A stretch of 64,000 nt of DNA, taken from contig JAQGGW010000001.1 in the NCBI GenBank assembly GCA_028289135.1, positions 76,018-140,017 of the forward strand. Direction: 5' to 3'. Under the pieces are notes generated by a model. That model was not told the DNA's origin and ran no database searches. It worked only from the letters and a program-made list of their open reading frames with translations. Within the stretch, counting starts at the first letter, position 1. Every line of letters begins with the position of its first letter. The stretch comes from Candidatus Saccharimonadota bacterium. Lineage in GTDB: Bacteria > Patescibacteriota > Saccharimonadia > Saccharimonadales > JACDBH01. Shown in pieces: positions 1-64,000 of the stretch. A program made the position numbers and the translations under genes.

Positions 1-454
1 TGGCGACGGCCACAATAATGAAATAACAGACAAAATACGCCCCATAGCCACAAAGTGCATACAGAATATCTTTAAATGCCGGGCGGATCAGCCCAATCTT
101 GCTCTTGGCAATGTGAGCGCGCTTGAGCAGCCACAGCACTAGCCAGACGGCAAAGGTTTCGGCCAGTAGTATGTAGATAAACTGGGCAATAACGGAGTTG
201 GACAGCCAATCTGCGCCTTGGGATGACGTCCAGTTTTTGAGCGCGGGATAGATGGCGATAATTAACCCTGCCCCAACCTGGCTGGCGAAAAATACCAAGA
301 TTATAAAAAAGGCGCTGGTAAGCGGGTCGCGCTTATAAAATGGCCTCTTGCCGTTTTTGCCCAGCGGTTGTTCGGTAAAAACTGGCTTGGCGATCTTAAA
401 GGACTTAGGTTTAACTGCAGGCTTTGCATCATTGGTCGGCAATCTATCGCGCAT
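1..454 (-). CDS. membrane protein, N-terminal part only (gene runs off the left window edge)
   Basis: Not in the ORF track because it is truncated. My translation from ATG 454-452 gives MRDRLPTNDAKPAVKPKSFKIAKPVFTEQPLGKNGKRPFYKRDPLTSAFFIILVFFASQVGAGLIIAIYPALKNW...IAQFIYILLAETFAVWLVLWLLKR..., a basic tail followed by hydrophobic helices. The ATG abuts the rseP stop (455-457). Confidence 0.5.
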   Translation of the reverse strand, partial: MRDRLPTNDAKPAVKPKSFKIAKPVFTEQPLGKNGKRPFYKRDPLTSAFFIILVFFASQVGAGLIIAIYPALKNWTSSQGADWLSNSVIAQFIYILLAETFAVWLVLWLLKRAHIAKSKIGLIRPAFKDILYALCGYGAYFVCYFIIVAVA

Positions 455-1600
455 TTAGAAGAATCTCTTAATGTCTACAATTGTTATTACCGCAAACAAC
501 AGCATCAAAACGGCAAAGCCTGTGCCGTGGATGCGCTCTTCGGTTTTTTGCTTGAGCTCTTTGCGGCGGACGCGGTACAGCAGCATAACAAACAGCCGGC
601 CGCCGTCGAGCGCCGGAATCGGTAGGACGTTCATGACGGCGAGAGTTAAGGACAAAATGGCGATGATGAATAACACCAAACCAAAGCCTTGCTTAGAGAT
701 CTGGTAAAGAACCGTGAATATGCCGACCGGCCCAGAAACCTGGCTGCCAGCTTCTTCTTGGCCTGCCTGGCGTGCGGTTTTGTTGCCCGTAAAGAATCCG
801 GCGGTTAACGACCCTAGGCCCTTTATCGCGCTTCCAAGGCCTTTAAACGTGGCAATGGTAAAGTCTTTCATTACGCCAACTGCGACAACTGGTGCCGACC
901 ATGTGGAGCGGCGGATTTGCTGGCCAGATTCGGCCGAATAGGGCGAAACACCAAGGTGCGGTGAGGCTTTGCGTAGAGTAATCTGTTTGGTATATTCTGC
1001 CCCGCCGCGCTTCATTACCACCGTAACTTCTTGTTCTTCGAACTTATTAGTCGCTGTGCTTAGGGTCTCTGGCTTGTCTATTTTGATGCCGCCGATGCTG
1101 ACAATCTGGTCGTCGGCTTTTAACCCGGCTTTTTCTGCTGGAGAGTTTTTAACGACATAGTTAATTTTAACTACGCCCTTGTCCTTCACATCTTTGATAA
1201 TCTTGGTGTCGCTGTTAACTGTAAATTGATGGTCGAGCAGCTTTGGCATGCCGATCAATGCCACGATGGTAAACAGTACAAACGCGGCCAAGAGGTTCAT
1301 AAAAACGCCGGCCATCATAATCTTAGTCTTGGCCCAAGTGGTGGCAGCACCATAAGTACCTTTTTCGGTGTCCGAGTCGTGTTCGCCCTTTAGTCTTACA
1401 AAACCACCAAGCGGCAGCCAGTTTAAGGAGTAAATTGTGCCTTTGCGCGTAGCCAGGATCTTGGCGCGTGGCGGAAAGCCAAGGCCGAATTCTTCGACCT
1501 CTACCCCGTTGCGGCGCGCCAATACATAGTGCCCAAACTCATGGAAGATAACGAGGCCAATAAACATCAGCAGACCGAGGATAAAAAAGAAAATTGCCAT
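455..1600 (-). CDS. rseP: site-2 (RIP) zinc metalloprotease, M50/RseP family, with PDZ segment
   Basis: 381 aa. HEFGHY (HExxH) lies in the first TM region, with a central PDZ-like segment (GLKADDQIVSIGG) and C-terminal NVLPIPALDGG. Polytopic. Confidence 0.9.
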   Translation of the reverse strand: MAIFFFILGLLMFIGLVIFHEFGHYVLARRNGVEVEEFGLGFPPRAKILATRKGTIYSLNWLPLGGFVRLKGEHDSDTEKGTYGAATTWAKTKIMMAGVFMNLLAAFVLFTIVALIGMPKLLDHQFTVNSDTKIIKDVKDKGVVKINYVVKNSPAEKAGLKADDQIVSIGGIKIDKPETLSTATNKFEEQEVTVVMKRGGAEYTKQITLRKASPHLGVSPYSAESGQQIRRSTWSAPVVAVGVMKDFTIATFKGLGSAIKGLGSLTAGFFTGNKTARQAGQEEAGSQVSGPVGIFTVLYQISKQGFGLVLFIIAILSLTLAVMNVLPIPALDGGRLFVMLLYRVRRKELKQKTEERIHGTGFAVLMLLFAVITIVDIKRFF

Positions 1601-1607
1601 TCAAATA

Positions 1608-1671
1608 AGTATACAGTAGACAGCTGGTAGTAAACAGTTCGGAAAGTTCTAAAATCTGTCAGCTGTATACT
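1608..1671. repeat. interrupted inverted repeat in the frr-rseP spacer
   Basis: AGTATACAG-TA-GACAG (1608-1623) is complementary to CTGTC-AG-CTGTATACT (1656-1671). This gives 9+5 bp with a ~32-nt loop and no U tract, so it is not a canonical terminator. Confidence 0.4.
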
Positions 1672-1689
1672 GTCAGCCTTTAACTGCTC

Positions 1690-2253
1690 TTAAACTTTCA
1701 TAACTTCGGCTTCTTTGGCAGCCGAGAGCGCATCAATCTGCGCTTTGTTTTTGTTCATCATGTCATCGATCTGGTTGCTGAGGCGCTTGGCTTCGTCTTC
1801 GGACACGGCTTTGTCCTTTTTAGCGGCGTCAATGCCGTCCATGGCATCGTGGCGGACTCCACGCATGGTAATAAGTGCTTCTTCTACCTTGCCGCCGAGC
1901 TGTTTGACGATTTCTTTGCGGCGGTCTTCGGTTAATGCCGGGATTGGCACGCGGACAACACGGCCGTCATCGCTTGGGTTTAGGCCGAGTGATGGGTTGT
2001 CGCGGATGGCGGCGGCAATGGCTTGGATGTTGCTGGGGTCAAAAGGAGTAATCTGGAGCAGCTGAGCTTCAGGAGCCGTTACGTTGCCAACCTGGATAAT
2101 TGGCATTGGGGTGCCGTAAGCCGTAACAATAACGCCGTCCAGCATGCCTGGGTGCGCGCGGCCGGTGCGGATTTTTTTAAGCTCTTCTTCGAAATGCTCA
2201 ACGGCACGCTTAAACTTGCTCTCTGATTCTGAAATAATTTGGCTTGGCTGCAT
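1690..2253 (-). CDS. frr: ribosome recycling factor
   Basis: 187 aa with typical RRF sequence (RTGRAHPGMLD, VRVPIPALTEDRRKE). Sits in the conserved rpsB-tsf-frr neighbourhood. Confidence 0.95.
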   Translation of the reverse strand: MQPSQIISESESKFKRAVEHFEEELKKIRTGRAHPGMLDGVIVTAYGTPMPIIQVGNVTAPEAQLLQITPFDPSNIQAIAAAIRDNPSLGLNPSDDGRVVRVPIPALTEDRRKEIVKQLGGKVEEALITMRGVRHDAMDGIDAAKKDKAVSEDEAKRLSNQIDDMMNKNKAQIDALSAAKEAEVMKV

Positions 2254-2300
2254 ACGTAACTCCGTTTACTATTTTTAGTATAACTTATTTATTCTTAACA

Positions 2301-3464
2301 TTATCTATTAAGATCGGCCAAACGTTGGTGAGCCGCCAACATAATAAAATTAGCAATATCAGGTTCGATTAAAGATAGGCGCTTTAGTAAGAGGTCTTGT
2401 TTTTCGTCAACAACAGTGTGATTTTCACTTATAGGGTTTCCATAAAATCGCCAGTTTGGCTTTAAATAAGACTCAACTATGGTCGCCACATCCTCGTATA
2501 CAGTCATGCCTCCGTAACTTTCGACTGTCTGTATCCCTTCGCTAAAGAACTTTTCCTGCTCTGGTGTTCTATGCCAAGATGGCATGTAGCCGACTGGCGG
2601 GCCAATTAACGCATTAATATTACGCCAATCAAGATCGTTTAAAGGATTGCACTCTTTATCAAGAACCGCATGACCTACGTATTCGTGCCATAAGGCCGTT
2701 AATATAAAGTCAGTCTTATCATTCACTGCATCGAAAGATAACGTAACTGTGTTGAAGCTATTTTCATACAGACCCCCATAATACCCGTAATTTTTCTTAG
2801 CATCAGGGTTATTGTGTGCAGCTTCGGTTTCTATCTCTTGTTTACTTTTTGGGAGCGCAACATATGGCGAAATAATAATAGGTGCTTCAGAATAATCATA
2901 CATGCTTTTGGGAATGGTATGCAGTGCCACCACTAGAAGTAATAATCCTTCTTTGGTCATTTGCTTATAATTTCCATCTTTGTCATAACCGTCAAACAAA
3001 ATAGATAATGGTAATCCCCTATCAAGCATATAGTCTGATACCTCCCTTGAGGCCTGGTCTACAGTTTTTGCATCCTCGATATCTACAAGAAGTTTTCCTT
3101 CATCGGCAAAGCTACCTATTCTTTTTGCTTCTAATGAGTAAGCCAATTCTTGGACCGTACTGTAATTAGTTAGGTCAAGGCTAAGATCATCTGGATTATA
3201 AGTGCCTTCATTACATTCAACATATTTAACTGCAACCGGTGTAACAACTGGAAGATTTACAGTGTCCGCATCACCTCCCAAAAACAAGCCAGCCACAATG
3301 CCATACCTAGCAAGCATTTTAAGTGGCGCTTCGACATGCTTACGAGCAAAATTAAACCCGTCGGACGCTAGTTCGCCAAGGGTGCGTATATCGCGCGCGA
3401 TATGTTGCCGCGGAAACTGCGTATCGATATTTAGGCTAAGCTGTTCTGGCATTTGTGGAGCCAC
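2301..3464 (-). CDS. hypothetical protein with HExxH motif (possible zincin-like metallopeptidase)
   Basis: 387-aa uninterrupted ORF. It contains LWHEYVGHAV (HExxH), has no signal peptide or TM, and looks AT-richer than its neighbours by eye. It occupies the slot where pyrH normally lies between tsf and frr. Confidence 0.6.
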   Translation of the reverse strand: MAPQMPEQLSLNIDTQFPRQHIARDIRTLGELASDGFNFARKHVEAPLKMLARYGIVAGLFLGGDADTVNLPVVTPVAVKYVECNEGTYNPDDLSLDLTNYSTVQELAYSLEAKRIGSFADEGKLLVDIEDAKTVDQASREVSDYMLDRGLPLSILFDGYDKDGNYKQMTKEGLLLLVVALHTIPKSMYDYSEAPIIISPYVALPKSKQEIETEAAHNNPDAKKNYGYYGGLYENSFNTVTLSFDAVNDKTDFILTALWHEYVGHAVLDKECNPLNDLDWRNINALIGPPVGYMPSWHRTPEQEKFFSEGIQTVESYGGMTVYEDVATIVESYLKPNWRFYGNPISENHTVVDEKQDLLLKRLSLIEPDIANFIMLAAHQRLADLNR

Positions 3465-3505
3465 AGTTAATATCTTCCTCCACCGTTAACTAATAATGAA
3501 TGACT

Positions 3506-3631
3506 CTAGTTTTGGTTATAGGGATGCAGAATGGTGGCGCCGGTGAAGAACGGACTAAGCCGTATCAAAAAATACGGTGAAGGAGTACTGGAGCCGGCAA
3601 CGCCATTATGCGCCCTAGAAACAAAAACTAG
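3506..3631. repeat. long imperfect hairpin element, copy A (homologous core with copy B at 62800-62926)
   Basis: The outer arms are CTAGTTTTGGTTATAGGG and CCCTAGAAACAAAAACTAG. The core (3522-3614) contains GCCGG/CCGGC and AATGG/CCATT helices and the apical hairpin CCGTAT-CAAAAA-ATACGG. Roughly 75% identical by eye to the copy-B core. The right arm overlaps the tsf stop codon. Confidence 0.6.
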
Positions 3632-4224
3632 GCGACTTCGCCGAGGGCGATGCGTGAAAACTTACGCACCAAGACGTTTTCACCCAAACGCGCACCGTGC
3701 TCTTTAACAAGCTGGCCAACGGTAATTTCCGGGTTCTTAACAAATGGCTGTTCAAGCAAGCACTTTTCTGCAAAGTGCTTTTTTAGCATTCCGGCAACAA
3801 TGTTTTCGATCATGTTGTCTGGTTTGCCATCAGCTTTAGCTTTTTCGGTAAATTCTTTTTTGGCGGCTTCTTGGACTTCTGATGGAATAGCATCCATGGA
3901 CACAAATTCTGGGTTGCTGGCAGCGATGTGCATGGCAACGTCTTTAACTAACCCTGTAAAGATTTCGTTGCGGGCGACAAAGTCGGTTTCGCAGTTGATC
4001 TCGACCAAAACGCCAATGCGGCCGTCGTGGTTGTAGGTTCCGACCAAGCCGGCACGGGCTTCGCGTTCACCGCGCTTGTCGGCTTTGGTCATGCCTTTTT
4101 TGCGCATTGCGGCCAAGGCTTTGTCAAAGTCACCATCAACTTCGTCCAATGCGTGCTTGGCATCTGTTAGGCCAACGCCCGTAAGGTCTTTTAGTCTTTT
4201 AATGTCTTCAATTGATACTGCCAT
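3628..4224 (-). CDS. tsf: translation elongation factor Ts (short form)
   Basis: 198 aa with N-terminal UBA-like IKRLKDLTGVGLTDAKHAL and the TDFVARN motif. A GAAAGG SD lies upstream of ATG 4224. Confidence 0.93.
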   Translation of the reverse strand: MAVSIEDIKRLKDLTGVGLTDAKHALDEVDGDFDKALAAMRKKGMTKADKRGEREARAGLVGTYNHDGRIGVLVEINCETDFVARNEIFTGLVKDVAMHIAASNPEFVSMDAIPSEVQEAAKKEFTEKAKADGKPDNMIENIVAGMLKKHFAEKCLLEQPFVKNPEITVGQLVKEHGARLGENVLVRKFSRIALGEVA

Positions 4225-4241
4225 TTTTGTAACCTTTCTAT

Positions 4242-4472
4242 TTATCGCCCAATTAATTTATCTACTATTTGACCTAGTTCACCTACTGTTGCATTTACTC
4301 CTTCTGTATCTGTCGGCATTGCCTCACCTCTAAACTTTGCAGTAACAAATGCCACTACAGAGCCTAACTGTGTTAATACTTCAGGATTTGCTGAGGGAAA
4401 ATCTTTCGCCATATCAGTGCGCGATAAGATTGCATCGTGAGTCATTCGCTCGTGACCAGAAACATCAAACAT
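4242..4472 (-). CDS. small hypothetical protein inserted between rpsB and tsf
   Basis: 76 aa. Its ATG (4472-4470) overlaps the rpsB stop TAA (4474-4472) by 1 nt, which suggests translational coupling. No recognisable motif, and AT-richer by eye. Confidence 0.5.
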   Translation of the reverse strand: MFDVSGHERMTHDAILSRTDMAKDFPSANPEVLTQLGSVVAFVTAKFRGEAMPTDTEGVNATVGELGQIVDKLIGR

Positions 4473-5215
4473 TATTTAGCCTCGGCTACTGCTTCTTTTT
4501 CTTCGGTCTTATCAACAGGCTTTTTAGCCTTGTTACGGCCTTCTTCGATAGCGTCTTTGACGTAGCTGGCAATAAGAGTCAGGGTCTTGATTGCATCGTC
4601 GTTGCAAGGAACTGGATAGGTGATCTCTGATGGGTCAGCATTGGTGTCACACAGCGCGACTATTGGCACGCCGAGCTTGGTTGCTTCCAAAACAGCGTTC
4701 TTGTCCTCAGATGGGTCAAAAATAAATACGGCGCCGAGCTTGGCGTTCATGTCCTTGATACCGCCGTACTGAATGTTCATGAAGTCGATTTCTTCTTGGT
4801 AGCGCTGGATTTCAAGCTTGTTGTACTTGTTGGCGAGCTCACCGTTTTCCATCTTGGTTTCAAGGTCTTTGAGGTGCTTGATACGGACGTTAATGGTGTT
4901 GCTGTTTGTCAGCATGCCGCCCAACCAACGCTCAACGACGTATGGCATGTTAGTTTCTTCGGCCAAAGTCTTGGCGATGTCATGAACCTGGCGCTTGGTG
5001 CCAACGATCAACACTTGCTTGCCAGCTGCGGTGGTTTGAGAGATAAAAGCCAAAGCTTCTTCAAGCTTTTCGACAGTTTTGGTCAAGTCAATAATGTGGC
5101 TGCCATTACGCTTGCTGTGGATGTATGGCGCCATTTTAGGGTGCCAACGTGATGTTTTGTGGCCAAAATGCGCTCCGGCATTCAATAGCTCTTTGATGTC
5201 TACATTTGTAGCCAT
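4472..5215 (-). CDS. rpsB: 30S ribosomal protein S2
   Basis: The S2 sequence starts at MATNVDIKELLNAGAHFGH. ATG 5215 is preceded by AAGGAG; the track's longer start at 5260 lacks an SD. There is a Lys/Glu-rich C-terminal tail. Confidence 0.93.
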   Translation of the reverse strand: MATNVDIKELLNAGAHFGHKTSRWHPKMAPYIHSKRNGSHIIDLTKTVEKLEEALAFISQTTAAGKQVLIVGTKRQVHDIAKTLAEETNMPYVVERWLGGMLTNSNTINVRIKHLKDLETKMENGELANKYNKLEIQRYQEEIDFMNIQYGGIKDMNAKLGAVFIFDPSEDKNAVLEATKLGVPIVALCDTNADPSEITYPVPCNDDAIKTLTLIASYVKDAIEEGRNKAKKPVDKTEEKEAVAEAK

Positions 5216-5319
5216 ATTGGGTGAACTCCTTGTTCTTCGGTACGGTGCTAACCCGGTCATTCCTACACGGATATGATCAGGAGGATTCTGCTCCGCCCTG
5301 TTTAATTAATTACCTATTT

Positions 5320-5348
5320 ATTTTAACAGATTAAGAGATATTGTTCAA
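5320..5348 (-). promoter_or_regulatory. candidate sigma70-type promoter for rpsB
   Basis: In minus-strand sense: TTGAAC (5348-5343), 17-nt spacer, TAAAAT (5325-5320). It lies ~100 nt upstream of the rpsB ATG. Confidence 0.4.
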
Positions 5349-5406
5349 TAAAGATTAAAAATATATCTCAGACACTTGCTGATAGCTACTTTAATTTTGT
5401 AAGTAA

Positions 5407-8400
5407 TTAACGGATCACTATTAACGAATGTAAGCTTTCAGGCATTGTTTCTTTCACTTTACTCGCTTCTTCCTGAGAAAAAACCACAATTTCTTGAACC
5501 ATTGATAAATCTACACCTCCTGAAATTTGAGCCTCAATATAATCACTTGTTGCTTCACCACCACGACCTTTGTTGTCCTTCGCATGACGTAATATCATTG
5601 CATCTTCAGATGTCAGTAGAGTGGCCCCATGAAAGCTATCTTCTGGTGTAAATGTTATCCTATCTTGAGGCAACTTACTTGGATCTAAGATTATTACCGC
5701 TTCTCCATATCCTCTTGCTCCACGTTTAGTACTTTCATTACCTAAGAATATACCTGTTCCATAAACTGGGTGGTCGCTGGCATGATCCAATGAGCGAAGT
5801 CCCATTGCTATTTCAACACCACTTCTATGAAGCAAGTAGTTTTTATTGCCAACATGCAGCTTCTTGCTTCCACCTTCAAATACACCTGCATCAAATAGAC
5901 TTTTTATATCCCCACCTTGAGTCGCGATTTTAGCTAAAACATCATATCCAGCGTTAATAATGACCCTGAAATTATTCTGAATATCATGAGTCTCAGTTAC
6001 GGCTTGATCAATTTCTTCAGATGTCATGCCAAGTCTTAAAGTCATGTAATCATTCAGAACCTTCCTACTAACAGTTTCTCTGTTTTCAGGGCTGTTAACC
6101 CATTTGAAAATGGCTTCCGGACTATCTGCAGTTCCCTCTGCGACTGCATTCTGCCTTGCCGAGAGTATGGTAGGCAAAGCTGAATATGGCATATTGCTAC
6201 CTTCGAACCAATCGAGCAAAACGGTTGCATCTTCAGTTTTTAGAGGCTTGATATTATATCTGATCACATTTGCAACTGAATCTGTTGATTCATAAGGAAA
6301 GCCGTCTTTATCCGTCATTTTAGATGCACGCTGAAGTGCTTTGAATAGGATCTGCTCATTTGCTTCGCGTTCTTCGCTATAACCATCTGGAAATGCTTCT
6401 CTGAATTCGACTAGCTCATCCGCTAAGCTGCTAAAATCAAACCAACCTCTATTTTCAAACGTTTTCCATGTGTCAAAAAGTTTCTCGGTTTCTTTTAGGC
6501 CGCCTAATTTTACTAACTTAGACAGCATTAGGTTTTCCATACTATCAGCCGAAAATATACTATTGGGTACGCGTTCAGGCAGTCCATGTTCCTCGCTACG
6601 AATACTCGCATACACATCCGATGTAACGATATTTATCAGATTGGTAGCTTCAACCTCATTGAGCCAAGATGCTAGTTCTACTATTTGTTCGAGGCTCAGA
6701 TTACCACTGGTGGCTGTTGGTTTTAGAATCTCAAGTTTACTTAAATATTCACGTACACCATCGAGCCCTTTCATTTCGTTCGATTTACTCATACTGTGGT
6801 AAGCCTTCGAAATAGGTCCTTCGAGATTTATATTAAATAATAAAGCGCTACCTTTATCTTCAAAAAATACTTTTTCTTTTAATTCTGGGAAAGACCGTAA
6901 ATAATTTGCCGTTTCAATATAGCTCTGGAGAGATGGAACGGTAGAAAAAAATCCGCTTATCTTCACCATATCGCACACCCATGTCGCAAGCTCAGGGTCT
7001 GCATCATTGAGCTCTTGCATACTTTCGCCAAGCTGTTTGATACTCAGTACTCTGTTTTCAGTTTCTTCAAACCTGCCTGAACCGTGAATAAGGTCATCTA
7101 TCAACCTACTTGCTATTTTCCCGTCAAGTTGCGCCAAGCTGTTCAAACTGTCGCCAATCTTTTCAGCCATCTCAAGTGCTGCAAGCTCTGGGCTAAACTC
7201 CTCTCCAGGTTCCCGGTTATAATTAGAAATTACACTTGGATTTAACCTATCAAGTAATAAGTCAGTAATCTGTTCTATAGGGAATCCAGCTGCTTTTGTT
7301 TTTTCCAACAATGGTTTTATCAGATGTATATATTCACTATATTTTTTTGGTTTTTCACCAATTTCACTAATAGCAATGTCGCGAAGATTTTTGCCATCGT
7401 ATTCATATACTCCTTCGCGCTGATAAAATAGGTCAGTTTGAGCTAAAATCTTAACCAGTTCAAACGCTTCACTATCTTCTTGTTTTTGAACATCTGATAT
7501 TAATTGTAATCTTTCACTATTACCTATAAATGTCAGTACATTGACCTTTGTTACCCCTGCTTCTTCTAAGCTTTGAGCTACGGCCTTGAAATCATCCAAT
7601 AAAAGTTCGCGACCATAACCACCGCAGTTGATTATCTCTCTAACGTTCTGGGCTACTTTATTTTGTAAGTCTTTATCCGATTCATCAGGTATAAATGAAT
7701 CAATTATTTCAATATCTTCAAATAACTTTTTTCTATTTTCAGGCTCATTAAGAATGATAAGCCTAGATATGGGCTTAACACTTTCCAACCGCTCACTCAC
7801 TCTGCTTACCTCTTCTGCAGCAGGCTCAACTTCTAAACGTTCCACCGTTTCACTGTAATTTCTTTCGCCGTTGAAAATTCTATCGTAATCATCTAAATGC
7901 CTATAGTTCACACCGGCTGTAGTTAAACGCGGATATTTTTGCATAAGTTTAGCAACCTTAGAATAACCACCTGGTACGTCTTCGCTTAATGAAGCTTCCA
8001 GTTTTCCATATTGATCACGTAGTAATTCACGCTTCTCTATTAGTTCTGGCGGCTCTTCTATCTCGTCCCCCGGTAAGCTCATGGAGCTATATTTTAGCTC
8101 CCTCAAAGCAGCGCTATAGCCTTCTCTTAAGGCCGCTCGTTCCCATACATTTAATTCACCTTTTTCTAGCAACATTTCTATCTGTTTTGAAATCGCAGGA
8201 AGCTGCTTTTCGAGTATTGATCCAAGTTTTGTTTTTGACTCAAAATCCTGACCATTTTCAGCCACATACGACACGAGTCGATCTATAAATGGCTTCAGTT
8301 GGTCGTCATGATTAAGAGCTTCCGATATTGAATCGAGACTTGACTGCATAGTCATTTCCTCAGGTTTTGATATCGTAGGTAATTCTTCTATATTTTGTCC

Positions 8401-8619
8401 TTGCTCTGGAGAAGGATGTTGATCAATTGCTATGGCCTCAACTTCGGGTACAACGGTATCCGTCGCAATGTCACCCATATGAAGCACCCTTTCTATGTGT
8501 TCGTGTAAACCTGGATGATACATTTCAGGATGCTCAGTAAAATGCGTAGCTAGGTCGACTGTTGATACAGCCCCTACTTCGTGTGGATATTGGTAGCCTT
8601 GATCTATCAGTTCCGGCAT
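5407..8619 (-). CDS. large orphan cytoplasmic protein (1070 aa), function unknown
   Basis: Single uninterrupted ORF that is acidic and helix-rich, with no TM or signal peptide. It looks AT-richer than the flanking ribosomal genes by eye. I cannot place any catalytic motif with confidence. Confidence 0.6.
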   Translation of the reverse strand: MPELIDQGYQYPHEVGAVSTVDLATHFTEHPEMYHPGLHEHIERVLHMGDIATDTVVPEVEAIAIDQHPSPEQGQNIEELPTISKPEEMTMQSSLDSISEALNHDDQLKPFIDRLVSYVAENGQDFESKTKLGSILEKQLPAISKQIEMLLEKGELNVWERAALREGYSAALRELKYSSMSLPGDEIEEPPELIEKRELLRDQYGKLEASLSEDVPGGYSKVAKLMQKYPRLTTAGVNYRHLDDYDRIFNGERNYSETVERLEVEPAAEEVSRVSERLESVKPISRLIILNEPENRKKLFEDIEIIDSFIPDESDKDLQNKVAQNVREIINCGGYGRELLLDDFKAVAQSLEEAGVTKVNVLTFIGNSERLQLISDVQKQEDSEAFELVKILAQTDLFYQREGVYEYDGKNLRDIAISEIGEKPKKYSEYIHLIKPLLEKTKAAGFPIEQITDLLLDRLNPSVISNYNREPGEEFSPELAALEMAEKIGDSLNSLAQLDGKIASRLIDDLIHGSGRFEETENRVLSIKQLGESMQELNDADPELATWVCDMVKISGFFSTVPSLQSYIETANYLRSFPELKEKVFFEDKGSALLFNINLEGPISKAYHSMSKSNEMKGLDGVREYLSKLEILKPTATSGNLSLEQIVELASWLNEVEATNLINIVTSDVYASIRSEEHGLPERVPNSIFSADSMENLMLSKLVKLGGLKETEKLFDTWKTFENRGWFDFSSLADELVEFREAFPDGYSEEREANEQILFKALQRASKMTDKDGFPYESTDSVANVIRYNIKPLKTEDATVLLDWFEGSNMPYSALPTILSARQNAVAEGTADSPEAIFKWVNSPENRETVSRKVLNDYMTLRLGMTSEEIDQAVTETHDIQNNFRVIINAGYDVLAKIATQGGDIKSLFDAGVFEGGSKKLHVGNKNYLLHRSGVEIAMGLRSLDHASDHPVYGTGIFLGNESTKRGARGYGEAVIILDPSKLPQDRITFTPEDSFHGATLLTSEDAMILRHAKDNKGRGGEATSDYIEAQISGGVDLSMVQEIVVFSQEEASKVKETMPESLHSLIVIR

Positions 8620-8689
8620 GGGGTGTTTGTTTTAGTTTCTTTCTAAAAACAGTATATCGCTCGCATAAGCGTTGTTCAAGCATAACAGA

Positions 8690-8718
8690 TTGACATATCT
8701 GTTGAAATGATATATATT
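8690..8718 (+). promoter_or_regulatory. candidate strong promoter for rpmE (would give a leaderless or near-leaderless mRNA)
   Basis: TTGACA (8690-8695), 17-nt spacer, TATATT (8713-8718). The ATG at 8728 is 10 nt after the -10 box and has no SD. Confidence 0.45.
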
Positions 8719-8727
8719 CTTATGAAT

Positions 8728-9057
8728 ATGAAGAAAGATTTGCACCACAAAGATTACCGCGTTGTTGTTTTTGAAGACCTCAACGATGGCACCCGCATTT
8801 TGACCCGCTCAACTGTAGCGAGCGAAGAAACAACCAAATGGGATGACGGCAACGAATACCCTTTGATTAAAGTGCACATTAGCAGCAGCTCTCACCCATT
8901 CTTTACGGGCCAGGAAAAGCTTGTTGATATCGAAGGCCGCGTTGACAAGTTCCGCGCCCGCACAGAGGCTGCAAGGGCCGCACGCGAAGCAAAAGCTGCC
9001 AAAAAGCCGCGCAAATCCGAAGAAAAAGCCGAAACTGCGCAAAAACTCGGTGCCTAG
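8728..9057 (+). CDS. rpmE: 50S ribosomal protein L31, type B (Cys-less) with Lys/Ala-rich C-terminal extension
   Basis: [17 protein letters not shown]...[32 protein letters not shown] matches the L31 type-B pattern and lacks the CxxC zinc motif. The start is taken at MKKD (8728) rather than the track start 8707. Confidence 0.85.
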
Positions 9058-9072
9058 CTACGTCTAATAAAT

Positions 9073-9104
9073 AAGCCGCTGTCCTTTTGGATGGCGGTTT
9101 TTTG
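9073..9104 (+). terminator. rho-independent terminator after rpmE
   Basis: CCGCUGUCC-UUUU-GGAUGGCGG forms 9 pairs including G.U, extendable by A-U pairs, and is followed by UUUUUU (9098-9103). Confidence 0.7.
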
Positions 9105-9123
9105 TATATAATGAGGAAGAATT

Positions 9124-10182
9124 ATGGAAGAAAAAGCTAAAAACTACCGCGAAGAACTGGATGGCCTCAAGCAGCAGCTGACTGACCCGGGTATTTTTAG
9201 CACGCCCGAATATCCAAAACTTGCTAAGAGAATGAGTTTCGTTGAAGGCATTGTGAAGCTTTTTGATGAACAAGTCCGTTATAACAAGGAAATTACTGAG
9301 GCGCAGGAAATGGCCGCAAGCAGTGACGCCGAAATGGCGGAGATGGCTCGCGAAGAATTAGTGCACCTAAAGGCTTTCCGTGAAAGCATTGACGCCCAGC
9401 TGCAAGAAGCACTGGTGCCAAAAGACCCCAACGATGAACGCAACGCCATTTTTGAAATCCGCGCGGCGGCCGGTGGCGATGAATCTTCCCTGTTTGCAGC
9501 CGAACTATACCGAATGTATGCTCGCTTCTGTGAAACGCACGGCTACAAACTAGAGCTCTTAAACGAAAGCCCGTCAGACGCTGGCGGCTATAAAGAAATT
9601 AGTTTTATAGCCCGCGGCGATGAACCCTTTGGCATGTTCAAGTTTGAAGCCGGCGTCCACCGCGTCCAGCGCGTGCCAGAAACTGAAAGCCAAGGCCGGA
9701 TCCACACTTCTACCGTGACTGTTGCGGTTTTGCCGGAAGCCGAAGAAAAAGACATTGAAATTAACCCATCCGACCTGCGGATTGACGTTTACCACGCCAG
9801 CGGCCACGGCGGCCAAAGTGTTAACACCACTGACTCTGCCGTGCGCATTACTCACCTTCCAACTGGGCTGGTTGTAACGCAGCAGGACGAAAAATCTCAG
9901 ACAAAGAACAAGTTAAAAGCCCTCGGCGTCCTTCGTTCACGGCTTTTGCAGGCGCAGATTGAATCCGAACAGCAAAAACTATCAGACAGCCGCAAAAAAC
10001 TGATCGGCTCCGGCGACAGATCCGAAAAAATTAGGACGTATAACTTCCCCCAAGACCGCATTACCGACCACCGCATAGGCTACTCCCGCAGTAACATCCC
10101 GGGCGCCATGACCGGCCAGATCGACGACCTATTTGAAGAACTCCACAAGGCCGAACACGACCTTCTTAACCAAGAATCCTAA
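9124..10182 (+). CDS. prfA: peptide chain release factor 1
   Basis: 352 aa with GGQ (SGHGGQSVNTT) and the RF1-type tripeptide PET (VQRVPETESQGRIHTS). An AGGAAG SD is present. Confidence 0.95.
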   Translation: MEEKAKNYREELDGLKQQLTDPGIFSTPEYPKLAKRMSFVEGIVKLFDEQVRYNKEITEAQEMAASSDAEMAEMAREELVHLKAFRESIDAQLQEALVPKDPNDERNAIFEIRAAAGGDESSLFAAELYRMYARFCETHGYKLELLNESPSDAGGYKEISFIARGDEPFGMFKFEAGVHRVQRVPETESQGRIHTSTVTVAVLPEAEEKDIEINPSDLRIDVYHASGHGGQSVNTTDSAVRITHLPTGLVVTQQDEKSQTKNKLKALGVLRSRLLQAQIESEQQKLSDSRKKLIGSGDRSEKIRTYNFPQDRITDHRIGYSRSNIPGAMTGQIDDLFEELHKAEHDLLNQES

Positions 10183-11006
10183 TGAATGTTGAGGAATATT
10201 TAAAAAACGCTATAAATGCCTTGGCATACAAAGAAGTGCCGACGGCCCGGCTGGACGTTTTGGTTTTGCTTGAGGATGTTTTGAGTAAGGACCGCGGATG
10301 GCTTTTGGCCCACCTGGATCTGCCGCTGGACGAGCCGACTATTAAGAAACTGAATGAGCTGATAAAGCGCCGGGCTGGGCATGAGCCACTAGCTTATATT
10401 CGTGGCCACAGCGAGTTTTATGGGCGGGAGTTTTTGGTAACGGCGGACACTTTGCAGCCGCGGGCTGAAACAGAGATTATGATTGACCTGTTAAAAAGTC
10501 TTAAGATTAAGAATCCCATTATCGCCGACATTGGTACCGGGTCTGGGTGTTTGGCTATTACCACCGCGCTGGAGCTGCCCGATTCTGAGGTGTACGCTAC
10601 GGAAATTAACGCCGCAGCATTGGCGGTGGCACGTAAAAATGCTAAGAAGCTTAAGGCCGGCGTGACGTTTTATAAGGGTAATTTATTAGAGCCAGTTTTG
10701 AGCGCGGATGTGCAGCCCACTGTCCTGCTGGCTAACCTGCCTTATGTGCCGGACGATTATGAAATTAACCAAGCGGCTGGCCATGAACCTAAAATTGCAC
10801 TGTTTGGGGGCAAAGATGGGCTGGACCTTTACAGAGAGCTTTTTGCCTTAATTGACGATTCTGCCAAAATTGCAACAAAGTTGCAATTTCTATTAACGGA
10901 GTCGCTGCCCTTCCAGCACGCAGAACTTGCCAAAATAGCCAAAAAACACGGTTTTAAACAAAACGTTGAACAAGACTTTATCCAAGTTTTTGAACGCATT
11001 ATTTGA
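10182..11006 (+). CDS. prmC: release-factor glutamine N5-methyltransferase (HemK/PrmC)
   Basis: 274 aa with SAM motif DIGTGSGCLA and NLPYVP (an NPPY variant). Its ATG overlaps the prfA stop. Confidence 0.88.
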   Translation: MNVEEYLKNAINALAYKEVPTARLDVLVLLEDVLSKDRGWLLAHLDLPLDEPTIKKLNELIKRRAGHEPLAYIRGHSEFYGREFLVTADTLQPRAETEIMIDLLKSLKIKNPIIADIGTGSGCLAITTALELPDSEVYATEINAAALAVARKNAKKLKAGVTFYKGNLLEPVLSADVQPTVLLANLPYVPDDYEINQAAGHEPKIALFGGKDGLDLYRELFALIDDSAKIATKLQFLLTESLPFQHAELAKIAKKHGFKQNVEQDFIQVFERII

Positions 11007-11015
11007 GATAAGTTT

Positions 11016-11744
11016 TTATTTTTGGAGTAATAATCCAGGAACATTTATTAGGTCTGTAAATATTGCCATGGCAGTATTACTTGCATCATCGAGACTATTA
11101 GTTCCAAGAAAAATGGTATTTGGGCGAAGGCTTCCGTCTTGATCGCCGGTTGTTAGGAGATCTATATGGTTGTTGGTTGGAATATAGGTTATGTCCCAGC
11201 TATCTACGCCTGAGGCTGAGCCAAAGTGCTTAAAGTTGACTGCTCTGTCTGTTGGCAAGTTTAGGGCCTGGCCTTTAATGCTTGTAACAGCGTGCTCCGC
11301 AAAAACTACGCTTGTTATAGATAGACCACCTGTGAGTGATGGGTATTCTGAAACCGTTGCATCTACCTGCGTAAGCTGGCCGTCTTTGACAAACCATTTA
11401 ATTATAGTTGTACCTATACTTCCATCGCTATTATTGTCATCGATAAAAACTTCGGCATCTGTGGCTTCTGGATCGGCATATGCTTTAATGAGCGATGCTT
11501 TTTCTGACACAAATTTGGCTGTTTCTGTATTTAATGCTGCACGTGTTGCTTCTGGTAATGTAGTTGGTGGTTTAATTTCGGGAAAGATGGGCAGTGTGCT
11601 GGCAAGTGCAACTGTTTCTGTTGGGGCAGAATTTTTAGTTTTTGCTTCGCTGCAGCTTATTAGACTAAGGGCTGCGATGGTGCTGGCAGCGATGCGGCGA
11701 CTGAGGTGGTTTGGGCGTGAAGAAGAACTGTTTGGTGATTTCAT
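11016..11744 (-). CDS. putative lipoprotein, function unknown
   Basis: 242 aa. The signal sequence ends in the lipobox-like LSLISC, followed by a Thr/Ser/Ala-rich linker. Confidence 0.6.
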   Translation of the reverse strand: MKSPNSSSSRPNHLSRRIAASTIAALSLISCSEAKTKNSAPTETVALASTLPIFPEIKPPTTLPEATRAALNTETAKFVSEKASLIKAYADPEATDAEVFIDDNNSDGSIGTTIIKWFVKDGQLTQVDATVSEYPSLTGGLSITSVVFAEHAVTSIKGQALNLPTDRAVNFKHFGSASGVDSWDITYIPTNNHIDLLTTGDQDGSLRPNTIFLGTNSLDDASNTAMAIFTDLINVPGLLLQK

Positions 11745-11826
11745 ATCACTAAATTATACAATATAAGGGGTTACTATACAACTAATGCTTAGCAAGTTGT
11801 ATAATTTTATGTTATAATATATTTAG

Positions 11827-12399
11827 ATGATTAAATATAACGAAGCTAGGAATGGCATGGAGCCTTCTAATCCGGCCTTTTCTTACGAGCTGTCTCCAAA
11901 TGGGGCAGTATTTGAGCACCAGGATATTGGACGAGTTCCAGATTATGCTCTTGAGGGCGGCCATAACGTTTGGAAAGCAATCGTGACTAAGGTTCGTCGT
12001 GGCATGGAACCGGGCAGCCCATATCTATTTTCAATTGTTAGTGGACTTGCTAATACGCATACGCAACTTGCCACAGCCATTAAGTGGCCTACCCCTGAAC
12101 CATCACATATTTTAAGTGAGCTTAGTGTAGATAAAGTATGGTTACGGCTTGAGGCCGACGAAGTAAATTATAAGGTTACACAAAGTGCGGAGCTTGTCGC
12201 TCAAATTGCTTATAGTAAAGGATTGCCGAATTTAAACGCACTCAATATAGGAGCTTCGCTTATCCAGGCTGCGCGAAAACTCCCGCCTGCCTTTGGCCTG
12301 CCTTATGACAGCTTTAAAATTGATACAGTAGTTACGAGTAATTTGGAATCTGGTTTCTGGGATTTTTCGAACAGCACAAATTTTGCTACTTGGGGTTAA
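11827..12399 (+). CDS. hypothetical protein
   Basis: 190-aa ORF with no recognisable motif. A TATAAT (11813-11818) lies 9 nt before the ATG and there is no SD, so this is a leaderless candidate. Confidence 0.5.
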   Translation: MIKYNEARNGMEPSNPAFSYELSPNGAVFEHQDIGRVPDYALEGGHNVWKAIVTKVRRGMEPGSPYLFSIVSGLANTHTQLATAIKWPTPEPSHILSELSVDKVWLRLEADEVNYKVTQSAELVAQIAYSKGLPNLNALNIGASLIQAARKLPPAFGLPYDSFKIDTVVTSNLESGFWDFSNSTNFATWG

Positions 12400-13673
12400 C
12401 CCTGAGGGGCGGCTTCGAGAGTGACGTCGATCTTTTGGTCTTTGCCGTCGCGGTTAACTGTTAGAGTCACTTTGGTGCCGACTGTGAAGCGGCCAAGGAG
12501 CGAGACTAAAGAGTTGTTTTCGTCGATTTTGGTACCGTTGATCTGGGTAATGACGTCTTTTTCCTGCAGGCCGGCTTTTTCGGCTGGGCTGCCTGGAAGG
12601 ATTGATGGGCCGGCCGTGTTGTTTGGAGCAATATAGGCGCCGCGCTTTACATCGAGGTTGTACTCATAGGCATAGTCGTCCGTGAGGGTGACGTAGCGGA
12701 TACCGAGGTATGGGCGTTCCAGCTTGCCGTCTTTTTCGACGCTGGCGATCAGGCCCTTAATGTCATTAACAGGGATAGAGAAGCCGATGTTTTGGGCGTC
12801 GGCGATGGCAACGTTGATGCCGATTACTTCCCCGTTGACGTTTACCAATGGCCCGCCGGAATTGCCGAGGTTAATGGCAGCGTCGGTTTGGAACAAGTTT
12901 TGCAGGGTTTCGGTGCTACTACTGCCGCTTTGGTCGCCGGCTTCAATGCTGCGGCCGTAGCCTGAGATGATGCCGCTAGTGACAGTGTTCTGGAATTGGC
13001 CGAGGGCATTGCCGATGGCTACGACTTTGTCGCCAACTTGGACTTTGGACGAGTCGCCAACAACAGCCGGCGTTAGAGTTTTGCCTTTGAGGTCTTTGAT
13101 CTGGAGGAAGGCGATGTCGAACGGGTCGCTTTCGGCTGTACGGCCAACAACTGTGACGTTGTCCAGCTTGGTGCCGTCAGAAAGTGTGACAGAGACAGTG
13201 GTTGTGCCGGCTGGAACCACGTGGCGGTTGGTGATGATTAGGCCGTCCTTGGTCAAAATTACCCCTGTCCCGGCTCCTTCTTCGGTTTGCGGCTGGGAGA
13301 TGCCGAAAATGTTTTGAGTGGTGGTTTGGGAGCTAACATCCACCGACACCACACTGGCGCCGACGTTTTTGGCGATGCTGTTCACTAGCTGGCTTTCGTT
13401 GGAGATAATCTGCTGTTTGGCCTGGGCACTGTTGGCATCATAGCCGTTATTGCGGGCGCCAACGTAGCCGCCGCCAAAACCAGCTGCGACTGCGACAATT
13501 AGCATAAGAATGGTGGTTGCTAGGCTGGATTTTCTTTCGACAGACATGGGCTGGCGTGGTTTAGTGGAGCTTGAGCTCATTGTTGGCGCAAAAGCGCTGA
13601 TTGGCGGCAGCTCGTTGCCAGCAGGCTTAGTTTTTGATGATTTTTTTGGTGGTGATTTAAAAGGATTAAGCAT
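12396..13673 (-). CDS. htrA: HtrA/DegP-family serine protease with C-terminal PDZ, membrane anchored
   Basis: 425 aa with an N-terminal TM, a trypsin-like core (ITNRHV, GNSGGPL) and a PDZ domain (PAEKAGLQEKDVITQING). Confidence 0.9.
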   Translation of the reverse strand: MLNPFKSPPKKSSKTKPAGNELPPISAFAPTMSSSSTKPRQPMSVERKSSLATTILMLIVAVAAGFGGGYVGARNNGYDANSAQAKQQIISNESQLVNSIAKNVGASVVSVDVSSQTTTQNIFGISQPQTEEGAGTGVILTKDGLIITNRHVVPAGTTTVSVTLSDGTKLDNVTVVGRTAESDPFDIAFLQIKDLKGKTLTPAVVGDSSKVQVGDKVVAIGNALGQFQNTVTSGIISGYGRSIEAGDQSGSSSTETLQNLFQTDAAINLGNSGGPLVNVNGEVIGINVAIADAQNIGFSIPVNDIKGLIASVEKDGKLERPYLGIRYVTLTDDYAYEYNLDVKRGAYIAPNNTAGPSILPGSPAEKAGLQEKDVITQINGTKIDENNSLVSLLGRFTVGTKVTLTVNRDGKDQKIDVTLEAAPQG

Positions 13674-13726
13674 ATGTATTTATTATAGCAAGCAACCTGA
13701 GACTCAGCTTAGAAAACCCCACAAAG

Positions 13727-14245
13727 CTACAAGGAAATGATGGGGACTTCTGAGATATACAGGCGGCTCATGTATACAACGTGCGGGATAAACTGATAAT
13801 TAAATGGCAACTCACCTGTGCCGACAAGGCTTTTATAATAGTCAATTGTTGCTTGTGGAATGTCCTCTAGCTCAGACGGATCAACATCTTTAAGCCACTT
13901 GACCGTCACATTTTCTTCGCCCGGCGCTATCTTAAAGAAGACTACTGCTTTGCTTGGATCCAGCAAGCTGGTGTCTACTTCGAAGAATTTGTACGGCGGG
14001 ACTTCGGGGATCAGCCCCATTTCGACCTGGAGTTCAAAAACTTTTTTAGGATGCATTGGCAAAAACTGGATAACATCGTTCCAAAGGCAGTTGAGTAGCG
14101 GGATTTTACGCTCCAAGATTTCTTCGCGACCCTCGTATTTTGAGAGATGCAGCGCGTAGAGTTCGGGATAAATATCCTTCATCTCGTTGAGCGGCATAAG
14201 TTCGTTACCCATCATTGGGTCTGGCGCACCATGGTAAAGCTTCAT
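13727..14245 (-). CDS. hypothetical protein
   Basis: Start taken at MKLYHGAP (ATG 14245), 1 nt after the upstream gene's stop. No motif recognised. Confidence 0.55.
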   Translation of the reverse strand: MKLYHGAPDPMMGNELMPLNEMKDIYPELYALHLSKYEGREEILERKIPLLNCLWNDVIQFLPMHPKKVFELQVEMGLIPEVPPYKFFEVDTSLLDPSKAVVFFKIAPGEENVTVKWLKDVDPSELEDIPQATIDYYKSLVGTGELPFNYQFIPHVVYMSRLYISEVPIISL

Positions 14246-14246
14246 A

Positions 14247-14996
14247 TTAAACAGCTTTATCGCCCCAAGAGGAAAAGAGGAGGACAACGATGATAACGGC
14301 TGACATTACGAGCAGGATTTCGCGGCGGACAAACACCGAAAGCCGATCGTTGGTCTCAAGATAATACAGCGTTGCGATACCAACCCCAAGCACCGACAGG
14401 ATTAGCATTGGTTGCGAGATAAAGGCATAATACAGCAGCCAGTGCCCAAGCACCCAGGTGAGCGCGGCACCAAAGTAGCCCCAAGCGTGGGAGATCATTG
14501 AGCTGAGCGGTTCGTCAAAACTGCTTAAGAAGTGGCGGGCTGCCAGGTAGCAAACGGCCCAGGTTGCAACAACAAGAACCAAGAGCGACGACCTCCCCCA
14601 TAGCGCATAGATTGAGGCAAGACCTAGAATCTGCCCGGCACCAGCCTGTATGGCGTTCCAGAAGGTCGATGAACGCGGTTTGATAAGCGTAAGCCATATG
14701 CCGTAACAAATAGCCCAAACAAGCTGCCAGGACTGCTGTGACGGCGCACCGGCTATAAAGCTGACAAACGACAGGCCAACAATAATATCGATGGCATTTG
14801 CCCGGATGTTTGCCGGCCAGTGCCGCGGCCGGACTGCCAGCATGCGCCACTTGGAAGCCAAGATGACGGCATATGCCAGCGGTACAAAAGACAACCGTAC
14901 CAAAATAAACACAATCAATGGCAAAACTGCTACCAGCAGAACGTGAACGATAGCACTAAAGCCACCAGCCGGCTTTAATTTGTCGAGCCTATTCAT
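14247..14996 (-). CDS. polytopic integral membrane protein, function unknown
   Basis: 249 aa with about 7-8 hydrophobic helices. Tightly packed with the downstream ORF. Confidence 0.65.
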   Translation of the reverse strand: MNRLDKLKPAGGFSAIVHVLLVAVLPLIVFILVRLSFVPLAYAVILASKWRMLAVRPRHWPANIRANAIDIIVGLSFVSFIAGAPSQQSWQLVWAICYGIWLTLIKPRSSTFWNAIQAGAGQILGLASIYALWGRSSLLVLVVATWAVCYLAARHFLSSFDEPLSSMISHAWGYFGAALTWVLGHWLLYYAFISQPMLILSVLGVGIATLYYLETNDRLSVFVRREILLVMSAVIIVVLLFSSWGDKAV

Positions 14997-15040
14997 TGAA
15001 ACTTACCGTTTTAACAAAACTCAAGTGAGATCCTTTTTGC

Positions 15041-16795
15041 TTAGTTACTCGCACCGGACTCGTTACTGCCTAGTATTATAACAAAGTCAGCAGTTCCTGG
15101 CACGATCGACGGATCTGGCAGCGTTGTCGTAGCCGTTACGCCGAGCCGTTTCTCGAGGTAGTTCTTAGTATATTTCTTAACGCCTTTGGTCATATCTACC
15201 AAAACAGTCTTGGTGTAGGCCTTGGTTGGAGCGTCGGCAACCTGGGTAACGTTGTAGCCGTAGGACTTAAGCTCTGTGCTCTTGAGCGTAGCCAGGCCCG
15301 GTGTGTTGGTTCCATTTAGGATCACAATGTTGGCGTTTTCACTCTTTAGGAAGGAGTCGCGCAGTGTGTTACGGACATATGACTGGATGGCGGTGTAGAC
15401 AAATGTGCCTTCGCGCGGGATAACTACTGATTGGCCGTCGATGTTGTCGGTGGTTACGAAGTTGTTAGGCGGATCTGCCAGGCCAATTGAAGCAATCTTG
15501 GCAGATGGAACATCTTTTACAATGTCATAAACACGCTTGAGCTCGTTGGTTGTAAAGTCGGTCGAGACATGGTCACCAATGGCATCGATCAGCTGGTTGA
15601 CTTTAAGCGGGTTAGCGAATGTGCCCAGGCTTAAAACCTTGTCTTTTAGAGCCACAATCACTTCGCGCTGGCGTTCGGTACGGTCAAAGTCGCCGCGCAG
15701 TGAACCGTGGCGGGACTGGGCGTAAAGCAGCGCGTGCTTGCCATCAAAATGGTCTTGGCCAACTGCCGCGATTAGCGGATTATTGTTATTGTCAGCCTGG
15801 ATAAAGGTGTCGTAGACCTCTGTTTTTACATTTATATCAATCCCATGTACTGCATTGATTGCCTGGGCAAAGCCTTGGAAGTCCACCATGCCGTAATAAT
15901 TAATTGGGATGCCGAGAACTGAGGTAACTGCGCTTTCAATCGCTTTAACACCGGCTTTTTCGGCTGCGGCCTTAACGGCGTCGGTTTGCTGTTTGGTGGT
16001 GTAGTTATTGAGTACGGCGTATTTGGCATTGGCATAAATGGCATTAATTTTGGACGCTCCGCCAGATGGCGTTTTTACCCACAAGTCACGCGGAAGGCTC
16101 ACCAATGCGACTTCTTTGGCGATGGGGTCGATGCTGGCAATAATAATCGTGTCAGTAAGGTCTGGGCCGTCATGGCCGGTTCCGCCTTTGCCAAGCATTA
16201 AAATGTTGACACGGCCGTCTCCTTCGCCCTTAAGCAGCGTTGGATCGACGTTTTTGTTTAGCGCGGCGGCGCCGTTGCTGCCGCCCTTTAGAATACCGTG
16301 GGTTGTAAGATAGATCTTTAGCGCTAATACGCCGCCCGTAAGCAAGATGACTGCTGCTAGCACTCCAGCCACGCGCAAGCCGATCTTTAGCTTATTACGC
16401 TTAGAAGGCTTTTTTGGTTCTTTTTGTTTGCGTCTAAAATGCATAAATCCCCGCCGTTTTTTTGGCATATTTTTCTTGGCTTCTTGTTGGGCGCGGCGTT
16501 CACGGCGGCTGGCTGCATGTGAGGCATAAATTTCACCTATTTCGGCTGGGTTTTCGGCGGCTGGATTCATAATTGGCGCTTGGGTTGCGGCCGAAAAACC
16601 TTCGGCCTGTTTAAAATCGTCGATACGGCTTATGCGCAGCGAATCGGTGTCCACGGCCGCGGCACCTTTACTACCCTGATAGTAAGTATTGAACGACTGC
16701 AGGTCACCTGGGCTTTTGCTACCATTTGTCTTTGGTTTAACAAAGCCGTCGATTGAACCTACGGTACGTTTTTTGTGATTTTTAAAATTATCCAT
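15041..16795 (-). CDS. LytR-CpsA-Psr (LCP) family cell-envelope glycopolymer transferase with LytR_C-like C-terminus
   Basis: The LCP core is RVNILMLGKGGTGHDGPDLTDTIIIASIDP...SLPRDLWV, with an N-terminal TM. Start taken at MDNFKNHKK (16795) with AGGAAGG upstream; the track start is 16867. Confidence 0.88.
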   Translation of the reverse strand: MDNFKNHKKRTVGSIDGFVKPKTNGSKSPGDLQSFNTYYQGSKGAAAVDTDSLRISRIDDFKQAEGFSAATQAPIMNPAAENPAEIGEIYASHAASRRERRAQQEAKKNMPKKRRGFMHFRRKQKEPKKPSKRNKLKIGLRVAGVLAAVILLTGGVLALKIYLTTHGILKGGSNGAAALNKNVDPTLLKGEGDGRVNILMLGKGGTGHDGPDLTDTIIIASIDPIAKEVALVSLPRDLWVKTPSGGASKINAIYANAKYAVLNNYTTKQQTDAVKAAAEKAGVKAIESAVTSVLGIPINYYGMVDFQGFAQAINAVHGIDINVKTEVYDTFIQADNNNNPLIAAVGQDHFDGKHALLYAQSRHGSLRGDFDRTERQREVIVALKDKVLSLGTFANPLKVNQLIDAIGDHVSTDFTTNELKRVYDIVKDVPSAKIASIGLADPPNNFVTTDNIDGQSVVIPREGTFVYTAIQSYVRNTLRDSFLKSENANIVILNGTNTPGLATLKSTELKSYGYNVTQVADAPTKAYTKTVLVDMTKGVKKYTKNYLEKRLGVTATTTLPDPSIVPGTADFVIILGSNESGASN

Positions 16796-16973
16796 GAGAA
16801 GATTAACCTTCCTAGTATAGCGGGTTAAAGGATGAGCGTAAACCGTTATGGCGTTCAAGTTTTCCACGGTTTTTACAGTCTAGCAATAAACTGCTGAGAA
16901 GCGCCTTAGAATATTTTAATTCTGAATCTGGCGTGAATGATTTGGTATGGTATAGTTAGACACTGAATCTACT

Positions 16974-17705
16974 ATGAATGATATTATCGAACCCAAAGGT
17001 GTTACAAACAATAGCGGCGAACTGCCAGCGTCTCCGGCTGCTCCTGCGGCAGTACGTCCGGGTACGCTAGATAGCTCCTCCGCGCCTGCTAATGACTCTA
17101 AGGAGTCCAAGGATACTAAAGAGAAAAAGCAGTCTAAAACCCGCAGTGTACTTTCGACGATTGCAGTGCTATTAATTGCCCCGATCTTGGCCCTAACAAT
17201 TACGGCATATGTTTTCCAGTCATATGAAGTTGACGGACCGAGCATGCAGACAACGCTGCACGACCACGACCGGCTTATTATCTGGAAAGTTTCACGAACC
17301 TGGGCACGCCTAACGCACCACGACTATACACCCGCCCGCGGCGATGTGATTGTCTTTATTAAAAAAGGTCTTTATGAGGCCAACAGCACCAGAGAAAAGC
17401 AGCTTATTAAGCGGGTGATCGCGCTGCCAGGCGAGCGTGTGACGGTAAAAGACGGCAAGGTCACAGTCTACAACACCCAATATCCAAATGGCTTCAGCCC
17501 TGACAAAACCCAGCCCTACGGCACTGTCATCACCACCACCGATGGCAACCTTGACCTGACCGTCCCAGCCGGTGAAGTCTTTGTTTGCGGCGACAACAGG
17601 GCAAACTCACTTGATTCACGCTACTTTGGCCCAGTCCCATTGCACGACATCGTCGGCAAACTCGCCGTCCGCATTTTGCCAATCGGCGACGCCAAGAGCT
17701 TTTAG
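16974..17705 (+). CDS. lepB: signal peptidase I
   Basis: 243 aa with a TM anchor, catalytic Ser box GPSMQTTL, and the KRVIALPGE and GDNRANSLDSRYFGPV boxes. Confidence 0.92.
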   Translation: MNDIIEPKGVTNNSGELPASPAAPAAVRPGTLDSSSAPANDSKESKDTKEKKQSKTRSVLSTIAVLLIAPILALTITAYVFQSYEVDGPSMQTTLHDHDRLIIWKVSRTWARLTHHDYTPARGDVIVFIKKGLYEANSTREKQLIKRVIALPGERVTVKDGKVTVYNTQYPNGFSPDKTQPYGTVITTTDGNLDLTVPAGEVFVCGDNRANSLDSRYFGPVPLHDIVGKLAVRILPIGDAKSF

Positions 17706-17943
17706 TCTTAACTTTTTGCATTCATATTCTTTCTGAGCTCAAACGGGACCATTCCTTCTTGGTGCGCTTCTGTCAAACATACAACAGCCAAGGATGACTC
17801 CCTACGGTCGGCCATGAAGCTTTAAAGTTGAGTTCATGGCTAAATCCTTGGCGATAAGTTGTATCTTTGACGAAGCGCAGCCACGAACGAAGATCTTTAT
17901 GTTCGATCTCAGAAAGACCATGAATGCCTGGAGTGCGTTCGCG

Positions 17944-18127
17944 CAAATCAGTGTAAATAACGGCTGAACATAGCGGCATTTAACGGCTAAGCTTCGTCAA
18001 AGCGACAACAAAAACCAGCCGAAGCTGTTTGAGGCACGATCAGTGCCGAGTTCTGCAGGCTTGTTGTCGCTTTGACTAGAAGCTTACCGTAATGACGGTC
18101 GTTCAGCCGGTATTTATCACTGATTTG
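17944..18127. repeat. 184-nt long imperfect hairpin element, copy C
   Basis: The left arm is CAAATCAGTGTAAATAACGGCTGAAC...ACGGCTAAGCTTCGTCAAAGCGACAACA. The reverse complement of the right arm is CAAATCAGTGATAAATACCGGCTGAAC...ACGGTAAGCTTCTAGTCAAAGCGACAACA. The apical ~48 nt holds two small hairpins (CAGC-CGAA-GCTG and GGCAC-GATCA-GTGCC). It lies between the convergent lepB and parB genes. Confidence 0.6.
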
Positions 18128-18145
18128 AAAAAAAGCAACTTAATT

Positions 18146-19018
18146 CTATTTAAGAGTTTCGAGGAGGGCGATGAGTTTGTCTAGGTCTTCTTGGCTGGTA
18201 AAGCCAATTTCGAGCCGGCCGCCTTTGGCCATGTTTTTGATGCTGACTGGGCGGTTCCAGGATTTGCTTAAAGCTTCGGTTTTGGGGTTTGACGGAATCG
18301 TGCGCTTTTCGGCGGCTTTGGTATCTTCGGCGCCAGCTTTGGATGCTACCACGAACTGTTCGGCTTGACGGACCGACCAGCCGTTTTTTTGGATAAGCAG
18401 CAAAAGTTCGGTTTGGTTTTCGGGGGACTCTTTAAGTGCCAAAATTGAGCGGGCATGGCCTTCGGAAATTTTTTCGGTATTGAGTGCTTCTTGCGCGGCT
18501 GGAGATAATTGTAAGAGTCGCACAATATTGTTTACGGTCGATGGTGCCTTGCCAAGCCGCTTGGCAATATCGTCGTAGCTTTGGCTAAACATCTCATGCA
18601 AACGCTTTATCGACACCGCTGTTTCCAATGGTGATAAATCCACACGCTGGATGTTCTCTACCAGAGAGACTTCGAGCTGTTCCAGTTCTTTACTTGTTCG
18701 CACAATTGCTGGCACTTTTTGGATTCCGGCCAATTTTGCGGCGCGCCAACGGCGCTCACCAGCAATTAACAGATATGTATCTGGCGTTTTGCCCGGTGAA
18801 ACAATCAATGGCTGCAGTACACCGTACTGTTTTAATGAATCGGCCAGCTGTTCGAGCGCCAAATCGTCAAAAAAGCGCCGCGGCTGGTCTGGATTTGGGA
18901 AAATGGACGAAACGAATAACTTTTGTACTCGTTCGCTATCTGTTTCTAATAATGTTGTGTCCAGGTCGGTCGGCATGAGTACATCAAAGCCTCTACCGAG
19001 CGCAGATTTTTTAGCCAT
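18146..19018 (-). CDS. parB: chromosome partitioning protein ParB
   Basis: 290 aa with the ParB box LIAGERRWRAAKLAG and an HTH region. Confidence 0.93.
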   Translation of the reverse strand: MAKKSALGRGFDVLMPTDLDTTLLETDSERVQKLFVSSIFPNPDQPRRFFDDLALEQLADSLKQYGVLQPLIVSPGKTPDTYLLIAGERRWRAAKLAGIQKVPAIVRTSKELEQLEVSLVENIQRVDLSPLETAVSIKRLHEMFSQSYDDIAKRLGKAPSTVNNIVRLLQLSPAAQEALNTEKISEGHARSILALKESPENQTELLLLIQKNGWSVRQAEQFVVASKAGAEDTKAAEKRTIPSNPKTEALSKSWNRPVSIKNMAKGGRLEIGFTSQEDLDKLIALLETLK

Positions 19019-19020
19019 GG

Positions 19021-19788
19021 TTAGTTTGCTCCTTCAAGCCTGGTTAGAAATTCTTTGCTTAATTGTTTGTAGGCCCGGGCGCCCTTAGACCATTTGTCAT
19101 GCTCGGAAATGGGCTGGCCAAAACTCGGGGCTTCGGCCAAACGGACATTGCGCGGGATAACTGTGCTAAAGACCTTATCGGCAAAATGCTTTTTGACTTC
19201 GGCCATAACCTGATCACTCAGACTTGTCCGGCTGTCGAACATTGTCAACAGAACCCCCAATATTTCGAGCTTTGGATTAATTGCTTCTTTGACGCGTTGG
19301 ACAACACTAAGTAATTGGCCCAAACCCTCGAGCGCGTAATATTCGGTTTGGACTGGGATCATAACAAAGTCAGATGCGCTTAAGGCGTTGATGGTCAAAA
19401 GCCCTAAACTTGGCGGACAATCTATGAGGATAATGTCATGATTAAACTGTTCTAACATCGTGCGAAGCTGGAGTTCACGCTGAAGCGAACTAACCAGCTG
19501 GACTTCTGCGCCGGCTAAATTAGCATTGCTCGGGAGTATTTGTAGACCTTCAATATTGGTATCCATGAGTATGTTCGGAGCAGCCGCGTGGTTAAACAGC
19601 GCGTCGTACAATGTTTCGTTTAGAGACTGTTTGTCTATCCCGAGCCCAGAGGTGGCGTTGCCTTGGGGGTCAAGATCGACTAGCAAAACCGACTTCCCTG
19701 CTTTTGCCAAGTAGGCACCAAGATTAACAGCGGTGGTTGTTTTGCCCACGCCGCCCTTTTGGTTAAGAATCGCAACTGTCCTGCTCAC
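19021..19788 (-). CDS. parA: chromosome partitioning ATPase ParA/Soj
   Basis: 255 aa with the deviant Walker A NQKGGVGKTT. GTG start with an AAGGGG SD. Confidence 0.93.
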   Translation of the reverse strand: MSRTVAILNQKGGVGKTTTAVNLGAYLAKAGKSVLLVDLDPQGNATSGLGIDKQSLNETLYDALFNHAAAPNILMDTNIEGLQILPSNANLAGAEVQLVSSLQRELQLRTMLEQFNHDIILIDCPPSLGLLTINALSASDFVMIPVQTEYYALEGLGQLLSVVQRVKEAINPKLEILGVLLTMFDSRTSLSDQVMAEVKKHFADKVFSTVIPRNVRLAEAPSFGQPISEHDKWSKGARAYKQLSKEFLTRLEGAN

Positions 19789-20011
19789 CTATTTACCCCT
19801 TATATCTACCCCTTAGGTTACCATAAAAACACTTACATTTCACGGACTTTTCACGCATCCCCCACAAAGCAGGCTTTGCGGGGACCCCTGATGGAAGATA
19901 GGCATATGCTAATGCTATTTGAGCGAGTTACAGTCTATTATAACCCGATAGTTAACTAGCCGTATAATACTAGCATTCCACTATTACACTTAACACCCCT
20001 GTTTTCCCCGC

Positions 20012-20977
20012 CTACTCATTCAAATTTGCAGGCGCGGCACTAGTAACGTAGTCATAAACCATCTTGGAGATTTCAGATATGTGCCGGCTGGCTTCGGGGT
20101 CGCTTTGTTTTAGCATGACACAGAGCGAGTATTTGCGGTTAGGGACATAGAAGATACCGCAGTCGCTTTGGACTTCTTTGTTAAACGTGCCAATTTTGTG
20201 AGCCACAACTACACCGTCTGGTATCTGGGCGGTTAGGCGGTCGTTAAAGCTGGACTGGCTCATGTAGCTAAGTATCTCTTGGGAGTCGCTGAGCTTAAGG
20301 TAGCAGGAGAAATACAGGCATTTGAGGAGGGATGTGTATGACTGAGCGCCAATCTGGACTTGGTCAGTGCTGGTTAGTTGAAAATCAATGTCCAGATAGT
20401 TAATGGCTTCTTCTTTGGGCTGCATTTTTGCGTTTTGCAGTGCGTCCAGGATCATCAGAACGGCAGTGTTGTCGGAGTCTTCCATGGCAAGCTTGGCCGC
20501 GTCGCGGTAGGTCAGCATGTAGCCAGCACCTTTTTTATAAAGCTCGCCGTACTGGTCGTTGAGCCATTCGGTCTTGAGAGCTACCTTTTTATCAAGATTA
20601 ACTTTGCCCTCTTCGGATAGTTTGTAGAGGTTCATGACAAACGGTACTTTGATCAATGACGCGCCGGTAAAAGCGCGGGTTTCGCCGTAGCCAAAGGATG
20701 TTCCGGTTGGCAAATACTGAAAGTAAATGCTGGCATTATCCTTGCCGATGTTTTTGTCGGCGTAATCTCTTACTTGGTTGCGCACATCGGTAAAGTCGAG
20801 GATAACGTCGCTTTGCTTGTCGGAAAGGATGGACCGGGAAAGGAGGTTGTAGGCAGCATTACGCTTGTCGCTACTGTGCATGTCTTTGTTATGCTCGTAC
20901 TTTACAGCCCCAAAGCCAACACCGGCGAGCGCGCCGAGCACCAAAACAACCGCAACAATTAGTTTCTTATACTTCAT
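20012..20977 (-). CDS. membrane-anchored class-A beta-lactamase-like serine hydrolase
   Basis: SxxK (ASLIKV), SDN (EDSDNTA) and a KxG-like motif (HKIGT). Start taken at MKYKKLIVAVV (ATG 20977) with AAGAGGG upstream; the track start is 21082. Confidence 0.75.
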   Translation of the reverse strand: MKYKKLIVAVVLVLGALAGVGFGAVKYEHNKDMHSSDKRNAAYNLLSRSILSDKQSDVILDFTDVRNQVRDYADKNIGKDNASIYFQYLPTGTSFGYGETRAFTGASLIKVPFVMNLYKLSEEGKVNLDKKVALKTEWLNDQYGELYKKGAGYMLTYRDAAKLAMEDSDNTAVLMILDALQNAKMQPKEEAINYLDIDFQLTSTDQVQIGAQSYTSLLKCLYFSCYLKLSDSQEILSYMSQSSFNDRLTAQIPDGVVVAHKIGTFNKEVQSDCGIFYVPNRKYSLCVMLKQSDPEASRHISEISKMVYDYVTSAAPANLNE

Positions 20978-21109
20978 TAATACCCTCTTTGCTAGGCTGC
21001 AGTATGACAGATATGAGGTGTTAAATCTATGGGTGTTGGATGATAAAAGCCCGGATCTAGGCTCCGGCTGGTTGCCAGGCATGGAGGTAATGCTTTAGTA
21101 TGGGGCTAT

Positions 21110-21694
21110 ATGGATGAAGAGACGGCGAAAGCTAGCGAGCCGGCAGTAGCTGTAAAAAAACCAGCGCGCACGCGCAAAAAAGCACATGGCAAACTGCCGG
21201 TTATTTTGGCAAGTGTTTTTGGAACATTGCTTGTTTTGGGCGGAGGCTATGGAGCATGGGTGTTTTTACACCGGGTGGTGAGCCCCGTGCCAAAAGCCAT
21301 CCGCGCCAGCGTTAACTTCCCTGTCTACTACCCCGACCAAAAGAAGCTACCCGTGGGCTATACGCTGGATTTACATTCATTTAAAAACCCACACCCCAAT
21401 ACCTTGCTGTATAACGTAACGTACGGCAATGGCAAAAAGCTGGTGTTTGCATTGCAGGTAAAACCATCGGACGATGACATCCAGAGCTTTTATGCCAACC
21501 TAATTCCGCTTAGGAACAAAATGGATGTCCCGGCTGGGCACGCTGAAATTGGGGCCTATAACAACGGTGGCAAAATCGACACCCAGTCGGTAATTAGCCT
21601 GCCGACAGCAACTAATACGTGGATAATAATAACTGGTCCCGGTGACATTGACCAGGGCCAGTTAAAGCAGGTTTTGACGTCTATCCGCAGTTAG
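21110..21694 (+). CDS. single-pass membrane protein, paralog 1 of a three-member family
   Basis: 194 aa: basic tail (KKPARTRKKAHGK), one TM, then the ecto-domain opening PKAIRASVNFPVYYP. Same architecture as 39869-40480 and 56589-57464. Confidence 0.7.
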   Translation: MDEETAKASEPAVAVKKPARTRKKAHGKLPVILASVFGTLLVLGGGYGAWVFLHRVVSPVPKAIRASVNFPVYYPDQKKLPVGYTLDLHSFKNPHPNTLLYNVTYGNGKKLVFALQVKPSDDDIQSFYANLIPLRNKMDVPAGHAEIGAYNNGGKIDTQSVISLPTATNTWIIITGPGDIDQGQLKQVLTSIRS

Positions 21695-22770
21695 ATGGCA
21701 ATATGTCCAATACAGGTGTTACCATTGTCATTGCTGTTCGTTAGATCTGGGCAAATAACATTGTCCCAGGTTGCTCCTGTGAAGTTTGCTCCAGTGTAAG
21801 TGCTTGTTGCCTCAAGGTAATAACCTTGTGCAAAATGTGCGTTAGTGAAGTTAGTATTTGTGAAATTGTCATTATCAAATCCACTGCCGCCAATAAAGCT
21901 CTGACCGCTAAGATTAGCCCCAGATAAATTACTATCAATTATTGAAAATCCTACACCCGTTCCAGTGCCAGATAGGTTTGCATTGGAAAAGTTACTCCCA
22001 GCCTGAATATTAGTACTTTCAAATTTACTACCGCTTAAATCTCGTCCGCTTAAATTCTGACCATTGAATTGTGCTAAGTAAAAATTTAGCCCAGTAAGAT
22101 TAACACTATTAAGGTTAGTATTACCAAAAATGGCAGAAATCGTCTGGCCTGAACCAAACGTAATACCCGAAAGATTTGCATTTGTTAGATCAACATTACT
22201 TAAATTTAAACTAGATAAATTCCTTCCTGAGAGATCTACTGAGTTTAAATTGGAGTTAGTAAAGTTAGCATTGCTCAAGGTTGAGCCTAGAAAAATTGCG
22301 GCTTTCAGATTAGCCCCAGTGAAATTCGAATTGCTCAGGTTAGAGCTAGTAAAGTTAGTCTTTTCGGCATTTGAGCCAGTCATATTAGCACTACTTAGGT
22401 TTGAGCTAGTGAAATTGGTATTTTTTAAGACAGACCGAGAAAAATCTGTACCTGTAAAGTTAGTGTTGGATAGATCCCAGTAAACCATATTGGAATCGGA
22501 TAAATCTGCTCCGGCGGGGTTTGTGCGTAGGGGGGTTTTGCCTCCTTGGCTCCAATTTAGGGCAGTTTCGCTGCCTGAGCAGGTGGCTGAAGCGGAGTCT
22601 ATTATTTTAAGTGTCCCGGTGCTGTTTTTGTAGCAGCTATGGATTGTGCCGCTGGCATCCGGTATTGCTGCCAATACAACAGCCGAGACCAAGCCGCCCA
22701 CCAGCGAAGCAATTGCCAGCCCCAAAGCATAGCTTCCCTTGCGTGTTAAGAACTTAACAAGCTTTTTCAT
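21691..22770 (-). CDS. secreted pentapeptide-repeat protein
   Basis: An N-terminal signal/anchor is followed by ~45 consecutive A(D/N)LxX-type pentapeptides (NLSSANMTGSNAEKTNFTSSNLSNSNFTGANL...), with Cys pairs at both ends. The ATG at 22770 is preceded by AAAGGGG. Confidence 0.85.
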   Translation of the reverse strand: MKKLVKFLTRKGSYALGLAIASLVGGLVSAVVLAAIPDASGTIHSCYKNSTGTLKIIDSASATCSGSETALNWSQGGKTPLRTNPAGADLSDSNMVYWDLSNTNFTGTDFSRSVLKNTNFTSSNLSSANMTGSNAEKTNFTSSNLSNSNFTGANLKAAIFLGSTLSNANFTNSNLNSVDLSGRNLSSLNLSNVDLTNANLSGITFGSGQTISAIFGNTNLNSVNLTGLNFYLAQFNGQNLSGRDLSGSKFESTNIQAGSNFSNANLSGTGTGVGFSIIDSNLSGANLSGQSFIGGSGFDNDNFTNTNFTNAHFAQGYYLEATSTYTGANFTGATWDNVICPDLTNSNDNGNTCIGHIAI

Positions 22771-22868
22771 ACACACCCCTTTATTATGTTTACGTTCTCA
22801 GGATAGGCTTATTGGGCTTAAAAAGACATAAGATTTTTATCACATTATTAGTAAGGTAAGTCTACCGA

Positions 22869-25800
22869 TTAATTTCCGGTTACGATATACTGTTCCATCG
22901 TTATATTATTACCGGCAGCACTTGCACCAAATGCAGGAAATAGATAGAGATTTTTTGCAGAAGTAGAGACAACTGTTGTAGCTGTGGTAGTGTACATACT
23001 CACACTGGTACTTGTGGTTGTGGTTGTAGCATTACTAAAATAGCCCTGCCCCATCATGGTTGTAGTACTGTAGCAGATTATATAGTAATCGAGATGCCAA
23101 CCTAGGTTAACTGCTGCAGCACCACTCGAGACCGGCACCGAGGCAATCCCGATAGGACTAGCACCATCGTTTGTACGTGTGGTACCATCCGTACCGTAGT
23201 AGACACCCATTCCCACCGTCACAGCAGCTGTAGTGTTGTATACACCACTTGCAAATATATGAATTGTTTTACCTGGCTTACAGAAGTTTGCCGGAACTGG
23301 TGCAGTTCCAATCGATGCACAGGTCGCCAAACAGGTAGAGACGGATCCACTAGCAGCAGTATTTGAATACAATAACCCATTACAAGGCAACCAGGAGCCC
23401 GCAATACCACACATTGCCCTGTGGTCTGTGGAGCTATAGAACATACCTCCGTCTACTTCGGTACCAGCTGTAGCTCCAGTTGAACCATTCAAGAATGTTG
23501 CATCAGTGTCCCAGTCCAGTACGAGAGGTGTGGTATTTGCGTCTTGTACGCCAACGACGACGTTGCCGTTTAGGCTGTCGACTGTCAGTAGGTTGGTGGC
23601 GGCGGCGTTTTGGATCTTGAATTCTTCGGTGGAGTTGGAGGTGTTTTTGAACACTGTTGGCGAGGTGATGGTAGCATTAATGAAGAGGCTGCCAGCTGCA
23701 TATTCGGATGCGGTGGCTGCGGCTTCGAGCTGGACGCCGTCGATCCAGAACGTGTGGGCGGTAGCGGCTGTTTGGACAATGGCAATGTAGGCAGTAGCGC
23801 TTGGGGTTGTAACAGCAGTGGTAAACGAACAGACATAGCGGGTCCAACCGTTAAGGTTCACAACCTGAGGAGTTAAGCCACCGGTTGGTGTACAGTCAAT
23901 AAACGTCGTACCGCCATCAACCGAGTAGCGGCCCTTGATGTCAGTAAATGTACCGCTGCTAAGCTTGGCGTACCACGACAGCGTATAGGTGGTTGATATG
24001 GCAAGCTGGGTGGGTTGGACATTGCCGGTAATAAATCTAGCTCCGGAGTTTGCAGTTGCACTTGTAACTTCTCCTAAGGAAGCTGTTCCAAGCCAGGCCT
24101 GGCTTGTTTCACGAGTCGGGAGGGCTCCACCCAGCTCTGGCCCCCAGCCTAGTAAGTTCACTTCAAAACCAGGGTTGGTAATAATGTTACTATCAGTTGT
24201 ATCAATATTAAAGATATTAGTACCGGCGGCGTTTTGAACAGTTAGAGCGTTGGCTGAATTAAAGCTATTTTGAAGCGTTACAGGACTTGTAATAGTGCCA
24301 CCTAAGGATATTTTACCCTCACGGTAGTTAGCGTCACTGTTAGCATCGGTCTGCAAAGTTACTCCGTCAATATAGAAAGTGTGGATATTTGCATCAGTTT
24401 GCTTAACATAAAAGTACGGTGTTCCGGATGGTGCCAGAGTAAAGAAGCTACAAGTAACACGTACCCACTGTCCTGCCCTTAACGTTGATGTGTTTATATT
24501 ACAGTTTCCATCAGTAACACCGTCCTTCGCATAACCTACCGCAAGAGTTGACATACTCTTGCTTGTGCTGTCGAGCATGATGTATAAGCTCGCCGTCCAT
24601 CTTCCTGAAGGAAGCGAAACGTTATAGATGGCGCCCTGGTCAATGGTTGCTTGGGTAGTAACTTTGAGCGAGCTGCTGCCGCTGTAGCCTTTGTTTGGCT
24701 CACGGGCGAAGGTTGTAGGCGTTGTGCCCTTGGCTGCCCAGCCGGTGGTGTCTGTTTCGATGCTGGCGTTGGTGATGACGTTGTTGAGGTTGCCAACGCT
24801 CGTGTCCACAGATAAGACCGTGCTGGTTGAGCTGCTTCCGACCCTAAACGCGTCGGTTGTGCTGCTGGAGATGTTTAGGGCGCCGCCAATGGATAGGTCG
24901 CTGGTAAAGCTTCCTGAATATGCTTGGACGGTATTGTTGACGATAACTGATCCTGCGCTATTCATGGCATACTGGTAAATTGCAGCCCCGGTGTAATCTG
25001 TTGTGTAAAGGTAACTCCCCTGGATGTAAATATTGTCCGTAGAACTACCATTTGTAGTTGTGGCGGTAAGGACTGGCAAAGAAGGCGTGCTGATGTCGAT
25101 GGTGTAGATTTTGTTATCAGCACCAGCGACGTAAGCATAACGTCCTTTTACAAAAATGCTGTACGGCATACCCCAGTGAGCGCGTGAAAGATAGTCGTTA
25201 TTTGTGATGTAGAGAGTTCCGACCTGGACCGGTGTGGCTGTTGGATTGCTGACGTCTAATATGCGAACTATGCCACCGTCTGTCGCGTAGACATACTTGC
25301 CCTGAACATAGAGGCTTAGCATGTTAACCTGTGTGCTCGTTGACACAATAACAGGACTAAACGGATTGGAAATGTCTACAATCTTTAGAGTTGAAGCATT
25401 CGAAGCACCACCGCCTGCAACATAGACATACTTGCCCTTTAGTACAATGGAGTAGCTTGCTGACATTGCCGTTGTACTTAGCGATACCGGCGTTACGGGG
25501 TTTGTAATGTCGAATATCTGCATGCCAGTTGAGCCCACAACGTAGGCGTAATTACCCTGCACCCAAACACTCGCATTGGTCTGGTAGGTTGTTTCGGCCG
25601 ATCCATTTTTTAATACTGGTGCAAAAGGATTTGAGATATCGTAGATAAATATCTTGGCGACAGTTTCATCAACAAGATAAGCATAGTTTCCAGAGATATA
25701 TATCCCATTAAGGCTACTTGCTAACGGCACTGCTGTTGTACTTGCGACTGACGAAGTGGACATATTAGTGATCTGGAAGCTTGTGCCATTATTGATCGTG

Positions 25801-28800
25801 TAAGCATAATCACCAACGACAACAAGCCCCCACGGAGTCGCAGCTGTGGTGACACTAGAAAGCTGTGTTAGTGTTGGCGCGCCGCCAACAGAAACTACGC
25901 CGTTGAGAGTGTCGGCAGTTAACAAGCTCGTGCCAGCGGCATTCTGAACTTGAAGTGCGTTGGTTGAGTCGGACTTATTACGAATGAGTGTAGAGGTATT
26001 TATAATGCCATTGAAGCTTATGCTGCTGTCTTGGTATGCGACAGGGTTAACGATGTTGGCATTGTTTGTAAGCTGCACATCGTCAATCCACCAGTTGCGG
26101 GTTACAAGGTCGGTTTGCACAATGTATATAAATGCGCCAGCGGCAGGAGCGGTGTTGTCAGTTGTAATAGTACAGCTAAAGCGGCTCCAGTTTGTCGTGA
26201 CTGTGCCCAAAGATGTTTTACAGTCAGAAACTGTAACGCCGTCACGTTCGTACCCAGCGGTAAAGGTACTGAATGCTGCAGACGCCTTGGCCCAGAAACT
26301 AAGCGTGTAGCTACTGTCTATATTAAGCTGTGTTGGGTTTGTGTTTGCGGTTATGTAGCTTGTTCCGTCGCGCCCACCGGGAGTTAATACGGTCATCTTT
26401 AGGCTGTTTGCGCCGTTATAACCAGTTGTAGTATCAAGTGTCATATTGACTGGAGCGCCAGAACCAGTCTTCGTCCATGGAGCCGCAACGCCTGCTGTTT
26501 CAAAGCCTGTGTTCCCTATTTGAGCCTGGGTGATGGCCGTACCGGCTTCAAGCTGGAGGCTGTCAATATAGAGACTTCGGCTCGTGGTGTCGAGCTGCTT
26601 GATTGCAAGATATGCGGTACTAGCAGGCGCTGTGCCGTCGGTATTAATTGTGCAGCTTACGCGCGTCCAACCACCTGAAGTGATGATGGTTGTGGCATTA
26701 TATACAGCACAATCAGTTTGTGTCGCTGTCGTACCATCCCGGGCATAAGCAATGGTCAGTGGATTTGGTAAACTCATGCTGCCAGAGGCGAGACGTGCAT
26801 AGAAGCTGAACGTGTATGTGGTACTGGTTGCAAGCACTGCACCGATATTGTAGCGAGCACTGTTATTAGCTGCTGTGCCTGTGGTAAAGAGTAAGCTGTT
26901 GGTAGCAGCATACGCCTGCGCACTTGTTTCCTGTACGCTTGCATTTGTTCCGTTTGCCGTCCAGCCCGTTAATGCTCCTTCAAAACTAGTATTGCTGGTA
27001 AGTGTGTTTAAGGTGGTTGTGTCTACATTAAGTACAGCCGAACCGATGGAGTTTTGAATCTGGAAAGCCGCACTTGAGTTTATTATATTTTTTAGCGCAA
27101 GCCCGCTGTTGGACAAATCAAACAAGCTACCCGTACCTGATGTGTTCATAACGCGCAGCCGGTTGTTAGCAACTGTCGTCCCAGAAAGAACAGAGAAAGT
27201 GGCAGAATTTGTATTTATGACCGCCAAATCCAAGTCATTATCGTTATTAAAATCACCTGTAATGATAGCTAACGGCTGCGATCCTGTTGTGTAATCAGTT
27301 TTAGAGGTTGCTACTGGTGGGCTGGCACCGAATTGGCCAGATCCTAAGCCTGAGTTAGTGAAGATGGATACAGTATTAGAAGATGTATTCGTGACAGCTA
27401 TATCCAAGGTGCCGTCTTTGTTGAAGTCGCCGGCGATGATGCCGCGTGGGCTAGTACCAGTGCTATAATCAACTCTTGTTGTCGCAGTAATTGGGTTTGC
27501 GCCGGATCCAAACTGTCCAGTACCCACGGCTGAATTTATAAAGATAGACATGGTAATGGAGTTATTATTAGTAGCGGCAATATCCAGCTTACCGTCTTTG
27601 TTGAAGTCGCCGGTGACTATGCCATATTGAATACTGCTCGTTGTATAGTTTGCTAGAGTCGTGGCAGCTGGTGGGCTGGCACCGAACTGGCCAGTGCCTA
27701 GGCCGGAGTTAATCAAAACACTTATAAACAATGAGCCGGCATTGGCTATGGCAAGATCAAGCTTACCGTCGCCGTTAAAGTCGCCTGTAGAAATAGCTGT
27801 CGGGTTGGTACCAACGGTGTAGCTCACTAGAGTTGTGAATGTAGGTGGGGAGGTACCAAACTGAGTCGTACCTAACCCGGAGTTAAGAATAATTGATATG
27901 GTAGCTGATGAGAAGTTAGTTATGGCAAGATCAAGCTTACCGTCGCCGTTAAAGTCGCCTGTAGTGATTCCCTGTGGCGAGCTGCCAACTGAATTGAAAT
28001 CTGTTCTTGCACCGAAAGTTCCATTCCCTATACCCATAAAGATAGATACAACGTTATCCGAATTAGCAACAGCAAGATCAAGGTTGCCGTCTTTGTTGAA
28101 GTCGCCGCTTGTAATGCCAACCGGGAAATTCGCAGTATAATAAGCTACTTTTGGACCAAATGTTCCATTGCCCAAACCTAGAGAAACATTAGTGTTAAAA
28201 GTAATTGATTCGGTAGAAGCAATGTCTAAAATTCCGTCTTTGTTGAAGTCGCCGGTGGTAATGGCCTGCGGTGTGCTGCCTGCGCTATAGTCTACTTTTG
28301 GATCAAACAAGTTTGCAGAGCTACCGCCTATAGTAGTGTTACCTTGGCCGTCAACACGCAGCAACTGGCTTGTACTCTGCCCGTATATACTAAGCGCGTC
28401 GTTAACACTATTATTATAAATACTGAGGCTTGGGTTAGTAGTTTGAGTAACACCAAGTTCTGCATTGATCATTACTGTGAGACTTGGACCGCTTGAACCA
28501 GTCGATGATAGGTCAAGATTTCCATCGTTATTGTAGTCCGCAGCCGATATTCCACCGAGTCCCAAAGCAGCAGTATAATCAATTTTCGCACTAAATGTGC
28601 CATTACTGTTACCCAAAAGAACAGAGACAATATTTCCCCCTCCTGCACTAGTTACCATAAGATCAAGATTTCCGTCTTTATTGATATCACCGGTAACGAT
28701 TTTTACTGGTGTACTGGCTGTTGCGTAGTCTACTTTTGTACCAAATGCGCCATTGCCTAGTCCTAAAAGAACTGACACTGTATTTGAACCCTGGTTCACT

Positions 28801-31514
28801 ACTGCTAGATCCGGACTACCATCTTTGTTGAAGTCTCCAGATATAACACCCTGGGGACCGTTAGTTACAGGATAGTCAACTTTCGTACCAAATGTGCCAT
28901 TACCGATACCGAGTAAGACCCCTACCTTGTTAGTTACAAATAACGTGGTTGCTATATCAAGTACACCATCTTTGTTGAAGTCTCCTAATGTAAGTGGCCC
29001 AGGCTGCGATACGGTCGGATAGTCAACTTTCGCGGCAAATGTACCGGTACCGTTATTTAACAAGATAGAGATTGCATTTGCAGAAGAGCTCGTATCTGAT
29101 ACTGCCAAATCTATATCACCGTCCTTGTCAAAGTCACCTGAGACTATATAGTCAGCTAATAAACCGGTTACAGGAGGTGATGCTTGAATAGTAAAGACAC
29201 CACTTCCATTATTAAAGAATATTGCCACTGTATTATTACCGTTATTTACAGTGGCGATATCAATAAATCCGTCTTTGTTAAAGTCACCGGTAGCAATACC
29301 GTCGGGGCTTGTACTTGCACCGGTAGCATAGTCTACTTTGGCTGCAAAAAGACCACTACCTTGGTTTATAAAGATCGAAAAAGTATTAGCGCCATAGTTT
29401 GTTACAGCTATGTCAATTTTACCGTCATTATTAAAGTCGGCGCTGGTAGCTGTAGTTGGATTATTACCAGATGTATAGTCTACTTTAGGTTTAAACAAAC
29501 TTTGCGTACCCGTTGAGCCAACGGTAATTGCAGACGAATCTGTGCCGACTGTAAAGACATTTGCGCCATAAACGTTTTTAGCAGTAAGTTGTACTGAGCT
29601 GCTTCCCTGCGTATAAACAGTTCCATCACTCTTTACCTGCAGCCCTTGATAGAAAATACTAAAGGCTGATGAGGTGTGGGTGCGGCTTGTGTTTACTGTA
29701 ATATGGGTGGTGTCATTAAACGCAGTGATGATGTCAGAAACACCATCGGCATAGACAATTTGGCTGCCAACCATAGCTGCAGTAAATGTGGTACCTACGC
29801 CCACAACTGTTGTGCTGGCTGTTTGGCTAGCAGTACCGGTTGCATACTGTAGTGGACTAACACCAAACGAGTTCAGCGGGACGCTTGTACCAATGCCAAC
29901 GCGGCTGTTGAGTGTGTCGGCAGTAAGAATTGCGGTGCCTGCAAGGTTTTGGACTTGGAGTGCAGAAACTGAGTCGCTCGTGTTCTTAAATACTGTAGTT
30001 GTACCAGTAAATGTTTTGCTGCCAGCAATAATCTGCGCGACTGTACTGACAAGGCCTGGGAAGCTACCATCGGCATACTGCAGAATTAGGTTAGAGCCAG
30101 AAACGCTGGCTCCGTTGGCTGCTGTTGGTACGACAAGTAGAGTACCAACGTTCGTAATACCTGTGCCACCAGCACCAATACAATCTACCCAGGCGCTATT
30201 TTGGTAACAACGGAAAGTACCACTACTTGAGTTATAGTATATCGCCCCATTTACCTGGGTAGTAGTTGGATCTCCGGGGTCTGTTTTGACTGGCAATCCT
30301 AAGAATGTTGCCGATGTACCCGTTGCCACACCAGAGAGTTTAATGCTGCCAGTGCCTGCTTTGAGGTTCAGGGCACCGGCGTTTAAAATGTTACCAATGT
30401 TAATATTTGTCTGACCTGTGCCTGCTGGTGTACCAGTACCGATGTTGATGGCTTGGGTATTGCCCGTCAGTGTATTACCAATACCGATATTAATTGTATT
30501 CGAGGCTGTTGACTGGCCGACAGTTATTGCATTGGCCAGCGTTGTTGATCCGATGGTGATGCCCGATGTATTGTTCACTGTGCCGATGAGGATAGAGCCT
30601 GCAGTGGCGCCCGATGTTCCGACGTCCACTTTGAGATCACCAGAGTTGCCCGTTGCGTTGCCCGTCTGAACAGTAAGCGCACCACTAAAGCCAGTTGCCG
30701 TACCAGTTGCTACTGTGAGTGTTCCTGAGTTGCTGGTGGCACCAGTAGCATCGCCAGACTGGACGAGATTATTTGCCGAACTGGTACTCGCGGTAGAAGT
30801 ATTACCTGAGTTTACGTTAATAGCTGTTAAGGCGGTAATTGCGAGTGGAACAGCAGTTGTCTGGATACGCGGTGTCATTTCGGTATCCCAGGTTGGAGTA
30901 GCTGTTTGGTTGTTGCCGCCAACACGCATGGAAAGGTAGAGTTGTTGAGTCCAGTCCATAGTGCTCGGGAATGCGACACCGCCGTTGCCCGTGTCACCAA
31001 GCACCACGCTATAGTAGCCATTGGTAACACGGACACGGTAGTCGTCACCGGAACCAATTGGAGCCGCACCATCATGGTCGTAGTGGACTTCTGTCCAGAG
31101 ACAGGCTGTATCTGCAGTAGTACCTGGCAGCATAGTACACGCGCCAGGGTTGGGAGTATTTCCTGAGGTAGTCGCATTATAGAGCTTAAATTCCATGTTG
31201 TAGTAGCCGTCTGCCACTAACGCGCCGGTGTTGCTGAGGAGGCGGCCTTGGAAGTTAAGGGTTTTATTTGGACTGAGGGCGGAGGCGGTTGGGTGTGAAG
31301 CGTTAAAAGTACCAAAAAGCACACCAAGGGGGACGAACAAAACGGCTATTACGAGAATAGCCTTTCTGTACCTTGGTGTGCTTTTACGTACTTTTAGTTG
31401 GTTAACAGGGGTCGCGCTCAGTTCTTTAAAAACGCCAATAAGACGGTCTAATGACCGCCTTATTGGCGTTTTTAACGGTAGTGAACTGAGGGCGTCCCTT
31501 CCCTGGGTGTTCAT
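22869..31514 (-). CDS. giant secreted surface protein P1 (2881 aa), mosaic of repeat cassettes
   Basis: Long n-region, hydrophobic segment and an ASA/LS cleavage-like site. Next come the conserved N-module (KTLNFQGRLLSNTG...PRIQTTAVPLA) and a G/T/S-rich beta-helix-like stretch. Then 7+7 FG-GAP/VCBS-type blades (GDFNKDGxLDxAV), about 5 CBM4/9-like modules (NxxFEx..GW), LVIVD-like repeats (YAYVVGSTGMQIFDITNPVTPV) and a Cys-containing C-terminal tip. Confidence 0.85.
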   Translation of the reverse strand: MNTQGRDALSSLPLKTPIRRSLDRLIGVFKELSATPVNQLKVRKSTPRYRKAILVIAVLFVPLGVLFGTFNASHPTASALSPNKTLNFQGRLLSNTGALVADGYYNMEFKLYNATTSGNTPNPGACTMLPGTTADTACLWTEVHYDHDGAAPIGSGDDYRVRVTNGYYSVVLGDTGNGGVAFPSTMDWTQQLYLSMRVGGNNQTATPTWDTEMTPRIQTTAVPLAITALTAINVNSGNTSTASTSSANNLVQSGDATGATSNSGTLTVATGTATGFSGALTVQTGNATGNSGDLKVDVGTSGATAGSILIGTVNNTSGITIGSTTLANAITVGQSTASNTINIGIGNTLTGNTQAINIGTGTPAGTGQTNINIGNILNAGALNLKAGTGSIKLSGVATGTSATFLGLPVKTDPGDPTTTQVNGAIYYNSSSGTFRCYQNSAWVDCIGAGGTGITNVGTLLVVPTAANGASVSGSNLILQYADGSFPGLVSTVAQIIAGSKTFTGTTTVFKNTSDSVSALQVQNLAGTAILTADTLNSRVGIGTSVPLNSFGVSPLQYATGTASQTASTTVVGVGTTFTAAMVGSQIVYADGVSDIITAFNDTTHITVNTSRTHTSSAFSIFYQGLQVKSDGTVYTQGSSSVQLTAKNVYGANVFTVGTDSSAITVGSTGTQSLFKPKVDYTSGNNPTTATSADFNNDGKIDIAVTNYGANTFSIFINQGSGLFAAKVDYATGASTSPDGIATGDFNKDGFIDIATVNNGNNTVAIFFNNGSGVFTIQASPPVTGLLADYIVSGDFDKDGDIDLAVSDTSSSANAISILLNNGTGTFAAKVDYPTVSQPGPLTLGDFNKDGVLDIATTLFVTNKVGVLLGIGNGTFGTKVDYPVTNGPQGVISGDFNKDGSPDLAVVNQGSNTVSVLLGLGNGAFGTKVDYATASTPVKIVTGDINKDGNLDLMVTSAGGGNIVSVLLGNSNGTFSAKIDYTAALGLGGISAADYNNDGNLDLSSTGSSGPSLTVMINAELGVTQTTNPSLSIYNNSVNDALSIYGQSTSQLLRVDGQGNTTIGGSSANLFDPKVDYSAGSTPQAITTGDFNKDGILDIASTESITFNTNVSLGLGNGTFGPKVAYYTANFPVGITSGDFNKDGNLDLAVANSDNVVSIFMGIGNGTFGARTDFNSVGSSPQGITTGDFNGDGKLDLAITNFSSATISIILNSGLGTTQFGTSPPTFTTLVSYTVGTNPTAISTGDFNGDGKLDLAIANAGSLFISVLINSGLGTGQFGASPPAATTLANYTTSSIQYGIVTGDFNKDGKLDIAATNNNSITMSIFINSAVGTGQFGSGANPITATTRVDYSTGTSPRGIIAGDFNKDGTLDIAVTNTSSNTVSIFTNSGLGSGQFGASPPVATSKTDYTTGSQPLAIITGDFNNDNDLDLAVINTNSATFSVLSGTTVANNRLRVMNTSGTGSLFDLSNSGLALKNIINSSAAFQIQNSIGSAVLNVDTTTLNTLTSNTSFEGALTGWTANGTNASVQETSAQAYAATNSLLFTTGTAANNSARYNIGAVLATSTTYTFSFYARLASGSMSLPNPLTIAYARDGTTATQTDCAVYNATTIITSGGWTRVSCTINTDGTAPASTAYLAIKQLDTTSRSLYIDSLQLEAGTAITQAQIGNTGFETAGVAAPWTKTGSGAPVNMTLDTTTGYNGANSLKMTVLTPGGRDGTSYITANTNPTQLNIDSSYTLSFWAKASAAFSTFTAGYERDGVTVSDCKTSLGTVTTNWSRFSCTITTDNTAPAAGAFIYIVQTDLVTRNWWIDDVQLTNNANIVNPVAYQDSSISFNGIINTSTLIRNKSDSTNALQVQNAAGTSLLTADTLNGVVSVGGAPTLTQLSSVTTAATPWGLVVVGDYAYTINNGTSFQITNMSTSSVASTTAVPLASSLNGIYISGNYAYLVDETVAKIFIYDISNPFAPVLKNGSAETTYQTNASVWVQGNYAYVVGSTGMQIFDITNPVTPVSLSTTAMSASYSIVLKGKYVYVAGGGASNASTLKIVDISNPFSPVIVSTSTQVNMLSLYVQGKYVYATDGGIVRILDVSNPTATPVQVGTLYITNNDYLSRAHWGMPYSIFVKGRYAYVAGADNKIYTIDISTPSLPVLTATTTNGSSTDNIYIQGSYLYTTDYTGAAIYQYAMNSAGSVIVNNTVQAYSGSFTSDLSIGGALNISSSTTDAFRVGSSSTSTVLSVDTSVGNLNNVITNASIETDTTGWAAKGTTPTTFAREPNKGYSGSSSLKVTTQATIDQGAIYNVSLPSGRWTASLYIMLDSTSKSMSTLAVGYAKDGVTDGNCNINTSTLRAGQWVRVTCSFFTLAPSGTPYFYVKQTDANIHTFYIDGVTLQTDANSDANYREGKISLGGTITSPVTLQNSFNSANALTVQNAAGTNIFNIDTTDSNIITNPGFEVNLLGWGPELGGALPTRETSQAWLGTASLGEVTSATANSGARFITGNVQPTQLAISTTYTLSWYAKLSSGTFTDIKGRYSVDGGTTFIDCTPTGGLTPQVVNLNGWTRYVCSFTTAVTTPSATAYIAIVQTAATAHTFWIDGVQLEAAATASEYAAGSLFINATITSPTVFKNTSNSTEEFKIQNAAATNLLTVDSLNGNVVVGVQDANTTPLVLDWDTDATFLNGSTGATAGTEVDGGMFYSSTDHRAMCGIAGSWLPCNGLLYSNTAASGSVSTCLATCASIGTAPVPANFCKPGKTIHIFASGVYNTTAAVTVGMGVYYGTDGTTRTNDGASPIGIASVPVSSGAAAVNLGWHLDYYIICYSTTTMMGQGYFSNATTTTTSTSVSMYTTTATTVVSTSAKNLYLFPAFGASAAGNNITMEQYIVTGN
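27190..29500 (-). repeat. coding repeat array: two sets of seven FG-GAP/VCBS-type blades in P1
   Basis: I counted 14 copies of the xDFNxDGxxDxxx calcium-loop motif, split 7+7 by the linker ...VMINAELG...RVDGQGNTTIGG...ANLFDPKVDY. Confidence 0.75.
31428..31473 (-). promoter_or_regulatory. terminator-like hairpin plus U tract inside the P1 coding region (+42..+87)
   Basis: mRNA sense: AAAAACGCCAAUAAGGCGGUC-AUUA-GACCGUCUUAUUGGCGUUUUU then AAAG. That is 21 contiguous pairs including one G.U. Confidence 0.55.
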
Positions 31515-31536
31515 TTTTTTCCTTTAGATTTTTGTT

Positions 31537-31559
31537 TTTGTTTCTTTGAGGGAAACAAA
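31537..31559 (-). promoter_or_regulatory. conserved 5'-UTR hairpin upstream of the P1 SD
   Basis: mRNA sense: UUUGUUUC-CCUCAAA-GAAACAAA, ending 22 nt before the ATG and followed by the AAAGG SD. Same position and shape as in P2 and P3. Confidence 0.55.
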
Positions 31560-31620
31560 CTTTACCTTAATCCAGAACTTTTTTATTTTTGATTATTTTT
31601 GTTTAGGATTAACTCCTACT

Positions 31621-31648
31621 ATTGTATATAGTCGCCTACTCTGTTCAA
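31621..31648 (-). promoter_or_regulatory. candidate promoter of P1
   Basis: TTGAAC (31648-31643), 16 nt, TACAAT (31626-31621). The conserved GTTAATCCTAAACAAA follows just downstream, as in P2. Confidence 0.4.
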
Positions 31649-31712
31649 CCCCAATAAATACTTTTTTTGTATACATTCTAAAACCCTAAAATACCACGTG
31701 TTGTAAAATAAA

Positions 31713-31848
31713 TAGTAGCATTTGTAACAACGTTAATTCACCCTAACACCGCTTAAGCTTTTTTCTTATCTGTAAACGATATATTTGAAACTCAGTATAT
31801 CGTAGCAATAAATACATCGTTAACTTTTTTGTCTAAAACTTATCCACA
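31713..31848 (-). promoter_or_regulatory. upstream module of P1: two direct ~22-nt motifs 87 nt apart plus TTATCCACA
   Basis: Plus strand: TAGTAGCATTTGTAACAACGTT (31713-31734), ATCGTAGCAATAAATACATCGTT (31799-31821) and TTATCCACA (31840-31848). The same triad occurs upstream of P2 and P3. Confidence 0.5.
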
Positions 31849-31879
31849 GGCTATATGTAAAAGCTCATCATGATCTGCT

Positions 31880-34800
31880 TTATCCGCCTATAGTCGTACC
31901 GCTGTATATAGAAGTTCCACCACCGATATTTATCTGTGTTGGTAGCGCTACGCCAGTCGTAAACGTATTGATACCACTTGCGGGACTCCAAAGATTAGTA
32001 CCACCCGGGTCAATAGCATAAGCGCGCCACCAGTACTGCGTAGAGGCGGTTAATGCAGTTGGCTGGTAGGTATGTACGCCCAGTTGGGTAACAGCTAGGC
32101 CGCTCGTATAGGCCGTACTGCTGCTCAGGCTTTGGGCCAACCAGCCAGTTTGAGATAAAGTTTGATCTATTGTCCTAAGAACAGACGAACAATTGCTCGT
32201 AGTACAGACTTCAATTTTGTATTGCAGGTAATCACTAGAATCGTCGGCACTTCCCATTCTAAATTCTGGCAGGACGCTTGTACCAATGGCGCCACTTGCT
32301 GGCAGAACGAGCGTTGGCGCGCTTGGTATTGAGTTATATGTAAGGGATATATCTGTTATATTTGACTGTCCGCCGCAAGCGGAGTCGTCTAAAGTTGCAA
32401 CAAACTGGATGTAACGCTGAGTTGCAACAGTAATAGTCTGGGAAATCCCTGGATAAACATTATATATAGTGGTGGCTGATCCATAAACAAAACTACTCCC
32501 TGCCGTCTTGTAAGCGACGGTATAGCTACATTTTGCTACGCCATTGATGACAAATGAGTTGAGAGTATTGCCGCTGGCGCCAGTGTCTATGGTTCGTTCG
32601 TAACGGGCAGAATCTGTCATGGATTTGGACGCTAAACGCTGAACGTCGTTTTGATAGGCACTGGCTGTAGCCAAGCCGCCAACAACATACAGATAGCCGT
32701 TATAGACTACAGAAGCGTGACCCGTTCGGGCAGTAGTGAATGCGGATGTTTGCTGGACGCAGGAGCCAACGCTACCGCTAACGTCTATTGGGCAATATTG
32801 AATGTCATTTTGATAAGCACTACCTGATGCAATGCCGCCAATAATATGCAAGTAGCCGTTGTATACAACGGCAGTAAAATCATATCGTGCGGTATTAAAG
32901 GCTGAAAGCTGTTGGACGCACGTACCTATACTGCCATTTGTGTTTATTGGGCAATACTGGATGTCGCTTTGATAGACGCTGCCTGTAGCAAGGCCGCCAA
33001 TAATGTACAGGTAGCCGTTATAAGCCACAGAGGACTGGGAGGAGCGGGCGGTAGTAAAAGCCGAAGTTTGCTGCGTAAAGACCGTTCCGCTGCAGGTGGC
33101 ATGGTTGGACGGCAAACAGGCGGCGCCGGTTGAAGAGTCAAGCCAGGTGTATTGGATATCATTTTGATTTGTCCCGCTAGCGCTCCCCCCTATGATATAT
33201 AGAAATCCATTATAGACAACAGAGCTATGGGCTTGGCGGGCACCTGTGAAAGCGCTTGTTTGGCGGGCAAACACGGTGCCGGTGCAGGTTGCATGGTTTG
33301 ACGGCAAGCAAGCCGCTCCTGTCGCGGGATCAAGCCACGCATACATTATATCGTTTTGGTTCGTTAAGTTTGAGTCACCACCCACAATATAAATATAACC
33401 GTTGTATACAACTGAAGTATGAGATTGCCGTGTATTCGTAAAAGCGGATGTTTGTTGGGCAAAGACGGTGCCGGTGCAGGTTGCATGGTTTGACGGCAAG
33501 CAAGCGGCGCCGGTAGCAGGATTAATCCATGTATACTGAATATCACCCTGCTGTGTCGTACCATTCGTACCCCCAGTTATGTACAGGTAACCGTTGTATG
33601 CAACCGATACATGATATGCGCGAGTCGTGGTAAAGGCGGCGGTTTGCTGCGTGGCTGTCCCGGCCCCTGAATTAGACGGCCCAATAAGCATACGCTGAAT
33701 GTCGCTAAAAAACGTCGTACCATCCCATCCACCTATTACATATATATAGCCGTTATAAGCAACTGAAGTATGGCTTTTCCGGGCGGTTGTGAAGGCCGAT
33801 GACAACTGTACGCATGTACCCACCGCATGACTGGTACTGTTTATTGGGCAATACTGTAAGTCGTTAAGGACACTACCACTACCATTATCGCCCCCCATAA
33901 TATACAGATATCCGTTTATGGCTACAGCGCTGTGATTATGACGGCCAGTCGTAAAGGCGTTAGTTTGTTGGACGCAAGCGCCAACAGAGCCGTTAGTGTT
34001 AAGGGGGCAGTATTGGATGTCATTTTGTTGTGTTGGATTTTCACCGCCCGTAATATATAAATAGCCATTATACACCGTAGTTTTTAAAGCCTGGCGCGCG
34101 GTTGTAAATGCATTTGTTTGTTGTGCAAAGACGGTGCCTGTACAGGTTGCGTGGTTAGACGGGAGACAGCCAGCGCCTGTCGCAGGGTCAAGCCAGGTGT
34201 ACTGGATATCATTTTGGTTAACTGTGTTAAAGTCACCGCCTACAATATATAGATAGCCGTTGTATAAAATCGAACCATGACTTTCCCTCGTTCCTGTAAA
34301 GGCGGTTGTTTGCTGGGTGCATGTTCCAACAGCGCCAGTAGTATTATTTAGTACGCAGCGCTGTAAGTCAGACTGCTGCGCAACGCCGTTATTTCCTCCC
34401 ACTATATAAAGGTACCCGTTATAGGCTTCGGATGAATGAAACGCACGGGCGGTTGTAAAAATGCCTGTTTGCTGTACACAGGTTCCGATCGAACCATCCG
34501 CATTAATTGGACAATGACTAATGTCATTTAGATAAGACCCGCACGAACCAGATGAACATCCGCCAATAATATACAAAAAGCCATTGTATACAACCGAAGT
34601 ATGCCCATTACGAGCGGTAGTAAAAGCGGCTGCTTGTTGGGTTGACGAGCCTGCCCGCCCTTTGCCGAGCGGTATGTACTGGATGTCGTTTAGCTGGGTG
34701 GGAGTCTCACCCCCTAAGATGTACAGATAACCATTATAGACGACTGATGTTTGAGACTGTCGGGCCGTCGTAAAGGCTGCGGTCTTTTGGACGCATGTCC

Positions 34801-36661
34801 CAACACTGCCATTGGCATTGACTGGGCAGTATTGGATGTCATTTTGGTTAGTGCTAACTACAACGCCACCAATAATATAGAGATAGCCGTTATAGACTAC
34901 TGAGGTATGGCTTTCTCTGGCATTTGTAAAGGCACTTGTCTGTTGCGTACATGTACCAACCGAACCATTGGTATTGAGTAGGCAGTATTGGATGTCATTC
35001 TGCTGAGTACCGTTTGTTCCACCAATGATGTACAGGTAGCCGTTATAGGCTACTGAGGTATGAAAAGCTCGTGCGGTGGTAAATGCGGTTGTTTGACTGG
35101 TGCAGGTTCCCACCGAACCATCAGCATTGAATGGGCAGTATTGGATGTCATTTTGGTACGTCGAGCAGGCACCTGCTGTGCAGCCTCCAATTATGTACAG
35201 GTAGCCGTTATAGGCTACTGAGGTATGGCCATCGCGACCAGAAGTAAACGCATTTGTCTGCTGCGTGCAGGCGGCGGCACTCCCGTTAGCGTTAAGCTGA
35301 CATCTCTGAATATCGTTATAGAACGTAGATACGTGATCCCAGCCGCCAATAATATACAGATAGCCGTTATAGACTACTGAGGTATGGCTAGCGCGGGCGG
35401 TGGTAAAACCCGTGGCGTTCGTAGTGAAGACTCCGGTGCTACAGGTGAATCCACTCGGGCATGTAAGACTACCACTGGTGTTAATGGCTGAGAATTGGAT
35501 GTCGCCATAAGCTGACGTACCATCATAACCTCCAACGACATAAATATAGCCGTTATAAGCGACTGAAGCGAAGTTATGCCGCGCAGTCGTAAAAGCCGTT
35601 GTCTGCTGTGTCGTAGCCCCCACTGCCCCACTCCCAATAGTCCCCCTGTTAATCTGGTCTGTTGTGCTGTAGTCAATGTTGCCGGTGTCGCCCGTTCCCA
35701 GGGTAAAGTCACTGGTGGTAGTCACCACAATAGTTGGGTCAATGGTAAGGGGGTAAGTTTGGTTTTTTAGGTTACGGACATGTAGGGTTAAGATGTTGTC
35801 GGTGAATGTGTAGCTCACATCGTCGTAGTTCTTTATGCCTTTGTCATTCAGCATGAATGGTTTTGGGAGTTCATAGACCAACGTGTCTTTGGCCCCGTTC
35901 TTGCGAGCTTTATCTATCAGGGCTTGGCTCTTTTCGTCTCCAACCTGCAGGTTACCAAAGAGGGCTGGATCAGAAGAATAGATACCAATACCACCGTCGG
36001 ACAGCATTCGGGCTTCTAGATCAGTGTCAGCATTAAGTTGCCACTGGTAGTCTTTGGTGTTTTCGCGAGGGCGCTCTGGCATAGTGATGTCGCTCTTAAT
36101 TCCATTTTTCTTGAAGGTGTAGACATGGTGGTCGCTGCCACTTGGGTAGATAACTCGTCCATCAACTTCTTTTGGTTCGGTAACGCCAAACTCAGGGATG
36201 AGGGTAAAGGTACGCTTCCCTTCACTGTCACCAAAGGTAATACCTTTGGATGGGTCCTTGGCCAGGCTGGCACTGTAGGGTTCTTTGCCGGTGGCATCTT
36301 GTTTGGCTGCAATAGAGAGGACTTTTTGGACATCATCTGGAGAGGCTTCTTCGGCACGGTTGTAGGTAAATGCTGTGTCGGTAGTCTTAATAAGTTTGGT
36401 ATCGACAGTGGACTTACCAACTAGAGAGGTTTCTTGTTTGCTTAAAACATAGCGATGTTGTTGGAGACGGTCCATAACAAAGGCTCCAAAGGTAGTAAAA
36501 ACAATGAGGAAAGCCAAAGACAGGACGGTGGCACGGAATGCCACCGTGCGCAATGCGCGCGGGGCACGGCGGAAGAGGTGGGAGTAGGAGCGCCAAACTT
36601 TATGCAAGCGTTTTTTTATAAAACGCCAACTCTTACTAAATAATACATATAACTCACTCAT
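31880..36661 (-). CDS. N-terminally anchored giant protein with 18 Kelch-like blades and a C-terminal Fn3-like module (1593 aa)
   Basis: TM at residues ~40-62. I counted 18 copies of (V/A)YNG(Y/F)(L/I)Y(I/V)xGG with NDIQYCP linkers, and four near-identical inserts CLPSNHATC(T/S)GTVF. The C-terminal module ends TQYWWRAYAIDPGG...ASGINTFTT. Its ATG overlaps the upstream gene's stop (ATGA, 36658-36661). Confidence 0.85.
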   Translation of the reverse strand: MSELYVLFSKSWRFIKKRLHKVWRSYSHLFRRAPRALRTVAFRATVLSLAFLIVFTTFGAFVMDRLQQHRYVLSKQETSLVGKSTVDTKLIKTTDTAFTYNRAEEASPDDVQKVLSIAAKQDATGKEPYSASLAKDPSKGITFGDSEGKRTFTLIPEFGVTEPKEVDGRVIYPSGSDHHVYTFKKNGIKSDITMPERPRENTKDYQWQLNADTDLEARMLSDGGIGIYSSDPALFGNLQVGDEKSQALIDKARKNGAKDTLVYELPKPFMLNDKGIKNYDDVSYTFTDNILTLHVRNLKNQTYPLTIDPTIVVTTTSDFTLGTGDTGNIDYSTTDQINRGTIGSGAVGATTQQTTAFTTARHNFASVAYNGYIYVVGGYDGTSAYGDIQFSAINTSGSLTCPSGFTCSTGVFTTNATGFTTARASHTSVVYNGYLYIIGGWDHVSTFYNDIQRCQLNANGSAAACTQQTNAFTSGRDGHTSVAYNGYLYIIGGCTAGACSTYQNDIQYCPFNADGSVGTCTSQTTAFTTARAFHTSVAYNGYLYIIGGTNGTQQNDIQYCLLNTNGSVGTCTQQTSAFTNARESHTSVVYNGYLYIIGGVVVSTNQNDIQYCPVNANGSVGTCVQKTAAFTTARQSQTSVVYNGYLYILGGETPTQLNDIQYIPLGKGRAGSSTQQAAAFTTARNGHTSVVYNGFLYIIGGCSSGSCGSYLNDISHCPINADGSIGTCVQQTGIFTTARAFHSSEAYNGYLYIVGGNNGVAQQSDLQRCVLNNTTGAVGTCTQQTTAFTGTRESHGSILYNGYLYIVGGDFNTVNQNDIQYTWLDPATGAGCLPSNHATCTGTVFAQQTNAFTTARQALKTTVYNGYLYITGGENPTQQNDIQYCPLNTNGSVGACVQQTNAFTTGRHNHSAVAINGYLYIMGGDNGSGSVLNDLQYCPINSTSHAVGTCVQLSSAFTTARKSHTSVAYNGYIYVIGGWDGTTFFSDIQRMLIGPSNSGAGTATQQTAAFTTTRAYHVSVAYNGYLYITGGTNGTTQQGDIQYTWINPATGAACLPSNHATCTGTVFAQQTSAFTNTRQSHTSVVYNGYIYIVGGDSNLTNQNDIMYAWLDPATGAACLPSNHATCTGTVFARQTSAFTGARQAHSSVVYNGFLYIIGGSASGTNQNDIQYTWLDSSTGAACLPSNHATCSGTVFTQQTSAFTTARSSQSSVAYNGYLYIIGGLATGSVYQSDIQYCPINTNGSIGTCVQQLSAFNTARYDFTAVVYNGYLHIIGGIASGSAYQNDIQYCPIDVSGSVGSCVQQTSAFTTARTGHASVVYNGYLYVVGGLATASAYQNDVQRLASKSMTDSARYERTIDTGASGNTLNSFVINGVAKCSYTVAYKTAGSSFVYGSATTIYNVYPGISQTITVATQRYIQFVATLDDSACGGQSNITDISLTYNSIPSAPTLVLPASGAIGTSVLPEFRMGSADDSSDYLQYKIEVCTTSNCSSVLRTIDQTLSQTGWLAQSLSSSTAYTSGLAVTQLGVHTYQPTALTASTQYWWRAYAIDPGGTNLWSPASGINTFTTGVALPTQINIGGGTSIYSGTTIGG
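32650..35600 (-). repeat. coding repeat array: Kelch-like blades with high DNA identity between units
   Basis: Strings recur, such as ATGTACAGGTAGCCGTTATAGGCTACTGAGGTATG (near 35031 and 35201) and GCAGGTTGCATGGTTTGACGGCAAGCAAGC (near 33291 and 33471). Confidence 0.75.
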
Positions 36662-39600
36662 GGTTTTATAATGACCCCGCCACCAATATTAACATTACCA
36701 CCACTAATTTTGACCTGGTTTGGGGTCGCGCTTGCGACAGTAGTAAACGTATTTATCCCACTTGCTGCGCTAAATGTGCCTATGCCCCCTGGGTCAACTG
36801 CGTACGCCCGCCACCAGTACTGGGTAGACGGACTTAAAGCAGCTGTTTGATATAAATGGATCGCAGTCTGGCCGCTTGTATATGCATTGGCAGTCTGTAC
36901 GCTTTGGCCCGTCCATCCTGTTTGTAAACTTGTTTGGTCAATAGTTCTTACAATGCTCGAACAGGTGTTGGTTGAGCATACGTCTATCTTATATTTTAGA
37001 TAGTCATTGTCTGGGTCGGTTGAATAAAGACGAAATTCGGGGGTCAAAGATACGTTTGTTGAACTATTAACTGGTTGAGTAAGGGTTGGGACGGTTGGAG
37101 TGTAGTTGGTAGTAAAAAGCTGGGTTGACGATGCTGTGCTATAGCTATTGCTACCGCCCGGGTCAATTGCATCAGCTTTCCAGCAATAAACCGTCCCGGC
37201 AGTTAATGTGCCTTGGTACGTGTAAGTAGCAAGCGTTGAAGAACCAATAACAAAATTACCAGCGTACGCGGTGTTACTACCCGCCCCAGCATCCTGCCCT
37301 GTCCAGCCAGTTTGTGGTGTACCGCTTGGCTCAGTAAATGGACTAGAGCCAACCGCGGTAGAACAGTCACTCTGATAAAGATAAATACGGTAGCGTATAT
37401 AGTCATTGTCAGCATCGGTTGATTTTAAAGTAAATACAGGGGTAAGGCTTACGCCGGTAACACCAGAGGTTGGGGTAGAAATAGTTGGTGCATTTGGAGA
37501 ACAATTTGGTTTATCAAACTTAATATCATAAGGCGAACCAGTACCACTTGTGAACATATAAAACGGGCATAGAGCGCTACTGATTGTTGCCGCTGATGTA
37601 AGCCATGTGTTTGTACTGGTTGAATATGAACTAGCTGGCGAACTCCAACTTGTATACGGCGAGCTAGACTTTGAATAATAAGTTGTATTTGACCTTATCC
37701 AGAATATATACAGATCATTTGTGGACGTATTGAGCGTAATAGACGTATAAGCATTGCCAGCATTCGAATCTAATATAACCTGGTTGGACCACATTGGCAT
37801 CTGATTGTAATATATGTCAGTACCATCAGAATACAAATAATCTAGGGGTTTGTTTTGATTATTATTGTTATAAGCCCAACGTACACTAACGTCAGTAAAG
37901 GTACCATTTTGTAAAGTGTTTTCTCCTCCCCATGTACTACCGTTATATGTATCGACAGCTATATCGTCAAGACTATTGATATAGATTATATATACTGTAT
38001 TTCCTGAAACAGCGACACTCGTCTCTTTCCCTACGTTAGAATTAGTTACTGCTGCTTGCCATGTAGACCATGGGTCTCCGTAATTATGCTTAAGCAGAGT
38101 CACGTAGTTTGTTGCCGAGTCTATATATGTAGCCCATGTATTTCCAATTTTATCTACTGCTAATGAGCTCCGGCTGACACTACCGCTGCTATTATTAATA
38201 TTCGTATTTAAATCTTGGATAGTGAAAGATGAGGCATCATTTTGGTTACCTATGGATGCACTTATAGTGGGGTTGGGCGGAGGATCATCGTATAAAATCT
38301 GAGGTTTATCATCCTTGTCCAAAGTGATACTTGCATTGAAACTTGATCCTGATAAATTTGTACTGTTTACAGTTGTTGGTGATGCGTCCCAACTACCTCC
38401 CACCCGATTTGAATACTTTATGGAATAAGGTGGTGATGCTTCCCATTCAAAGACTACGTGAGGCACATTATTTGAATCAATCGATATATCAACTGACCTA
38501 TTAAAACTAATGGCAGCTCCAATTGGTATATTCTCAACTGTCCCGTATGTATCGGATGTCAAAGTATTATATTTAAAAGAACTATCTCCATTTGCAGCTA
38601 AGTAGACTAAATGAAGTTTATCAGTATTGTCGACGGCTATAGCTACTGAATGATTTCCGCTAGATGTATTTGTACAAGTAGGGTGATGTGCACTATCAAC
38701 CTCTACCCACGATAGGCCATCGCTAGACTTCCAAACCCCACATGTACCCCCACTATCTATAAAGCTATATAATGTACCGTTAGATGTTCTTACTATTGAT
38801 CTTGCCTTTGCATCGATTGTGCCGGGGTTTCCCGAATCATTAATCTTGGTTGAAGTCATGTTATTGCTGTTTATCATTTTTTGGAATATTGTTTTGCCAC
38901 CCGAGTCTATGTAGCTTAAATAGGCTTCGCTTGTCGATGAGTTGCTCACTAAAGATGCGTTGGTAGTGTAACCACTCGTTCCGCTTGAGATAAGAACGGG
39001 ATTTGTGTCCCATGTCCCAGCTGTATTTTTATAGCCTTTTATGACAGATCCTTCAGAAATTACCGAATAAATATCTCCTGACGACAGACTTGCAACGTTT
39101 GCATATTGTGTAGAAGTTGTAGTCGCAGGATTAATATTAGAAGCCGTCCATACGCTTATATCGTTTGCATTAGTCGAAACGCTACTAATTATTTGATAAT
39201 TCGTCCCTCCATTGAAGTATTTCGCCGTGACTCTTAGTTTATTGTTTGTGTCTTTTGTCATTGATATAAGCGTTCTGGTTGAACTTGCAATAACTGATCC
39301 TAAACCAATACTAGCTGGCGCGGCTGACCACGCCCAGTTGTTACTTGCAGGATAACTCTGAGCAGATCCAGCTTGCACTGCTGAACAAGTACTTGTAGCG
39401 GTTGTTACGCAGTACGCAAGAAAGATATAGCTAGAGTCACCATAGATTGTAAAATCACTAAGGTTGGTTATGCCAGTGATAGCCGCACTACTATTCTGAG
39501 TCCACGTACTTCCGTTAGATGAATAATATAAACGTATTGAAGTTGAGGTATCCATAATAGCCGCCCAATATAGCGTTCCGTCATACCAAGTTTTACGCTG

Positions 39601-39780
39601 ATGCGAGTACTGAGTGGCGGTTGCGCTTGTAGAAGTATTAATTGTAACTGCGGCTTCTACCCCTGGTGAAATAAAATAAAAGGTAGTTAAAAACACCAGT
39701 AAAACCAAAATGGCACTCAATAAATACTTTTTTTTGATAAATTTATTTTTTGATAAAAATCTAGAAAAACGTTTCCCCAT
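36658..39780 (-). CDS. secreted protein (1040 aa) with Asp-box-like propeller region and two Fn3-like modules
   Basis: Signal peptide (MGKRFSRFLSKNKFIKKKYLLSAILVLLVFLTTFYFISPGVEA). It has SxDGxxW-type motifs (SSDGLSWVE, SSNGSTWTQ) and two C-terminal modules homologous to the Kelch protein's (DNDYxxYxI...GW(T/L)GQ...YWWRAYAVDPGG...GINTFTT). Confidence 0.8.
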   Translation of the reverse strand: MGKRFSRFLSKNKFIKKKYLLSAILVLLVFLTTFYFISPGVEAAVTINTSTSATATQYSHQRKTWYDGTLYWAAIMDTSTSIRLYYSSNGSTWTQNSSAAITGITNLSDFTIYGDSSYIFLAYCVTTATSTCSAVQAGSAQSYPASNNWAWSAAPASIGLGSVIASSTRTLISMTKDTNNKLRVTAKYFNGGTNYQIISSVSTNANDISVWTASNINPATTTSTQYANVASLSSGDIYSVISEGSVIKGYKNTAGTWDTNPVLISSGTSGYTTNASLVSNSSTSEAYLSYIDSGGKTIFQKMINSNNMTSTKINDSGNPGTIDAKARSIVRTSNGTLYSFIDSGGTCGVWKSSDGLSWVEVDSAHHPTCTNTSSGNHSVAIAVDNTDKLHLVYLAANGDSSFKYNTLTSDTYGTVENIPIGAAISFNRSVDISIDSNNVPHVVFEWEASPPYSIKYSNRVGGSWDASPTTVNSTNLSGSSFNASITLDKDDKPQILYDDPPPNPTISASIGNQNDASSFTIQDLNTNINNSSGSVSRSSLAVDKIGNTWATYIDSATNYVTLLKHNYGDPWSTWQAAVTNSNVGKETSVAVSGNTVYIIYINSLDDIAVDTYNGSTWGGENTLQNGTFTDVSVRWAYNNNNQNKPLDYLYSDGTDIYYNQMPMWSNQVILDSNAGNAYTSITLNTSTNDLYIFWIRSNTTYYSKSSSPYTSWSSPASSYSTSTNTWLTSAATISSALCPFYMFTSGTGSPYDIKFDKPNCSPNAPTISTPTSGVTGVSLTPVFTLKSTDADNDYIRYRIYLYQSDCSTAVGSSPFTEPSGTPQTGWTGQDAGAGSNTAYAGNFVIGSSTLATYTYQGTLTAGTVYCWKADAIDPGGSNSYSTASSTQLFTTNYTPTVPTLTQPVNSSTNVSLTPEFRLYSTDPDNDYLKYKIDVCSTNTCSSIVRTIDQTSLQTGWTGQSVQTANAYTSGQTAIHLYQTAALSPSTQYWWRAYAVDPGGIGTFSAASGINTFTTVASATPNQVKISGGNVNIGGGVIIKP

Positions 39781-39868
39781 GCTTAAGCTTAATTATAACA
39801 GAATTAAAGCTAAATAAATCACCATTTTATATCTGTTAATTTGCATATTTACAAGCTCTTGCTTTAGT

Positions 39869-40480
39869 ATGGTTAACTATATGGCGGGAGAACAACAAAA
39901 AGTTGAATACATGACCGATTCTGACGGCGTAAAGTACCAGGTAGTCCGTACGCCACTAGACGATACGAAGGCAAAACGCACGCGTAAAGCGCCAAGGCTA
40001 GCAGGTCGAAAAAGTCTGTGGCCGTTGGCTGCAATCATAATTCTTCTAAGCTTCACTATCATAGGCCTGCTAGTTTATAAATATAAGACAAATCAAAAAC
40101 GCGCTAATAATGTGCCCGTTGCCATTCGGCATGATGTCGATTTCCCAATATATATACCGCTAGCTTCTGGAATTACCATAGATAAAGATTCGTTCGACTA
40201 TTCGGTCAGTGTGCTACAGTTTAATGCCAAAAATTCCGGAACACCGCTGCATTTTGCGGAACAGAAAAAGACCCCGGAATTTGACATTAGTAAATTTGCA
40301 GGTGGTATCCAAATTTCAGGGGTGAAGCAGCTTACACTCCCTCAGGGCCAAGCGGTAATTGGAACAATACAGGACAAAACTATAGCTTTTATGGATACTG
40401 GCAACACAATTATCACCGTAACCGGCAGCCAGTCCGAATCTTTTGCCGAGACTATCTTTCGATCTTTGCAAAAGCTGTAG
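39869..40480 (+). CDS. single-pass membrane protein, paralog 2 of the three-member family
   Basis: 203 aa: basic tail (KAKRTRKAPRLAGRK), TM, then the ecto-domain opening VPVAIRHDVDFPIYIP. It is the only plus-strand gene inside the giant-gene cluster. Confidence 0.7.
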   Translation: MVNYMAGEQQKVEYMTDSDGVKYQVVRTPLDDTKAKRTRKAPRLAGRKSLWPLAAIIILLSFTIIGLLVYKYKTNQKRANNVPVAIRHDVDFPIYIPLASGITIDKDSFDYSVSVLQFNAKNSGTPLHFAEQKKTPEFDISKFAGGIQISGVKQLTLPQGQAVIGTIQDKTIAFMDTGNTIITVTGSQSESFAETIFRSLQKL

Positions 40481-40489
40481 TTTCATATC

Positions 40490-43400
40490 TTACCACCACT
40501 CGAGGGTACTGCCTGCTCTTATAACGACACCACTAGCTGTCGCCGTTTCGGGGGCGAATAGGAACTGGAAAGTACCACTTGCAGAAGGTACTATTACACC
40601 ATCTACTTCATCGATGTTACCAGTTGTAGAAAATGAAGCAGTAGATGCCGTACATGTACTTATTGCGTTTATATTTTGAGTAAGAAGAGTCGTTGCAGCA
40701 CTTGGTGTATTCTGGATTTGTGAAAATAGAGTTGGTGAAGCAGGCGCTGAAACTCCATATCCAACACCAATTGTTGTAGCTGTTCCTGTATGTAATATGT
40801 GAGCATGATATCTATAAACCACGCCAGATGTTACGGAAAATGTTAGCGCAGTGACATTCTGACATGCAACTGATGCAGTACTAGGTATATCTGAAGCAAC
40901 AGTTAATAGGTGGCGATATCCCAAACAATCAGCCCAGGCACCATTTTCATAACAACGGAAGCGTCCCGCATTTGAGTTATAGTACATGCCGCCATTTACA
41001 CCAGTTGGGTCACCAGAGCCTGTTTTAGTGTCAAGAATCAATAGTGTTCCGGTTGTATCGCTTGCGCCTACTGTTATCCTGCTATTAGTAGAATCTAATG
41101 TAAGGAATGCGGTGCCGCCAGCAGTTTGCAGGTTATAGGCAGCCGTTGACGAGTTCGCCACTTTTTCGGTTAAAGTAGCTGCGGTATTTCCGCCAATAAC
41201 AATACTGGTTGCGTTGGTTGGAGCTATATTGAGCGCGGCCGCACCACCGGTATCAACGTTTAGCACTGTAGCGCCGCCACTACTTACCGTAAGTGCCCCG
41301 CCGCTTGTGAGCGTACCGCCAGCCTTAACGGTTACAATTCCTGCGGTTGAAACCTTAAAGACATCAGTTGCGCCACCAGTTTGTGCCAAGAGCAGGTTGC
41401 CCGTGGCGCTTGAGTTGGCTTGGTTCAAATACAGCAGATTTGGCGCGCTTGAGCCAGAAGTAAATGTGCTTAAATCTTCTACAGTCATTAAATTACCCGT
41501 AAGCGCATAAGAAGTACCTGTAACATTACGCCTAAAGTAGAAATCGTTCGTACTATATGCGGCTGTGGCAGTAAGTCCTGTACCACAACTTGTACTACTA
41601 GATTTACAAGCTATGAGTTGATCGGTAGCATTCGTTAGCAGCAAGTTGATATTGCCACCACTACCGGTACCACTACCGATCTGGGTAGTGCCAGATGATG
41701 AGGCAATAATACCAGTGCTGGTTGCGTTATCGTAATACATTTCCAAATAATCCGTGCGTGTACCGCCATGGTTATAGACGCGCAGGCGGTTGGTTGAGCT
41801 GTCGAATGCAAGGTTGTTGTATGTAGCCGTTGAATCTTGCAATACAAATGCCGACGACGAATCCGACTTTTGCAAAAGCGTACCGGTCATAGTGGTGTTG
41901 CCCGTCCAAGTTTTGTCGCCATCAAGACTCTGCGTGGTTCCATTTAGTAAACCCGGGGTTGAGCCTGATGCAGAGCCTAGGGTAATCGTATTACCTCCGG
42001 TAATGGTAGCGCCGTTAGCATATGAGGTTCCGCTCGAAAATGTTCCAATTGTGTTAACGCCACTACCGCCAACTCCCGCACCCTGCATAGATGTCCAGCC
42101 TGTGCCATTCCACATATAGCTGTTGCTGTTACCCGCCGCTAAAACAACTCCGTACAGGGTAAAGCTGACACTACCAACGTTGTTTACATAGACAACACGG
42201 CCAGAGGTTGCCACTCCAGGAGTTGGCAATGTAAGTGTTTGGCTACCCGTGGTTTCGGTAATATCAAAGGTTGTTGCAACGTCTACGGTTGTACTTGCAC
42301 CGGTTGAACCACTACCGCCGGATGGGATGTTACCGCCAGCAGACATACTAACTGGAATTGAGGTAAACAAGGTACTGCTTGCGTTGGTAAACGTACTACC
42401 CGTCGCAACCGTTAGGCTCTTGCCGCCAGTAACAGTTGTGTTGCCGTTGAGTGTAGCTGTGCCGGTGCCGGTACTAAAGCTGCCAGATGATGCAGACTGG
42501 TTAAAGTTACCGCTCGCCCCAAAGGTTATGTTCTTGCCGGCTGTAATAGTAACGTTACTGTTAAGGTTTACGACTCCGGCTCCTGATGAGTTACCGATGG
42601 TGATATCACCTCCTGATGCAGCGGTAAGTTTAATCGCCGCACTCGCGCCTGTGCCCGTGCCACCTTGTAATAGTAATGTGCTTGCAAGTGCCGTCGACCC
42701 AATGTTTACGGTGTTTACTCCGCCTGCTGGTGTGCCGTTTGCGATGTTTACGGTCTTGGCGCCGGTACCACTCGTGTTACCTGTAGCTATATTTATAGTG
42801 TCCGTACCGCTTGCTGTTGCTTGGCCAGCGATAGTAACGCTGGAACCGGTGGTGCTGCCGTTTACGATGTTAACGGTAGGTACACCAGTACCAGCACCAA
42901 TGTTAACGGTTTGAGTAGTCGTGGACGAGCCAAGCGTAATAATACCGCTTCCGCCAGTCGCGCCGATGGTAATCGTACCTGTAGTCTGCGGTGTTAGGGT
43001 GATGGCGGTACCGCTACCACCTTGGATGAGCGTGGTATGCGCAGCGTTTGCATTTGAGCCAATAATAACCGACTGGATAGTGGTGGCGTCACTTGTATCG
43101 GCAATGTGAATGGCAGACGCGCCAATCACTGCACCGACCGAACCAATGTTGATGGTTTTCTGGACGGCATTAGCGCCAATGTTAATTGCACTGCTGGCGC
43201 CACCGGCAGTCTGAAGAGTGATGGCAGACGCACTTGTACCGCCCTGGATTAAGGTTGTGTGCCCACTGGCACCGTTACTGCCCACGACTACCGCGATTGT
43301 TCCGGCAGCACTGGCATTATTGGCTATGTTTACGGACAAAGTAGTTCCGGCTATGACAGAACCGGTTGCGAGGTTAATGGTCTTGCCGGCACCGCTTAGA

Positions 43401-45331
43401 CTCAAGTTACCGCCAGCGATATTAACCGTTTGCGTGGCCGCGGTAGCAAGGGCTGAACTCAAAATGCTGACACTCGCACCCGTGGCCGTCGACTGGCCGA
43501 GTAATATCTGTCCTGTTTGCGTGGTCGATCCAATAGTGATTGTTTTAGCAACGCTATTTGAAGTGGCGCCAATGCCAATATCTGGAACGCCGGCTGAGCT
43601 GGCACCAACATCCAATACGATGCTACCTGCTGTACTACCGGCTGTAACTGAGCCGGATTGCAAGGTTAAGACACCAGAGCTGCCGCTTGTTGCGCCGCCA
43701 GCACCGGTAGTAAGTGTAATACCACCACCAACACCGGTTGCTCCGCCCTGGCCCGCCTGCAATGTTAGTAAACCGCCAACACCTGAACCAGTTGCATGTG
43801 CCGCACCGGATGAAATAGTCAGGCCGTTACCGCCAGTGCCAGAATTAGACTGTGTTTCCACTCCTATTGTTCTGGCTGTGGTGGCACTAGTTATTTGGCC
43901 TAGTGACAGGTCATAGCTTACATTGGTGGTGTCGGTTGTGCCGCCATTGTTAATGCCAACCCGGCCGTTACCTTGTACGACAAACAATGAGGCGCCAAAG
44001 GTTGAAGCCGAAGCTGGAGCGCGTACACTAAGCAAACCTTTTGTAGCACCAATAGTTCCAGATGACTGGTCTTGGATATCAAAGCCGTTTCGCGTAGCGC
44101 TGTCTAGGATTATTTCTGGCGTCGTACCGCCCGTTGAGGCATTATATGCATCCTGCAATTTAACGCCCGTGGCACAGGTTGCGAAGGTCAAAATACCTGC
44201 TGTGCCGCTATTTTGCAGACATTGGTTAGCCGAACCAATTGAGGTTGGTAGTGTTAAGGTGTAGTCACTGCCCACCCCGCTTGATGTTATGTTTACAAAG
44301 TTAGACGAACCATCGGAAACAGCCAAAATGCCGGCAACGGAGCTAGTACCAAGCGTTTGCGTTCCGCCCTGAACAGTTAAGTTACCTACGTTTGTAGTGG
44401 TAAAGGCTGCACGGCCTAGGAGCAGGCTCGAAGCGCTGGTTGCACCCAATGATATTGTTCCTTTAGTAGCGCCGGTTCCAGCATCGATAGTAATGTTGCC
44501 GGATGTGCCGGTTGCATCACCCGAACGGATATTTAAGGCGCCCGAGTTGCTGGTTGTGCCAGAAGCATTGCCGGACTTAATTAAAGCAGCAGCCGAGTCG
44601 GTACTAGCCGCATATGTATTGCCACTATTCACATTGTTAGCCATAAATGCGAGCGGAACTGCAGTGGTTTGGATACGCGGCGTCATTTCTGTGTCCCAGG
44701 TTGGGGTAGCTGTCTGGGTGCTGCCGCCGACACGCATAGTCAAGTAGAGTTGTTGGGACCAATCGATGGTGGTTGGGAAGGCTACACCGCCATTGTTAGT
44801 GTCGCCTAGGACAACACTAAAGTAACCATTAGTTACTCTGACTCGGTAATCATTGCCTGAACCTATTGGTGCTGCACCGTCTGTGTCATAGCGGACTTCT
44901 GTCCAGAGACAGCCAGGATCTGCAGTTGATCCTGGTGTCATAGTACAAACACCAGGGTTAGGAGTACCAGTGGAGGTGGTTAGATTGTAGAGCTTGAACT
45001 CAATGTTGTAGTAGCCGTCAGCAACTAGAGAACCGGTGTTACTGAGTAGGCGGCCTTGGAAGTTGAGGGTTTTGTTGGTTGTGAGAGCCAATGCTGTTTG
45101 AGGTGCCTTAAACCCAGCTAAAAGCACGCTGCCTGGGATCAGCAAAAGGGCTATTACGAGAATAGCCTTTTTGCAAAGCAACGTGCTTTTAGCCGGATTT
45201 AAGGTGTTATTTGCACTTTTAGTAAACAAATTTAAAAGGGTAGGAATACGCACCGACTTTAAAACAAAGTCAGCAAGTATTCCTACCCTTGGTATTCGCT
45301 TGACGCGGGGATCCCTTCCCGGTTTAAGCAT
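40490..45331 (-). CDS. giant secreted surface protein P2 (1613 aa from ATG 45331)
   Basis: The start is moved from the track's 45397 to MLKPGRDPRV (ATG 45331, AAAGGA SD), by analogy with P1 and P3; the first 22 track codons are leader. It has the conserved N-module, about 1000 aa of G/T/S/A-rich beta-helix-like low complexity, and a C-terminal tip GGMYYNSNAGRFRCYENGAWADC... Confidence 0.85.
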   Translation of the reverse strand: MLKPGRDPRVKRIPRVGILADFVLKSVRIPTLLNLFTKSANNTLNPAKSTLLCKKAILVIALLLIPGSVLLAGFKAPQTALALTTNKTLNFQGRLLSNTGSLVADGYYNIEFKLYNLTTSTGTPNPGVCTMTPGSTADPGCLWTEVRYDTDGAAPIGSGNDYRVRVTNGYFSVVLGDTNNGGVAFPTTIDWSQQLYLTMRVGGSTQTATPTWDTEMTPRIQTTAVPLAFMANNVNSGNTYAASTDSAAALIKSGNASGTTSNSGALNIRSGDATGTSGNITIDAGTGATKGTISLGATSASSLLLGRAAFTTTNVGNLTVQGGTQTLGTSSVAGILAVSDGSSNFVNITSSGVGSDYTLTLPTSIGSANQCLQNSGTAGILTFATCATGVKLQDAYNASTGGTTPEIILDSATRNGFDIQDQSSGTIGATKGLLSVRAPASASTFGASLFVVQGNGRVGINNGGTTDTTNVSYDLSLGQITSATTARTIGVETQSNSGTGGNGLTISSGAAHATGSGVGGLLTLQAGQGGATGVGGGITLTTGAGGATSGSSGVLTLQSGSVTAGSTAGSIVLDVGASSAGVPDIGIGATSNSVAKTITIGSTTQTGQILLGQSTATGASVSILSSALATAATQTVNIAGGNLSLSGAGKTINLATGSVIAGTTLSVNIANNASAAGTIAVVVGSNGASGHTTLIQGGTSASAITLQTAGGASSAINIGANAVQKTINIGSVGAVIGASAIHIADTSDATTIQSVIIGSNANAAHTTLIQGGSGTAITLTPQTTGTITIGATGGSGIITLGSSTTTQTVNIGAGTGVPTVNIVNGSTTGSSVTIAGQATASGTDTINIATGNTSGTGAKTVNIANGTPAGGVNTVNIGSTALASTLLLQGGTGTGASAAIKLTAASGGDITIGNSSGAGVVNLNSNVTITAGKNITFGASGNFNQSASSGSFSTGTGTATLNGNTTVTGGKSLTVATGSTFTNASSTLFTSIPVSMSAGGNIPSGGSGSTGASTTVDVATTFDITETTGSQTLTLPTPGVATSGRVVYVNNVGSVSFTLYGVVLAAGNSNSYMWNGTGWTSMQGAGVGGSGVNTIGTFSSGTSYANGATITGGNTITLGSASGSTPGLLNGTTQSLDGDKTWTGNTTMTGTLLQKSDSSSAFVLQDSTATYNNLAFDSSTNRLRVYNHGGTRTDYLEMYYDNATSTGIIASSSGTTQIGSGTGSGGNINLLLTNATDQLIACKSSSTSCGTGLTATAAYSTNDFYFRRNVTGTSYALTGNLMTVEDLSTFTSGSSAPNLLYLNQANSSATGNLLLAQTGGATDVFKVSTAGIVTVKAGGTLTSGGALTVSSGGATVLNVDTGGAAALNIAPTNATSIVIGGNTAATLTEKVANSSTAAYNLQTAGGTAFLTLDSTNSRITVGASDTTGTLLILDTKTGSGDPTGVNGGMYYNSNAGRFRCYENGAWADCLGYRHLLTVASDIPSTASVACQNVTALTFSVTSGVVYRYHAHILHTGTATTIGVGYGVSAPASPTLFSQIQNTPSAATTLLTQNINAISTCTASTASFSTTGNIDEVDGVIVPSASGTFQFLFAPETATASGVVIRAGSTLEWW
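45224..45290 (-). promoter_or_regulatory. terminator-like hairpin plus U-rich tract inside the P2 coding region (+42..+108)
   Basis: mRNA sense: AAGGGUAGGAAUAC...GUAUUCCUACCCUU (14 bp), capped by GACUUU-GUUUU-AAAGUC, then UUAAAUUUGUUU. Confidence 0.5.
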
Positions 45332-45357
45332 TTTGATTTTCCTTTGATTGTTTGTGT

Positions 45358-45379
45358 TTATTTCTTTTTGTAGAAATAA
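45358..45379 (-). promoter_or_regulatory. conserved 5'-UTR hairpin upstream of the P2 SD
   Basis: mRNA sense: UUAUUUCU-ACAAAA-AGAAAUAA. Compensatory changes relative to P3 (UUGUUUCU/AGAAACAA). Confidence 0.55.
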
Positions 45380-45431
45380 TTTTTGTCTTAATCCCAAGAA
45401 CTTTTAATATTTGTTTAGGATTAACCCCTCT

Positions 45432-45461
45432 ATTATACCTGCCCTTATTAGCCATGCTCAA
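45432..45461 (-). promoter_or_regulatory. candidate promoter of P2
   Basis: TTGAGC (45461-45456), 18 nt, TATAAT (45437-45432), followed by the conserved GTTAATCCTAAACAAA. Confidence 0.45.
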
Positions 45462-45525
45462 CCCTTAAAGACTACTTTTCTGTACTCGCCAAAAAGCTCT
45501 AATATTGTGAATGTTGTTAAAACAT

Positions 45526-45661
45526 TAGTAGCACTTCTTACAACGTTAATTCATCACAACAGTTCTTAAGCTTTTTTCTTAACTGTTAACTGAGAATCCT
45601 AAAAATTGCATATCGTAGCAAAAAACGCATCATTAATTTAATCAGTCCAAACTTATCCACA
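45526..45661 (-). promoter_or_regulatory. upstream module of P2: two direct motifs 87 nt apart plus TTATCCACA
   Basis: Plus strand: TAGTAGCACTTCTTACAACGTT (from 45526), ATCGTAGCAAAAAACGCATCATT (from 45612) and TTATCCACA (45653-45661). Confidence 0.5.
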
Positions 45662-45688
45662 GCACCCTACCTACATTTCTACAAAATT

Positions 45689-46150
45689 TTATTGGATAAG
45701 GATATAGTCGAAGTTATATGTTGTGCTGGCAGAAGGCGCGTCCAAGAAGTGAATAACAAAACCATCCGTGGTGTTAGTTACAAAATAGCGGGCCGTGGCG
45801 CTGTTGGCGTCTTTAGCTGTCAGTGCAATCCGCGGTGCAGTGGTATATGTCTTGTTAAATTTAACTGTTATCTGCTCACCCGCTGCCAGTGTATAGGCTG
45901 GAGTGTACAAGGTTGCAGCAGCAGTCGTACCAGATGTGTAGCTAACGGTACCAGCACTGTCGTTACCAACAATTGCAAAGCTGCTGTCTTTGCCTGTCAC
46001 GGTGGTGCTGGCTCCCAAGACAGCCGTCGGTGCATTGCCAGAAGTAATAATCCTCGCAACCGTAAGCTGCTGTAATACTGTGTCGCCCTTCACTGTCAGC
46101 CCGCCAAGTGTCGCATTGCCGCCAATTAGTCCAAAGTGATCAAAATCCAC
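45689..46150 (-). CDS. 153-aa protein with H-type-lectin-like C-terminal half, overlapping the end of P3
   Basis: GTG start at 46150, a 25-nt overlap with the P3 3' end, no clear SD. The pattern VKFNKTYTTAPRIALTAKDANSATARYFVTNTTDGFVIHF resembles the H-type lectin beta-sandwich. Confidence 0.55.
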   Translation of the reverse strand: MDFDHFGLIGGNATLGGLTVKGDTVLQQLTVARIITSGNAPTAVLGASTTVTGKDSSFAIVGNDSAGTVSYTSGTTAAATLYTPAYTLAAGEQITVKFNKTYTTAPRIALTAKDANSATARYFVTNTTDGFVIHFLDAPSASTTYNFDYILIQ

Positions 46151-49100
46151 ATCCGATTGTTAGCATCTGTTTTGGCTGTTGACTTGCCCAATATCGAACC
46201 AGGCTGCGGGCTCTGGACCGTTATGACTGACCCAGAGCTTGATGACACCACCAAGCTGCCCGGCTTGATTAGCGGAATGGTGTTTGTGACGGATACCTGC
46301 ACCGCTCCGCCAACCGCGACTTCTATCTCATCACCCTTATGGATAGCTTGGGTAACGGCTACACCAATAATGCGTGTGTCGTCGTCCTGGGTGCTCACGA
46401 GCACTCCGCCGTCGTTATTTTCGTCCAGGATCACCACCTTTCCAGGCTCAATCGGCTCGCTGGCAATAAATTTACGGATGGTGGCTGCCCGGGTGTTTAC
46501 AGGAGCCACGACCTTTATATCCCCGCCAAATTCAGCGTTGCCCGAAACCTTAAGAGTTACAATGCGTGCTTCGTTATTCACGACCAGTGTGTCGATAGTT
46601 GCAAGACCGCTGGTGTTGAGGTCAATGAAGCTGCCGTTTATGGTCATACCCTGTGCTATGCCGCTGGTTTGGACGTTGTAGAAGCTTGGGTTAATAAACA
46701 CGGTTACCGAGCCAGTGCCATCGCCGCTGAAGCTGCCCATACTCATACCCACAATCCGGCCGTTACTGATTGCTTTTACACCCACTCCAGGCTGCGTCGG
46801 TGAAATTGTAATTGGATCACCAGCCACAATCGGACCATTTTCGGCACTGACTTTAACAGGAACGCGTCCAGCTAGAGCCACCGGAACTGCACGGGCACCG
46901 TCGATGGTGGCGTCACTCTGTGAAAGCCTAAGTGCGGGATTGGTAGAGTAAACACCAACAATAGCTTTTGCACTGGCAGCATCACCCTTTTGAACAAATT
47001 TCTCTTCACTAGGGCTAATGCTAACGATGTCACCTGCCGCCAATGTATCATCGCGGGTTGGGTAGTCTTCGGCAAGGTCATAGGAGCCGGATGTTGTATT
47101 GATGTTGCTGCTAAACAAGAAGCTGCCGGCGCTGCTGCGGTTAGAATCGGCCTGGGTATTGCCAACGTAGCTTATTGCAGCCGCAGGGCTGTTGGAGGTA
47201 TCGGTCGCAAACTGTAGAGCAAAGGAATTCTGTACGGTCTTGGTATATGTATACACTGCGCCTGTTGTACCTTCTTCTGTGCCAATATATAAGGAGTTGC
47301 CATAGGCTATCAAAGTGTCGACCTGATCAACAGCTGTTTGGGAACCAAAGGTTCCCCGAGCTGCAGTATATGCTTTGACGTATGGTTGCCCACCCGCGCC
47401 ACCACCAGTTATATATTCGTAGACGGCACCGGCATCACCAGCCACTGTCTTTGTGGCCACGTACATGCGTCCATTATAGACCTGGATAGCCGTAATGGCA
47501 TCAATATCTGTCGCGTCATTTACGGAATCAACACGACCTCTGATTGAGGAAGTTGTTCCAAAAGGACTTGCACCTGCAGCGCCTGTTGAACCCTGCATAA
47601 CATAAACTTCTGCCAGGTTTGTGGCGCCAGTACCAACCCAGAGCCAACCATTCCAGACCTGCATAGTCGTGATGTCCGGGATGGCCGTAATACCCGCCTG
47701 GAGCTGTCCGGGAGTCGTATTCCATAGCGTCATAACAAGGGTTCCACTTGATGAGTCAAGGCGGTAGATGCGGGCTGTGGTTGAACCAGTTATCGTACCC
47801 CACCAGAGATAGCCACCATAAACTACTAGTGGTCCACCATCGATGTCCGCGGTAGCCTCGGCTAGGCCTTTACCCAGCGTAGTGTTCAACCGTGTCCAAG
47901 TAGTAGAGCCGTCGTATCGGTAAATTCCCGCATTGTCAGTACCCCTCGTTACCAGGTAAAACTTGGTACCATAGACTGCCATACTCGAGACGCCTTCTAC
48001 GCTGGCATCCGAACCAAAGGTACCGCGCGTCGCCAACTGAAGCGTCCAAGTCGTTCCATCGTACGCATATACTGCACCCGTTGTTGTGCCAGTTTGCGTA
48101 CCAGCATAGAGCTTACCGTTATAGACACTAAGAACACTGGCATCAATGTTTGCAGTGTCGCCTGAAATAATCTTGCCGCTTGTGGAATCAGTAACCTTGC
48201 TCCAAGTCTTTCCATCACCGCGGTAAATGGCGCTGCCGTCTGTCTTTTTTGTAGAAATATATAACTTGCCATTATATACGGCTGAACTGAAAGCTCCTGC
48301 AACGCTTGTATCAGACCCAAATGTACCGGCAGTTCCAACTAGAGTTACTGCGGCTGGTGAAACATCCGCCTGGCCGCCAACAACAAGGTTACCGTTGTTA
48401 GTCTGTGTAGTATTTACTGTTAGCCCATTGTTGCTTACGCTGAACAAAGAGGCCGTCCCTAGTGTATTTAATACCGATAAACGCTTGTTTGACAAAGAAG
48501 TGTTAGATAATACAGAAATACTGCTGCCTAGCAAATTGGCTGATATTACATCCAAATCACCGTCACCATCAAGATCAATTATTGCGACGTCCTGAGTTCT
48601 CGTTCCAGTGGCGTAGTCGGTATTTGCACCAAATGTACCCGTACTAGTACCAAGTAACACCGATACGGTGTTAGAGCTATCGTTTGCAGTAATAACGTCT
48701 AGATTACCATCTTTATCCAGGTCCCCAATCCTAAAGCTATCAATAAACGCTGAGTTTGCAACCGTATAGTTTACCTCCGCGGCAAAACTTGACCCGGTGT
48801 TAATTAGCACGCCAATTTGGTTTGTGTTGTTTGCAATAACCAAGTCTAACTTACCATCTTTGTTTAAATCAGCACTTTGTACATATGTTGGCTGCGTACC
48901 TACGGTGTAGTCTGTTTTACTGGCCGCGGCAGGAGGGCTAGCGCCGAACTGGCCAGAACCTGCGCCGGTATTTAGATAAACTGAGACAACCGTGCCGCCC
49001 GCATTTGTAATTGCCATGTCAAGCTTACCGTCAGCATTAAAGTCACCGGTTGTGATGCCTTCTGGGTTGGCTCCAGTTGTATAGTCAACTTGAGTCGTAG

Positions 49101-52100
49101 GGGTAGTAGTGGCGCTAAACTGACCGGTACCAAGCCCGCTATTTATTAGAACTGACACTACTGCGCCTGAAGAATATTGCGGCACGGCTAGGTCAACTTT
49201 GCCGTCGCCGTTAAAATCGCCAGCCGCAAGATAGATATAGCTACCCGACCCCGAAATTGTATAGGATCCTGTTGCAAACGTACCAGTACCATTATTTATA
49301 AGTACTGTCACAGTAACGGTGCCGCAAGTAGCAGCTGCATCTAAGTAACCATCGCGGTTAAAGTCGGCTACTACCACACTCTTTGCATTTCCTCCGCCAC
49401 ACACGTTGGTATCACTTTCATTACCATAACCACCGATTCCGTTGCCGAAAAGCAGTCCAACATAACCGTTATTCATTGCTACGATAATATCCTGAATACC
49501 ATCCTTGTTAAAGTCACCTGCAGCAACACTATTTGCCTGGCTCATAACTGGGGAGTCCGTCTTTGCGTCAAACAGATTCGCGGTATTACCGCCAATTGTG
49601 GTATTGCCCTGTCCATCAACACGGACAAGCTGCTTGGCTCCCTGTCCGGAAATACTTAAGGAATCGTTGATACTGTTATTAAAAATATTTAGCGTAGGAC
49701 TGGAAGTAGGTGCAAATCCTAACTCGGCGTTCAGTAACACGGATATTGTGTTACCTCCATTGTTTGTACTTGCAAGATCAATGTTGCCATCATTATTGAA
49801 ATCAGCCGCTATACCAAACTGCGGAGCCGTTCCAGATGAAGTACCTTTTGTATAGTCAACCTTGCTGGCAAAAACGCCTGAACCCGTATTCAAATATGTT
49901 GAGAGCGTGCTCGTATCCATGTTTGTCACTGCCATATCGAGTAAACCATCTTTGTTGAAATCTCCAACGACTACACCTTTTGGATTTGTACCTGTTGCAT
50001 AGTCGACTTTTGTAGCAAATGCTACACCGGTGGTATTGAGTAAGATCGACACGGTTGCTGATCCATAATTTACAGCTGCAATATCGGGTTTACCGTCCTT
50101 GTTGAAATCTCCCACCGCTACTGCCAATGGAGTTGTGCCAACTGTGCCTGTCGTGCTTACGCTAACGGCCGGTGGGCTTGCGCCAAATAGACCTGCGCCA
50201 GAACTAGTGTTAAAGAGGATAGAAACCGTAGTTGCTGCGGAGTTGGAAGTTACGAGATCGACTTTACCATCACTGTTAAAATCTGCAGCTGCAATAGATT
50301 TAGGGGTACTACCGGCAGAATAATCTACTCTAACAGGGTTTGCCGTAGGAGCGCCCGCGCCGAACTGTCCGGAGCCTAAACCAGAGTTAAGGAAAATGGA
50401 AACATTTGAAGTCGTCTGTGCACTTGCCACTGCAATATCTAACTTACCGTCATTATTAAGGTCAGTTGCAACTATGCCAAATGGCAAAGCGACAGTTGTA
50501 TAGTCAACTTTTGTGGTGGCGGTTGGAGCACTAGCACCAAATTGAGCACTCCCTAAGGCCGAGTTAATAAAGATAGAGAAAGTGGCACTGCCGCTATTAA
50601 CCACTGCAAAATCAAGTTTGCCGTCATTATTGAAGTCGCCAGTTACAATGCCAGTTGGGCTTGAGCCCGTAGTGTAGTCAACTTTCGCTGCAAATGTTCC
50701 GTTTACTGCACCCATGAATATCGAAACAGTATTTGATGAGAAGTTAGATACCACCATATCGGAATATCCGTCTTTGTTGAAATCTCCTACTGCCGCATAA
50801 CCAGGAGCTGATCCTGTCGTGTAGTCAGCTTTTGACTTGAAAAGCCCAATGCTCGCCGTTGAGCCAACGCTAAGTGAGTTAGAGGTGGTATCTACATTTA
50901 AGACATTGCTACCCGAGCTATTTTGTACCAATAATGAAGAGGTTGAGTCGGCTGTATTCTGGATTGTTACGCCTACAGCGTTTATATTAAGCGTGTTACT
51001 GCTTTGGACACGCCCATCAGAATATACTGTGCTCCCTGCCCCTGTTACAATGCCGCCGGTAAAGTAGCCCTGGAAGAAGCGGTTGTTAAGGGTTGTGTAA
51101 TCTGTGCTGGTCGCGCCAATGCTCTGGGCAGTATATTTAGTAACTGTCGCGCTAGCGAGGTAGCTAACAGCTGGGCTAACCGTCAATGTCGTCGTTCCAC
51201 CACCGCTAACGATGCGCGTATAGTAATCTTGGCCAGAGGTGTTGTCGATGAAAATAATATCGTTGTTAGCAAAGCTGCCTGCTGCGGTCAGTATGACAGT
51301 AGTCGTATTAGTCGCTGGTGTCGCGCTCGTCGTCCCAGTAGTAGCGGTAGACGCGCCGGTGGCAATGATGTCAGTCGCGACCGTTAATTTATTGTTTGTT
51401 GAGTCTACGTTTAGTAGTGATGTGCCACTCGAGTTTTGAATCTGGAAAGCACTAACTGAGTTGGCATCACTTTGGAACAGGTTGCTGCCATGCACAGTCA
51501 AGCCGCCCTGGTAGTTATTGTTATTAGATACAGGTATATAGTCTTGCTTACCGGACGTCATAACATTATTAGTAACACTGATTGTACCTATCGCTACAAA
51601 CATGCCGTTGCCGTAGACGACACCGTGCCAGCTATCATCAGAGGCAGAGATACGGGAAGTCCAGTTGATGCCGTCTGGAGATGTCATAACACGGTTGCCC
51701 GTTCCTGTACTCGTTACGGCTACGAAGAGACCATTTCCGTAGGTAACGCTGTTCCAGCCATTGGTCGGTGTTGTCCGGCTAGTCCATGTTATACCGTCTG
51801 GGGATGTAGCCACATCAGACGTGGTAGGCCCTAACGCAACTGCTACAAATAGGCCGTTGCCATAGGTAATGCTGTCCCAGTAGTCTACCGACGGCAACGT
51901 ACGTGCCGTCCAGGTAATACCATCCGGGGAACTCATGGCAGCGGTATTGAAGTAGGATACTGCTACAAAGACACCGTTGCCGTAGGTAACTGAGTACCAG
52001 CTGACGTTAGCCGTAGAGACGCGGAGAGTCCAGTTTATACCGTCTGGGCTGGTCATCACGCGGTTGCCAGCATTGGCATCACAAGTGGTACCGCCAACTC

Positions 52101-55100
52101 CGCACGCAACTGCGACAAACAGGCCGTTGCCATAGGTAACGGACATCCAGTCATTATCGGCGGCAGAGGTGCGGATAGTCCAAGTTATACCGTCTGGGCT
52201 GGTCATCACGCGGTTGCCCGTTCCATCATTAGAGACGGCAACGAATAGACCATTGCCGTAGACAACGCTGTTCCATTTGTTATCGGCGGCAGAAGTTCGA
52301 GCTGTCCAGTTGATGCCATCCGGGCTGGTCATGACGCGGTTGCCGGTACCGCTACTTGCAACCGCAACATAGAGGCCATTACCGTAAGTAATGCTGTTCC
52401 AGATTAAGTTCGCAGCACCAGTACGTGAAGTCCATGAGGTACCCTTAGATATAATATCGCCAACCACTTCGAGCCTTGAATTACTGGTGTCGACACTCAA
52501 AACGTTTGTCCCAGCAGAGTTCTGAACCTGGAACGCCGTTGATGAATTTAGATCACTGGTAAATGTTGAACTACCATTGACAGTAAGACCACCTTGGTAC
52601 TTATTATTATTTGATACAGCTATATAATCCTGCTTTCCTGATGTCATGGCATGGTTACCTGTTCCATCAACAGATACCGATACAAAAGTGCCGTTACCGT
52701 AAGCAACAGAAGACCATGCGTTATTAACAGTATTAGACCGGATTGTCCAAGTAATGCCGTCTGGGCTGGTCATGACACGCGCACCAGATATGCCAAATTC
52801 TGAGATAGCGACGAATAAGCCATTGCCGTAGGTTATACTTTCCCAGTCGTTGGTATTAGGAGCAGTCCGAGTAGTCCAGTTTATGCCGTCTGGGCTGGTC
52901 ATAACTGAGTTAGTAATAGATCCGTCTGAAGCAACAGTTACAAATAAGCCGTTACCGTAGGTTATGCCGTCCCACATATTATTAGCGGAGCTCGTTCGGC
53001 TTGTCCAGGTGATGCCGTCTGGGCTCGTCATGATGCGGTTGCCAGCTGTGTTATTACAGAATGTACTACTAATTCCACATGCAGCTGCTACAAACAAACC
53101 ATTAGCATAGGTAATACCATTCCAGGCGTTATCTGCGGCAGAGGTACGGATTGTCCAGTTGACGCCATCCGGGGAGGTCATGACGCGGTTGCCGGTACCG
53201 CTGTAAGCTACAGCTACAAAAAGGCCGTTACCATAAGTAACGCTACTCCAACTGTTATCTGCGGCAGAGGTACGGATTGTCCAGATTATGCCATCTGGGG
53301 AGGTCATGACGCGGTTGCCGGTACCCGTGCTAGCAACTGCAACGAAGATGCCATTACCATATGCAACACTACTCCAACTGTTATCTGCGGCAGAGGTGCG
53401 GACTGTCCAGGAAGTACCCTTGCTTACAATGTCGCCAACAACTTCTAGGCGGGAGTTAAGAACATCGAGAGTTAAAGCGCTCCCCTTTGAACCTTGGATC
53501 TGGAAAGCGGTAGTTGAATCTGTTACAGCACTATCTGCCAGGTAGGCAGTCATGACGTTATTGCCTACTCCACCCGACCCTACCGCTATAAACACACCGT
53601 TGCCATAGCCAACTCCGTTCCAAGAGTTATCGACTGGATCAGTGCGGGTCGTCCAAGTTGTTCCATCTGGGCTGGTCATGACACGCGTTGACGTACCGGT
53701 AGTAGATACTGCCACATAAAGGCCGCTACCATAAGTGACAGACCTCCAGTTATTTGCCGAAGCGGCAGTCCGGCTAGTCCAAGTAGTGCCGTCTGGGCTG
53801 GTCATGACAGACCCGGCAGCTGACACTGCTACGTAAAGACTGTTACCATAAGTGACAGAAGACCAGGTACTACTGGAGGCACTTGTCCTGGTCGTCCAAG
53901 TAGTGCCGTCTGGGCTGGTCATGATTTCGTTGCCGGTGCCGGCAGTACTGGACACTGCTACGAATAAACCATTGCCGTAAGTGACTGACTTCCAGCTGGC
54001 ACTTACTGAGCTAGTCCGGGTAGTCCAAGTAGTGCCGTCTGGGCTGGTCATGATTTCGTTGCCGGTGCCGGCAGTTTGTGAGACGGCTACAAACACGTTA
54101 TTGCCATATGTTACCGAGTTCCAGCTGGCACTTAAAGAGCTGGTACGCGCAGTCCAGGTAATGCCGTCTGGGCTGGTCATAACTTCGTTGCCGGTACCGG
54201 CAGTACTGGACACTGCCACGAACAAACCATTGCCGTAGGTCACACTATTCCAAACAGCGCTAGTTGAACTGGTACGCATTGTCCAGGTGATGCCGTCTGG
54301 GCTGGTCATGACCTCGTTGCCAGTACCAGAAGTAGATGATACAGCTACATAAATGCCATTACCGTAAGCCACCGAGTTCCAAGTATCATCGCCGGCACTA
54401 GCACGTATAGTCCAAGCTTTGCTGTCAATATAGCTGTCGCCAATAGTAGTAACTTTTAGGTTAGTAGTACCTACTTTTAGAACCGGTACTCCGGCAGCAT
54501 TTTGAACCTGGAAAGCAGAAGTGGAATCGACTGAGTTTTGGAAGGAAGCCGAGCCGTTTGTGCCACTAAGAGTCAGTATGGTTTGAAGCGTGTTAAGGCT
54601 CGACCCAGTTGTGCCGGCTTTAGCAGTTTGGAATACCAAGTTGCCGCCAACTCCCGTACCCGTGCCCTGGCCACCTGCAAGAGTAAATGCGGCGCCAGCG
54701 ATATTTGAACCCAACCCCCCCGTTGACTGAAGGGTATACCCAACAGGAGTCACGCTAGTCAACGCATTACCGATAGTTAGGTTACCGCCTACTTGCAGTG
54801 CACCCGCGTTAACCGTTGTAAGACCGCTGCGCCCAATGGTTATTGCTGCCGCGTTGGCGATTCCGATCGAAATACTACCCTTTGTCCCAGTTGCCGTTCC
54901 AGCGTCAATGCCAACATTCCCTGAATTGCTTGTAGTCCCAGTCGCGTTACCGGACTGGACTGTTACATCATTCGAGTTGGTTGAAGCCGCATAAGTATTC
55001 CCTGAGTTAACGTTGTTTGCCATAAATGCGAGAGGAACAGCTGTGGTTTGGATACGCGGTGTCATTTCCGTGTCCCAAGTTGGGCTAGCTGTTTGGGTAG

Positions 55101-55737
55101 ATCCGCCAACCCGCATAGTTAGATAGAGCTGCTGAGACCAGTCGATGGTGGATGGGAAGGCTACACCACCATTGTTAACGTCGCCTAGGACTACGCTAAA
55201 ATAACCATTAGTTACCCTAACGCGATAGTCATTACCTGATCCAATTGGAGCGGCACCGTCTGTATCATAGCGGACTTCTGTCCATTGGCAGTTTGCGTCA
55301 CCCGTACATGAACCCTGGGAGGAACCAGTGGAGGATGGATCATTATAAAGTTTAAACTCAATGTTGTAGTAGCCGTCCGCTACCAAAGAGCCAGTATTGC
55401 TTAGCAGCCGGCCTTGGAAGTTTAGGGTTTTGCCGGTGATGGCTAGGGCGCTAGCGGGCTGTGGGTTAGTTTTCAGAACACTAAATAGCACGATGGTTGG
55501 ACCCAGCAGAAGGGCTACTACGAGAATAGCCTTTTTGCTCGCCAGCGTGCTAATTATTGATCTGAAAATTCTTACCAAATCAAAAACCCCCCGTGGATCA
55601 TCATTATTAGGGGTGCGCTTAACAGACTGCTGATTTAAATCAGCAGGGCTGTGTTTAACAGATGACTGAATTGGCTCAGTATCTGATGGCGTCCTTAATA
55701 ATGACGTTCCACGGGGGGTCCAGCCCGGTTGAATCAT
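46126..55737 (-). CDS. giant secreted surface protein P3 (3203 aa), mosaic of repeat cassettes
   Basis: It has the conserved N-module. There are three Asp-box-like propellers, with 17 canonical blades (WxSVxYGNGxFVAV...VMTSPDGxxWTxRT) plus 3 degenerate closing blades. It also has 7+7 FG-GAP blades with the same linker as P1, a Kelch-like VYNGKLY region, and a C-terminal DLAEDYP...GDIVSI segment. AAAGGAAG SD. Confidence 0.85.
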   Translation of the reverse strand: MIQPGWTPRGTSLLRTPSDTEPIQSSVKHSPADLNQQSVKRTPNNDDPRGVFDLVRIFRSIISTLASKKAILVVALLLGPTIVLFSVLKTNPQPASALAITGKTLNFQGRLLSNTGSLVADGYYNIEFKLYNDPSSTGSSQGSCTGDANCQWTEVRYDTDGAAPIGSGNDYRVRVTNGYFSVVLGDVNNGGVAFPSTIDWSQQLYLTMRVGGSTQTASPTWDTEMTPRIQTTAVPLAFMANNVNSGNTYAASTNSNDVTVQSGNATGTTSNSGNVGIDAGTATGTKGSISIGIANAAAITIGRSGLTTVNAGALQVGGNLTIGNALTSVTPVGYTLQSTGGLGSNIAGAAFTLAGGQGTGTGVGGNLVFQTAKAGTTGSSLNTLQTILTLSGTNGSASFQNSVDSTSAFQVQNAAGVPVLKVGTTNLKVTTIGDSYIDSKAWTIRASAGDDTWNSVAYGNGIYVAVSSTSGTGNEVMTSPDGITWTMRTSSTSAVWNSVTYGNGLFVAVSSTAGTGNEVMTSPDGITWTARTSSLSASWNSVTYGNNVFVAVSQTAGTGNEIMTSPDGTTWTTRTSSVSASWKSVTYGNGLFVAVSSTAGTGNEIMTSPDGTTWTTRTSASSSTWSSVTYGNSLYVAVSAAGSVMTSPDGTTWTSRTAASANNWRSVTYGSGLYVAVSTTGTSTRVMTSPDGTTWTTRTDPVDNSWNGVGYGNGVFIAVGSGGVGNNVMTAYLADSAVTDSTTAFQIQGSKGSALTLDVLNSRLEVVGDIVSKGTSWTVRTSAADNSWSSVAYGNGIFVAVASTGTGNRVMTSPDGIIWTIRTSAADNSWSSVTYGNGLFVAVAYSGTGNRVMTSPDGVNWTIRTSAADNAWNGITYANGLFVAAACGISSTFCNNTAGNRIMTSPDGITWTSRTSSANNMWDGITYGNGLFVTVASDGSITNSVMTSPDGINWTTRTAPNTNDWESITYGNGLFVAISEFGISGARVMTSPDGITWTIRSNTVNNAWSSVAYGNGTFVSVSVDGTGNHAMTSGKQDYIAVSNNNKYQGGLTVNGSSTFTSDLNSSTAFQVQNSAGTNVLSVDTSNSRLEVVGDIISKGTSWTSRTGAANLIWNSITYGNGLYVAVASSGTGNRVMTSPDGINWTARTSAADNKWNSVVYGNGLFVAVSNDGTGNRVMTSPDGITWTIRTSAADNDWMSVTYGNGLFVAVACGVGGTTCDANAGNRVMTSPDGINWTLRVSTANVSWYSVTYGNGVFVAVSYFNTAAMSSPDGITWTARTLPSVDYWDSITYGNGLFVAVALGPTTSDVATSPDGITWTSRTTPTNGWNSVTYGNGLFVAVTSTGTGNRVMTSPDGINWTSRISASDDSWHGVVYGNGMFVAIGTISVTNNVMTSGKQDYIPVSNNNNYQGGLTVHGSNLFQSDANSVSAFQIQNSSGTSLLNVDSTNNKLTVATDIIATGASTATTGTTSATPATNTTTVILTAAGSFANNDIIFIDNTSGQDYYTRIVSGGGTTTLTVSPAVSYLASATVTKYTAQSIGATSTDYTTLNNRFFQGYFTGGIVTGAGSTVYSDGRVQSSNTLNINAVGVTIQNTADSTSSLLVQNSSGSNVLNVDTTSNSLSVGSTASIGLFKSKADYTTGSAPGYAAVGDFNKDGYSDMVVSNFSSNTVSIFMGAVNGTFAAKVDYTTGSSPTGIVTGDFNNDGKLDFAVVNSGSATFSIFINSALGSAQFGASAPTATTKVDYTTVALPFGIVATDLNNDGKLDIAVASAQTTSNVSIFLNSGLGSGQFGAGAPTANPVRVDYSAGSTPKSIAAADFNSDGKVDLVTSNSAATTVSILFNTSSGAGLFGASPPAVSVSTTGTVGTTPLAVAVGDFNKDGKPDIAAVNYGSATVSILLNTTGVAFATKVDYATGTNPKGVVVGDFNKDGLLDMAVTNMDTSTLSTYLNTGSGVFASKVDYTKGTSSGTAPQFGIAADFNNDGNIDLASTNNGGNTISVLLNAELGFAPTSSPTLNIFNNSINDSLSISGQGAKQLVRVDGQGNTTIGGNTANLFDAKTDSPVMSQANSVAAGDFNKDGIQDIIVAMNNGYVGLLFGNGIGGYGNESDTNVCGGGNAKSVVVADFNRDGYLDAAATCGTVTVTVLINNGTGTFATGSYTISGSGSYIYLAAGDFNGDGKVDLAVPQYSSGAVVSVLINSGLGTGQFSATTTPTTQVDYTTGANPEGITTGDFNADGKLDMAITNAGGTVVSVYLNTGAGSGQFGASPPAAASKTDYTVGTQPTYVQSADLNKDGKLDLVIANNTNQIGVLINTGSSFAAEVNYTVANSAFIDSFRIGDLDKDGNLDVITANDSSNTVSVLLGTSTGTFGANTDYATGTRTQDVAIIDLDGDGDLDVISANLLGSSISVLSNTSLSNKRLSVLNTLGTASLFSVSNNGLTVNTTQTNNGNLVVGGQADVSPAAVTLVGTAGTFGSDTSVAGAFSSAVYNGKLYISTKKTDGSAIYRGDGKTWSKVTDSTSGKIISGDTANIDASVLSVYNGKLYAGTQTGTTTGAVYAYDGTTWTLQLATRGTFGSDASVEGVSSMAVYGTKFYLVTRGTDNAGIYRYDGSTTWTRLNTTLGKGLAEATADIDGGPLVVYGGYLWWGTITGSTTARIYRLDSSSGTLVMTLWNTTPGQLQAGITAIPDITTMQVWNGWLWVGTGATNLAEVYVMQGSTGAAGASPFGTTSSIRGRVDSVNDATDIDAITAIQVYNGRMYVATKTVAGDAGAVYEYITGGGAGGQPYVKAYTAARGTFGSQTAVDQVDTLIAYGNSLYIGTEEGTTGAVYTYTKTVQNSFALQFATDTSNSPAAAISYVGNTQADSNRSSAGSFLFSSNINTTSGSYDLAEDYPTRDDTLAAGDIVSISPSEEKFVQKGDAASAKAIVGVYSTNPALRLSQSDATIDGARAVPVALAGRVPVKVSAENGPIVAGDPITISPTQPGVGVKAISNGRIVGMSMGSFSGDGTGSVTVFINPSFYNVQTSGIAQGMTINGSFIDLNTSGLATIDTLVVNNEARIVTLKVSGNAEFGGDIKVVAPVNTRAATIRKFIASEPIEPGKVVILDENNDGGVLVSTQDDDTRIIGVAVTQAIHKGDEIEVAVGGAVQVSVTNTIPLIKPGSLVVSSSSGSVITVQSPQPGSILGKSTAKTDANNRMWILITLD
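48470..50850 (-). repeat. coding repeat array: two sets of seven FG-GAP/VCBS-type blades in P3
   Basis: 14 xD(F/L)NxDGxxDxxx motifs, split 7+7 by ...VLLNAELG...RVDGQGNTTIGG..ANLFDAKTD. This is the same cassette as P1 27190-29500. Confidence 0.75.
51540..54420 (-). repeat. coding tandem repeats: Asp-box-like propeller blades of P3
   Basis: Neighbouring units are near-identical at the DNA level. For example, CCAAGTAGTGCCGTCTGGGCTGGTCATGATTTCGTTGCCGGTGCCGGCAGT occurs at 53896 and 54025 (129-nt period). Confidence 0.8.
55581..55721 (-). promoter_or_regulatory. large structured domain plus U tract inside the P3 coding region (+19..+157)
   Basis: 27-nt arms at 55693-55719 and 55586-55613 pair with 2 mismatches and 1 G.U. 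They enclose a perfect 20-nt palindrome, CTGCTGATTTAAATCAGCAG (55627-55646). UUUUUGAUUU follows in mRNA sense. Confidence 0.5.
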
Positions 55738-55765
55738 CTAACTTCCTTTGTTTGAATGTTGGTTT

Positions 55766-55787
55766 TTGTTTCTTTTGCGAGAAACAA
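55766..55787 (-). promoter_or_regulatory. conserved 5'-UTR hairpin upstream of the P3 SD
   Basis: mRNA sense: UUGUUUCU-CGCAAA-AGAAACAA. Confidence 0.55.
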
Positions 55788-55823
55788 GCTTCGTAGTCCA
55801 CCAGCTAATAAATATTTGTTTTA

Positions 55824-55851
55824 ATTTTATTTATTATTTTAGACTATCCAA
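55824..55851 (-). promoter_or_regulatory. candidate promoter of P3
   Basis: TTGGAT (55851-55846), 16 nt, TAAAAT (55829-55824). Confidence 0.35.
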
Positions 55852-55947
55852 CCTATGGTATACGCTTTTCTACCCGCCAACAAGGTACTTTCTCATCAAA
55901 TATGTATTCGGTTTTGTGTCTAAAACTTGACTAAATAATCCTAATTT

Positions 55948-56098
55948 TCGTAGTCTTTCATACAACGTTTATTGCACTCTAAAGGGTTATGCTTAACACA
56001 CCTAATCAAAACCTAAGCATTTTTAATTAAATTTCGTAGCATTTGTAACAACGGGTAAAATATTCTTAAAAAGTTTTCCACAGCCGTATTTATCCAAA
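55948..56098 (-). promoter_or_regulatory. upstream module of P3: two direct motifs 86 nt apart plus two DnaA-box-like nonamers
   Basis: Plus strand: TTCGTAGTCTTTCATACAACGTT (from 55948), TTCGTAGCATTTGTAACAACGG (from 56034), TTTTCCACA (56074-56082) and TTATCCAAA (56090-56098). Confidence 0.45.
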
Positions 56099-56112
56099 AA
56101 TGCTGGAACAAT

Positions 56113-56138
56113 AAAAAACGCCCCTTTTGGAGCGTTTT
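56113..56138 (-). terminator. rho-independent terminator after rplU
   Basis: mRNA sense: AAAACGCUCC-AAAA-GGGGCGUUUU then UUAUUG. It has a GC core of 6 pairs including one G.U, flanked by an A run and a U run. Confidence 0.75.
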
Positions 56139-56163
56139 ATTAAATACGGTAATGAGCCTATGT

Positions 56164-56466
56164 TTAGGCTATCTTGCTGATCTTAATCTGGGTCAGGTGC
56201 TGCTTGTGGCCGGTAACCTTTTTAACGCGCTTCTTGGCTTTGTAGCGGATTGAGGTAACTTTCTCGGCGCGGACTTGGGCTACAACTTCAGCAGTAACAG
56301 ATGCGCCGGCAACGGTTGGAGCGCCAACAGTAACTTTGTCGCCATCAATGACCAACAGCGCGTCAAACTTAACAGTTTTTTCGTCTTTAAGCGTCTCAAC
56401 TTCCAAAGTTTCGCCTTCTGATACAAGATATTGGTGACCACCAGTGGTGATAATTGCTTTTTTCAT
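56164..56466 (-). CDS. rplU: 50S ribosomal protein L21
   Basis: 100 aa: MKKAIITTGGHQYLVSEGETLEVE...RYKAKKRVKKVTGHKQHLTQIKI. No rpmA follows it here. Confidence 0.93.
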   Translation of the reverse strand: MKKAIITTGGHQYLVSEGETLEVETLKDEKTVKFDALLVIDGDKVTVGAPTVAGASVTAEVVAQVRAEKVTSIRYKAKKRVKKVTGHKQHLTQIKISKIA

Positions 56467-56588
56467 CTGTTAGTTCTCTTAATTAGTGAATAGACTCGTA
56501 CAATCTTATCAGATTGAGCCCAGATAAGCAAGTGGTTAAACGGCACCTACCACTGGAATACTGCCTTGTAGTAGGATATTATCTAGGT

Positions 56589-57464
56589 ATGGAACCACAA
56601 AAACAGAGTTTTGACGTGCAGCCTCCTTCGCATCCGTCACCGCATTCGGGCCAGCCTGTGCGTACGCAGCAGCATCCTCAGCAGCCGCAACATCAACAGG
56701 GGCAGCAACACCCGCAAAACCGCCCTACGCAGCAGCACCAACAAATCCGCCCTACGCAGCAGCACCAACCCCAGCAAATCCACCACAATCAGCACCCTGC
56801 GCAACAGATACAAAAGTCACAGCACGTCCCGCACAACCCCGGTCCGCTTAATATGCAGGCGGCATACCAGACTCCCGCCCACATAGCCCAGCAGCAAGCC
56901 CAACAAGCACAAGAAAAAGCCGCACAGCAACCAGCCCAAGAAGTTAAAAAGGCCAAAAACCCCGCCCGCAAGTGGCTACAAATTAGCGCTGGCGGCCTGG
57001 CCATCTGCGCCCTTGCCCTCGGGATTCATTTTCTAGCAGGTGGCGGCGGCAACCCAAACCCACTGCCTAAAAAAGTCCTGGCCCAGGTATTTGGATTTAC
57101 CCCTTATTATTTCAACAAAGACACCCCGCCCGACCACCTCAAACTCGACCTTGCCAGCCCCAAGTTCATCGGCAACGCACTAAACTTCACTATGCTCGAC
57201 CCCAAATCAGAAAAGATCACAGTAACGCAAACAACCCTGCCAGCCAGTGGTTTTAAGAAATTAGCCGGCGATACCGCCGCTACGCCGCTTGGCGAAGCCA
57301 CCATCAAGGTAGGCGGCGGACACATCGAAGCCGAACTTGTTACCCCTGACAAAACCCTCGTTACCCTTAAAGCCACCGATTTTGTCAGCTCCGGCACACT
57401 AATCGACATCTTAGGCAACATGAAGGCCGCGCCCAAGGGTGCAGCCGCCCTCCAGCAGCAGTAA
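56589..57464 (+). CDS. single-pass membrane protein, paralog 3, with Gln/His/Pro-rich N-terminal region
   Basis: Start taken at MEPQKQSF (ATG 56589); the track uses TTG 56514. A ~110-aa Q/H/P low-complexity tail is followed by a basic patch (KKAKNPARKW), a TM and an ecto-domain related to paralogs 1 and 2. Confidence 0.7.
   Translation: MEPQKQSFDVQPPSHPSPHSGQPVRTQQHPQQPQHQQGQQHPQNRPTQQHQQIRPTQQHQPQQIHHNQHPAQQIQKSQHVPHNPGPLNMQAAYQTPAHIAQQQAQQAQEKAAQQPAQEVKKAKNPARKWLQISAGGLAICALALGIHFLAGGGGNPNPLPKKVLAQVFGFTPYYFNKDTPPDHLKLDLASPKFIGNALNFTMLDPKSEKITVTQTTLPASGFKKLAGDTAATPLGEATIKVGGGHIEAELVTPDKTLVTLKATDFVSSGTLIDILGNMKAAPKGAAALQQQ
56720..56773 (+). repeat. two tandem 27-nt coding repeats in the Q/H/P-rich region
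   Basis: CCGCCCTACGCAGCAGCACCAAC occurs at 56720 and again at 56747, encoding RPTQQHQQI / RPTQQHQPQ. Confidence 0.8.
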
Positions 57465-57484
57465 TTTCCCTGTTTTAAGGTGTT

Positions 57485-60427
57485 TTACGCCTTTTCAATC
57501 CCAACAGAGACAACTTCGCCCTCAACCTTTGTGTCGAGCAGGTGCTTATAGGCCTGTGGGGTCACCACGAGCCCTGTAGCCAGTGTTTCTGCCATAATAG
57601 CGTCTTTGTGCTCCGCAATTGCCGCTTTCAGTTCTACGGCCTCTGTAACCAGCATAAGCTTAATCCGGTCATCCACCTGTAAATCAGCCTTTTTTCTAGC
57701 TGATTGAACCACGCGGACAATCTCACGCATCAGGCCTTCGCTTTTGAGGGCCGGGGTTAACTTTTTATCAATGTTTACACCCGTCGTACCATTTTGGGTT
57801 GCAAAGTTAGTTACCCGCTTTACGTTCACTTCTTCCTTGATGATTTCCTCAAGCTCCTCACGAAGCTTAACGCCTTTGTACTCCAAGCTAGCAAGCGGCT
57901 GCCGGACCTTAATCGAATCTTCCGTTTCACTCTTTTGCATACGTAGCCCCAGCCCGGTCTCAATTATCTGGCGCGCTTCTTTCATTTGTCCCAACAAAAG
58001 CTCATCAACATGCCCAGCCTCTGGCCAGTCCAAAAGATGCACCGATTCTTCCCCTGTTAAACTGCGGTAAAGCTCCTCGGCCAAAAACGGCGTAAACGGT
58101 GCCATAACCTTGCTCAGCTGCGTCAAAACATAGTGCAAAGTCCTGTAAGCATTGGCTTTGTCGCCATCATCTTCACTTTTCCAGAACCGCTTTCGGCTGC
58201 GGCGGACATACCAGTTCGAAGCATCCTCAATAAACTCCAAAATCGGCTTGGCAGCATTCGGGATGTCATAGGCCTGCATGTGCGTATCCACTTCGGTAAT
58301 CAACTGGTGCACGCGGCTAAGCACCCACACATCCAACGGGTTTTGGCAGTCGGCAGATGGGTCTGCTAAGTCTCCCTTAAATTCCCAGCCATCAACAGAT
58401 GCGTACAGCGTAAAAAAGTCGTACATGTTCCAGACCATCGCCAGCTTGCGGTTAACATCAGACACGTCTTTGTCTTTCAGGCTAAAATCTTCACCATTTA
58501 ACAGAGGTGAACTTAAGAAAAGAAACCGAAGCGCATCGGCGCTAAATTCGTCCATCAAAAGGTTCGGATCGGTGTAGTTGCCTAAACTCTTGCTCATCTT
58601 GCGGCCGTCATTCCCGGCCAGCGTTCCGGTCGTAATAACGTTCTTAAACGCGGCTTTATCAAACAAGCCAACATTTACAACGTGAAGGTAATAAAACCAG
58701 GCGCGTACCTGGCCAACATACTCAGAAATAAAATCACCAGGGAAATTATTCTCAAACTTTTCTTTGTTTTCAAACGGATAATGGAACTGCGCGAACGGCA
58801 TGCTGCCAGATTCAAACCAGCCGTCTAAGACCTTTTCGATCCGCTTATAATGCACGCCGTCTTTATCAAATTCAATCCCATCTACCCATGGGCGGTGGTA
58901 ATCTTCTAGCTCTTTGCCGCTTAACTCTTTTAGCTCGGCGTAGCTGCCCACGACAATCTGTTGCTTCTTGCCATGCTTGTCCAGGCCTTCCCACACGGGC
59001 ATAGCAGTAGCCCAAAAACGGTCACGGCTCAGGTTCCAGTCTGGCGCCGCTTCAATATTCTTTTGGAAACGGCCATGTTTTAAGTGTTCTGGGAACCAGT
59101 TTATATCCTCAGAGTTACGGGCAAACATCTCTTCTTTTTGGTCTTCAACATCAAAAAACCACGATGGCACCGCCCGGTACATAATGCGCTGTTTGCTTCG
59201 CGGATTAAACGGATATTCGTGTTGGATATATTCGATCTTCCAAACAATGCCGCGCTCCAACAAATCTTTGGCAATAAGCTTGTTTGACGACCACACCTCC
59301 ATGCCAGCGTAGTGCGGGACTTCCGGATAATATATGCCGTTTTCATCCAAAGCTTCAACAACACGGATCTTCTTTTGCTTAGCAAGCTCAAAGTCCTCTT
59401 CGCCATAAGCCGGAGCCAAATGTACGATGCCGGTACCGGATTCTGCCGACACATAATCGGCCGCGACTACTTCATAGTCAATACTCTCCGAGTCGTGCAT
59501 AAAAATAGTGTGTGCCATGCGGTAGTCTTTATCAGCAAATAATGGTTCGTATTTTAGGCCAACTAACTCCTTGCCCGAAAAGGTTTTGAGAATTTTATAA
59601 TCTAGAGCCGCGTGTTTTTCATCTGTAAATACTTTTTCAACCAGCTCTTTAGCAACAATTAGTTGTTCACCAGCACATGCAACCAGCGCATATTCCATTG
59701 TTTCATTAACAGCCGCGGCAGTATTGCCAGGCAGCGTCCAGGGTGTGGTTGTCCAAGCCAGCAAAATACGGCCATCTACCAATTTAAACTTCACATAGAC
59801 GCTTGGGTCAGTAACCGTTTGGTAGGCGTCGTTGTCCATTGTTACTTCGTTCTTTGAAACAGGGGTCGCGAACTTGGTGTCATACATCAGCACTTTGTAG
59901 CCTTCGTAAATTTTGCCTTTTTCGTGCAGTGTTTTAAACGCCCACCAGATAGATTCCATGTAGTTTTTGTCCATGGTTTTGTACGCGCCACGGAAGTCGA
60001 CCCAGCGGCCAATCCTGTCAATATAGCTTTCCCACGTCTCGCTGTTTGCGACCATAGAATCACGGGCAGTAATAATGTAATCTTCTAGGCTAATCTTGGT
60101 GCCAATATCACGGCGGTCGGTAATACCCAGCTGCTTTTCAACGAAGTTTTCGGCCGGCAAACCGTGGCTGTCCCAGCCCCACACCCGCTCCACGCGCTTG
60201 CCCTTCATCGTCCAATACCGTGGCACCGCGTCTTTAATGATCGAGCTTAAAAGCGTTCCATGGTGCGGCACACCGGTAATAAAAGGCGGCCCATCATAAA
60301 ATACATAAGCGTTGTCAGCTGGCCGCGCAGCAATAGACTTCTCAAACGTCTGGTTTTCTTTCCAATACGTTACGAGGTCATTTTCATACTCAATCGCCTT
60401 GCGCCGTGTGCCTGCTTTAAACTTCAT
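57485..60427 (-). CDS. ileS: isoleucyl-tRNA synthetase, type 2
   Basis: 980 aa with FYDGPPFITGVPHHGT (HIGH region), GWDSHGLPAE and KMSKSLGNY. Its ATG overlaps the upstream gene's stop (ATGA). Confidence 0.9.
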   Translation of the reverse strand: MKFKAGTRRKAIEYENDLVTYWKENQTFEKSIAARPADNAYVFYDGPPFITGVPHHGTLLSSIIKDAVPRYWTMKGKRVERVWGWDSHGLPAENFVEKQLGITDRRDIGTKISLEDYIITARDSMVANSETWESYIDRIGRWVDFRGAYKTMDKNYMESIWWAFKTLHEKGKIYEGYKVLMYDTKFATPVSKNEVTMDNDAYQTVTDPSVYVKFKLVDGRILLAWTTTPWTLPGNTAAAVNETMEYALVACAGEQLIVAKELVEKVFTDEKHAALDYKILKTFSGKELVGLKYEPLFADKDYRMAHTIFMHDSESIDYEVVAADYVSAESGTGIVHLAPAYGEEDFELAKQKKIRVVEALDENGIYYPEVPHYAGMEVWSSNKLIAKDLLERGIVWKIEYIQHEYPFNPRSKQRIMYRAVPSWFFDVEDQKEEMFARNSEDINWFPEHLKHGRFQKNIEAAPDWNLSRDRFWATAMPVWEGLDKHGKKQQIVVGSYAELKELSGKELEDYHRPWVDGIEFDKDGVHYKRIEKVLDGWFESGSMPFAQFHYPFENKEKFENNFPGDFISEYVGQVRAWFYYLHVVNVGLFDKAAFKNVITTGTLAGNDGRKMSKSLGNYTDPNLLMDEFSADALRFLFLSSPLLNGEDFSLKDKDVSDVNRKLAMVWNMYDFFTLYASVDGWEFKGDLADPSADCQNPLDVWVLSRVHQLITEVDTHMQAYDIPNAAKPILEFIEDASNWYVRRSRKRFWKSEDDGDKANAYRTLHYVLTQLSKVMAPFTPFLAEELYRSLTGEESVHLLDWPEAGHVDELLLGQMKEARQIIETGLGLRMQKSETEDSIKVRQPLASLEYKGVKLREELEEIIKEEVNVKRVTNFATQNGTTGVNIDKKLTPALKSEGLMREIVRVVQSARKKADLQVDDRIKLMLVTEAVELKAAIAEHKDAIMAETLATGLVVTPQAYKHLLDTKVEGEVVSVGIEKA

Positions 60428-61020
60428 AATCCTAACTCCTTAACTTTTTCTACTACTAATTTAGCTATTTTTTGATGATCCGCCTCTGTAAAATGCAATT
60501 TGTCCCCTGCCAACTCCATACTGTTTAAAATAATAACCGGGTAGCCAGATGCCTCAAGCTTTTGAATCAACTCCTGCCGGACCGCTTCATCGGCGTCGTA
60601 ATAATTTTTGTCCGCATCAAAGTTTGCCGGAGTAACATACATAATCTTCGGTACTACTACGTAGTTTCTGCCTTTTAACTCCTCAGTTTTAGCCACGTAC
60701 CACATCAGGTTACTAAATATATCCTCTGCGCTCTGGCCGTACTTTGTCTTAAGATCATTAGCCCCAAGCCCAATAATCACCAAATCCACTGGCGCTGCCG
60801 AACGGTAAATCACCTCAAAAGAATCTTTACCATTTTTAGCAGGATCATCGTGCTCAAAACTGCCCGCTACCCGCCCGCCAAGACCTTCTTGGACTACATA
60901 AAAATCATCGCCCAACAATTTTTTAAGGATATGCGGCCACTGTTGCTCGTGAGGCATGCGTGCGCCCTGGCCCTGAGAGCCCCAGGTATTTGAATCGCCG
61001 TAACAAAGTATAGTTTTCAC
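60424..61020 (-). CDS. SGNH/GDSL-family hydrolase
   Basis: 198 aa with block I ILCYGDSNTWG and block III GLGANDL. Overlaps both neighbouring genes by 4 nt. Confidence 0.85.
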   Translation of the reverse strand: MKTILCYGDSNTWGSQGQGARMPHEQQWPHILKKLLGDDFYVVQEGLGGRVAGSFEHDDPAKNGKDSFEVIYRSAAPVDLVIIGLGANDLKTKYGQSAEDIFSNLMWYVAKTEELKGRNYVVVPKIMYVTPANFDADKNYYDADEAVRQELIQKLEASGYPVIILNSMELAGDKLHFTEADHQKIAKLVVEKVKELGL

Positions 61021-61568
61021 TGTTTATCCCCTTTTCGGCTCATTTTAATGTGCGGGATATTGCCATAAACTGTCTTTCTCTCATCACCTACTACGGCAAA
61101 GCCAACCTTCTGATAAAATCTCTTGGCCCGCTCATTTTCTTCGGCGACCCACAAATAAAGCGGTCGTTCTGCATCAGACCAAGCAATAATCTGATCCATC
61201 AAGCTGTCTGCAATGCCCTCACCTTGGTGGTCTTTGTCGACATATACAGCGCCGACCCGCTGCAAACCTTCTTCGTCAGCACGCCACGGGCGGGCCATTC
61301 CAATAACTTGGCCATCGTTATCTTTGGCCACAAACCATACTTTTTCAGCAGTATCTATATCTTCAACCGTGGCCTCTCTTACAGCTTGCAATGCAGCTTC
61401 GGAGTTATACCTTTCTACCCACGCATCCCGCTCAGCCGGATCCATACCATAGACTTCGCTCCCAACTGATTCGAGCCAAACTCTGGTATACAAAGCCGTC
61501 ATAGACTCAACGTCTTGTGGTTGTAAGCGCTCAACGATGTAGCCTTGATTTAGTTGTTGTTCCGCCAT
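61017..61568 (-). CDS. GNAT-family N-acetyltransferase
   Basis: 183 aa with the acetyl-CoA motif region VDKDHQGEGIADSLMDQ...AKRFYQKVGF. Confidence 0.85.
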   Translation of the reverse strand: MAEQQLNQGYIVERLQPQDVESMTALYTRVWLESVGSEVYGMDPAERDAWVERYNSEAALQAVREATVEDIDTAEKVWFVAKDNDGQVIGMARPWRADEEGLQRVGAVYVDKDHQGEGIADSLMDQIIAWSDAERPLYLWVAEENERAKRFYQKVGFAVVGDERKTVYGNIPHIKMSRKGDKQ

Positions 61569-61583
61569 GTGCTTTATTCCTTA

Positions 61584-61760
61584 AAATAAAAAGTCACCTT
61601 ATTTAGATCCTGGATCCATCACGGTTGACGGAGGTACCATCCAGATTCCTTTAAGGTGACCTTAAAAGCACTTACTTTGCGGGGTTTACGGTTCGCATCC
61701 GGCAGGTTCTACTATCCTTCGATTTCTTCCTGCTGCTCAGTGGTTGATTGCCACTTCTAA
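61584..61760 (-). promoter_or_regulatory. T-box riboswitch-like leader upstream of the GNAT-SGNH-ileS operon
   Basis: mRNA sense: AAUCUGGAUGGUACCUCCG (plus 61629-61647) versus the T-box consensus AAnnnGGGUGGUACCGCG. It has antiterminator-like geometry: CUGGA [UGGUACC bulge] UCC...GGA UCCAG. Flanking GUCACCUUA / UAAGGUGAC arms (61652-61660 and 61593-61601) are followed by UUUUUAUUUU and the AAGGA SD. AUC triplets lie at 61721-61723 and 61746-61748. Confidence 0.65.
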
Positions 61761-61775
61761 CGCATTTCTATACTA

Positions 61776-61804
61776 ATTCTATCTGTCTTACTCTGAAACT
61801 ACAA
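61776..61804 (-). promoter_or_regulatory. candidate promoter for the T-box leader
   Basis: TTGTAG (61804-61799), 17 nt, TAGAAT (61781-61776). Confidence 0.3.
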
Positions 61805-61922
61805 TAGCCTCAGGCTCTTCACGAACAAAGCGTACGTGGTTGCCGTTCCTGCGAAGTGCAGTTTCTGCAACCCTACGTAAACTAGCTACTGAATCCTGGC
61901 ATGCAGGACCTCTGTACCAGTT

Positions 61923-62138
61923 TCAATTCGTAATTGTATCAACAAGTCCCGCCTGAACATCGTTTGATCCGGGTTCAGTTGGAGCAAGTTTCGCCCTCCA
62001 CTCATCACCAGCAATCTCAGCTGCAAGAGTTTCTGGCATATAAGGATCTAAACTAAAGCTAGTACCATCGAATGAGAAGGTATAGCTCTGATAATAGTGT
62101 CCGTCTTGCGGCGGTGTTTCGTGTGCTAAATCTGACAT
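61923..62138 (-). CDS. small hypothetical protein
   Basis: 71-aa ORF, divergent from 62198-62791. No motif recognised. Confidence 0.45.
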   Translation of the reverse strand: MSDLAHETPPQDGHYYQSYTFSFDGTSFSLDPYMPETLAAEIAGDEWRAKLAPTEPGSNDVQAGLVDTITN

Positions 62139-62197
62139 AGAGATATATTATAATCTTTTTCTATATTTTAGTCAACTAATTATGCTATAATCCACCC

Positions 62198-62791
62198 ATG
62201 GCAATGTCGAATGAAGAGTTCAAAAGTAGCGTCTACTCACTTATAGGAAATAACCCTGTTATTTTGGGCGAAGATATAGGCATGCCGGAATCTATCTTGG
62301 CCGCTGTTGTACATACCGATTCCAACCATTTTACAGATATACAAGTCGCAATAGAGTCTGACCCCCTTACGCTATTAGAGGGCAGCTCTTCTCATGGCCA
62401 TTTAAGAAATGTTACCGGCACCTACCCGGGTGGGCCACGCAGAGGCGCATCTGCATATGATGTATATACTTCAGACCAGAGAATACTGTATGTAGACCCC
62501 GTTGAACTTCATCCTCGCCACGGGAATGACCTCGGTAGAAAAGCAATTCTTGAAGCTTTAAGAGATGAAGTAAAGGACATTAGTGATGTACGGTTTGGTG
62601 GATTTAGATCTGTAAGTCGTGAATATATTTCTGCTGTTAGGCTTATTAACCAGGCTGTAACTGTCGCCCGCGAGGCTGAATTCATGCGTGTAGCACCGGG
62701 TAGGGTCCATCTCGCATTTCGTCTGGTTTTAGACGGTTTACGCTCTGAACGATACGTATCACCCGCCGAAGCAATAAGAATTACAAGCTAG
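62198..62791 (+). CDS. hypothetical protein
   Basis: 197-aa ORF with no TM and no motif recognised. Confidence 0.55.
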   Translation: MAMSNEEFKSSVYSLIGNNPVILGEDIGMPESILAAVVHTDSNHFTDIQVAIESDPLTLLEGSSSHGHLRNVTGTYPGGPRRGASAYDVYTSDQRILYVDPVELHPRHGNDLGRKAILEALRDEVKDISDVRFGGFRSVSREYISAVRLINQAVTVAREAEFMRVAPGRVHLAFRLVLDGLRSERYVSPAEAIRITS

Positions 62792-62799
62792 CTACTGAT

Positions 62800-62926
62800 T
62801 GAATCAGTGATTTATGTGGATGCAGAGCAAGGCGCCAGCGAAGCGCGGACCGAGCCGTATCAATAATACGGTGAGGGAGCACTGGAGTTGGCAACGCAGC
62901 TATGCGCCACATAAATCATTGATTAG
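62800..62926. repeat. long imperfect hairpin element, copy B (homologous core with copy A)
   Basis: Outer arms AATCAGTGATTTATGTGG and CCACATAAATCATTGATT. The core, GGATGCAGAGCAAGGCGCCAGCGAAGCGCGGACCGAGCCGTATCAATAATACGGTGAGGGAGCACTGGAGTTGGCAACGCAGCTATGCGCC, aligns with copy A. It sits between convergent genes and overlaps the stop of 62916-63182. Confidence 0.6.
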
Positions 62927-63182
62927 CGAAGTAAGCGACTTCGTTCATAAGCGGCATCTGCCCCGCGTCCCATCGCTGCAAAGTAGCCCCATCGCTACCA
63001 ATAGCGATTACGGTTGGGTACTGCACCACGTCATAAACATCAGCCTCACGGCTGCCAGCAATGCTGTCTACATCTGTTAAAGTCAGCTCCAACTCCGGAT
63101 AACGCCGCTTAAACTCATGGATAAACTCATCCACCAAGCGGTGTTCTTCCGAATCCAAACGGTAAAAGATAAGCACTTTCAT
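62916..63182 (-). CDS. small protein, possibly thioredoxin-fold-like but without CxxC
   Basis: 88 aa: MKVLIFYRLDSEEHRLVDEFIHEFKRRYPELELTLTDVD...YPTVIAIGSDG. The fold assignment is a weak impression only. Confidence 0.5.
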   Translation of the reverse strand: MKVLIFYRLDSEEHRLVDEFIHEFKRRYPELELTLTDVDSIAGSREADVYDVVQYPTVIAIGSDGATLQRWDAGQMPLMNEVAYFANQ

Positions 63183-63197
63183 GGTTATCAGTATAGC

Positions 63198-63877
63198 TTA
63201 GTTCTGAGGTTCAGGAAAAGCCATGAATAAACGCGTATCATAGCGATGCCATTCTTCACCAACCATAAAGTCATGCTCACTAGGCTTAAGAGTTGGGCGA
63301 TGTATACGTTCCAGCTTACCAGTTTTTTTATTTAGCTCTTCGCTCTTTGGCCTTACTATAAAAGCGCCAGCACGGGCGTATGTAATAACCGCTGCGGCAT
63401 TACTAGCCCAGGTTTCTAGCCCAGTTCCTTCTTGAACTTCAGGTACATCACCATGTAACGCATATATTGCTTCAAGTGTTGCCTGTACGACTAGTAAGCC
63501 AGATTTTCTCTAACTGTTGAACGAAATGCAGTAGTTACAGGGTGATTTGGTAATTCGTCTTCCCTTTGTACGCCAGCCCATGAGTAGGCCTTCAGTTCGC
63601 CTTCGGCGATCGTACGGAAATTAATGAAAGTCCTGCCTTTTTCGAGCCAGCCAGCATTAAAACGTTTGCCTGCCTTATCATTTGGGCAAAACTCAACAAT
63701 ATCGTCCAGGTTTGCTAGTCCCATTATTTCCGGAAATTCTGCCTCTGTAAGCCCATAGCTCGCTCTTAAACCTAGTTCTGCTAAACCAGCAACTACACGG
63801 CAACCAGTTTCACTTTGGCTTAAAACACCATCGAGCGGAATAGATTCTTCAGAAAAAGTAATAGGAAAGGCTGACAC
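63198..63877 (-). pseudogene. frameshifted gene (128-aa ORF plus a 104-codon start-less continuation in another frame)
   Basis: ORF 63491-63877 ends ...VRENLAY*. A second frame is open from 63509 to the TAA at 63198-63200. It encodes RKSGLLVVQATLEAIYALHGDVPEVQEGTGLETWASNAAAVITYARAGAFIVRPKSEELNKKTGKLERIHRPTLKPSEHDFMVGEEWHRYDTRLFMAFPEPQN and has no plausible start codon. The two frames overlap across an A4 run (GAGAAAATC). Confidence 0.55.
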
Positions 63878-64000
63878 CTTTTTAACTCCAATATTAATTA
63901 ACTATATTATACAACTATTATAGTTAATTGCATGCAATTTAGTGGTGAGCTTGAGCCAAATCTAGAGATGAGATGCCTAAAAAGATAAGCACTTTCAGGG

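Follow-up and report, generated by a model that had tools for sequence, protein, structure and literature searches.

A hypervariable rplU-parA island of a Saccharibacterium encodes giant modular exported proteins with a proposed role in surface attachment

The analyzed window comprises 64,000 nucleotides and contains an island of about 35 kb with genes for giant exported proteins carrying binding-type repeats. All eight open reading frames (ORFs) of the original prediction between 21.7 and 55.7 kb were found at their positions, seven of them on the minus strand, and the five giant repeat proteins are encoded by uninterrupted ORFs of 1040 to 3203 amino acids (aa). At a GC content of 46%, a chance origin of ORFs this long is impossible. 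The upstream boundary is rplU, coding for L21 (56164–56466, minus strand), which is followed by a terminator-like hairpin with a 10-bp stem (56115–56138; whole boundary element 56105–56466, minus strand). The downstream boundary is parA (19021–19788, minus strand), after which parB, lepB and an LCP gene come in an order shared by all relatives examined. The GC content of the island is similar to that of its flanks.

The IleRS encoded at the locus was used as taxonomy marker. It shares 58–70% identity with its best 80 matches in the GTDB species genomes, and nearly all of these are labeled Saccharibacteria or Patescibacteria. Judged by its marker sequence, the source organism is an ultrasmall Saccharibacterium (TM7). 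Cultivated Patescibacteria grow as obligate epibionts.

The gene next to rplU, P3 (46126–55737, minus strand), encodes 3203 aa. Its product is NCBI MDB5182331.1 (JWO47_115), annotated as "hypothetical protein" and identical to a protein of a Candidatus Saccharibacteria MAG. A leader (55447–55737), an Ig-like N-domain (54988–55446) and a Gly/Thr/Ser-rich stalk (54433–54987) are followed by three arrays of SPDGxxW blades of about 43 aa each (51538–54432), 14 FG-GAP blades (48403–50820), YNGKLY-type repeats (47098–48390) and a C-terminal region (46129–47097), all on the minus strand like the gene itself, as are the parts of the other giant genes. In total, 17 SPDGxxW blades and 14 FG-GAP Ca-type motifs were counted in P3.

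The stop of P3 is overlapped by 25 nt, in a different frame, by an ORF of 153 aa with a GTG start (45689–46150, minus strand). It had been described as a lectin-like secreted protein; it has no signal peptide and is not an independent secreted protein, and its H_lectin match (E 0.004) scores 17.7 bits, below the cut-off of 24. Homology connects the ORF with the segment behind the Peptidase_S74 domain at the giant C-termini of the relatives P0019, L028, and L024. It is probably a remnant or a frame-shifted C-terminal domain of P3, which in relatives is fused to the giant protein.

P2 (40490–45331, minus strand) encodes 1613 aa from ATG 45331, the point at which the alignment of the homologue P0019 begins, or 1635 aa from TTG 45397. 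It consists of a leader (45083–45331), an N-domain (44612–45082), a Gly/Thr/Ser/Ala-rich region with no known domain (41213–44611) and a connector with a C-terminal module common to P1 (40493–41212). The suggested beta-helix-like character found no support in P2. Convergent with P2 lies orf203 (39869–40480, plus strand), coding for a small single-pass membrane protein. Its paralogue o194 (33% identity; 21110–21694, plus strand), also a small single-pass membrane protein, has a homologue that adjoins a giant gene in L024.

The next two genes are translationally coupled, as predicted, with the start of the Kelch gene overlapping the stop of the upstream gene (ATGA). The upstream gene (36658–39780, minus strand) encodes a secreted protein of 1040 aa (JWO47_111) with a signal peptide ending at VEA|AV, an all-beta, propeller-like region in a low-confidence model (about 37681–39603) and two beta-sandwich repeats (36736–37488), which are 55% identical to the C-terminus of the Kelch protein. 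Like P2, it gave no match in Pfam, NCBIfam or PDB sequences. Its assignment as an Asp-box/Fn3 protein was not confirmed, as no Fn3 HMM matched and the canonical SxDxGxTW was found nowhere in the cluster; a shorter motif, S-x-[DN]-G-x-x-W, occurs 17 times in P3 and only three times in this protein. The fold of the predicted model (pLDDT 52) matches propeller lectins, glycoside hydrolases, polysaccharide lyases, and sialidases at an rmsd of 11–30 Å, so that it can be called only propeller-like. The Kelch protein (31880–36661, minus strand; 1593 aa) starts with a hydrophobic segment that lacks an AxA site and is a candidate signal anchor (36467–36661), followed by about 16–18 Kelch blades (32507–35614; Pfam, E 6e-80) and a beta-sandwich domain (31937–32344). 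The two coupled proteins probably act together.

P1 (22869–31514, minus strand; 2881 aa) comprises a leader (31275–31514), an N-domain (30810–31274), at least 12 FG-GAP blades (27180–29717), a first pair of CBM_4_9 modules (25935–27017), LVIVD repeats (24915–25877), a second CBM_4_9 pair (23715–24827) and a connector with a C-terminal module (22872–23666). Here the predicted domain types were borne out by Pfam, with FG-GAP/FG-GAP_3 in P1 and P3 at E 1e-81 to 1e-84, LVIVD at E 4e-27 and the four CBM_4_9 stretches at E 6e-35. The last gene (21691–22776, minus strand) encodes a pentapeptide-repeat protein (E 1.5e-32) with an N-terminal hydrophobic segment and a length of 361 aa from GTG 22776; ATG 22770 lies two codons downstream. 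All these matches, including Kelch, are well above the curated cut-offs. Further toward parA, within the variable rplU-parA interval, a membrane-anchored protein of the Beta-lactamase2 family is encoded (20012–21082, minus strand), whose homologue in L044 directly follows rplU.

The cluster proteins are very rich in Thr, Ser, and Gly and low in charge, with 1.0% Glu and 2.4% Lys compared to 8.0 and 7.6% in housekeeping genes. Extracellular beta-rich proteins are usually charge-depleted, and the composition is typical of such proteins.

P1, P2, and P3 share an N-terminal cassette of about 300 aa. It begins with a long leader in which an AxA site of the signal-peptidase type is conserved; an Ig-like beta-sandwich of about 150 aa and the Gly/Thr/Ser-rich stalk follow. 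The cassettes are 54–59% identical in amino acids and 71–79% in nucleotides, and the N-domain was modeled as a beta-sandwich with a pLDDT of about 90. P1 and P3 share 39% identity in their FG-GAP regions, and C-terminal modules are common to the pairs P1/P2 and 1040-aa/Kelch protein. By these sequence identities, P1 to P3 are paralogues built on one cassette and not independent inventions. Of the 1,408 protein clusters returned by a profile search with the cassette (E ≤ 1e-30), the 150 top-scoring ones are mostly 1,000–6,400 aa long and always match at the N-terminus. Among 18 giants scanned from these 150, the heads differ and include NosD/beta-helix (four), Kelch (three), Peptidase_S74 (three), FG-GAP (one), and CBM_4_9 (one).

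With the exception of the 153-aa ORF, the cluster proteins each have exactly one hydrophobic segment, located at the N-terminus; a C-terminal hydrophobic segment was found in none of them, nor was an LPXTG motif, as the original prediction had noted. It had left the mode of anchoring unclear, which can now be narrowed. Of 21 aligned family members, 20 keep the AxA-type pattern just before TLNFQGRLL, and the signal peptide of one homologue is short and classical (...TASA|AP). Cleaved signal peptides are most likely for P1 to P3 and the 1040-aa protein, and only the Kelch protein resembles a signal anchor, which makes it the best candidate for a membrane-anchored partner. Downstream of the probable cleavage sites there is no recognized module for anchoring to wall or membrane. 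If the leaders are cleaved, retention at the cell is left without explanation, which counts against a role in attachment.

The comparison between relatives suggested earlier gave a positive result, as the rplU-parA locus is hypervariable within the conserved backbone ileS-rplU-parA-parB-lepB-LCP. The gap from ileS to parA measures 37.7 kb here, 0.6–3.1 kb in 11 genomes and 4.5–9.6 kb in 20, and in about two dozen further genomes the 10-kb flank ends before reaching parA. In 35 of 80 loci, ileS is followed by an ORF of 700 aa or more. Ahead of parA, a Saccharibacteria chromosome of 903 kb carries genes of more than 3017 aa, 3899 aa, and 931 aa. In Southlakia epibionticum ML1 the site is empty, with only 118 bp between L21 and ParA. 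The close relative L163 is 91% identical to the window in IleRS and 99% in L21; its P3-like protein at the same site shares 70% identity in the cassette and 46% in the FG-GAP region, the remainder being unrelated, and a P1-like gene (56% identity) follows directly. Measured against IleRS and L21, the sequences of the giant genes in L163 point to accelerated divergence. Neither the closest GTDB genomes (L002, L004, and L009) nor Southlakia, the cultivated model, has the island, so that an epibiotic lifestyle does not universally require it.

Based on the gene structure, domain content, paralogy, export signals, taxonomy, and the position and variability of the locus, the region probably represents a lineage-specific hypervariable island for Sec-exported, modular all-beta binding proteins that are subject to diversifying pressure and would serve attachment to host or substrate surfaces, a reading of moderate confidence. 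The cassette would form the common proximal base of P1 to P3, and short connector modules would join interchangeable heads behind it, namely arrays of propeller blades (SPDGxxW, FG-GAP, LVIVD, and others) and CBM_4_9 carbohydrate-binding modules. After signal cleavage the proteins may be displayed on the surface and extend outward to bind glycans or proteins of a second surface, most probably the envelope of a bacterial host. Swapping of heads or whole genes at the site could tune binding specificity, including that for the host. With their binding-type repeats and a site that relatives leave vacant or occupy with other genes, the proteins are plausible candidates for host attachment. The original prediction is partly supported, by the placement of the organism in the Saccharibacteria, the export signals, the binding-type domains and the variable locus; the Asp-box/Fn3 and beta-helix labels were not confirmed, and the lectin as an independent secreted protein was rejected.

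The hypervariability fits evasion of phages or host defense equally well as host-range adaptation. The proteins might form a protective or structural coat, similar to an S-layer or glycocalyx, and vary to escape phages or host surface sensors and not to choose a host. The abundance of Thr, Ser, and Gly and the low charge would suit a coat, and Actinobacteria hosts sense Saccharibacteria via surface sensors, which one epibiont strain escapes (PMC13622651). However, domain searches of the cluster proteins gave neither SLH nor any other domain for S-layer anchoring or lattice formation, the domains are strung along a stalk, CBMs and propellers are typical ligand binders, and many relatives lack the island altogether. 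We consider a coat unlikely. Even less can be said for glycan foraging in the manner of a cellulosome, in which CBMs and propellers capture and perhaps cleave polysaccharides of the environment or host. The CBM_4_9 stretches of P1, the enzyme-like matches of the 1040-aa model and the LamG or sialidase-lectin domains in homologues of this protein point in this direction, but the matches of the model extend only to a propeller-like fold, and searches of more than 10,000 aa gave no catalytic family of the GH, PL or CE type, which makes foraging rather improbable.

The Peptidase_S74 intramolecular chaperone domain is typical of trimeric phage tail fibers. As in tail fibers and tailspikes, a bona fide C-terminal S74 domain occurs in close family members (P0019, L024, and three of the 18 giants scanned), these members also have Gly-rich stalks and connector motifs, and the 153-aa ORF could be a remnant of an S74-type module. 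A phage-derived or mobile element in place of chromosomal adhesins is nevertheless very unlikely, since S74 sequence is absent from all frames of the window, no window protein matches a PHROG family, no relative of the cassette was found among 2.9 million viral contigs, no integrase, tRNA or phage structural gene was found, the GC content is that of the flanks and the site is fixed within a housekeeping backbone. Assembly artefacts or decaying pseudogenes are scarcely credible: an independent short-read assembly (Logan SRR13312994) breaks within the P3 repeat array past residue 564 and P3 and the 153-aa ORF lie in different frames, but the same assembly reproduces ileS through P3 residue 564 exactly, the five giant ORFs are uninterrupted, the DNA repeats are diverged (60–87% identical, one 49-nt pair 96%) without long identical stretches, so that a collapse of identical repeats is unlikely, and complete or very long contigs carry intact homologous giant genes at this site.

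Among known systems, the FG-GAP/VCBS, Kelch, LVIVD, and CBM4/CBM9 families of other bacteria are matched by P1, P3, and the 1593-aa protein far above the Pfam thresholds. The island proteins differ from these in scale, with at least 14 blades plus further propeller arrays per chain, in the Saccharibacteria-type cassette and in the chromosomal context. The mosaic adhesive trimer (MAT) fibers of Bdellovibrio bacteriovorus (PMC10769870), likewise encoded by a bacterium living on bacteria, combine a common proximal part with diverse distal binding domains. This logic of one cassette with many heads is a functional resemblance only. MAT genes are dispersed and encode much smaller proteins with single tips, unlike the long propeller and CBM arrays here, and MAT proteins are trimers, whereas trimers of the window proteins would be conjectural.

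Closest in lifestyle are other ultrasmall CPR bacteria with reduced genomes. Giant membrane proteins were proposed for host attachment in the predator Vampirococcus lugosii (PMC8080830), and Southlakia cannot grow as an epibiont without several of its envelope proteins that carry glycan-binding domains (Tn-seq, PMC10633639). The proteins described there have 1.4–4.2 kaa, one N-terminal hydrophobic segment and integrin/FG-GAP, fibronectin-like, and lectin-like domains, with a proposed role in recognizing and holding the host. The essential adhesin candidates SEML1_0890 (195 aa, Fn3) and SEML1_0891 (565 aa, lysozyme-like plus seven-blade FG-GAP, VCBS) are small, are encoded at another locus and are neither orthologues nor homologues of the cluster. 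Modular exported binding proteins for attachment are an already known theme in CPR bacteria. In contrast to the individual proteins of those studies, the genes described here form a contiguous multi-gene island with three paralogues on a shared cassette; this cassette and the cluster's place in the rplU-parA hot spot go beyond the original prediction.

The eight ORFs which the original prediction had placed in the cluster were each recovered in the ORF list. On the minus strand these are P3 (46126-55737, 3203 aa), a 153-aa ORF with a GTG start (45689-46150), P2 (40490-45397), a 1040-aa ORF (JWO47_111; 36658-39780), a 1593-aa ORF (31880-36661), P1 (22869-31514, 2881 aa) and a pentapeptide-repeat ORF (21691-22776); a 203-aa ORF is encoded on the plus strand (39869-40480). 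P3 is identical to NCBI MDB5182331.1, which is encoded on a 183-kb contig. P2 was listed with 1635 aa from a TTG start and has 1613 aa from the ATG at 45331, the start backed by the alignment of homologues. The TGA stop of the 1040-aa gene overlaps the ATG of the 1593-aa gene, as assumed for their translational coupling. In a promoter scan, sites were no commoner than in shuffled sequence.

P1, P2 and P3 are paralogues, which share approximately 300 N-terminal residues, here called the cassette, at 54-59% amino acid and 71-79% nucleotide identity. The first 45-70 residues of the cassette are a basic N-region, which often begins M-x-x-P-G-R-D-x-R and is followed by a hydrophobic core (KKAILVxALLL) and by an AxA-type site directly ahead of 'TLNFQGRLL', which is kept in 20 of the 21 aligned homologues. 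Its last part is a domain of about 150 aa without a Pfam model and a stretch rich in glycine, threonine, serine and asparagine. The 'LNFQGRLL' family is defined here by an AxA leader, the series LNFQGRLL...DGxYN.EFKLY...LWTE...NGYFSV.LG...IDW...PR.kLTAVP at the protein N-terminus and a subsequent G/T/S stalk, and all three giants fit it in the alignment. The 150-aa domain is predicted to be a beta-sandwich (pLDDT about 90), for which Foldseek returned only generic Ig-like sandwiches from the PDB, with E-values no better than 0.02.

The leaders of P1-P3 (31275-31514, 45083-45331 and 55447-55737, all on the minus strand) and of many homologues are unusually long, and short classical signal peptides are found in other family members. 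In a complete 903-kb Saccharibacteria chromosome, the cassette homologue carries such a peptide ('...TASA|AP') ahead of the same domain. Based on this and on the kept AxA site, the leader of P1-P3 is best read as a cleavable Sec signal rather than a membrane anchor; anchoring by an N-terminal transmembrane segment was downgraded on the same grounds.

An exhaustive run of the cassette profile over 1.84 billion representative proteins matched 20,385 clusters at E<=1e-3, of which 7,414 reached E<=1e-10 and 1,408 reached E<=1e-30. The low-complexity stalk may account for the weakest of all these matches. The profile recovered P3 itself and other giants with E-values down to 1e-115. A word-indexed search gave only 18 fragmentary matches and thus understates the family compared with the exhaustive search. 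The best 150 clusters mostly have lengths of 1,000-6,400 aa, and the cassette is N-terminal in every case. Among 18 of the best giants, the downstream domains were NosD/beta-helix (4), Kelch (3), Peptidase_S74 (3), FG-GAP (1) and CBM_4_9 (1). The few matches with source names are labeled Saccharibacteria or "hypothetical". Most cassette homologues in the databases are fragments at contig ends, so genes of this type are systematically under-assembled.

Behind the cassette, P3 consists of three arrays of SPDGxxW blades, 14 FG-GAP blades, 'YNGKLY' repeats and a C-terminus without domain assignment. P1 comprises at least 12 FG-GAP blades, two CBM_4_9 domains, LVIVD repeats, two further CBM_4_9 domains and a C-terminal module. 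The FG-GAP label of both proteins was borne out with 277 bits for P3 and 268 bits for P1 at a cut-off of 26.9 (PF13517, PF01839), as were LVIVD (PF08309, 93.8 bits) and the CBM-like label (CBM_4_9, PF02018, 120.9 bits in four stretches) in P1. D[FLIV][ND]xDGxxD motifs of the Ca-binding type occur 14 times in P3 and 12 times in P1, and the blades of the two proteins share 39% identity. From NCBIfam came only a domain-level XAC2610-related match to the FG-GAP region, besides a leader-peptide match that is spurious. With the C-terminal third of P1 as query, generic LVIVD proteins from many phyla were found, and the best contig (L164) represents a different locus. In P2, the cassette is followed by about 1,100 residues rich in glycine, threonine, serine and alanine and by the C-terminal module common with P1; P2 had no Pfam or NCBIfam match, and the PDB sequence search gave nothing at E<=1. 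A connector of 60-70 aa ('...GTLLILDTKTGSGDPTGVNGGMYYNSNAGRFRCYENGAWADC') is repeated in P1 and P2 and is present in seven full-length copies in a 3899-aa homologue.

The Asp-box label survives only as a shortened near-motif, mainly in P3: the canonical SxDxGxTW is absent from all cluster proteins and no BNR match was found in Pfam. A motif one residue shorter, S-x-[DN]-G-x-x-W, occurs 17 times in the three arrays of P3 and three times in the 1040-aa protein.

The 1593-aa protein is a Kelch protein, as the original prediction had stated (Kelch_1 234 bits, KLHDC2-type domain 268 bits). It contains 16 'hhhhGG' motifs and 16 DNA repeat copies, and the gaps fit about 18 blades. As its N-terminal hydrophobic segment is not followed by an AxA site, this segment may serve as a signal anchor. 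For the 1040-aa protein, which starts with a classical signal peptide, neither Pfam nor NCBIfam gave a match, and a PDB sequence search returned nothing at E<=1. AlphaFold with seven sequences yielded an all-beta but poor model (pLDDT 52), for which Foldseek returned beta-propellers exclusively; given the quality of the model, the protein can be called propeller-like at most. Both proteins end in a common beta-sandwich module with 55% identity. For the Fn3 label of these C-termini no Pfam match was obtained, and AlphaFold placed beta-sandwich-like strands at residues ~890-1015 of the 1040-aa protein (pLDDT 70-89) within an overall poor model. Translational coupling and the common module suggest a two-component unit, of which one partner would be membrane-anchored. 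Two homologues of the 1040-aa protein carry further domains, of the Hint/intein type in one and LamG plus sialidase-lectin domains in the other (P0165, P0166), so the propeller-like module is elsewhere joined to other effector or binding modules. The pentapeptide repeats (PF00805) of the last gene were found in six stretches with 111 bits.

The 153-aa ORF, which lacks a signal peptide, runs in a different frame from P3 and overlaps the P3 stop (46126) by 25 nt. The idea of a separate secreted lectin did not hold: H_lectin (PF09458) scored 17.7 bits at a cut-off of 24 (E 0.004), and the homologues form the C-terminal ~150 residues of giant proteins. In locus L028 the homologue is fused to a 2310-aa ORF, and in L024 and in P0019, a 3395-aa protein and the closest relative of P3, the segment sits after a bona fide Peptidase_S74 intramolecular-chaperone domain of the phage tail-fibre type. 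No Peptidase_S74 sequence was found in the six frames of the window. The simplest view is thus that a C-terminal S74-plus-lectin-like module was lost and that the 153-aa ORF is a remnant of it or its frame-shifted tail; the missing S74 part suggests a deletion or frameshift.

With the exception of the 153-aa ORF, the cluster proteins each contain one hydrophobic segment and no more, at the N-terminus. Relative to the window's housekeeping proteins, glutamate (1.0% vs 8.0%) and lysine (2.4% vs 7.6%) are strongly depleted in the giants, which are rich in threonine (14.0% vs 5.9%), serine (11.2% vs 6.2%) and glycine (11.2% vs 6.6%). Inspection of the C-termini agreed with the reported lack of an LPXTG anchor, as none of the cluster proteins has a C-terminal hydrophobic segment; likewise, neither the whole proteins nor segments of them matched an S-layer (SLH) or autotransporter domain in Pfam or NCBIfam.

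The rest of the window encodes housekeeping functions (rpsB, tsf, frr, prfA, prmC, HtrA, LCP, lepB, parAB, rplU, and ileS). The IleRS beside the cluster shares 58-70% identity with its best 80 matches in GTDB species genomes, nearly all of which are labeled Saccharibacteria, Saccharimonadia or Patescibacteria. Obligate epibiont growth of cultivated Patescibacteria is described in PMC11623550. With this lineage, the epibiotic lifestyle on which the original prediction was conditioned is a reasonable assumption.

The backbone order ileS, rplU, parA, parB, lepB, LCP, HtrA, prmC, prfA is kept across Saccharibacteria. S. epibionticum ML1 shows exactly the order of the window (SEML1_0180-0188), with just 118 bp between L21 and ParA (Table S1, PMC10633639). 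Among 80 loci fetched around ileS, the distance from ileS to parA was 0.6-3.1 kb in 11 and 4.5-9.6 kb in 20, and in about two dozen more parA lay past the 10-kb flank; in the window it amounts to 37.7 kb. In 35 of the 80 loci, the gene directly behind ileS is an ORF of 700 aa or more. The cassette was found in 16 loci, mostly directly downstream of ileS, and homologues of the Kelch protein in five, three of them directly behind a giant gene. In the complete 903-kb chromosome, genes of more than 3017 aa, 3899 aa (cassette and Kelch) and 931 aa precede parA-parB-lepB-LCP.

The most informative comparison is provided by a 386-kb metagenomic contig (L163), whose IleRS and L21 are 91% and 99% identical to those of the window. 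At the same site it encodes a P3-like protein whose cassette is 70% and whose FG-GAP part 46% identical, with the rest unrelated, and directly behind it a P1-like gene (56%). The rplU-parA site thus turns over much faster than its flanks, in sequence as well as in gene and domain content. The comparative-genomics check suggested in the original prediction came out positive in that the cluster varies between relatives, and the rapid turnover suggests diversifying selection on binding specificity. A metagenome scan with ParA for contigs of the same species gave a best match of 59% identity. Reverse transcriptases, as part of a diversity-generating retroelement, were not found among the scanned window ORFs, and Rfam and tRNA scans of the window gave no match.

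Several further genes were noted in and around this hot spot. Between ileS and rplU, on the other strand, there is a 316-aa ORF rich in glutamine, proline and histidine (56514-57464, +); it has no Pfam match and shares just 59% identity with its L163 counterpart, compared with 91% and 99% for IleRS and L21 on either side. The variable rplU-parA interval also contains a Beta-lactamase2-family protein whose N-terminus holds a membrane segment (20012-21082, -), and a homologue with 44% identity directly follows rplU in L044. Small proteins with a single membrane pass, a basic N-terminus and an 'FP(L/V/I)YYP...GY' motif recur beside giant genes, usually convergent: two in the window (21110-21694, +; 39869-40480, +), which are paralogues with 33% identity, and one each in L024 (19816-20586, -), L082 (26147-26698, -) and L164 (14385-14954, -), where one neighbor shows a weak DUF4245 match. 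They could be partners or assembly factors. Directly past parAB (region 12396-19788) follow signal peptidase I (16974-17705, +), an LCP-family ligase (15041-16867, -) and HtrA (12396-13673, -) in an order identical in all Saccharibacteria examined, so that genes for envelope export and wall attachment adjoin the hot spot. A 1070-aa acidic protein (5407-8619, -; 11% Glu) has neither a Pfam domain nor an N-terminal hydrophobic segment and is unrelated to the cluster.

In the reading we consider probable, the cluster would encode Sec-exported modular all-beta proteins, in which a constant proximal cassette would carry swappable arrays of ligand-binding modules. Most plausibly they would extend outward from the cell and bind ligands, carbohydrate or protein, on another surface, which for a Saccharibacterium would be the host envelope. 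Of this reading, gene structure, domains, paralogy, signals, taxonomy and locus variability are established, whereas signal cleavage, retention at the surface, oligomeric state, ligand and biological role are inferred. The proposed attachment or host-interaction apparatus is plausible and strengthened by taxonomy and comparative genomics, with the function itself being putative.

Other explanations were weighed against attachment to a host. A protective coat, or variation which serves to evade phages or host sensors, would be compatible with the fast turnover of the locus and seems unlikely. Glycan foraging, for which the CBM_4_9 domains could be cited, is rated lower still. For a phage-derived element, the S74 domains of relatives stand on one side; on the other, no window protein matched a PHROG family, no cassette relatives were found in the viral-contig scan, no mobility genes including an integrase are present in the window, and the GC content of the island is no different from that of the flanks, making this origin very improbable. 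Artefacts or pseudogenes can hardly account for the cluster. Its DNA repeat copies share only 60-87% identity, the sole near-identical pair being a 49-nt FG-GAP repeat (96%), with no long near-identical pair present, and a 12-kb short-read contig of the same strain (L001; Logan SRR13312994) matches the window exactly until it breaks at residue 564 of P3, within the SPDGxxW array. Because the repeats are diverged and this independent assembly is identical up to its break, collapsed repeats are unlikely; proof of the structure can come only from long reads.

By itself, the cluster is gene content of a kind expected in the CPR phylum. The cassette and the hot spot are useful handles and possibly undescribed, as a literature search covering part of the record found no description of either. 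A bolder proposal, which we put forward tentatively and regard as rather doubtful, is that they form a cassette-exchange system, in which a constant export and proximal module receives swappable propeller, CBM or beta-helix heads, some of them S74-matured trimers, and sets the attachable hosts. To our knowledge, experiments have implicated only type IV pili and a handful of small envelope proteins in host recognition and attachment by ultrasmall epibiotic CPR. Lying between rplU and parA, the locus is a defined chromosomal site that is easy to find, its N-terminal cassette flags candidate specificity determinants across Saccharibacteria genomes, and natural contrasts for a possible link of heads to host range are offered by the empty site in Southlakia and by the other gene sets in the relative with 91% IleRS identity.

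In the CPR predator Vampirococcus, a role in host attachment has been proposed for giant membrane proteins that carry integrin, fibronectin and similar domains (PMC8080830). Epibiotic growth of Saccharibacteria requires envelope proteins in which VCBS, dockerin and Fn3 domains occur (PMC10633639), but those of Southlakia are small and encoded at another locus, which rules out orthology with SEML1_0890/0891. The MAT fibres of Bdellovibrio (PMC10769870), homotrimers whose N-terminal anchor region is conserved and whose C-terminal tip varies, resemble the giants in the principle of a common base and a variable tip, a likeness by logic only. The same principle is found in phage tail fibres, of which the S74 type is marked by a C-terminal Peptidase_S74 domain with a Ser-Lys dyad; a Peptidase_S74 domain occurs in the relatives P0019 and L024 but not in the window proteins. 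If cassette exchange takes place, it would parallel, in a cell, the swapping of tail fibres by phages and the MAT repertoire of Bdellovibrio.

Follow-up and report, generated by a model that had tools for sequence, protein, structure and literature searches.

Evidence for a shared structured mRNA leader with a terminator-like in-frame hairpin in giant surface-protein genes of Saccharibacteria

The pyrBI (pyrL) attenuator of E. coli is an intrinsic terminator placed in a translated frame and devoid of an alternative RNA structure, whose read-through is set by the closeness of the lead ribosome to RNA polymerase (PMC5021804, PMC4824070). In the same bacterium, a terminator is efficient if it lies no more than ~100 bp into an ORF, while those farther in are repressed (masked) by the lead ribosome (PMC4824070). 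An in-frame pyrL terminator lowers expression ~18-fold, and its effect varies with ribosome stalling upstream of it (PMC5021804). The hairpin analyzed here, designated V, resembles the pyrBI attenuator in being translated and in lacking an antiterminator, its function being putative. It differs in that pyrBI has a separate 44-codon leader peptide and a UTP-dependent pausing signal, whereas the frame of V is that of the main gene (1,613-3,203 codons), so that termination at V would yield a non-stop RNA. V is also 2-3 times longer than the pyrBI hairpin and is located in the signal-peptide n-region. Canonical intrinsic (Rho-independent) terminators share with V a G/C-rich stem base, a direct U run and, often, a complementary A tract, but they follow a stop codon and locally have 10-12 pairs, whereas V lies 42-99 nt inside the ORF and has 14-25 pairs.

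Leader or processive antitermination systems of very long operons include RfaH/ops, LoaP and HK022 put. In pLS20, a zipper-type leader attenuator guards a very long operon (PMC13401043). All of these resemble the leader of the genes described below (P1, P2 and P3) in having an early terminator (in P1-P3, the terminator-like V) ahead of a very long unit and conserved hairpins upstream of it. They are, however, untranslated and rely either on antiterminator folding or on a specialised factor, whereas the P1-P3 leader is translated, has no alternative fold, and no factor gene was found nearby.

Extended signal peptides are known from giant secreted proteins, i.e. ESPR of autotransporters and TpsA, and YSIRK and KxYKxGKxW of Gram-positives. 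The products of P1-P3 resemble these very large surface proteins in their conserved extreme N-terminal motif and long n-region, but they have no Pfam match to those motifs, and their extension is mostly constrained at the RNA rather than the peptide level. The rnc and pnp leaders exemplify RNase III-controlled mRNAs, whose long hairpins are situated in the leader or in the coding region. Close to the mRNA 5′ end, the P1-P3 leader likewise contains near-perfect duplexes that make up some two helical turns; in contrast, one of its two duplexes (V) bears a terminator-type U run, and RNase III control is here only a candidate.

Architecture of the leader in P1, P2 and P3

The three giant surface-protein genes (5-10 kb) of this Saccharibacteria (CPR) bacterium are located on the minus strand of the 64-kb window (the whole stretch of DNA analyzed), to which all coordinates refer unless stated otherwise: P1 (22869..31514, ATG 31514-31512), P2 (40490..45331, ATG 45331-45329; the mechanical ORF start is a TTG at 45397) and P3 (46126..55737, ATG 55737-55735). 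The encoded proteins share the N-terminal motif M-x-x-x-G-R-D-[A/P]-[R/L] and an n-region of unusual length (45-70 residues), which leads into a normal h-region with an AxA cleavage site after it. With 13 counterparts from other Saccharibacteria metagenomes (L001, L002, L003, L008, L084, L052, L077, L080, L164, L165, L166, L067 and L119) they constitute a class of 16 "GRD-type" leaders. Their structure, which reaches from the UTR into the codons of the signal peptide (cleavage predicted), comprises, from 5′ to 3′, two 5′UTR hairpins (U1 and U2), a small hairpin (H0), V, and a second long hairpin (B). The preliminary description had recognized V and overlooked the others. Six of the nine longest inverted repeats of the window are V and B of P1-P3. 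The UTR, the start region and the downstream signal/N-module can be aligned among the three genes, while the V sequences cannot. These observations are best explained by one conserved structured mRNA leader, common to P1-P3 and extending from the transcript 5′ end through the codons of the n-region and hydrophobic core. A second type of structured leader, designated STS-type, occurs at the equivalent protein position in homologous genes, and consists of 1-5 tandem hairpins without U tracts, with the invariant apical motif CCUCAYGCGCCCGRG.

Promoter-like sites of P1 (31621..31648, TTGAAC-16-TACAAT) and P2 (45432-45461, TTGAGC-18-TATAAT) form conserved alignment columns. From them, the mRNA is inferred to begin a few nucleotides 5′ of U1, in which case RNA terminated at V would measure ~190 nt. 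U1 and U2 of P1 are located at 31612-31567 (UUAAUCC...GGAUUAA) and 31556-31540 (GUUUC...GAAAC), their P2 equivalents at 45424-45388 and 45377-45360, and U2 of P3 at 55786-55767. A hairpin is present at each of these positions in all 8 leaders folded, with differing stem sequences (e.g. AUUUCU/AGAAAU in P2 and GCUUCUUC/GAAGAAGU in L002). The leaders carry a Shine-Dalgarno (SD)-like AAAGGA or AGG 6-10 nt 5′ of the start (in P1, AAGGA and ATG at 31512..31524). H0 of P1 (31489..31504, +11..+26; AGGG-N8-CCCU) spans codons 4-9 of the conserved start motif, and its equivalents lie at 45306-45321 (P2) and 55712-55727 (P3). The 4-bp helix of H0 is found in 16/16 leaders; it is closed by A-U in members of the P1 clade and by C-G in 13 leaders. 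Although the encoded residues differ, the wobble position is always G in codon 4 and always C in codon 8.

It had been proposed that each gene contains a hairpin within its first ~50 codons. Folding with RNAfold bore this out, giving stabilities far better than those of shuffled controls (z -7 to -9), which leaves the proposal unrefuted. V of P1 (31427..31475, codons 14-30) has 23 contiguous pairs (one G.U), a loop AUUA and the flanks A5...U5, the U run ending at +87; the 21-pair core originally placed at +42..+87 is exact, and the stem extends beyond it (31415-31485: -37.0 kcal/mol, z -9.2, 0/200 shuffles as good). In P2 (45224..45290, +42..+108), the 14-bp basal stem stands, while the apical stem comprises 11 bp instead of the reported 6, the rest being A-U and G.U pairs (45215-45300: -38.0 kcal/mol, z -7.0). 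The expanded V of P3 (55581..55720, +18..+157) has, as previously described, 27-nt arms closing a multi-hairpin (three-way) domain that contains the perfect 20-nt palindrome CTGCTGATTTAAATCAGCAG; its arms are 80 nt apart and its base takes in H0 (55578-55725: -69.5 kcal/mol, z -9.1). The U runs directly 3′ of V are UUUUU (P1), UUUUAAAUUUGUUU (P2) and UUUUUGAUUU (P3).

Conservation, translation and specificity of hairpin V

V is present in 16/16 GRD-type leaders, which come from several Saccharibacteria assemblies; the view that position and shape are conserved through sequence turnover holds and is not refuted by the related genes. The first base of V falls at +42..+51 in most leaders, and the U run, which abuts V in 16/16, mostly ends at +87..+99; the stem has 14-25 pairs (51 in P3). 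In L001, an ortholog of P2, V keeps its shape while the stem differs in sequence. L067 and L119, retrieved by a covariance model of B alone, both have V plus U7. The stem base is G/C-rich immediately 5′ of the U run. With few exceptions the run has at least five U, and in 6-8 leaders it pairs with an upstream A tract. Leaders that lack a 5′ A tract leave the run single-stranded, and a second U-rich patch follows it. In P1, L002, L003 and L084, V zips further into an outer helix enclosing the U run.

The codon frame of the U run is identical in every leader examined, being xxT-TTT (GTT, GCT, CTT or ACT, then TTT), while in the window 36% of the codons for Val are GTT, 27% of those for Ala are GCT, and 31% of third positions are T. 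Judged by this synonymous-site choice, the U run is under selection at the nucleotide level. Frame 0 is open in all 11 V regions, and 28 and 26 stops occur in frames +1 and +2, respectively; the supposition that V lies in a translated segment is, by this pattern, well founded. Similarly, 34 G.U pairs vs 3 A.C mismatches among the non-Watson-Crick positions of V demonstrate, as a property of the compared sequences, that it pairs as sense RNA.

The equivalent region was examined for a simple hairpin (-18 kcal/mol or better) immediately adjoining four or more consecutive T; 0/80 non-redundant ordinary relatives of the same protein family had one, vs 9/9 external GRD-type leaders with enough flank. 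No Rfam family matches V. No competing antiterminator structure was detected for V, which makes antitermination by RNA switching, one of the options raised initially, unlikely.

The hairpin sequences had been called unrelated. The V stems of P1, P2 and P3 indeed give no mutual alignment, but they are not independent: the codon frame of the U run is shared, and within the P1 clade (P1, L008 and L084) the stems are alignable, P1 showing compensatory changes vs both other members. On these two grounds, separate invention of the hairpins was rejected. The lack of mutual alignment would also suit mobile palindromic elements (of the REP, RPE or MITE kind) separately inserted in frame into a permissive part of each gene, and in-frame palindromic insertions are known in Rickettsia. 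This origin is, however, barely credible and largely refuted, given the constant position and codon frame of the U run, the alignment and compensatory changes of stems within clades, the invariable association of V with H0 and B, and the lack of further V-arm copies when the 64-kb window and 166 related loci were searched with up to 4 mismatches allowed. The preliminary idea that scattered palindromes might account for V was thus put to the test, and V survived it.

Hairpin B and double-stranded RNA in the leader

The codons for the hydrophobic signal segment lie within hairpin B (P1, 31301..31399; P2, 45106..45204; P3, 55470..55568). In P1, an outer helix of ~27 bp closes the inner hairpin GGCUAUU-CUCGU-AAUAGCC; across leaders, the outer helix has 25-29 near-perfect pairs. 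Covariation, seen also in P2 and P3, is very strong (both sides changed in 34/41 pairs), while the inner loop is nearly invariant (UUCUCGUAAU or UUCGCA). Covariance model R1 scores 114.5, 128.6 and 109.9 bits in sense for P1, P2 and P3, vs 38.2, 52.1 and 41.5 bits in antisense. The non-Watson-Crick positions of B comprise 24 G.U and 6 A.C.

These data bear on the idea that the palindromes act as DNA, i.e. as operators, cruciforms, recombination or inversion sites (e.g. an inverton at the 27-nt arms of P3), or single-stranded DNA hairpins. Perfect or near-perfect inverted repeats close to promoters, and the 80-nt spacing in P3, would fit such a role. We nevertheless find it very improbable: the G.U bias of the sense strand (34:3 in V, 24:6 in B) is not favoured by DNA or the antisense strand, the model of B prefers the sense strand (110-129 vs 38-52 bits), the loops of P1 and P2 (4-5 nt) are too short for inversion, no recombinase is encoded by neighbouring ORFs, and, unlike operators, the stem sequences drift freely.

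B is as long as V and more strongly conserved, and no conserved U tract accompanies it in the leaders compared; it therefore seems that long double-stranded RNA itself is selected in the leader. Since B lies 3′ of the decision point at V, it could not affect termination there and would have to act separately. B suggests that long double-stranded RNA has a post-transcriptional role, either besides termination control or in its place. The main competing explanation, possible though on balance unlikely, is that V and B both act on the finished mRNA rather than on RNA polymerase, the U run being secondary, either as RNase III sites destroying ribosome-free mRNA or as roadblocks slowing and spacing ribosomes early in a giant, co-translationally secreted protein. 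RNase III recognises duplexes of roughly two helical turns, which is the size of V (14-25 pairs) and of the outer helix of B; the pairing as sense RNA, the outer helix around the U run in four leaders, and the strongest covariation at B, which has no conserved U tract, are also in line with this proposal. It leaves unexplained, however, why V keeps a fixed distance from the start codon, and why a U run abuts V in every leader, is maintained by synonymous choice and is absent at B.

A putative checkpoint in early elongation

In sequence, V possesses every part of an intrinsic terminator, as had been suggested from its shape: a G/C-rich base, an immediate U run and, often, a matching A tract. 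The same A-tract/GC-clamp/U-tract design is found in bona fide gene-end terminators of the window, at 9073-9100 (plus strand, after an rpmE-like gene) and 56138-56115 (minus strand), with stems of 10-12 bp. We tentatively propose, with somewhat less than even confidence, that V is an intrinsic terminator or pause gating early elongation via the pioneer ribosome, in a pyrBI-like manner but within the main ORF. This proposal is weakened by four observations: (i) V is much longer than the local gene-end terminators and than a plain terminator needs, (ii) B, of equal length and still more strongly conserved, has no conserved U tract, (iii) in the 6-8 leaders with A-tract pairing the U run is explicable as a stem extension, and (iv) STS-type leaders have hairpins without U tracts at the same protein position.

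A terminator is also part of another, improbable scheme, in which the leader would be bound by a dedicated RNA-binding factor at U1/U2, the inner loop of B or possibly V. Such a factor might be a processive antiterminator for long genes (of the NusG-paralog, put or EAR kind), V then being passed only by modified RNA polymerase, or else a protein that localises the mRNA or couples it to secretion. Processive antitermination leaders are known in which hairpins precede the terminator, as U1 and U2 precede V here. The almost invariant inner loop of B amid covarying stems, and the apical motif of STS-type leaders, resemble binding sites, and the control of long operons by leader attenuators with antiterminators is documented (PMC13401043). 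Against this, no candidate regulator gene adjoins P1-P3 (Pfam, neighbouring ORFs), and U1, U2 and V keep only their shape, not their sequence.

If V does act as a terminator or pause relieved by the ribosome, its location 42-99 nt into the ORF would place it in the zone where the pioneer ribosome is normally still behind RNA polymerase. By default, the polymerase would pause or release at the U run. Prompt initiation at the strong, unstructured SD/AUG would bring a ribosome that melts the 5′ arm of V and allows elongation to continue, and only transcripts already carrying a coupled ribosome would be extended; otherwise, the non-stop RNA of ~190 nt would be released. B may subsequently slow or space ribosomes, or expose mRNA that is not being translated to RNase III. 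The signal peptide would be discarded, so its codons would be free to encode RNA structure. Should the terminator reading of V be true, the leader would constitute a checkpoint on the transcription of a 5-10 kb gene.

The giant genes and their GRD-type leaders

The three giant surface-protein genes of the window, all located on the minus strand, encode proteins of 2,881 aa (P1; 22869..31514), 1,613 aa, counted from the ATG common to homologs (P2; 40490..45331), and 3,203 aa (P3; 46126..55737). Pfam detects no ESPR/YSIRK-type motif in the full P1-P3 proteins, and gives only FG-GAP, CBM_4_9, LVIVD, EPTP and DUF6242 (P1: FG-GAP, CBM_4_9 and LVIVD repeats; P3: FG-GAP with EPTP/DUF6242). The neighboring genes are ordinary bacterial housekeeping genes, encoding RF-1, a class I aminoacyl-tRNA synthetase, RseP-like and HtrA-like proteases, LytR, a signal peptidase and ParAB. 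Almost all relatives of the common N-terminal module (..TLNFQGRLL..) belong to assemblies of Candidatus Saccharibacteria / Patescibacteria; the best relatives in sequence collections are ~45-66% identical. A 153-aa ORF (45689-46150, minus strand) shares 25 bases with the end of P3 and is located immediately upstream of the P2 promoter; its match to H-type lectins is weak and sub-threshold (E 0.004).

Relatives of these genes were gathered by protein search, exact-contig look-ups, one species-genome scan and one metagenome scan. The subgroup whose proteins begin M-x-x-x-G-R-D-[A/P]-[R/L] was designated GRD-type, and comprises 16 leaders: P1-P3 and the related loci L001, L002, L003, L008, L084, L052, L077, L080, L164, L165, L166, L067 and L119. 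A further GRD-type leader, P0006, was assigned from its protein sequence alone. The leaders have a common order of modules, each of which was checked on a different subset of them: (i) a 5′-terminal hairpin (U1), (ii) a second UTR hairpin (U2), (iii) an A-rich stretch with the SD and AUG, (iv) a small hairpin after the start codon (H0), (v) the terminator-shaped hairpin inside the early codons (V) and (vi) a second long hairpin (B). The stem sequences of U1 and U2 differ among the eight leaders folded. H0 is a 4-bp hairpin at +11..+26 (NGGG-N7-8-CCCN′), present in 16/16 leaders; its closing pair is C-G in 13 of them and A-U in the P1 clade (P1, L008, L084), and codons 4 and 8 never differ in their wobble base, although their amino acids do vary.

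The in-frame hairpin V

The preliminary description had noted an extended hairpin, ending in a U tract, within the early codons of each giant gene. These three structures are real: the P1, P2 and P3 segments fold at -37.0, -38.0 and -69.5 kcal/mol (RNAfold), with z scores of -9.2, -7.0 and -9.1, respectively, against dinucleotide shuffles, none of which equaled any of them. The positions, stems and U runs first reported were confirmed with one correction, a longer apical stem in P2. The V sequences of P1, P2 and P3 cannot be aligned with one another, as was also claimed, whereas alignment is possible in the UTR, the start region and the downstream module.

Across the leaders V is a stable stem-loop of the sense RNA (-19 to -72 kcal/mol) with a G/C-rich stem base, as expected of an intrinsic terminator. 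The stem begins at +42..+51 in most leaders, with the end of the U run at +87..+99; in P3 V takes an expanded form (+18..+156), and in L002 its core is nested within a larger helix. In several leaders the bases flanking V pair with each other, those immediately ahead of it (the 3′ half of H0 among them) with those just past the U run. This outer helix (P1, 31400-31500, CUCAGUUC/GAACUGAG; also L002, L003 and L084) varies between leaders and is absent in P2, L001 and L008.

Directly 3′ of the G/C-rich stem base, a run of at least 4-7 U is present in 15/16 leaders, L164 having UUUCUUU. In leaders that lack a matching A tract the run is unpaired, and a second U-rich patch comes after it, e.g. CCC-UUUU-AAAUUUGUUU, GGGGGG-UUUUU-GAUUU and GUGC-UUUUU-GCGUUUAUU. 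A hairpin of ≤ -18 kcal/mol with a T4 run occurs in all of the external GRD leaders with enough flank (9/9), and a simple hairpin of this stability adjoining a T4 run was found in none of 80 ordinary relatives, in the equivalent region.

V also lies within the translated frame, as does the pyrBI terminator, judging by the openness of the frame, the SD and the conserved start: in 11 leaders there are no stops across the V region in the frame joining the GRD start to the signal segment, compared with 28 and 26 stops in the other two frames. The codon frame of the U run is always xxT-TTT, and all 14 leaders examined have T at the wobble position preceding Phe. Since T occupies 31% of third positions in the window, with GTT making up 36% of Val codons and GCT 27% of Ala codons, this invariance indicates that the run is kept at the nucleotide level. 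The V stems of P1, L008 and L084 can be aligned and show compensating changes, which, together with the common U-run frame, shows that the V hairpins stem from one ancestor and drift under structural constraint. Independent acquisition of the hairpins, one of the alternatives raised initially, is thus rejected. Hypervariability or diversifying selection was also considered and rejected, as the picture is mixed: conservation of V is lower than that of the flanks in P2/L001 (61%, compared with 77-96%) and higher in the P1 clade (71-75%, compared with 55-73%), which amounts to ordinary drift under structural constraint.

We also compared both arms of V with the UTR, the start region and B, and found no antiterminator or alternative pairing. 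Duplexes of the V arms with the upstream or downstream leader were no better than those of shuffled arms (z -2.3 to +1.3) and had no consistent partner; a 15/19 match of the V 5′ arm to the 3′ arm of B, seen in P1, is not repeated in other leaders. Antitermination by RNA switching, which the preliminary description had allowed for, is therefore removed from the options.

Hairpin B and the signal-peptide codons

An inverted-repeat scan revealed a second long repeat just downstream of V in each gene, with arms of 26-27 nt spaced 41-45 nt apart (P1, P2, P3). This hairpin, B, encloses the codons of the hydrophobic signal segment. In an ungapped, codon-anchored alignment of 14 leaders (another version comprised eight sequences), in which six rows were placed by best fit to the structure, all six agreeing with the reading frame and the conserved loop, 89.5% of cells pair. 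Changes on both sides were found in 34 of the 41 pairs, compared with 11-15 when the 3′ partner was slid by 1-3 columns, and none of 500 column shuffles reached any observed measure. That B is an RNA structure is firmly supported. Its inner loop is nearly invariant (UUCUCGUAAU, or UUCGCA in distant members), and it has no conserved U tract.

A covariance model built from this alignment (R1) matches the window at the three leaders only, with 110-129 bits on the sense strand and 38-52 bits on the antisense strand. Among 158 other loci it detected two leaders outside the model, L067 and L119, later shown to have a GRD start and V followed by U7. B is absent from ordinary relatives. L119 (560-1090) has a normal GRD start and V as well as B, which scores 70 bits and contains one extra base, and the frame downstream of B no longer codes the TLNFQGRL module; L119 is possibly a decayed or frameshifted copy.

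G.U pairs outnumber A.C mismatches in both hairpins (34 to 3 single mismatches in the V stems, 24 to 6 in B), which indicates that pairing has been selected in the sense RNA and not in DNA or in an antisense transcript. Readings of the hairpins as DNA-level or mobile elements are poorly supported. An operator or cruciform was rejected on the sense-strand bias and the short loops, and an inverton on the same bias, the 4-5 nt loops of P1 and P2 and the lack of a recombinase among the neighboring genes. Insertion of a dispersed palindromic element (REP/RPE/MITE), previously listed as an alternative, does not agree with a fuzzy search of the window and 166 loci, which placed each V arm only at its own locus. 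Inspection by eye revealed neither a conserved slippery heptamer before V, as for a -1 frameshift stimulator, nor the R″/R′ core of an attC-like site, and homopolymer tracts in the window reach just 5 nt, which argues against phase variation by slippage.

Rfam gave no meaningful match, either at the gathering score over the whole window or at E-value thresholds for four leaders and the P1 leader; the only hits, far below threshold, were to long-hairpin miRNA and sRNA models. It is well supported that the GRD-leader RNA motif, with its strong covariation, is new and absent from Rfam. Literature searches on Saccharibacteria terminators, on CPR and Rho, and on signal-peptide hairpins gave no relevant result.

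AxA-type motifs (ASA-L, ALA-L, AHA-A, AYA-A) follow the hydrophobic segment and precede the conserved module, and a signal peptidase gene is present in the window. It is probable that the entire 75-100-residue pre-sequence is cleaved off, in which case its amino acids would be free to follow the RNA pairing, except for the GRD start and general hydrophobicity. The architecture is analogous to that of the extended signal peptides of giant adhesins (ESPR/YSIRK), without sequence similarity.

Sister leaders and other structured regions

A second kind of structured leader, designated STS-type, occurs in homologous giant-protein genes of Saccharibacteria. It was found in + strand leader regions of L015, L017, L025, L029, L037, L042, L046, L069, L092, L098, L107, L118 and L151, and, by peptide motif only, in L158. 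In-frame hairpins, 1-5 of them, here code the long n-region. Their apical motif is invariant (CCUCAYGCGCCCGRG, peptide STS[C/R]ARALS), and their lower stems vary with compensating changes. In total 31 copies were counted in 13 loci; every one is on the sense strand, and the window has none. Where upstream sequence is available, a conserved GCAAGGGAU...AUCCCUUGC hairpin comes before them and starts ~50 nt past the start codon. The hairpins have no clear U tract. Over the 330 nt preceding the module the MFE reaches -150 to -178 kcal/mol, compared with ~-90 kcal/mol downstream.

GRD-type, STS-type and plain-signal-peptide paralogs of one protein family share a contig or genome bin (L077/L029/L050 on JAUIBQ010000004.1, L052/L037 on CAZHXX010000009.1, and L080/L069 in assembly CAZTWI01). 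The leader type therefore belongs to the individual gene and not to the organism.

Three further structured regions were observed in the window. The 440-nt gap (17706-18145) between the convergent signal-peptidase gene (16974-17705, plus strand) and parB (18146-19018, minus strand) folds as two giant near-perfect hairpins of ~200 nt each (MFE -197 kcal/mol, z -15.4, on the plus strand; -200 kcal/mol, z -13.4, on the minus strand). It has no Rfam match even at E≤1, no tRNA/tmRNA and no direct repeats, and may represent a large non-coding RNA, a pair of MITEs or palindromes associated with par/ori. The other two are intergenic inverted repeats, at 3506-3631 (38-nt arms, 71% complementarity, 50 nt apart) and 62802-62924 (18-nt arms, 94%, 87 nt apart).

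Possible roles of the leader

Judged by its sequence, V has the complete anatomy of an intrinsic terminator. Terminator-like sites at gene ends in the window share its style of A tract, GC clamp and U tract: one lies upstream of the P3 promoter (56115-56138, minus strand; AAAACGCUCC-AAAA-GGGGCGUUUU+UUAUUG) and another after an rpmE-like gene (9073-9100, plus strand; AAGCCGCUGUCC-UUUU-GGAUGGCGGUUU+UUUG). In an unrelated membrane-protein ORF (21110-21694), a hairpin at +28..+98 (21138-21207, plus strand) with a 10-bp stem and then AUUUU superficially resembles V in layout. It does no better than shuffles (z -1.9, 8/200), and thus gives no sign that the device is used more generally in this genome.

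Terminators in the first ~100 bp of an E. coli coding region retain most of their efficiency, since the first ribosome still lags behind RNA polymerase, whereas those deeper in the ORF are repressed by the lead ribosome (PMC4824070). The in-frame pyrL terminator lowers expression ~18-fold, and further when ribosomes stall upstream (PMC5021804). By analogy, V sits where an in-ORF terminator can be expected to work. The anatomy of V and its early position, read with these precedents, suggest an early-elongation checkpoint, which we regard as quite possible although still tentative. RNA polymerase would pause or terminate at V unless a promptly initiated ribosome melted the hairpin, and ribosome-coupled transcripts alone would proceed into the 5-10 kb gene. 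This comes close to the translation-gated termination proposed at the outset, in keeping with the terminator anatomy and the translated frame, with its RNA-switching variant dropped.

The closest mechanistic analog is the pyrBI attenuator, which likewise has a terminator in a translated frame and no antiterminator. However, pyrBI has a separate short leader peptide, whereas here the frame continues into proteins of 2,881, 1,613 and 3,203 residues. Attenuators guarding very long operons (PMC13401043) are also similar to the leader, which differs from them in being translated and in lacking an alternative fold.

Confidence in the checkpoint is limited by two features. The V stems exceed the local terminators two- to threefold in length, and B, which lies beyond the decision point, is equally long and even better conserved, without a conserved U tract. 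RNase III recognizes duplexes of about two helical turns. With 14-25 pairs in V and 25-29 in the outer helix of B, both have the size of its substrates (~20 bp or more of near-perfect dsRNA). The main rival explanation therefore has V and B acting only once the mRNA is finished, either as sites at which untranslated transcripts are cleaved or as ribosome-spacing brakes for a co-translationally secreted giant protein; the duplex lengths and the conservation of B past the decision point are consistent with this, and we consider it somewhat unlikely. A protein-binding or processive-antitermination leader, to which the invariant B loop, the two UTR hairpins and the STS-type sister leaders might point, appears improbable.

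A joint reading, built on the checkpoint and rather doubtful as a whole, is that the GRD-type leader represents a new class of cis-regulatory RNA, so far specific to Candidatus Saccharibacteria and embedded in the codons of a disposable signal peptide. H0, the in-frame terminator V at a fixed distance from the start codon and the 100-nt covarying B would together make transcription of giant surface-protein genes conditional on the pioneer ribosome, and possibly on secretion capacity, in ribosome-poor cells; the sister leader, with tandem hairpins and an invariant loop, may do a related job in paralogs.

Whatever the mechanism, the GRD-leader RNA motif can be added to Rfam and searched for. If V truly gates transcription, it would be a natural intrinsic terminator kept in the main reading frame and read out by the pioneer ribosome, a principle so far known from short leader peptides (pyrBI) and engineered constructs. 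The cleaved part of a signal peptide could then double as coding space for a regulatory RNA. In ultra-small CPR cells both ribosomes and known regulators are few, and this would offer a first handle on how such cells decide about committing to the 5-10 kb mRNA of a host-contact protein.
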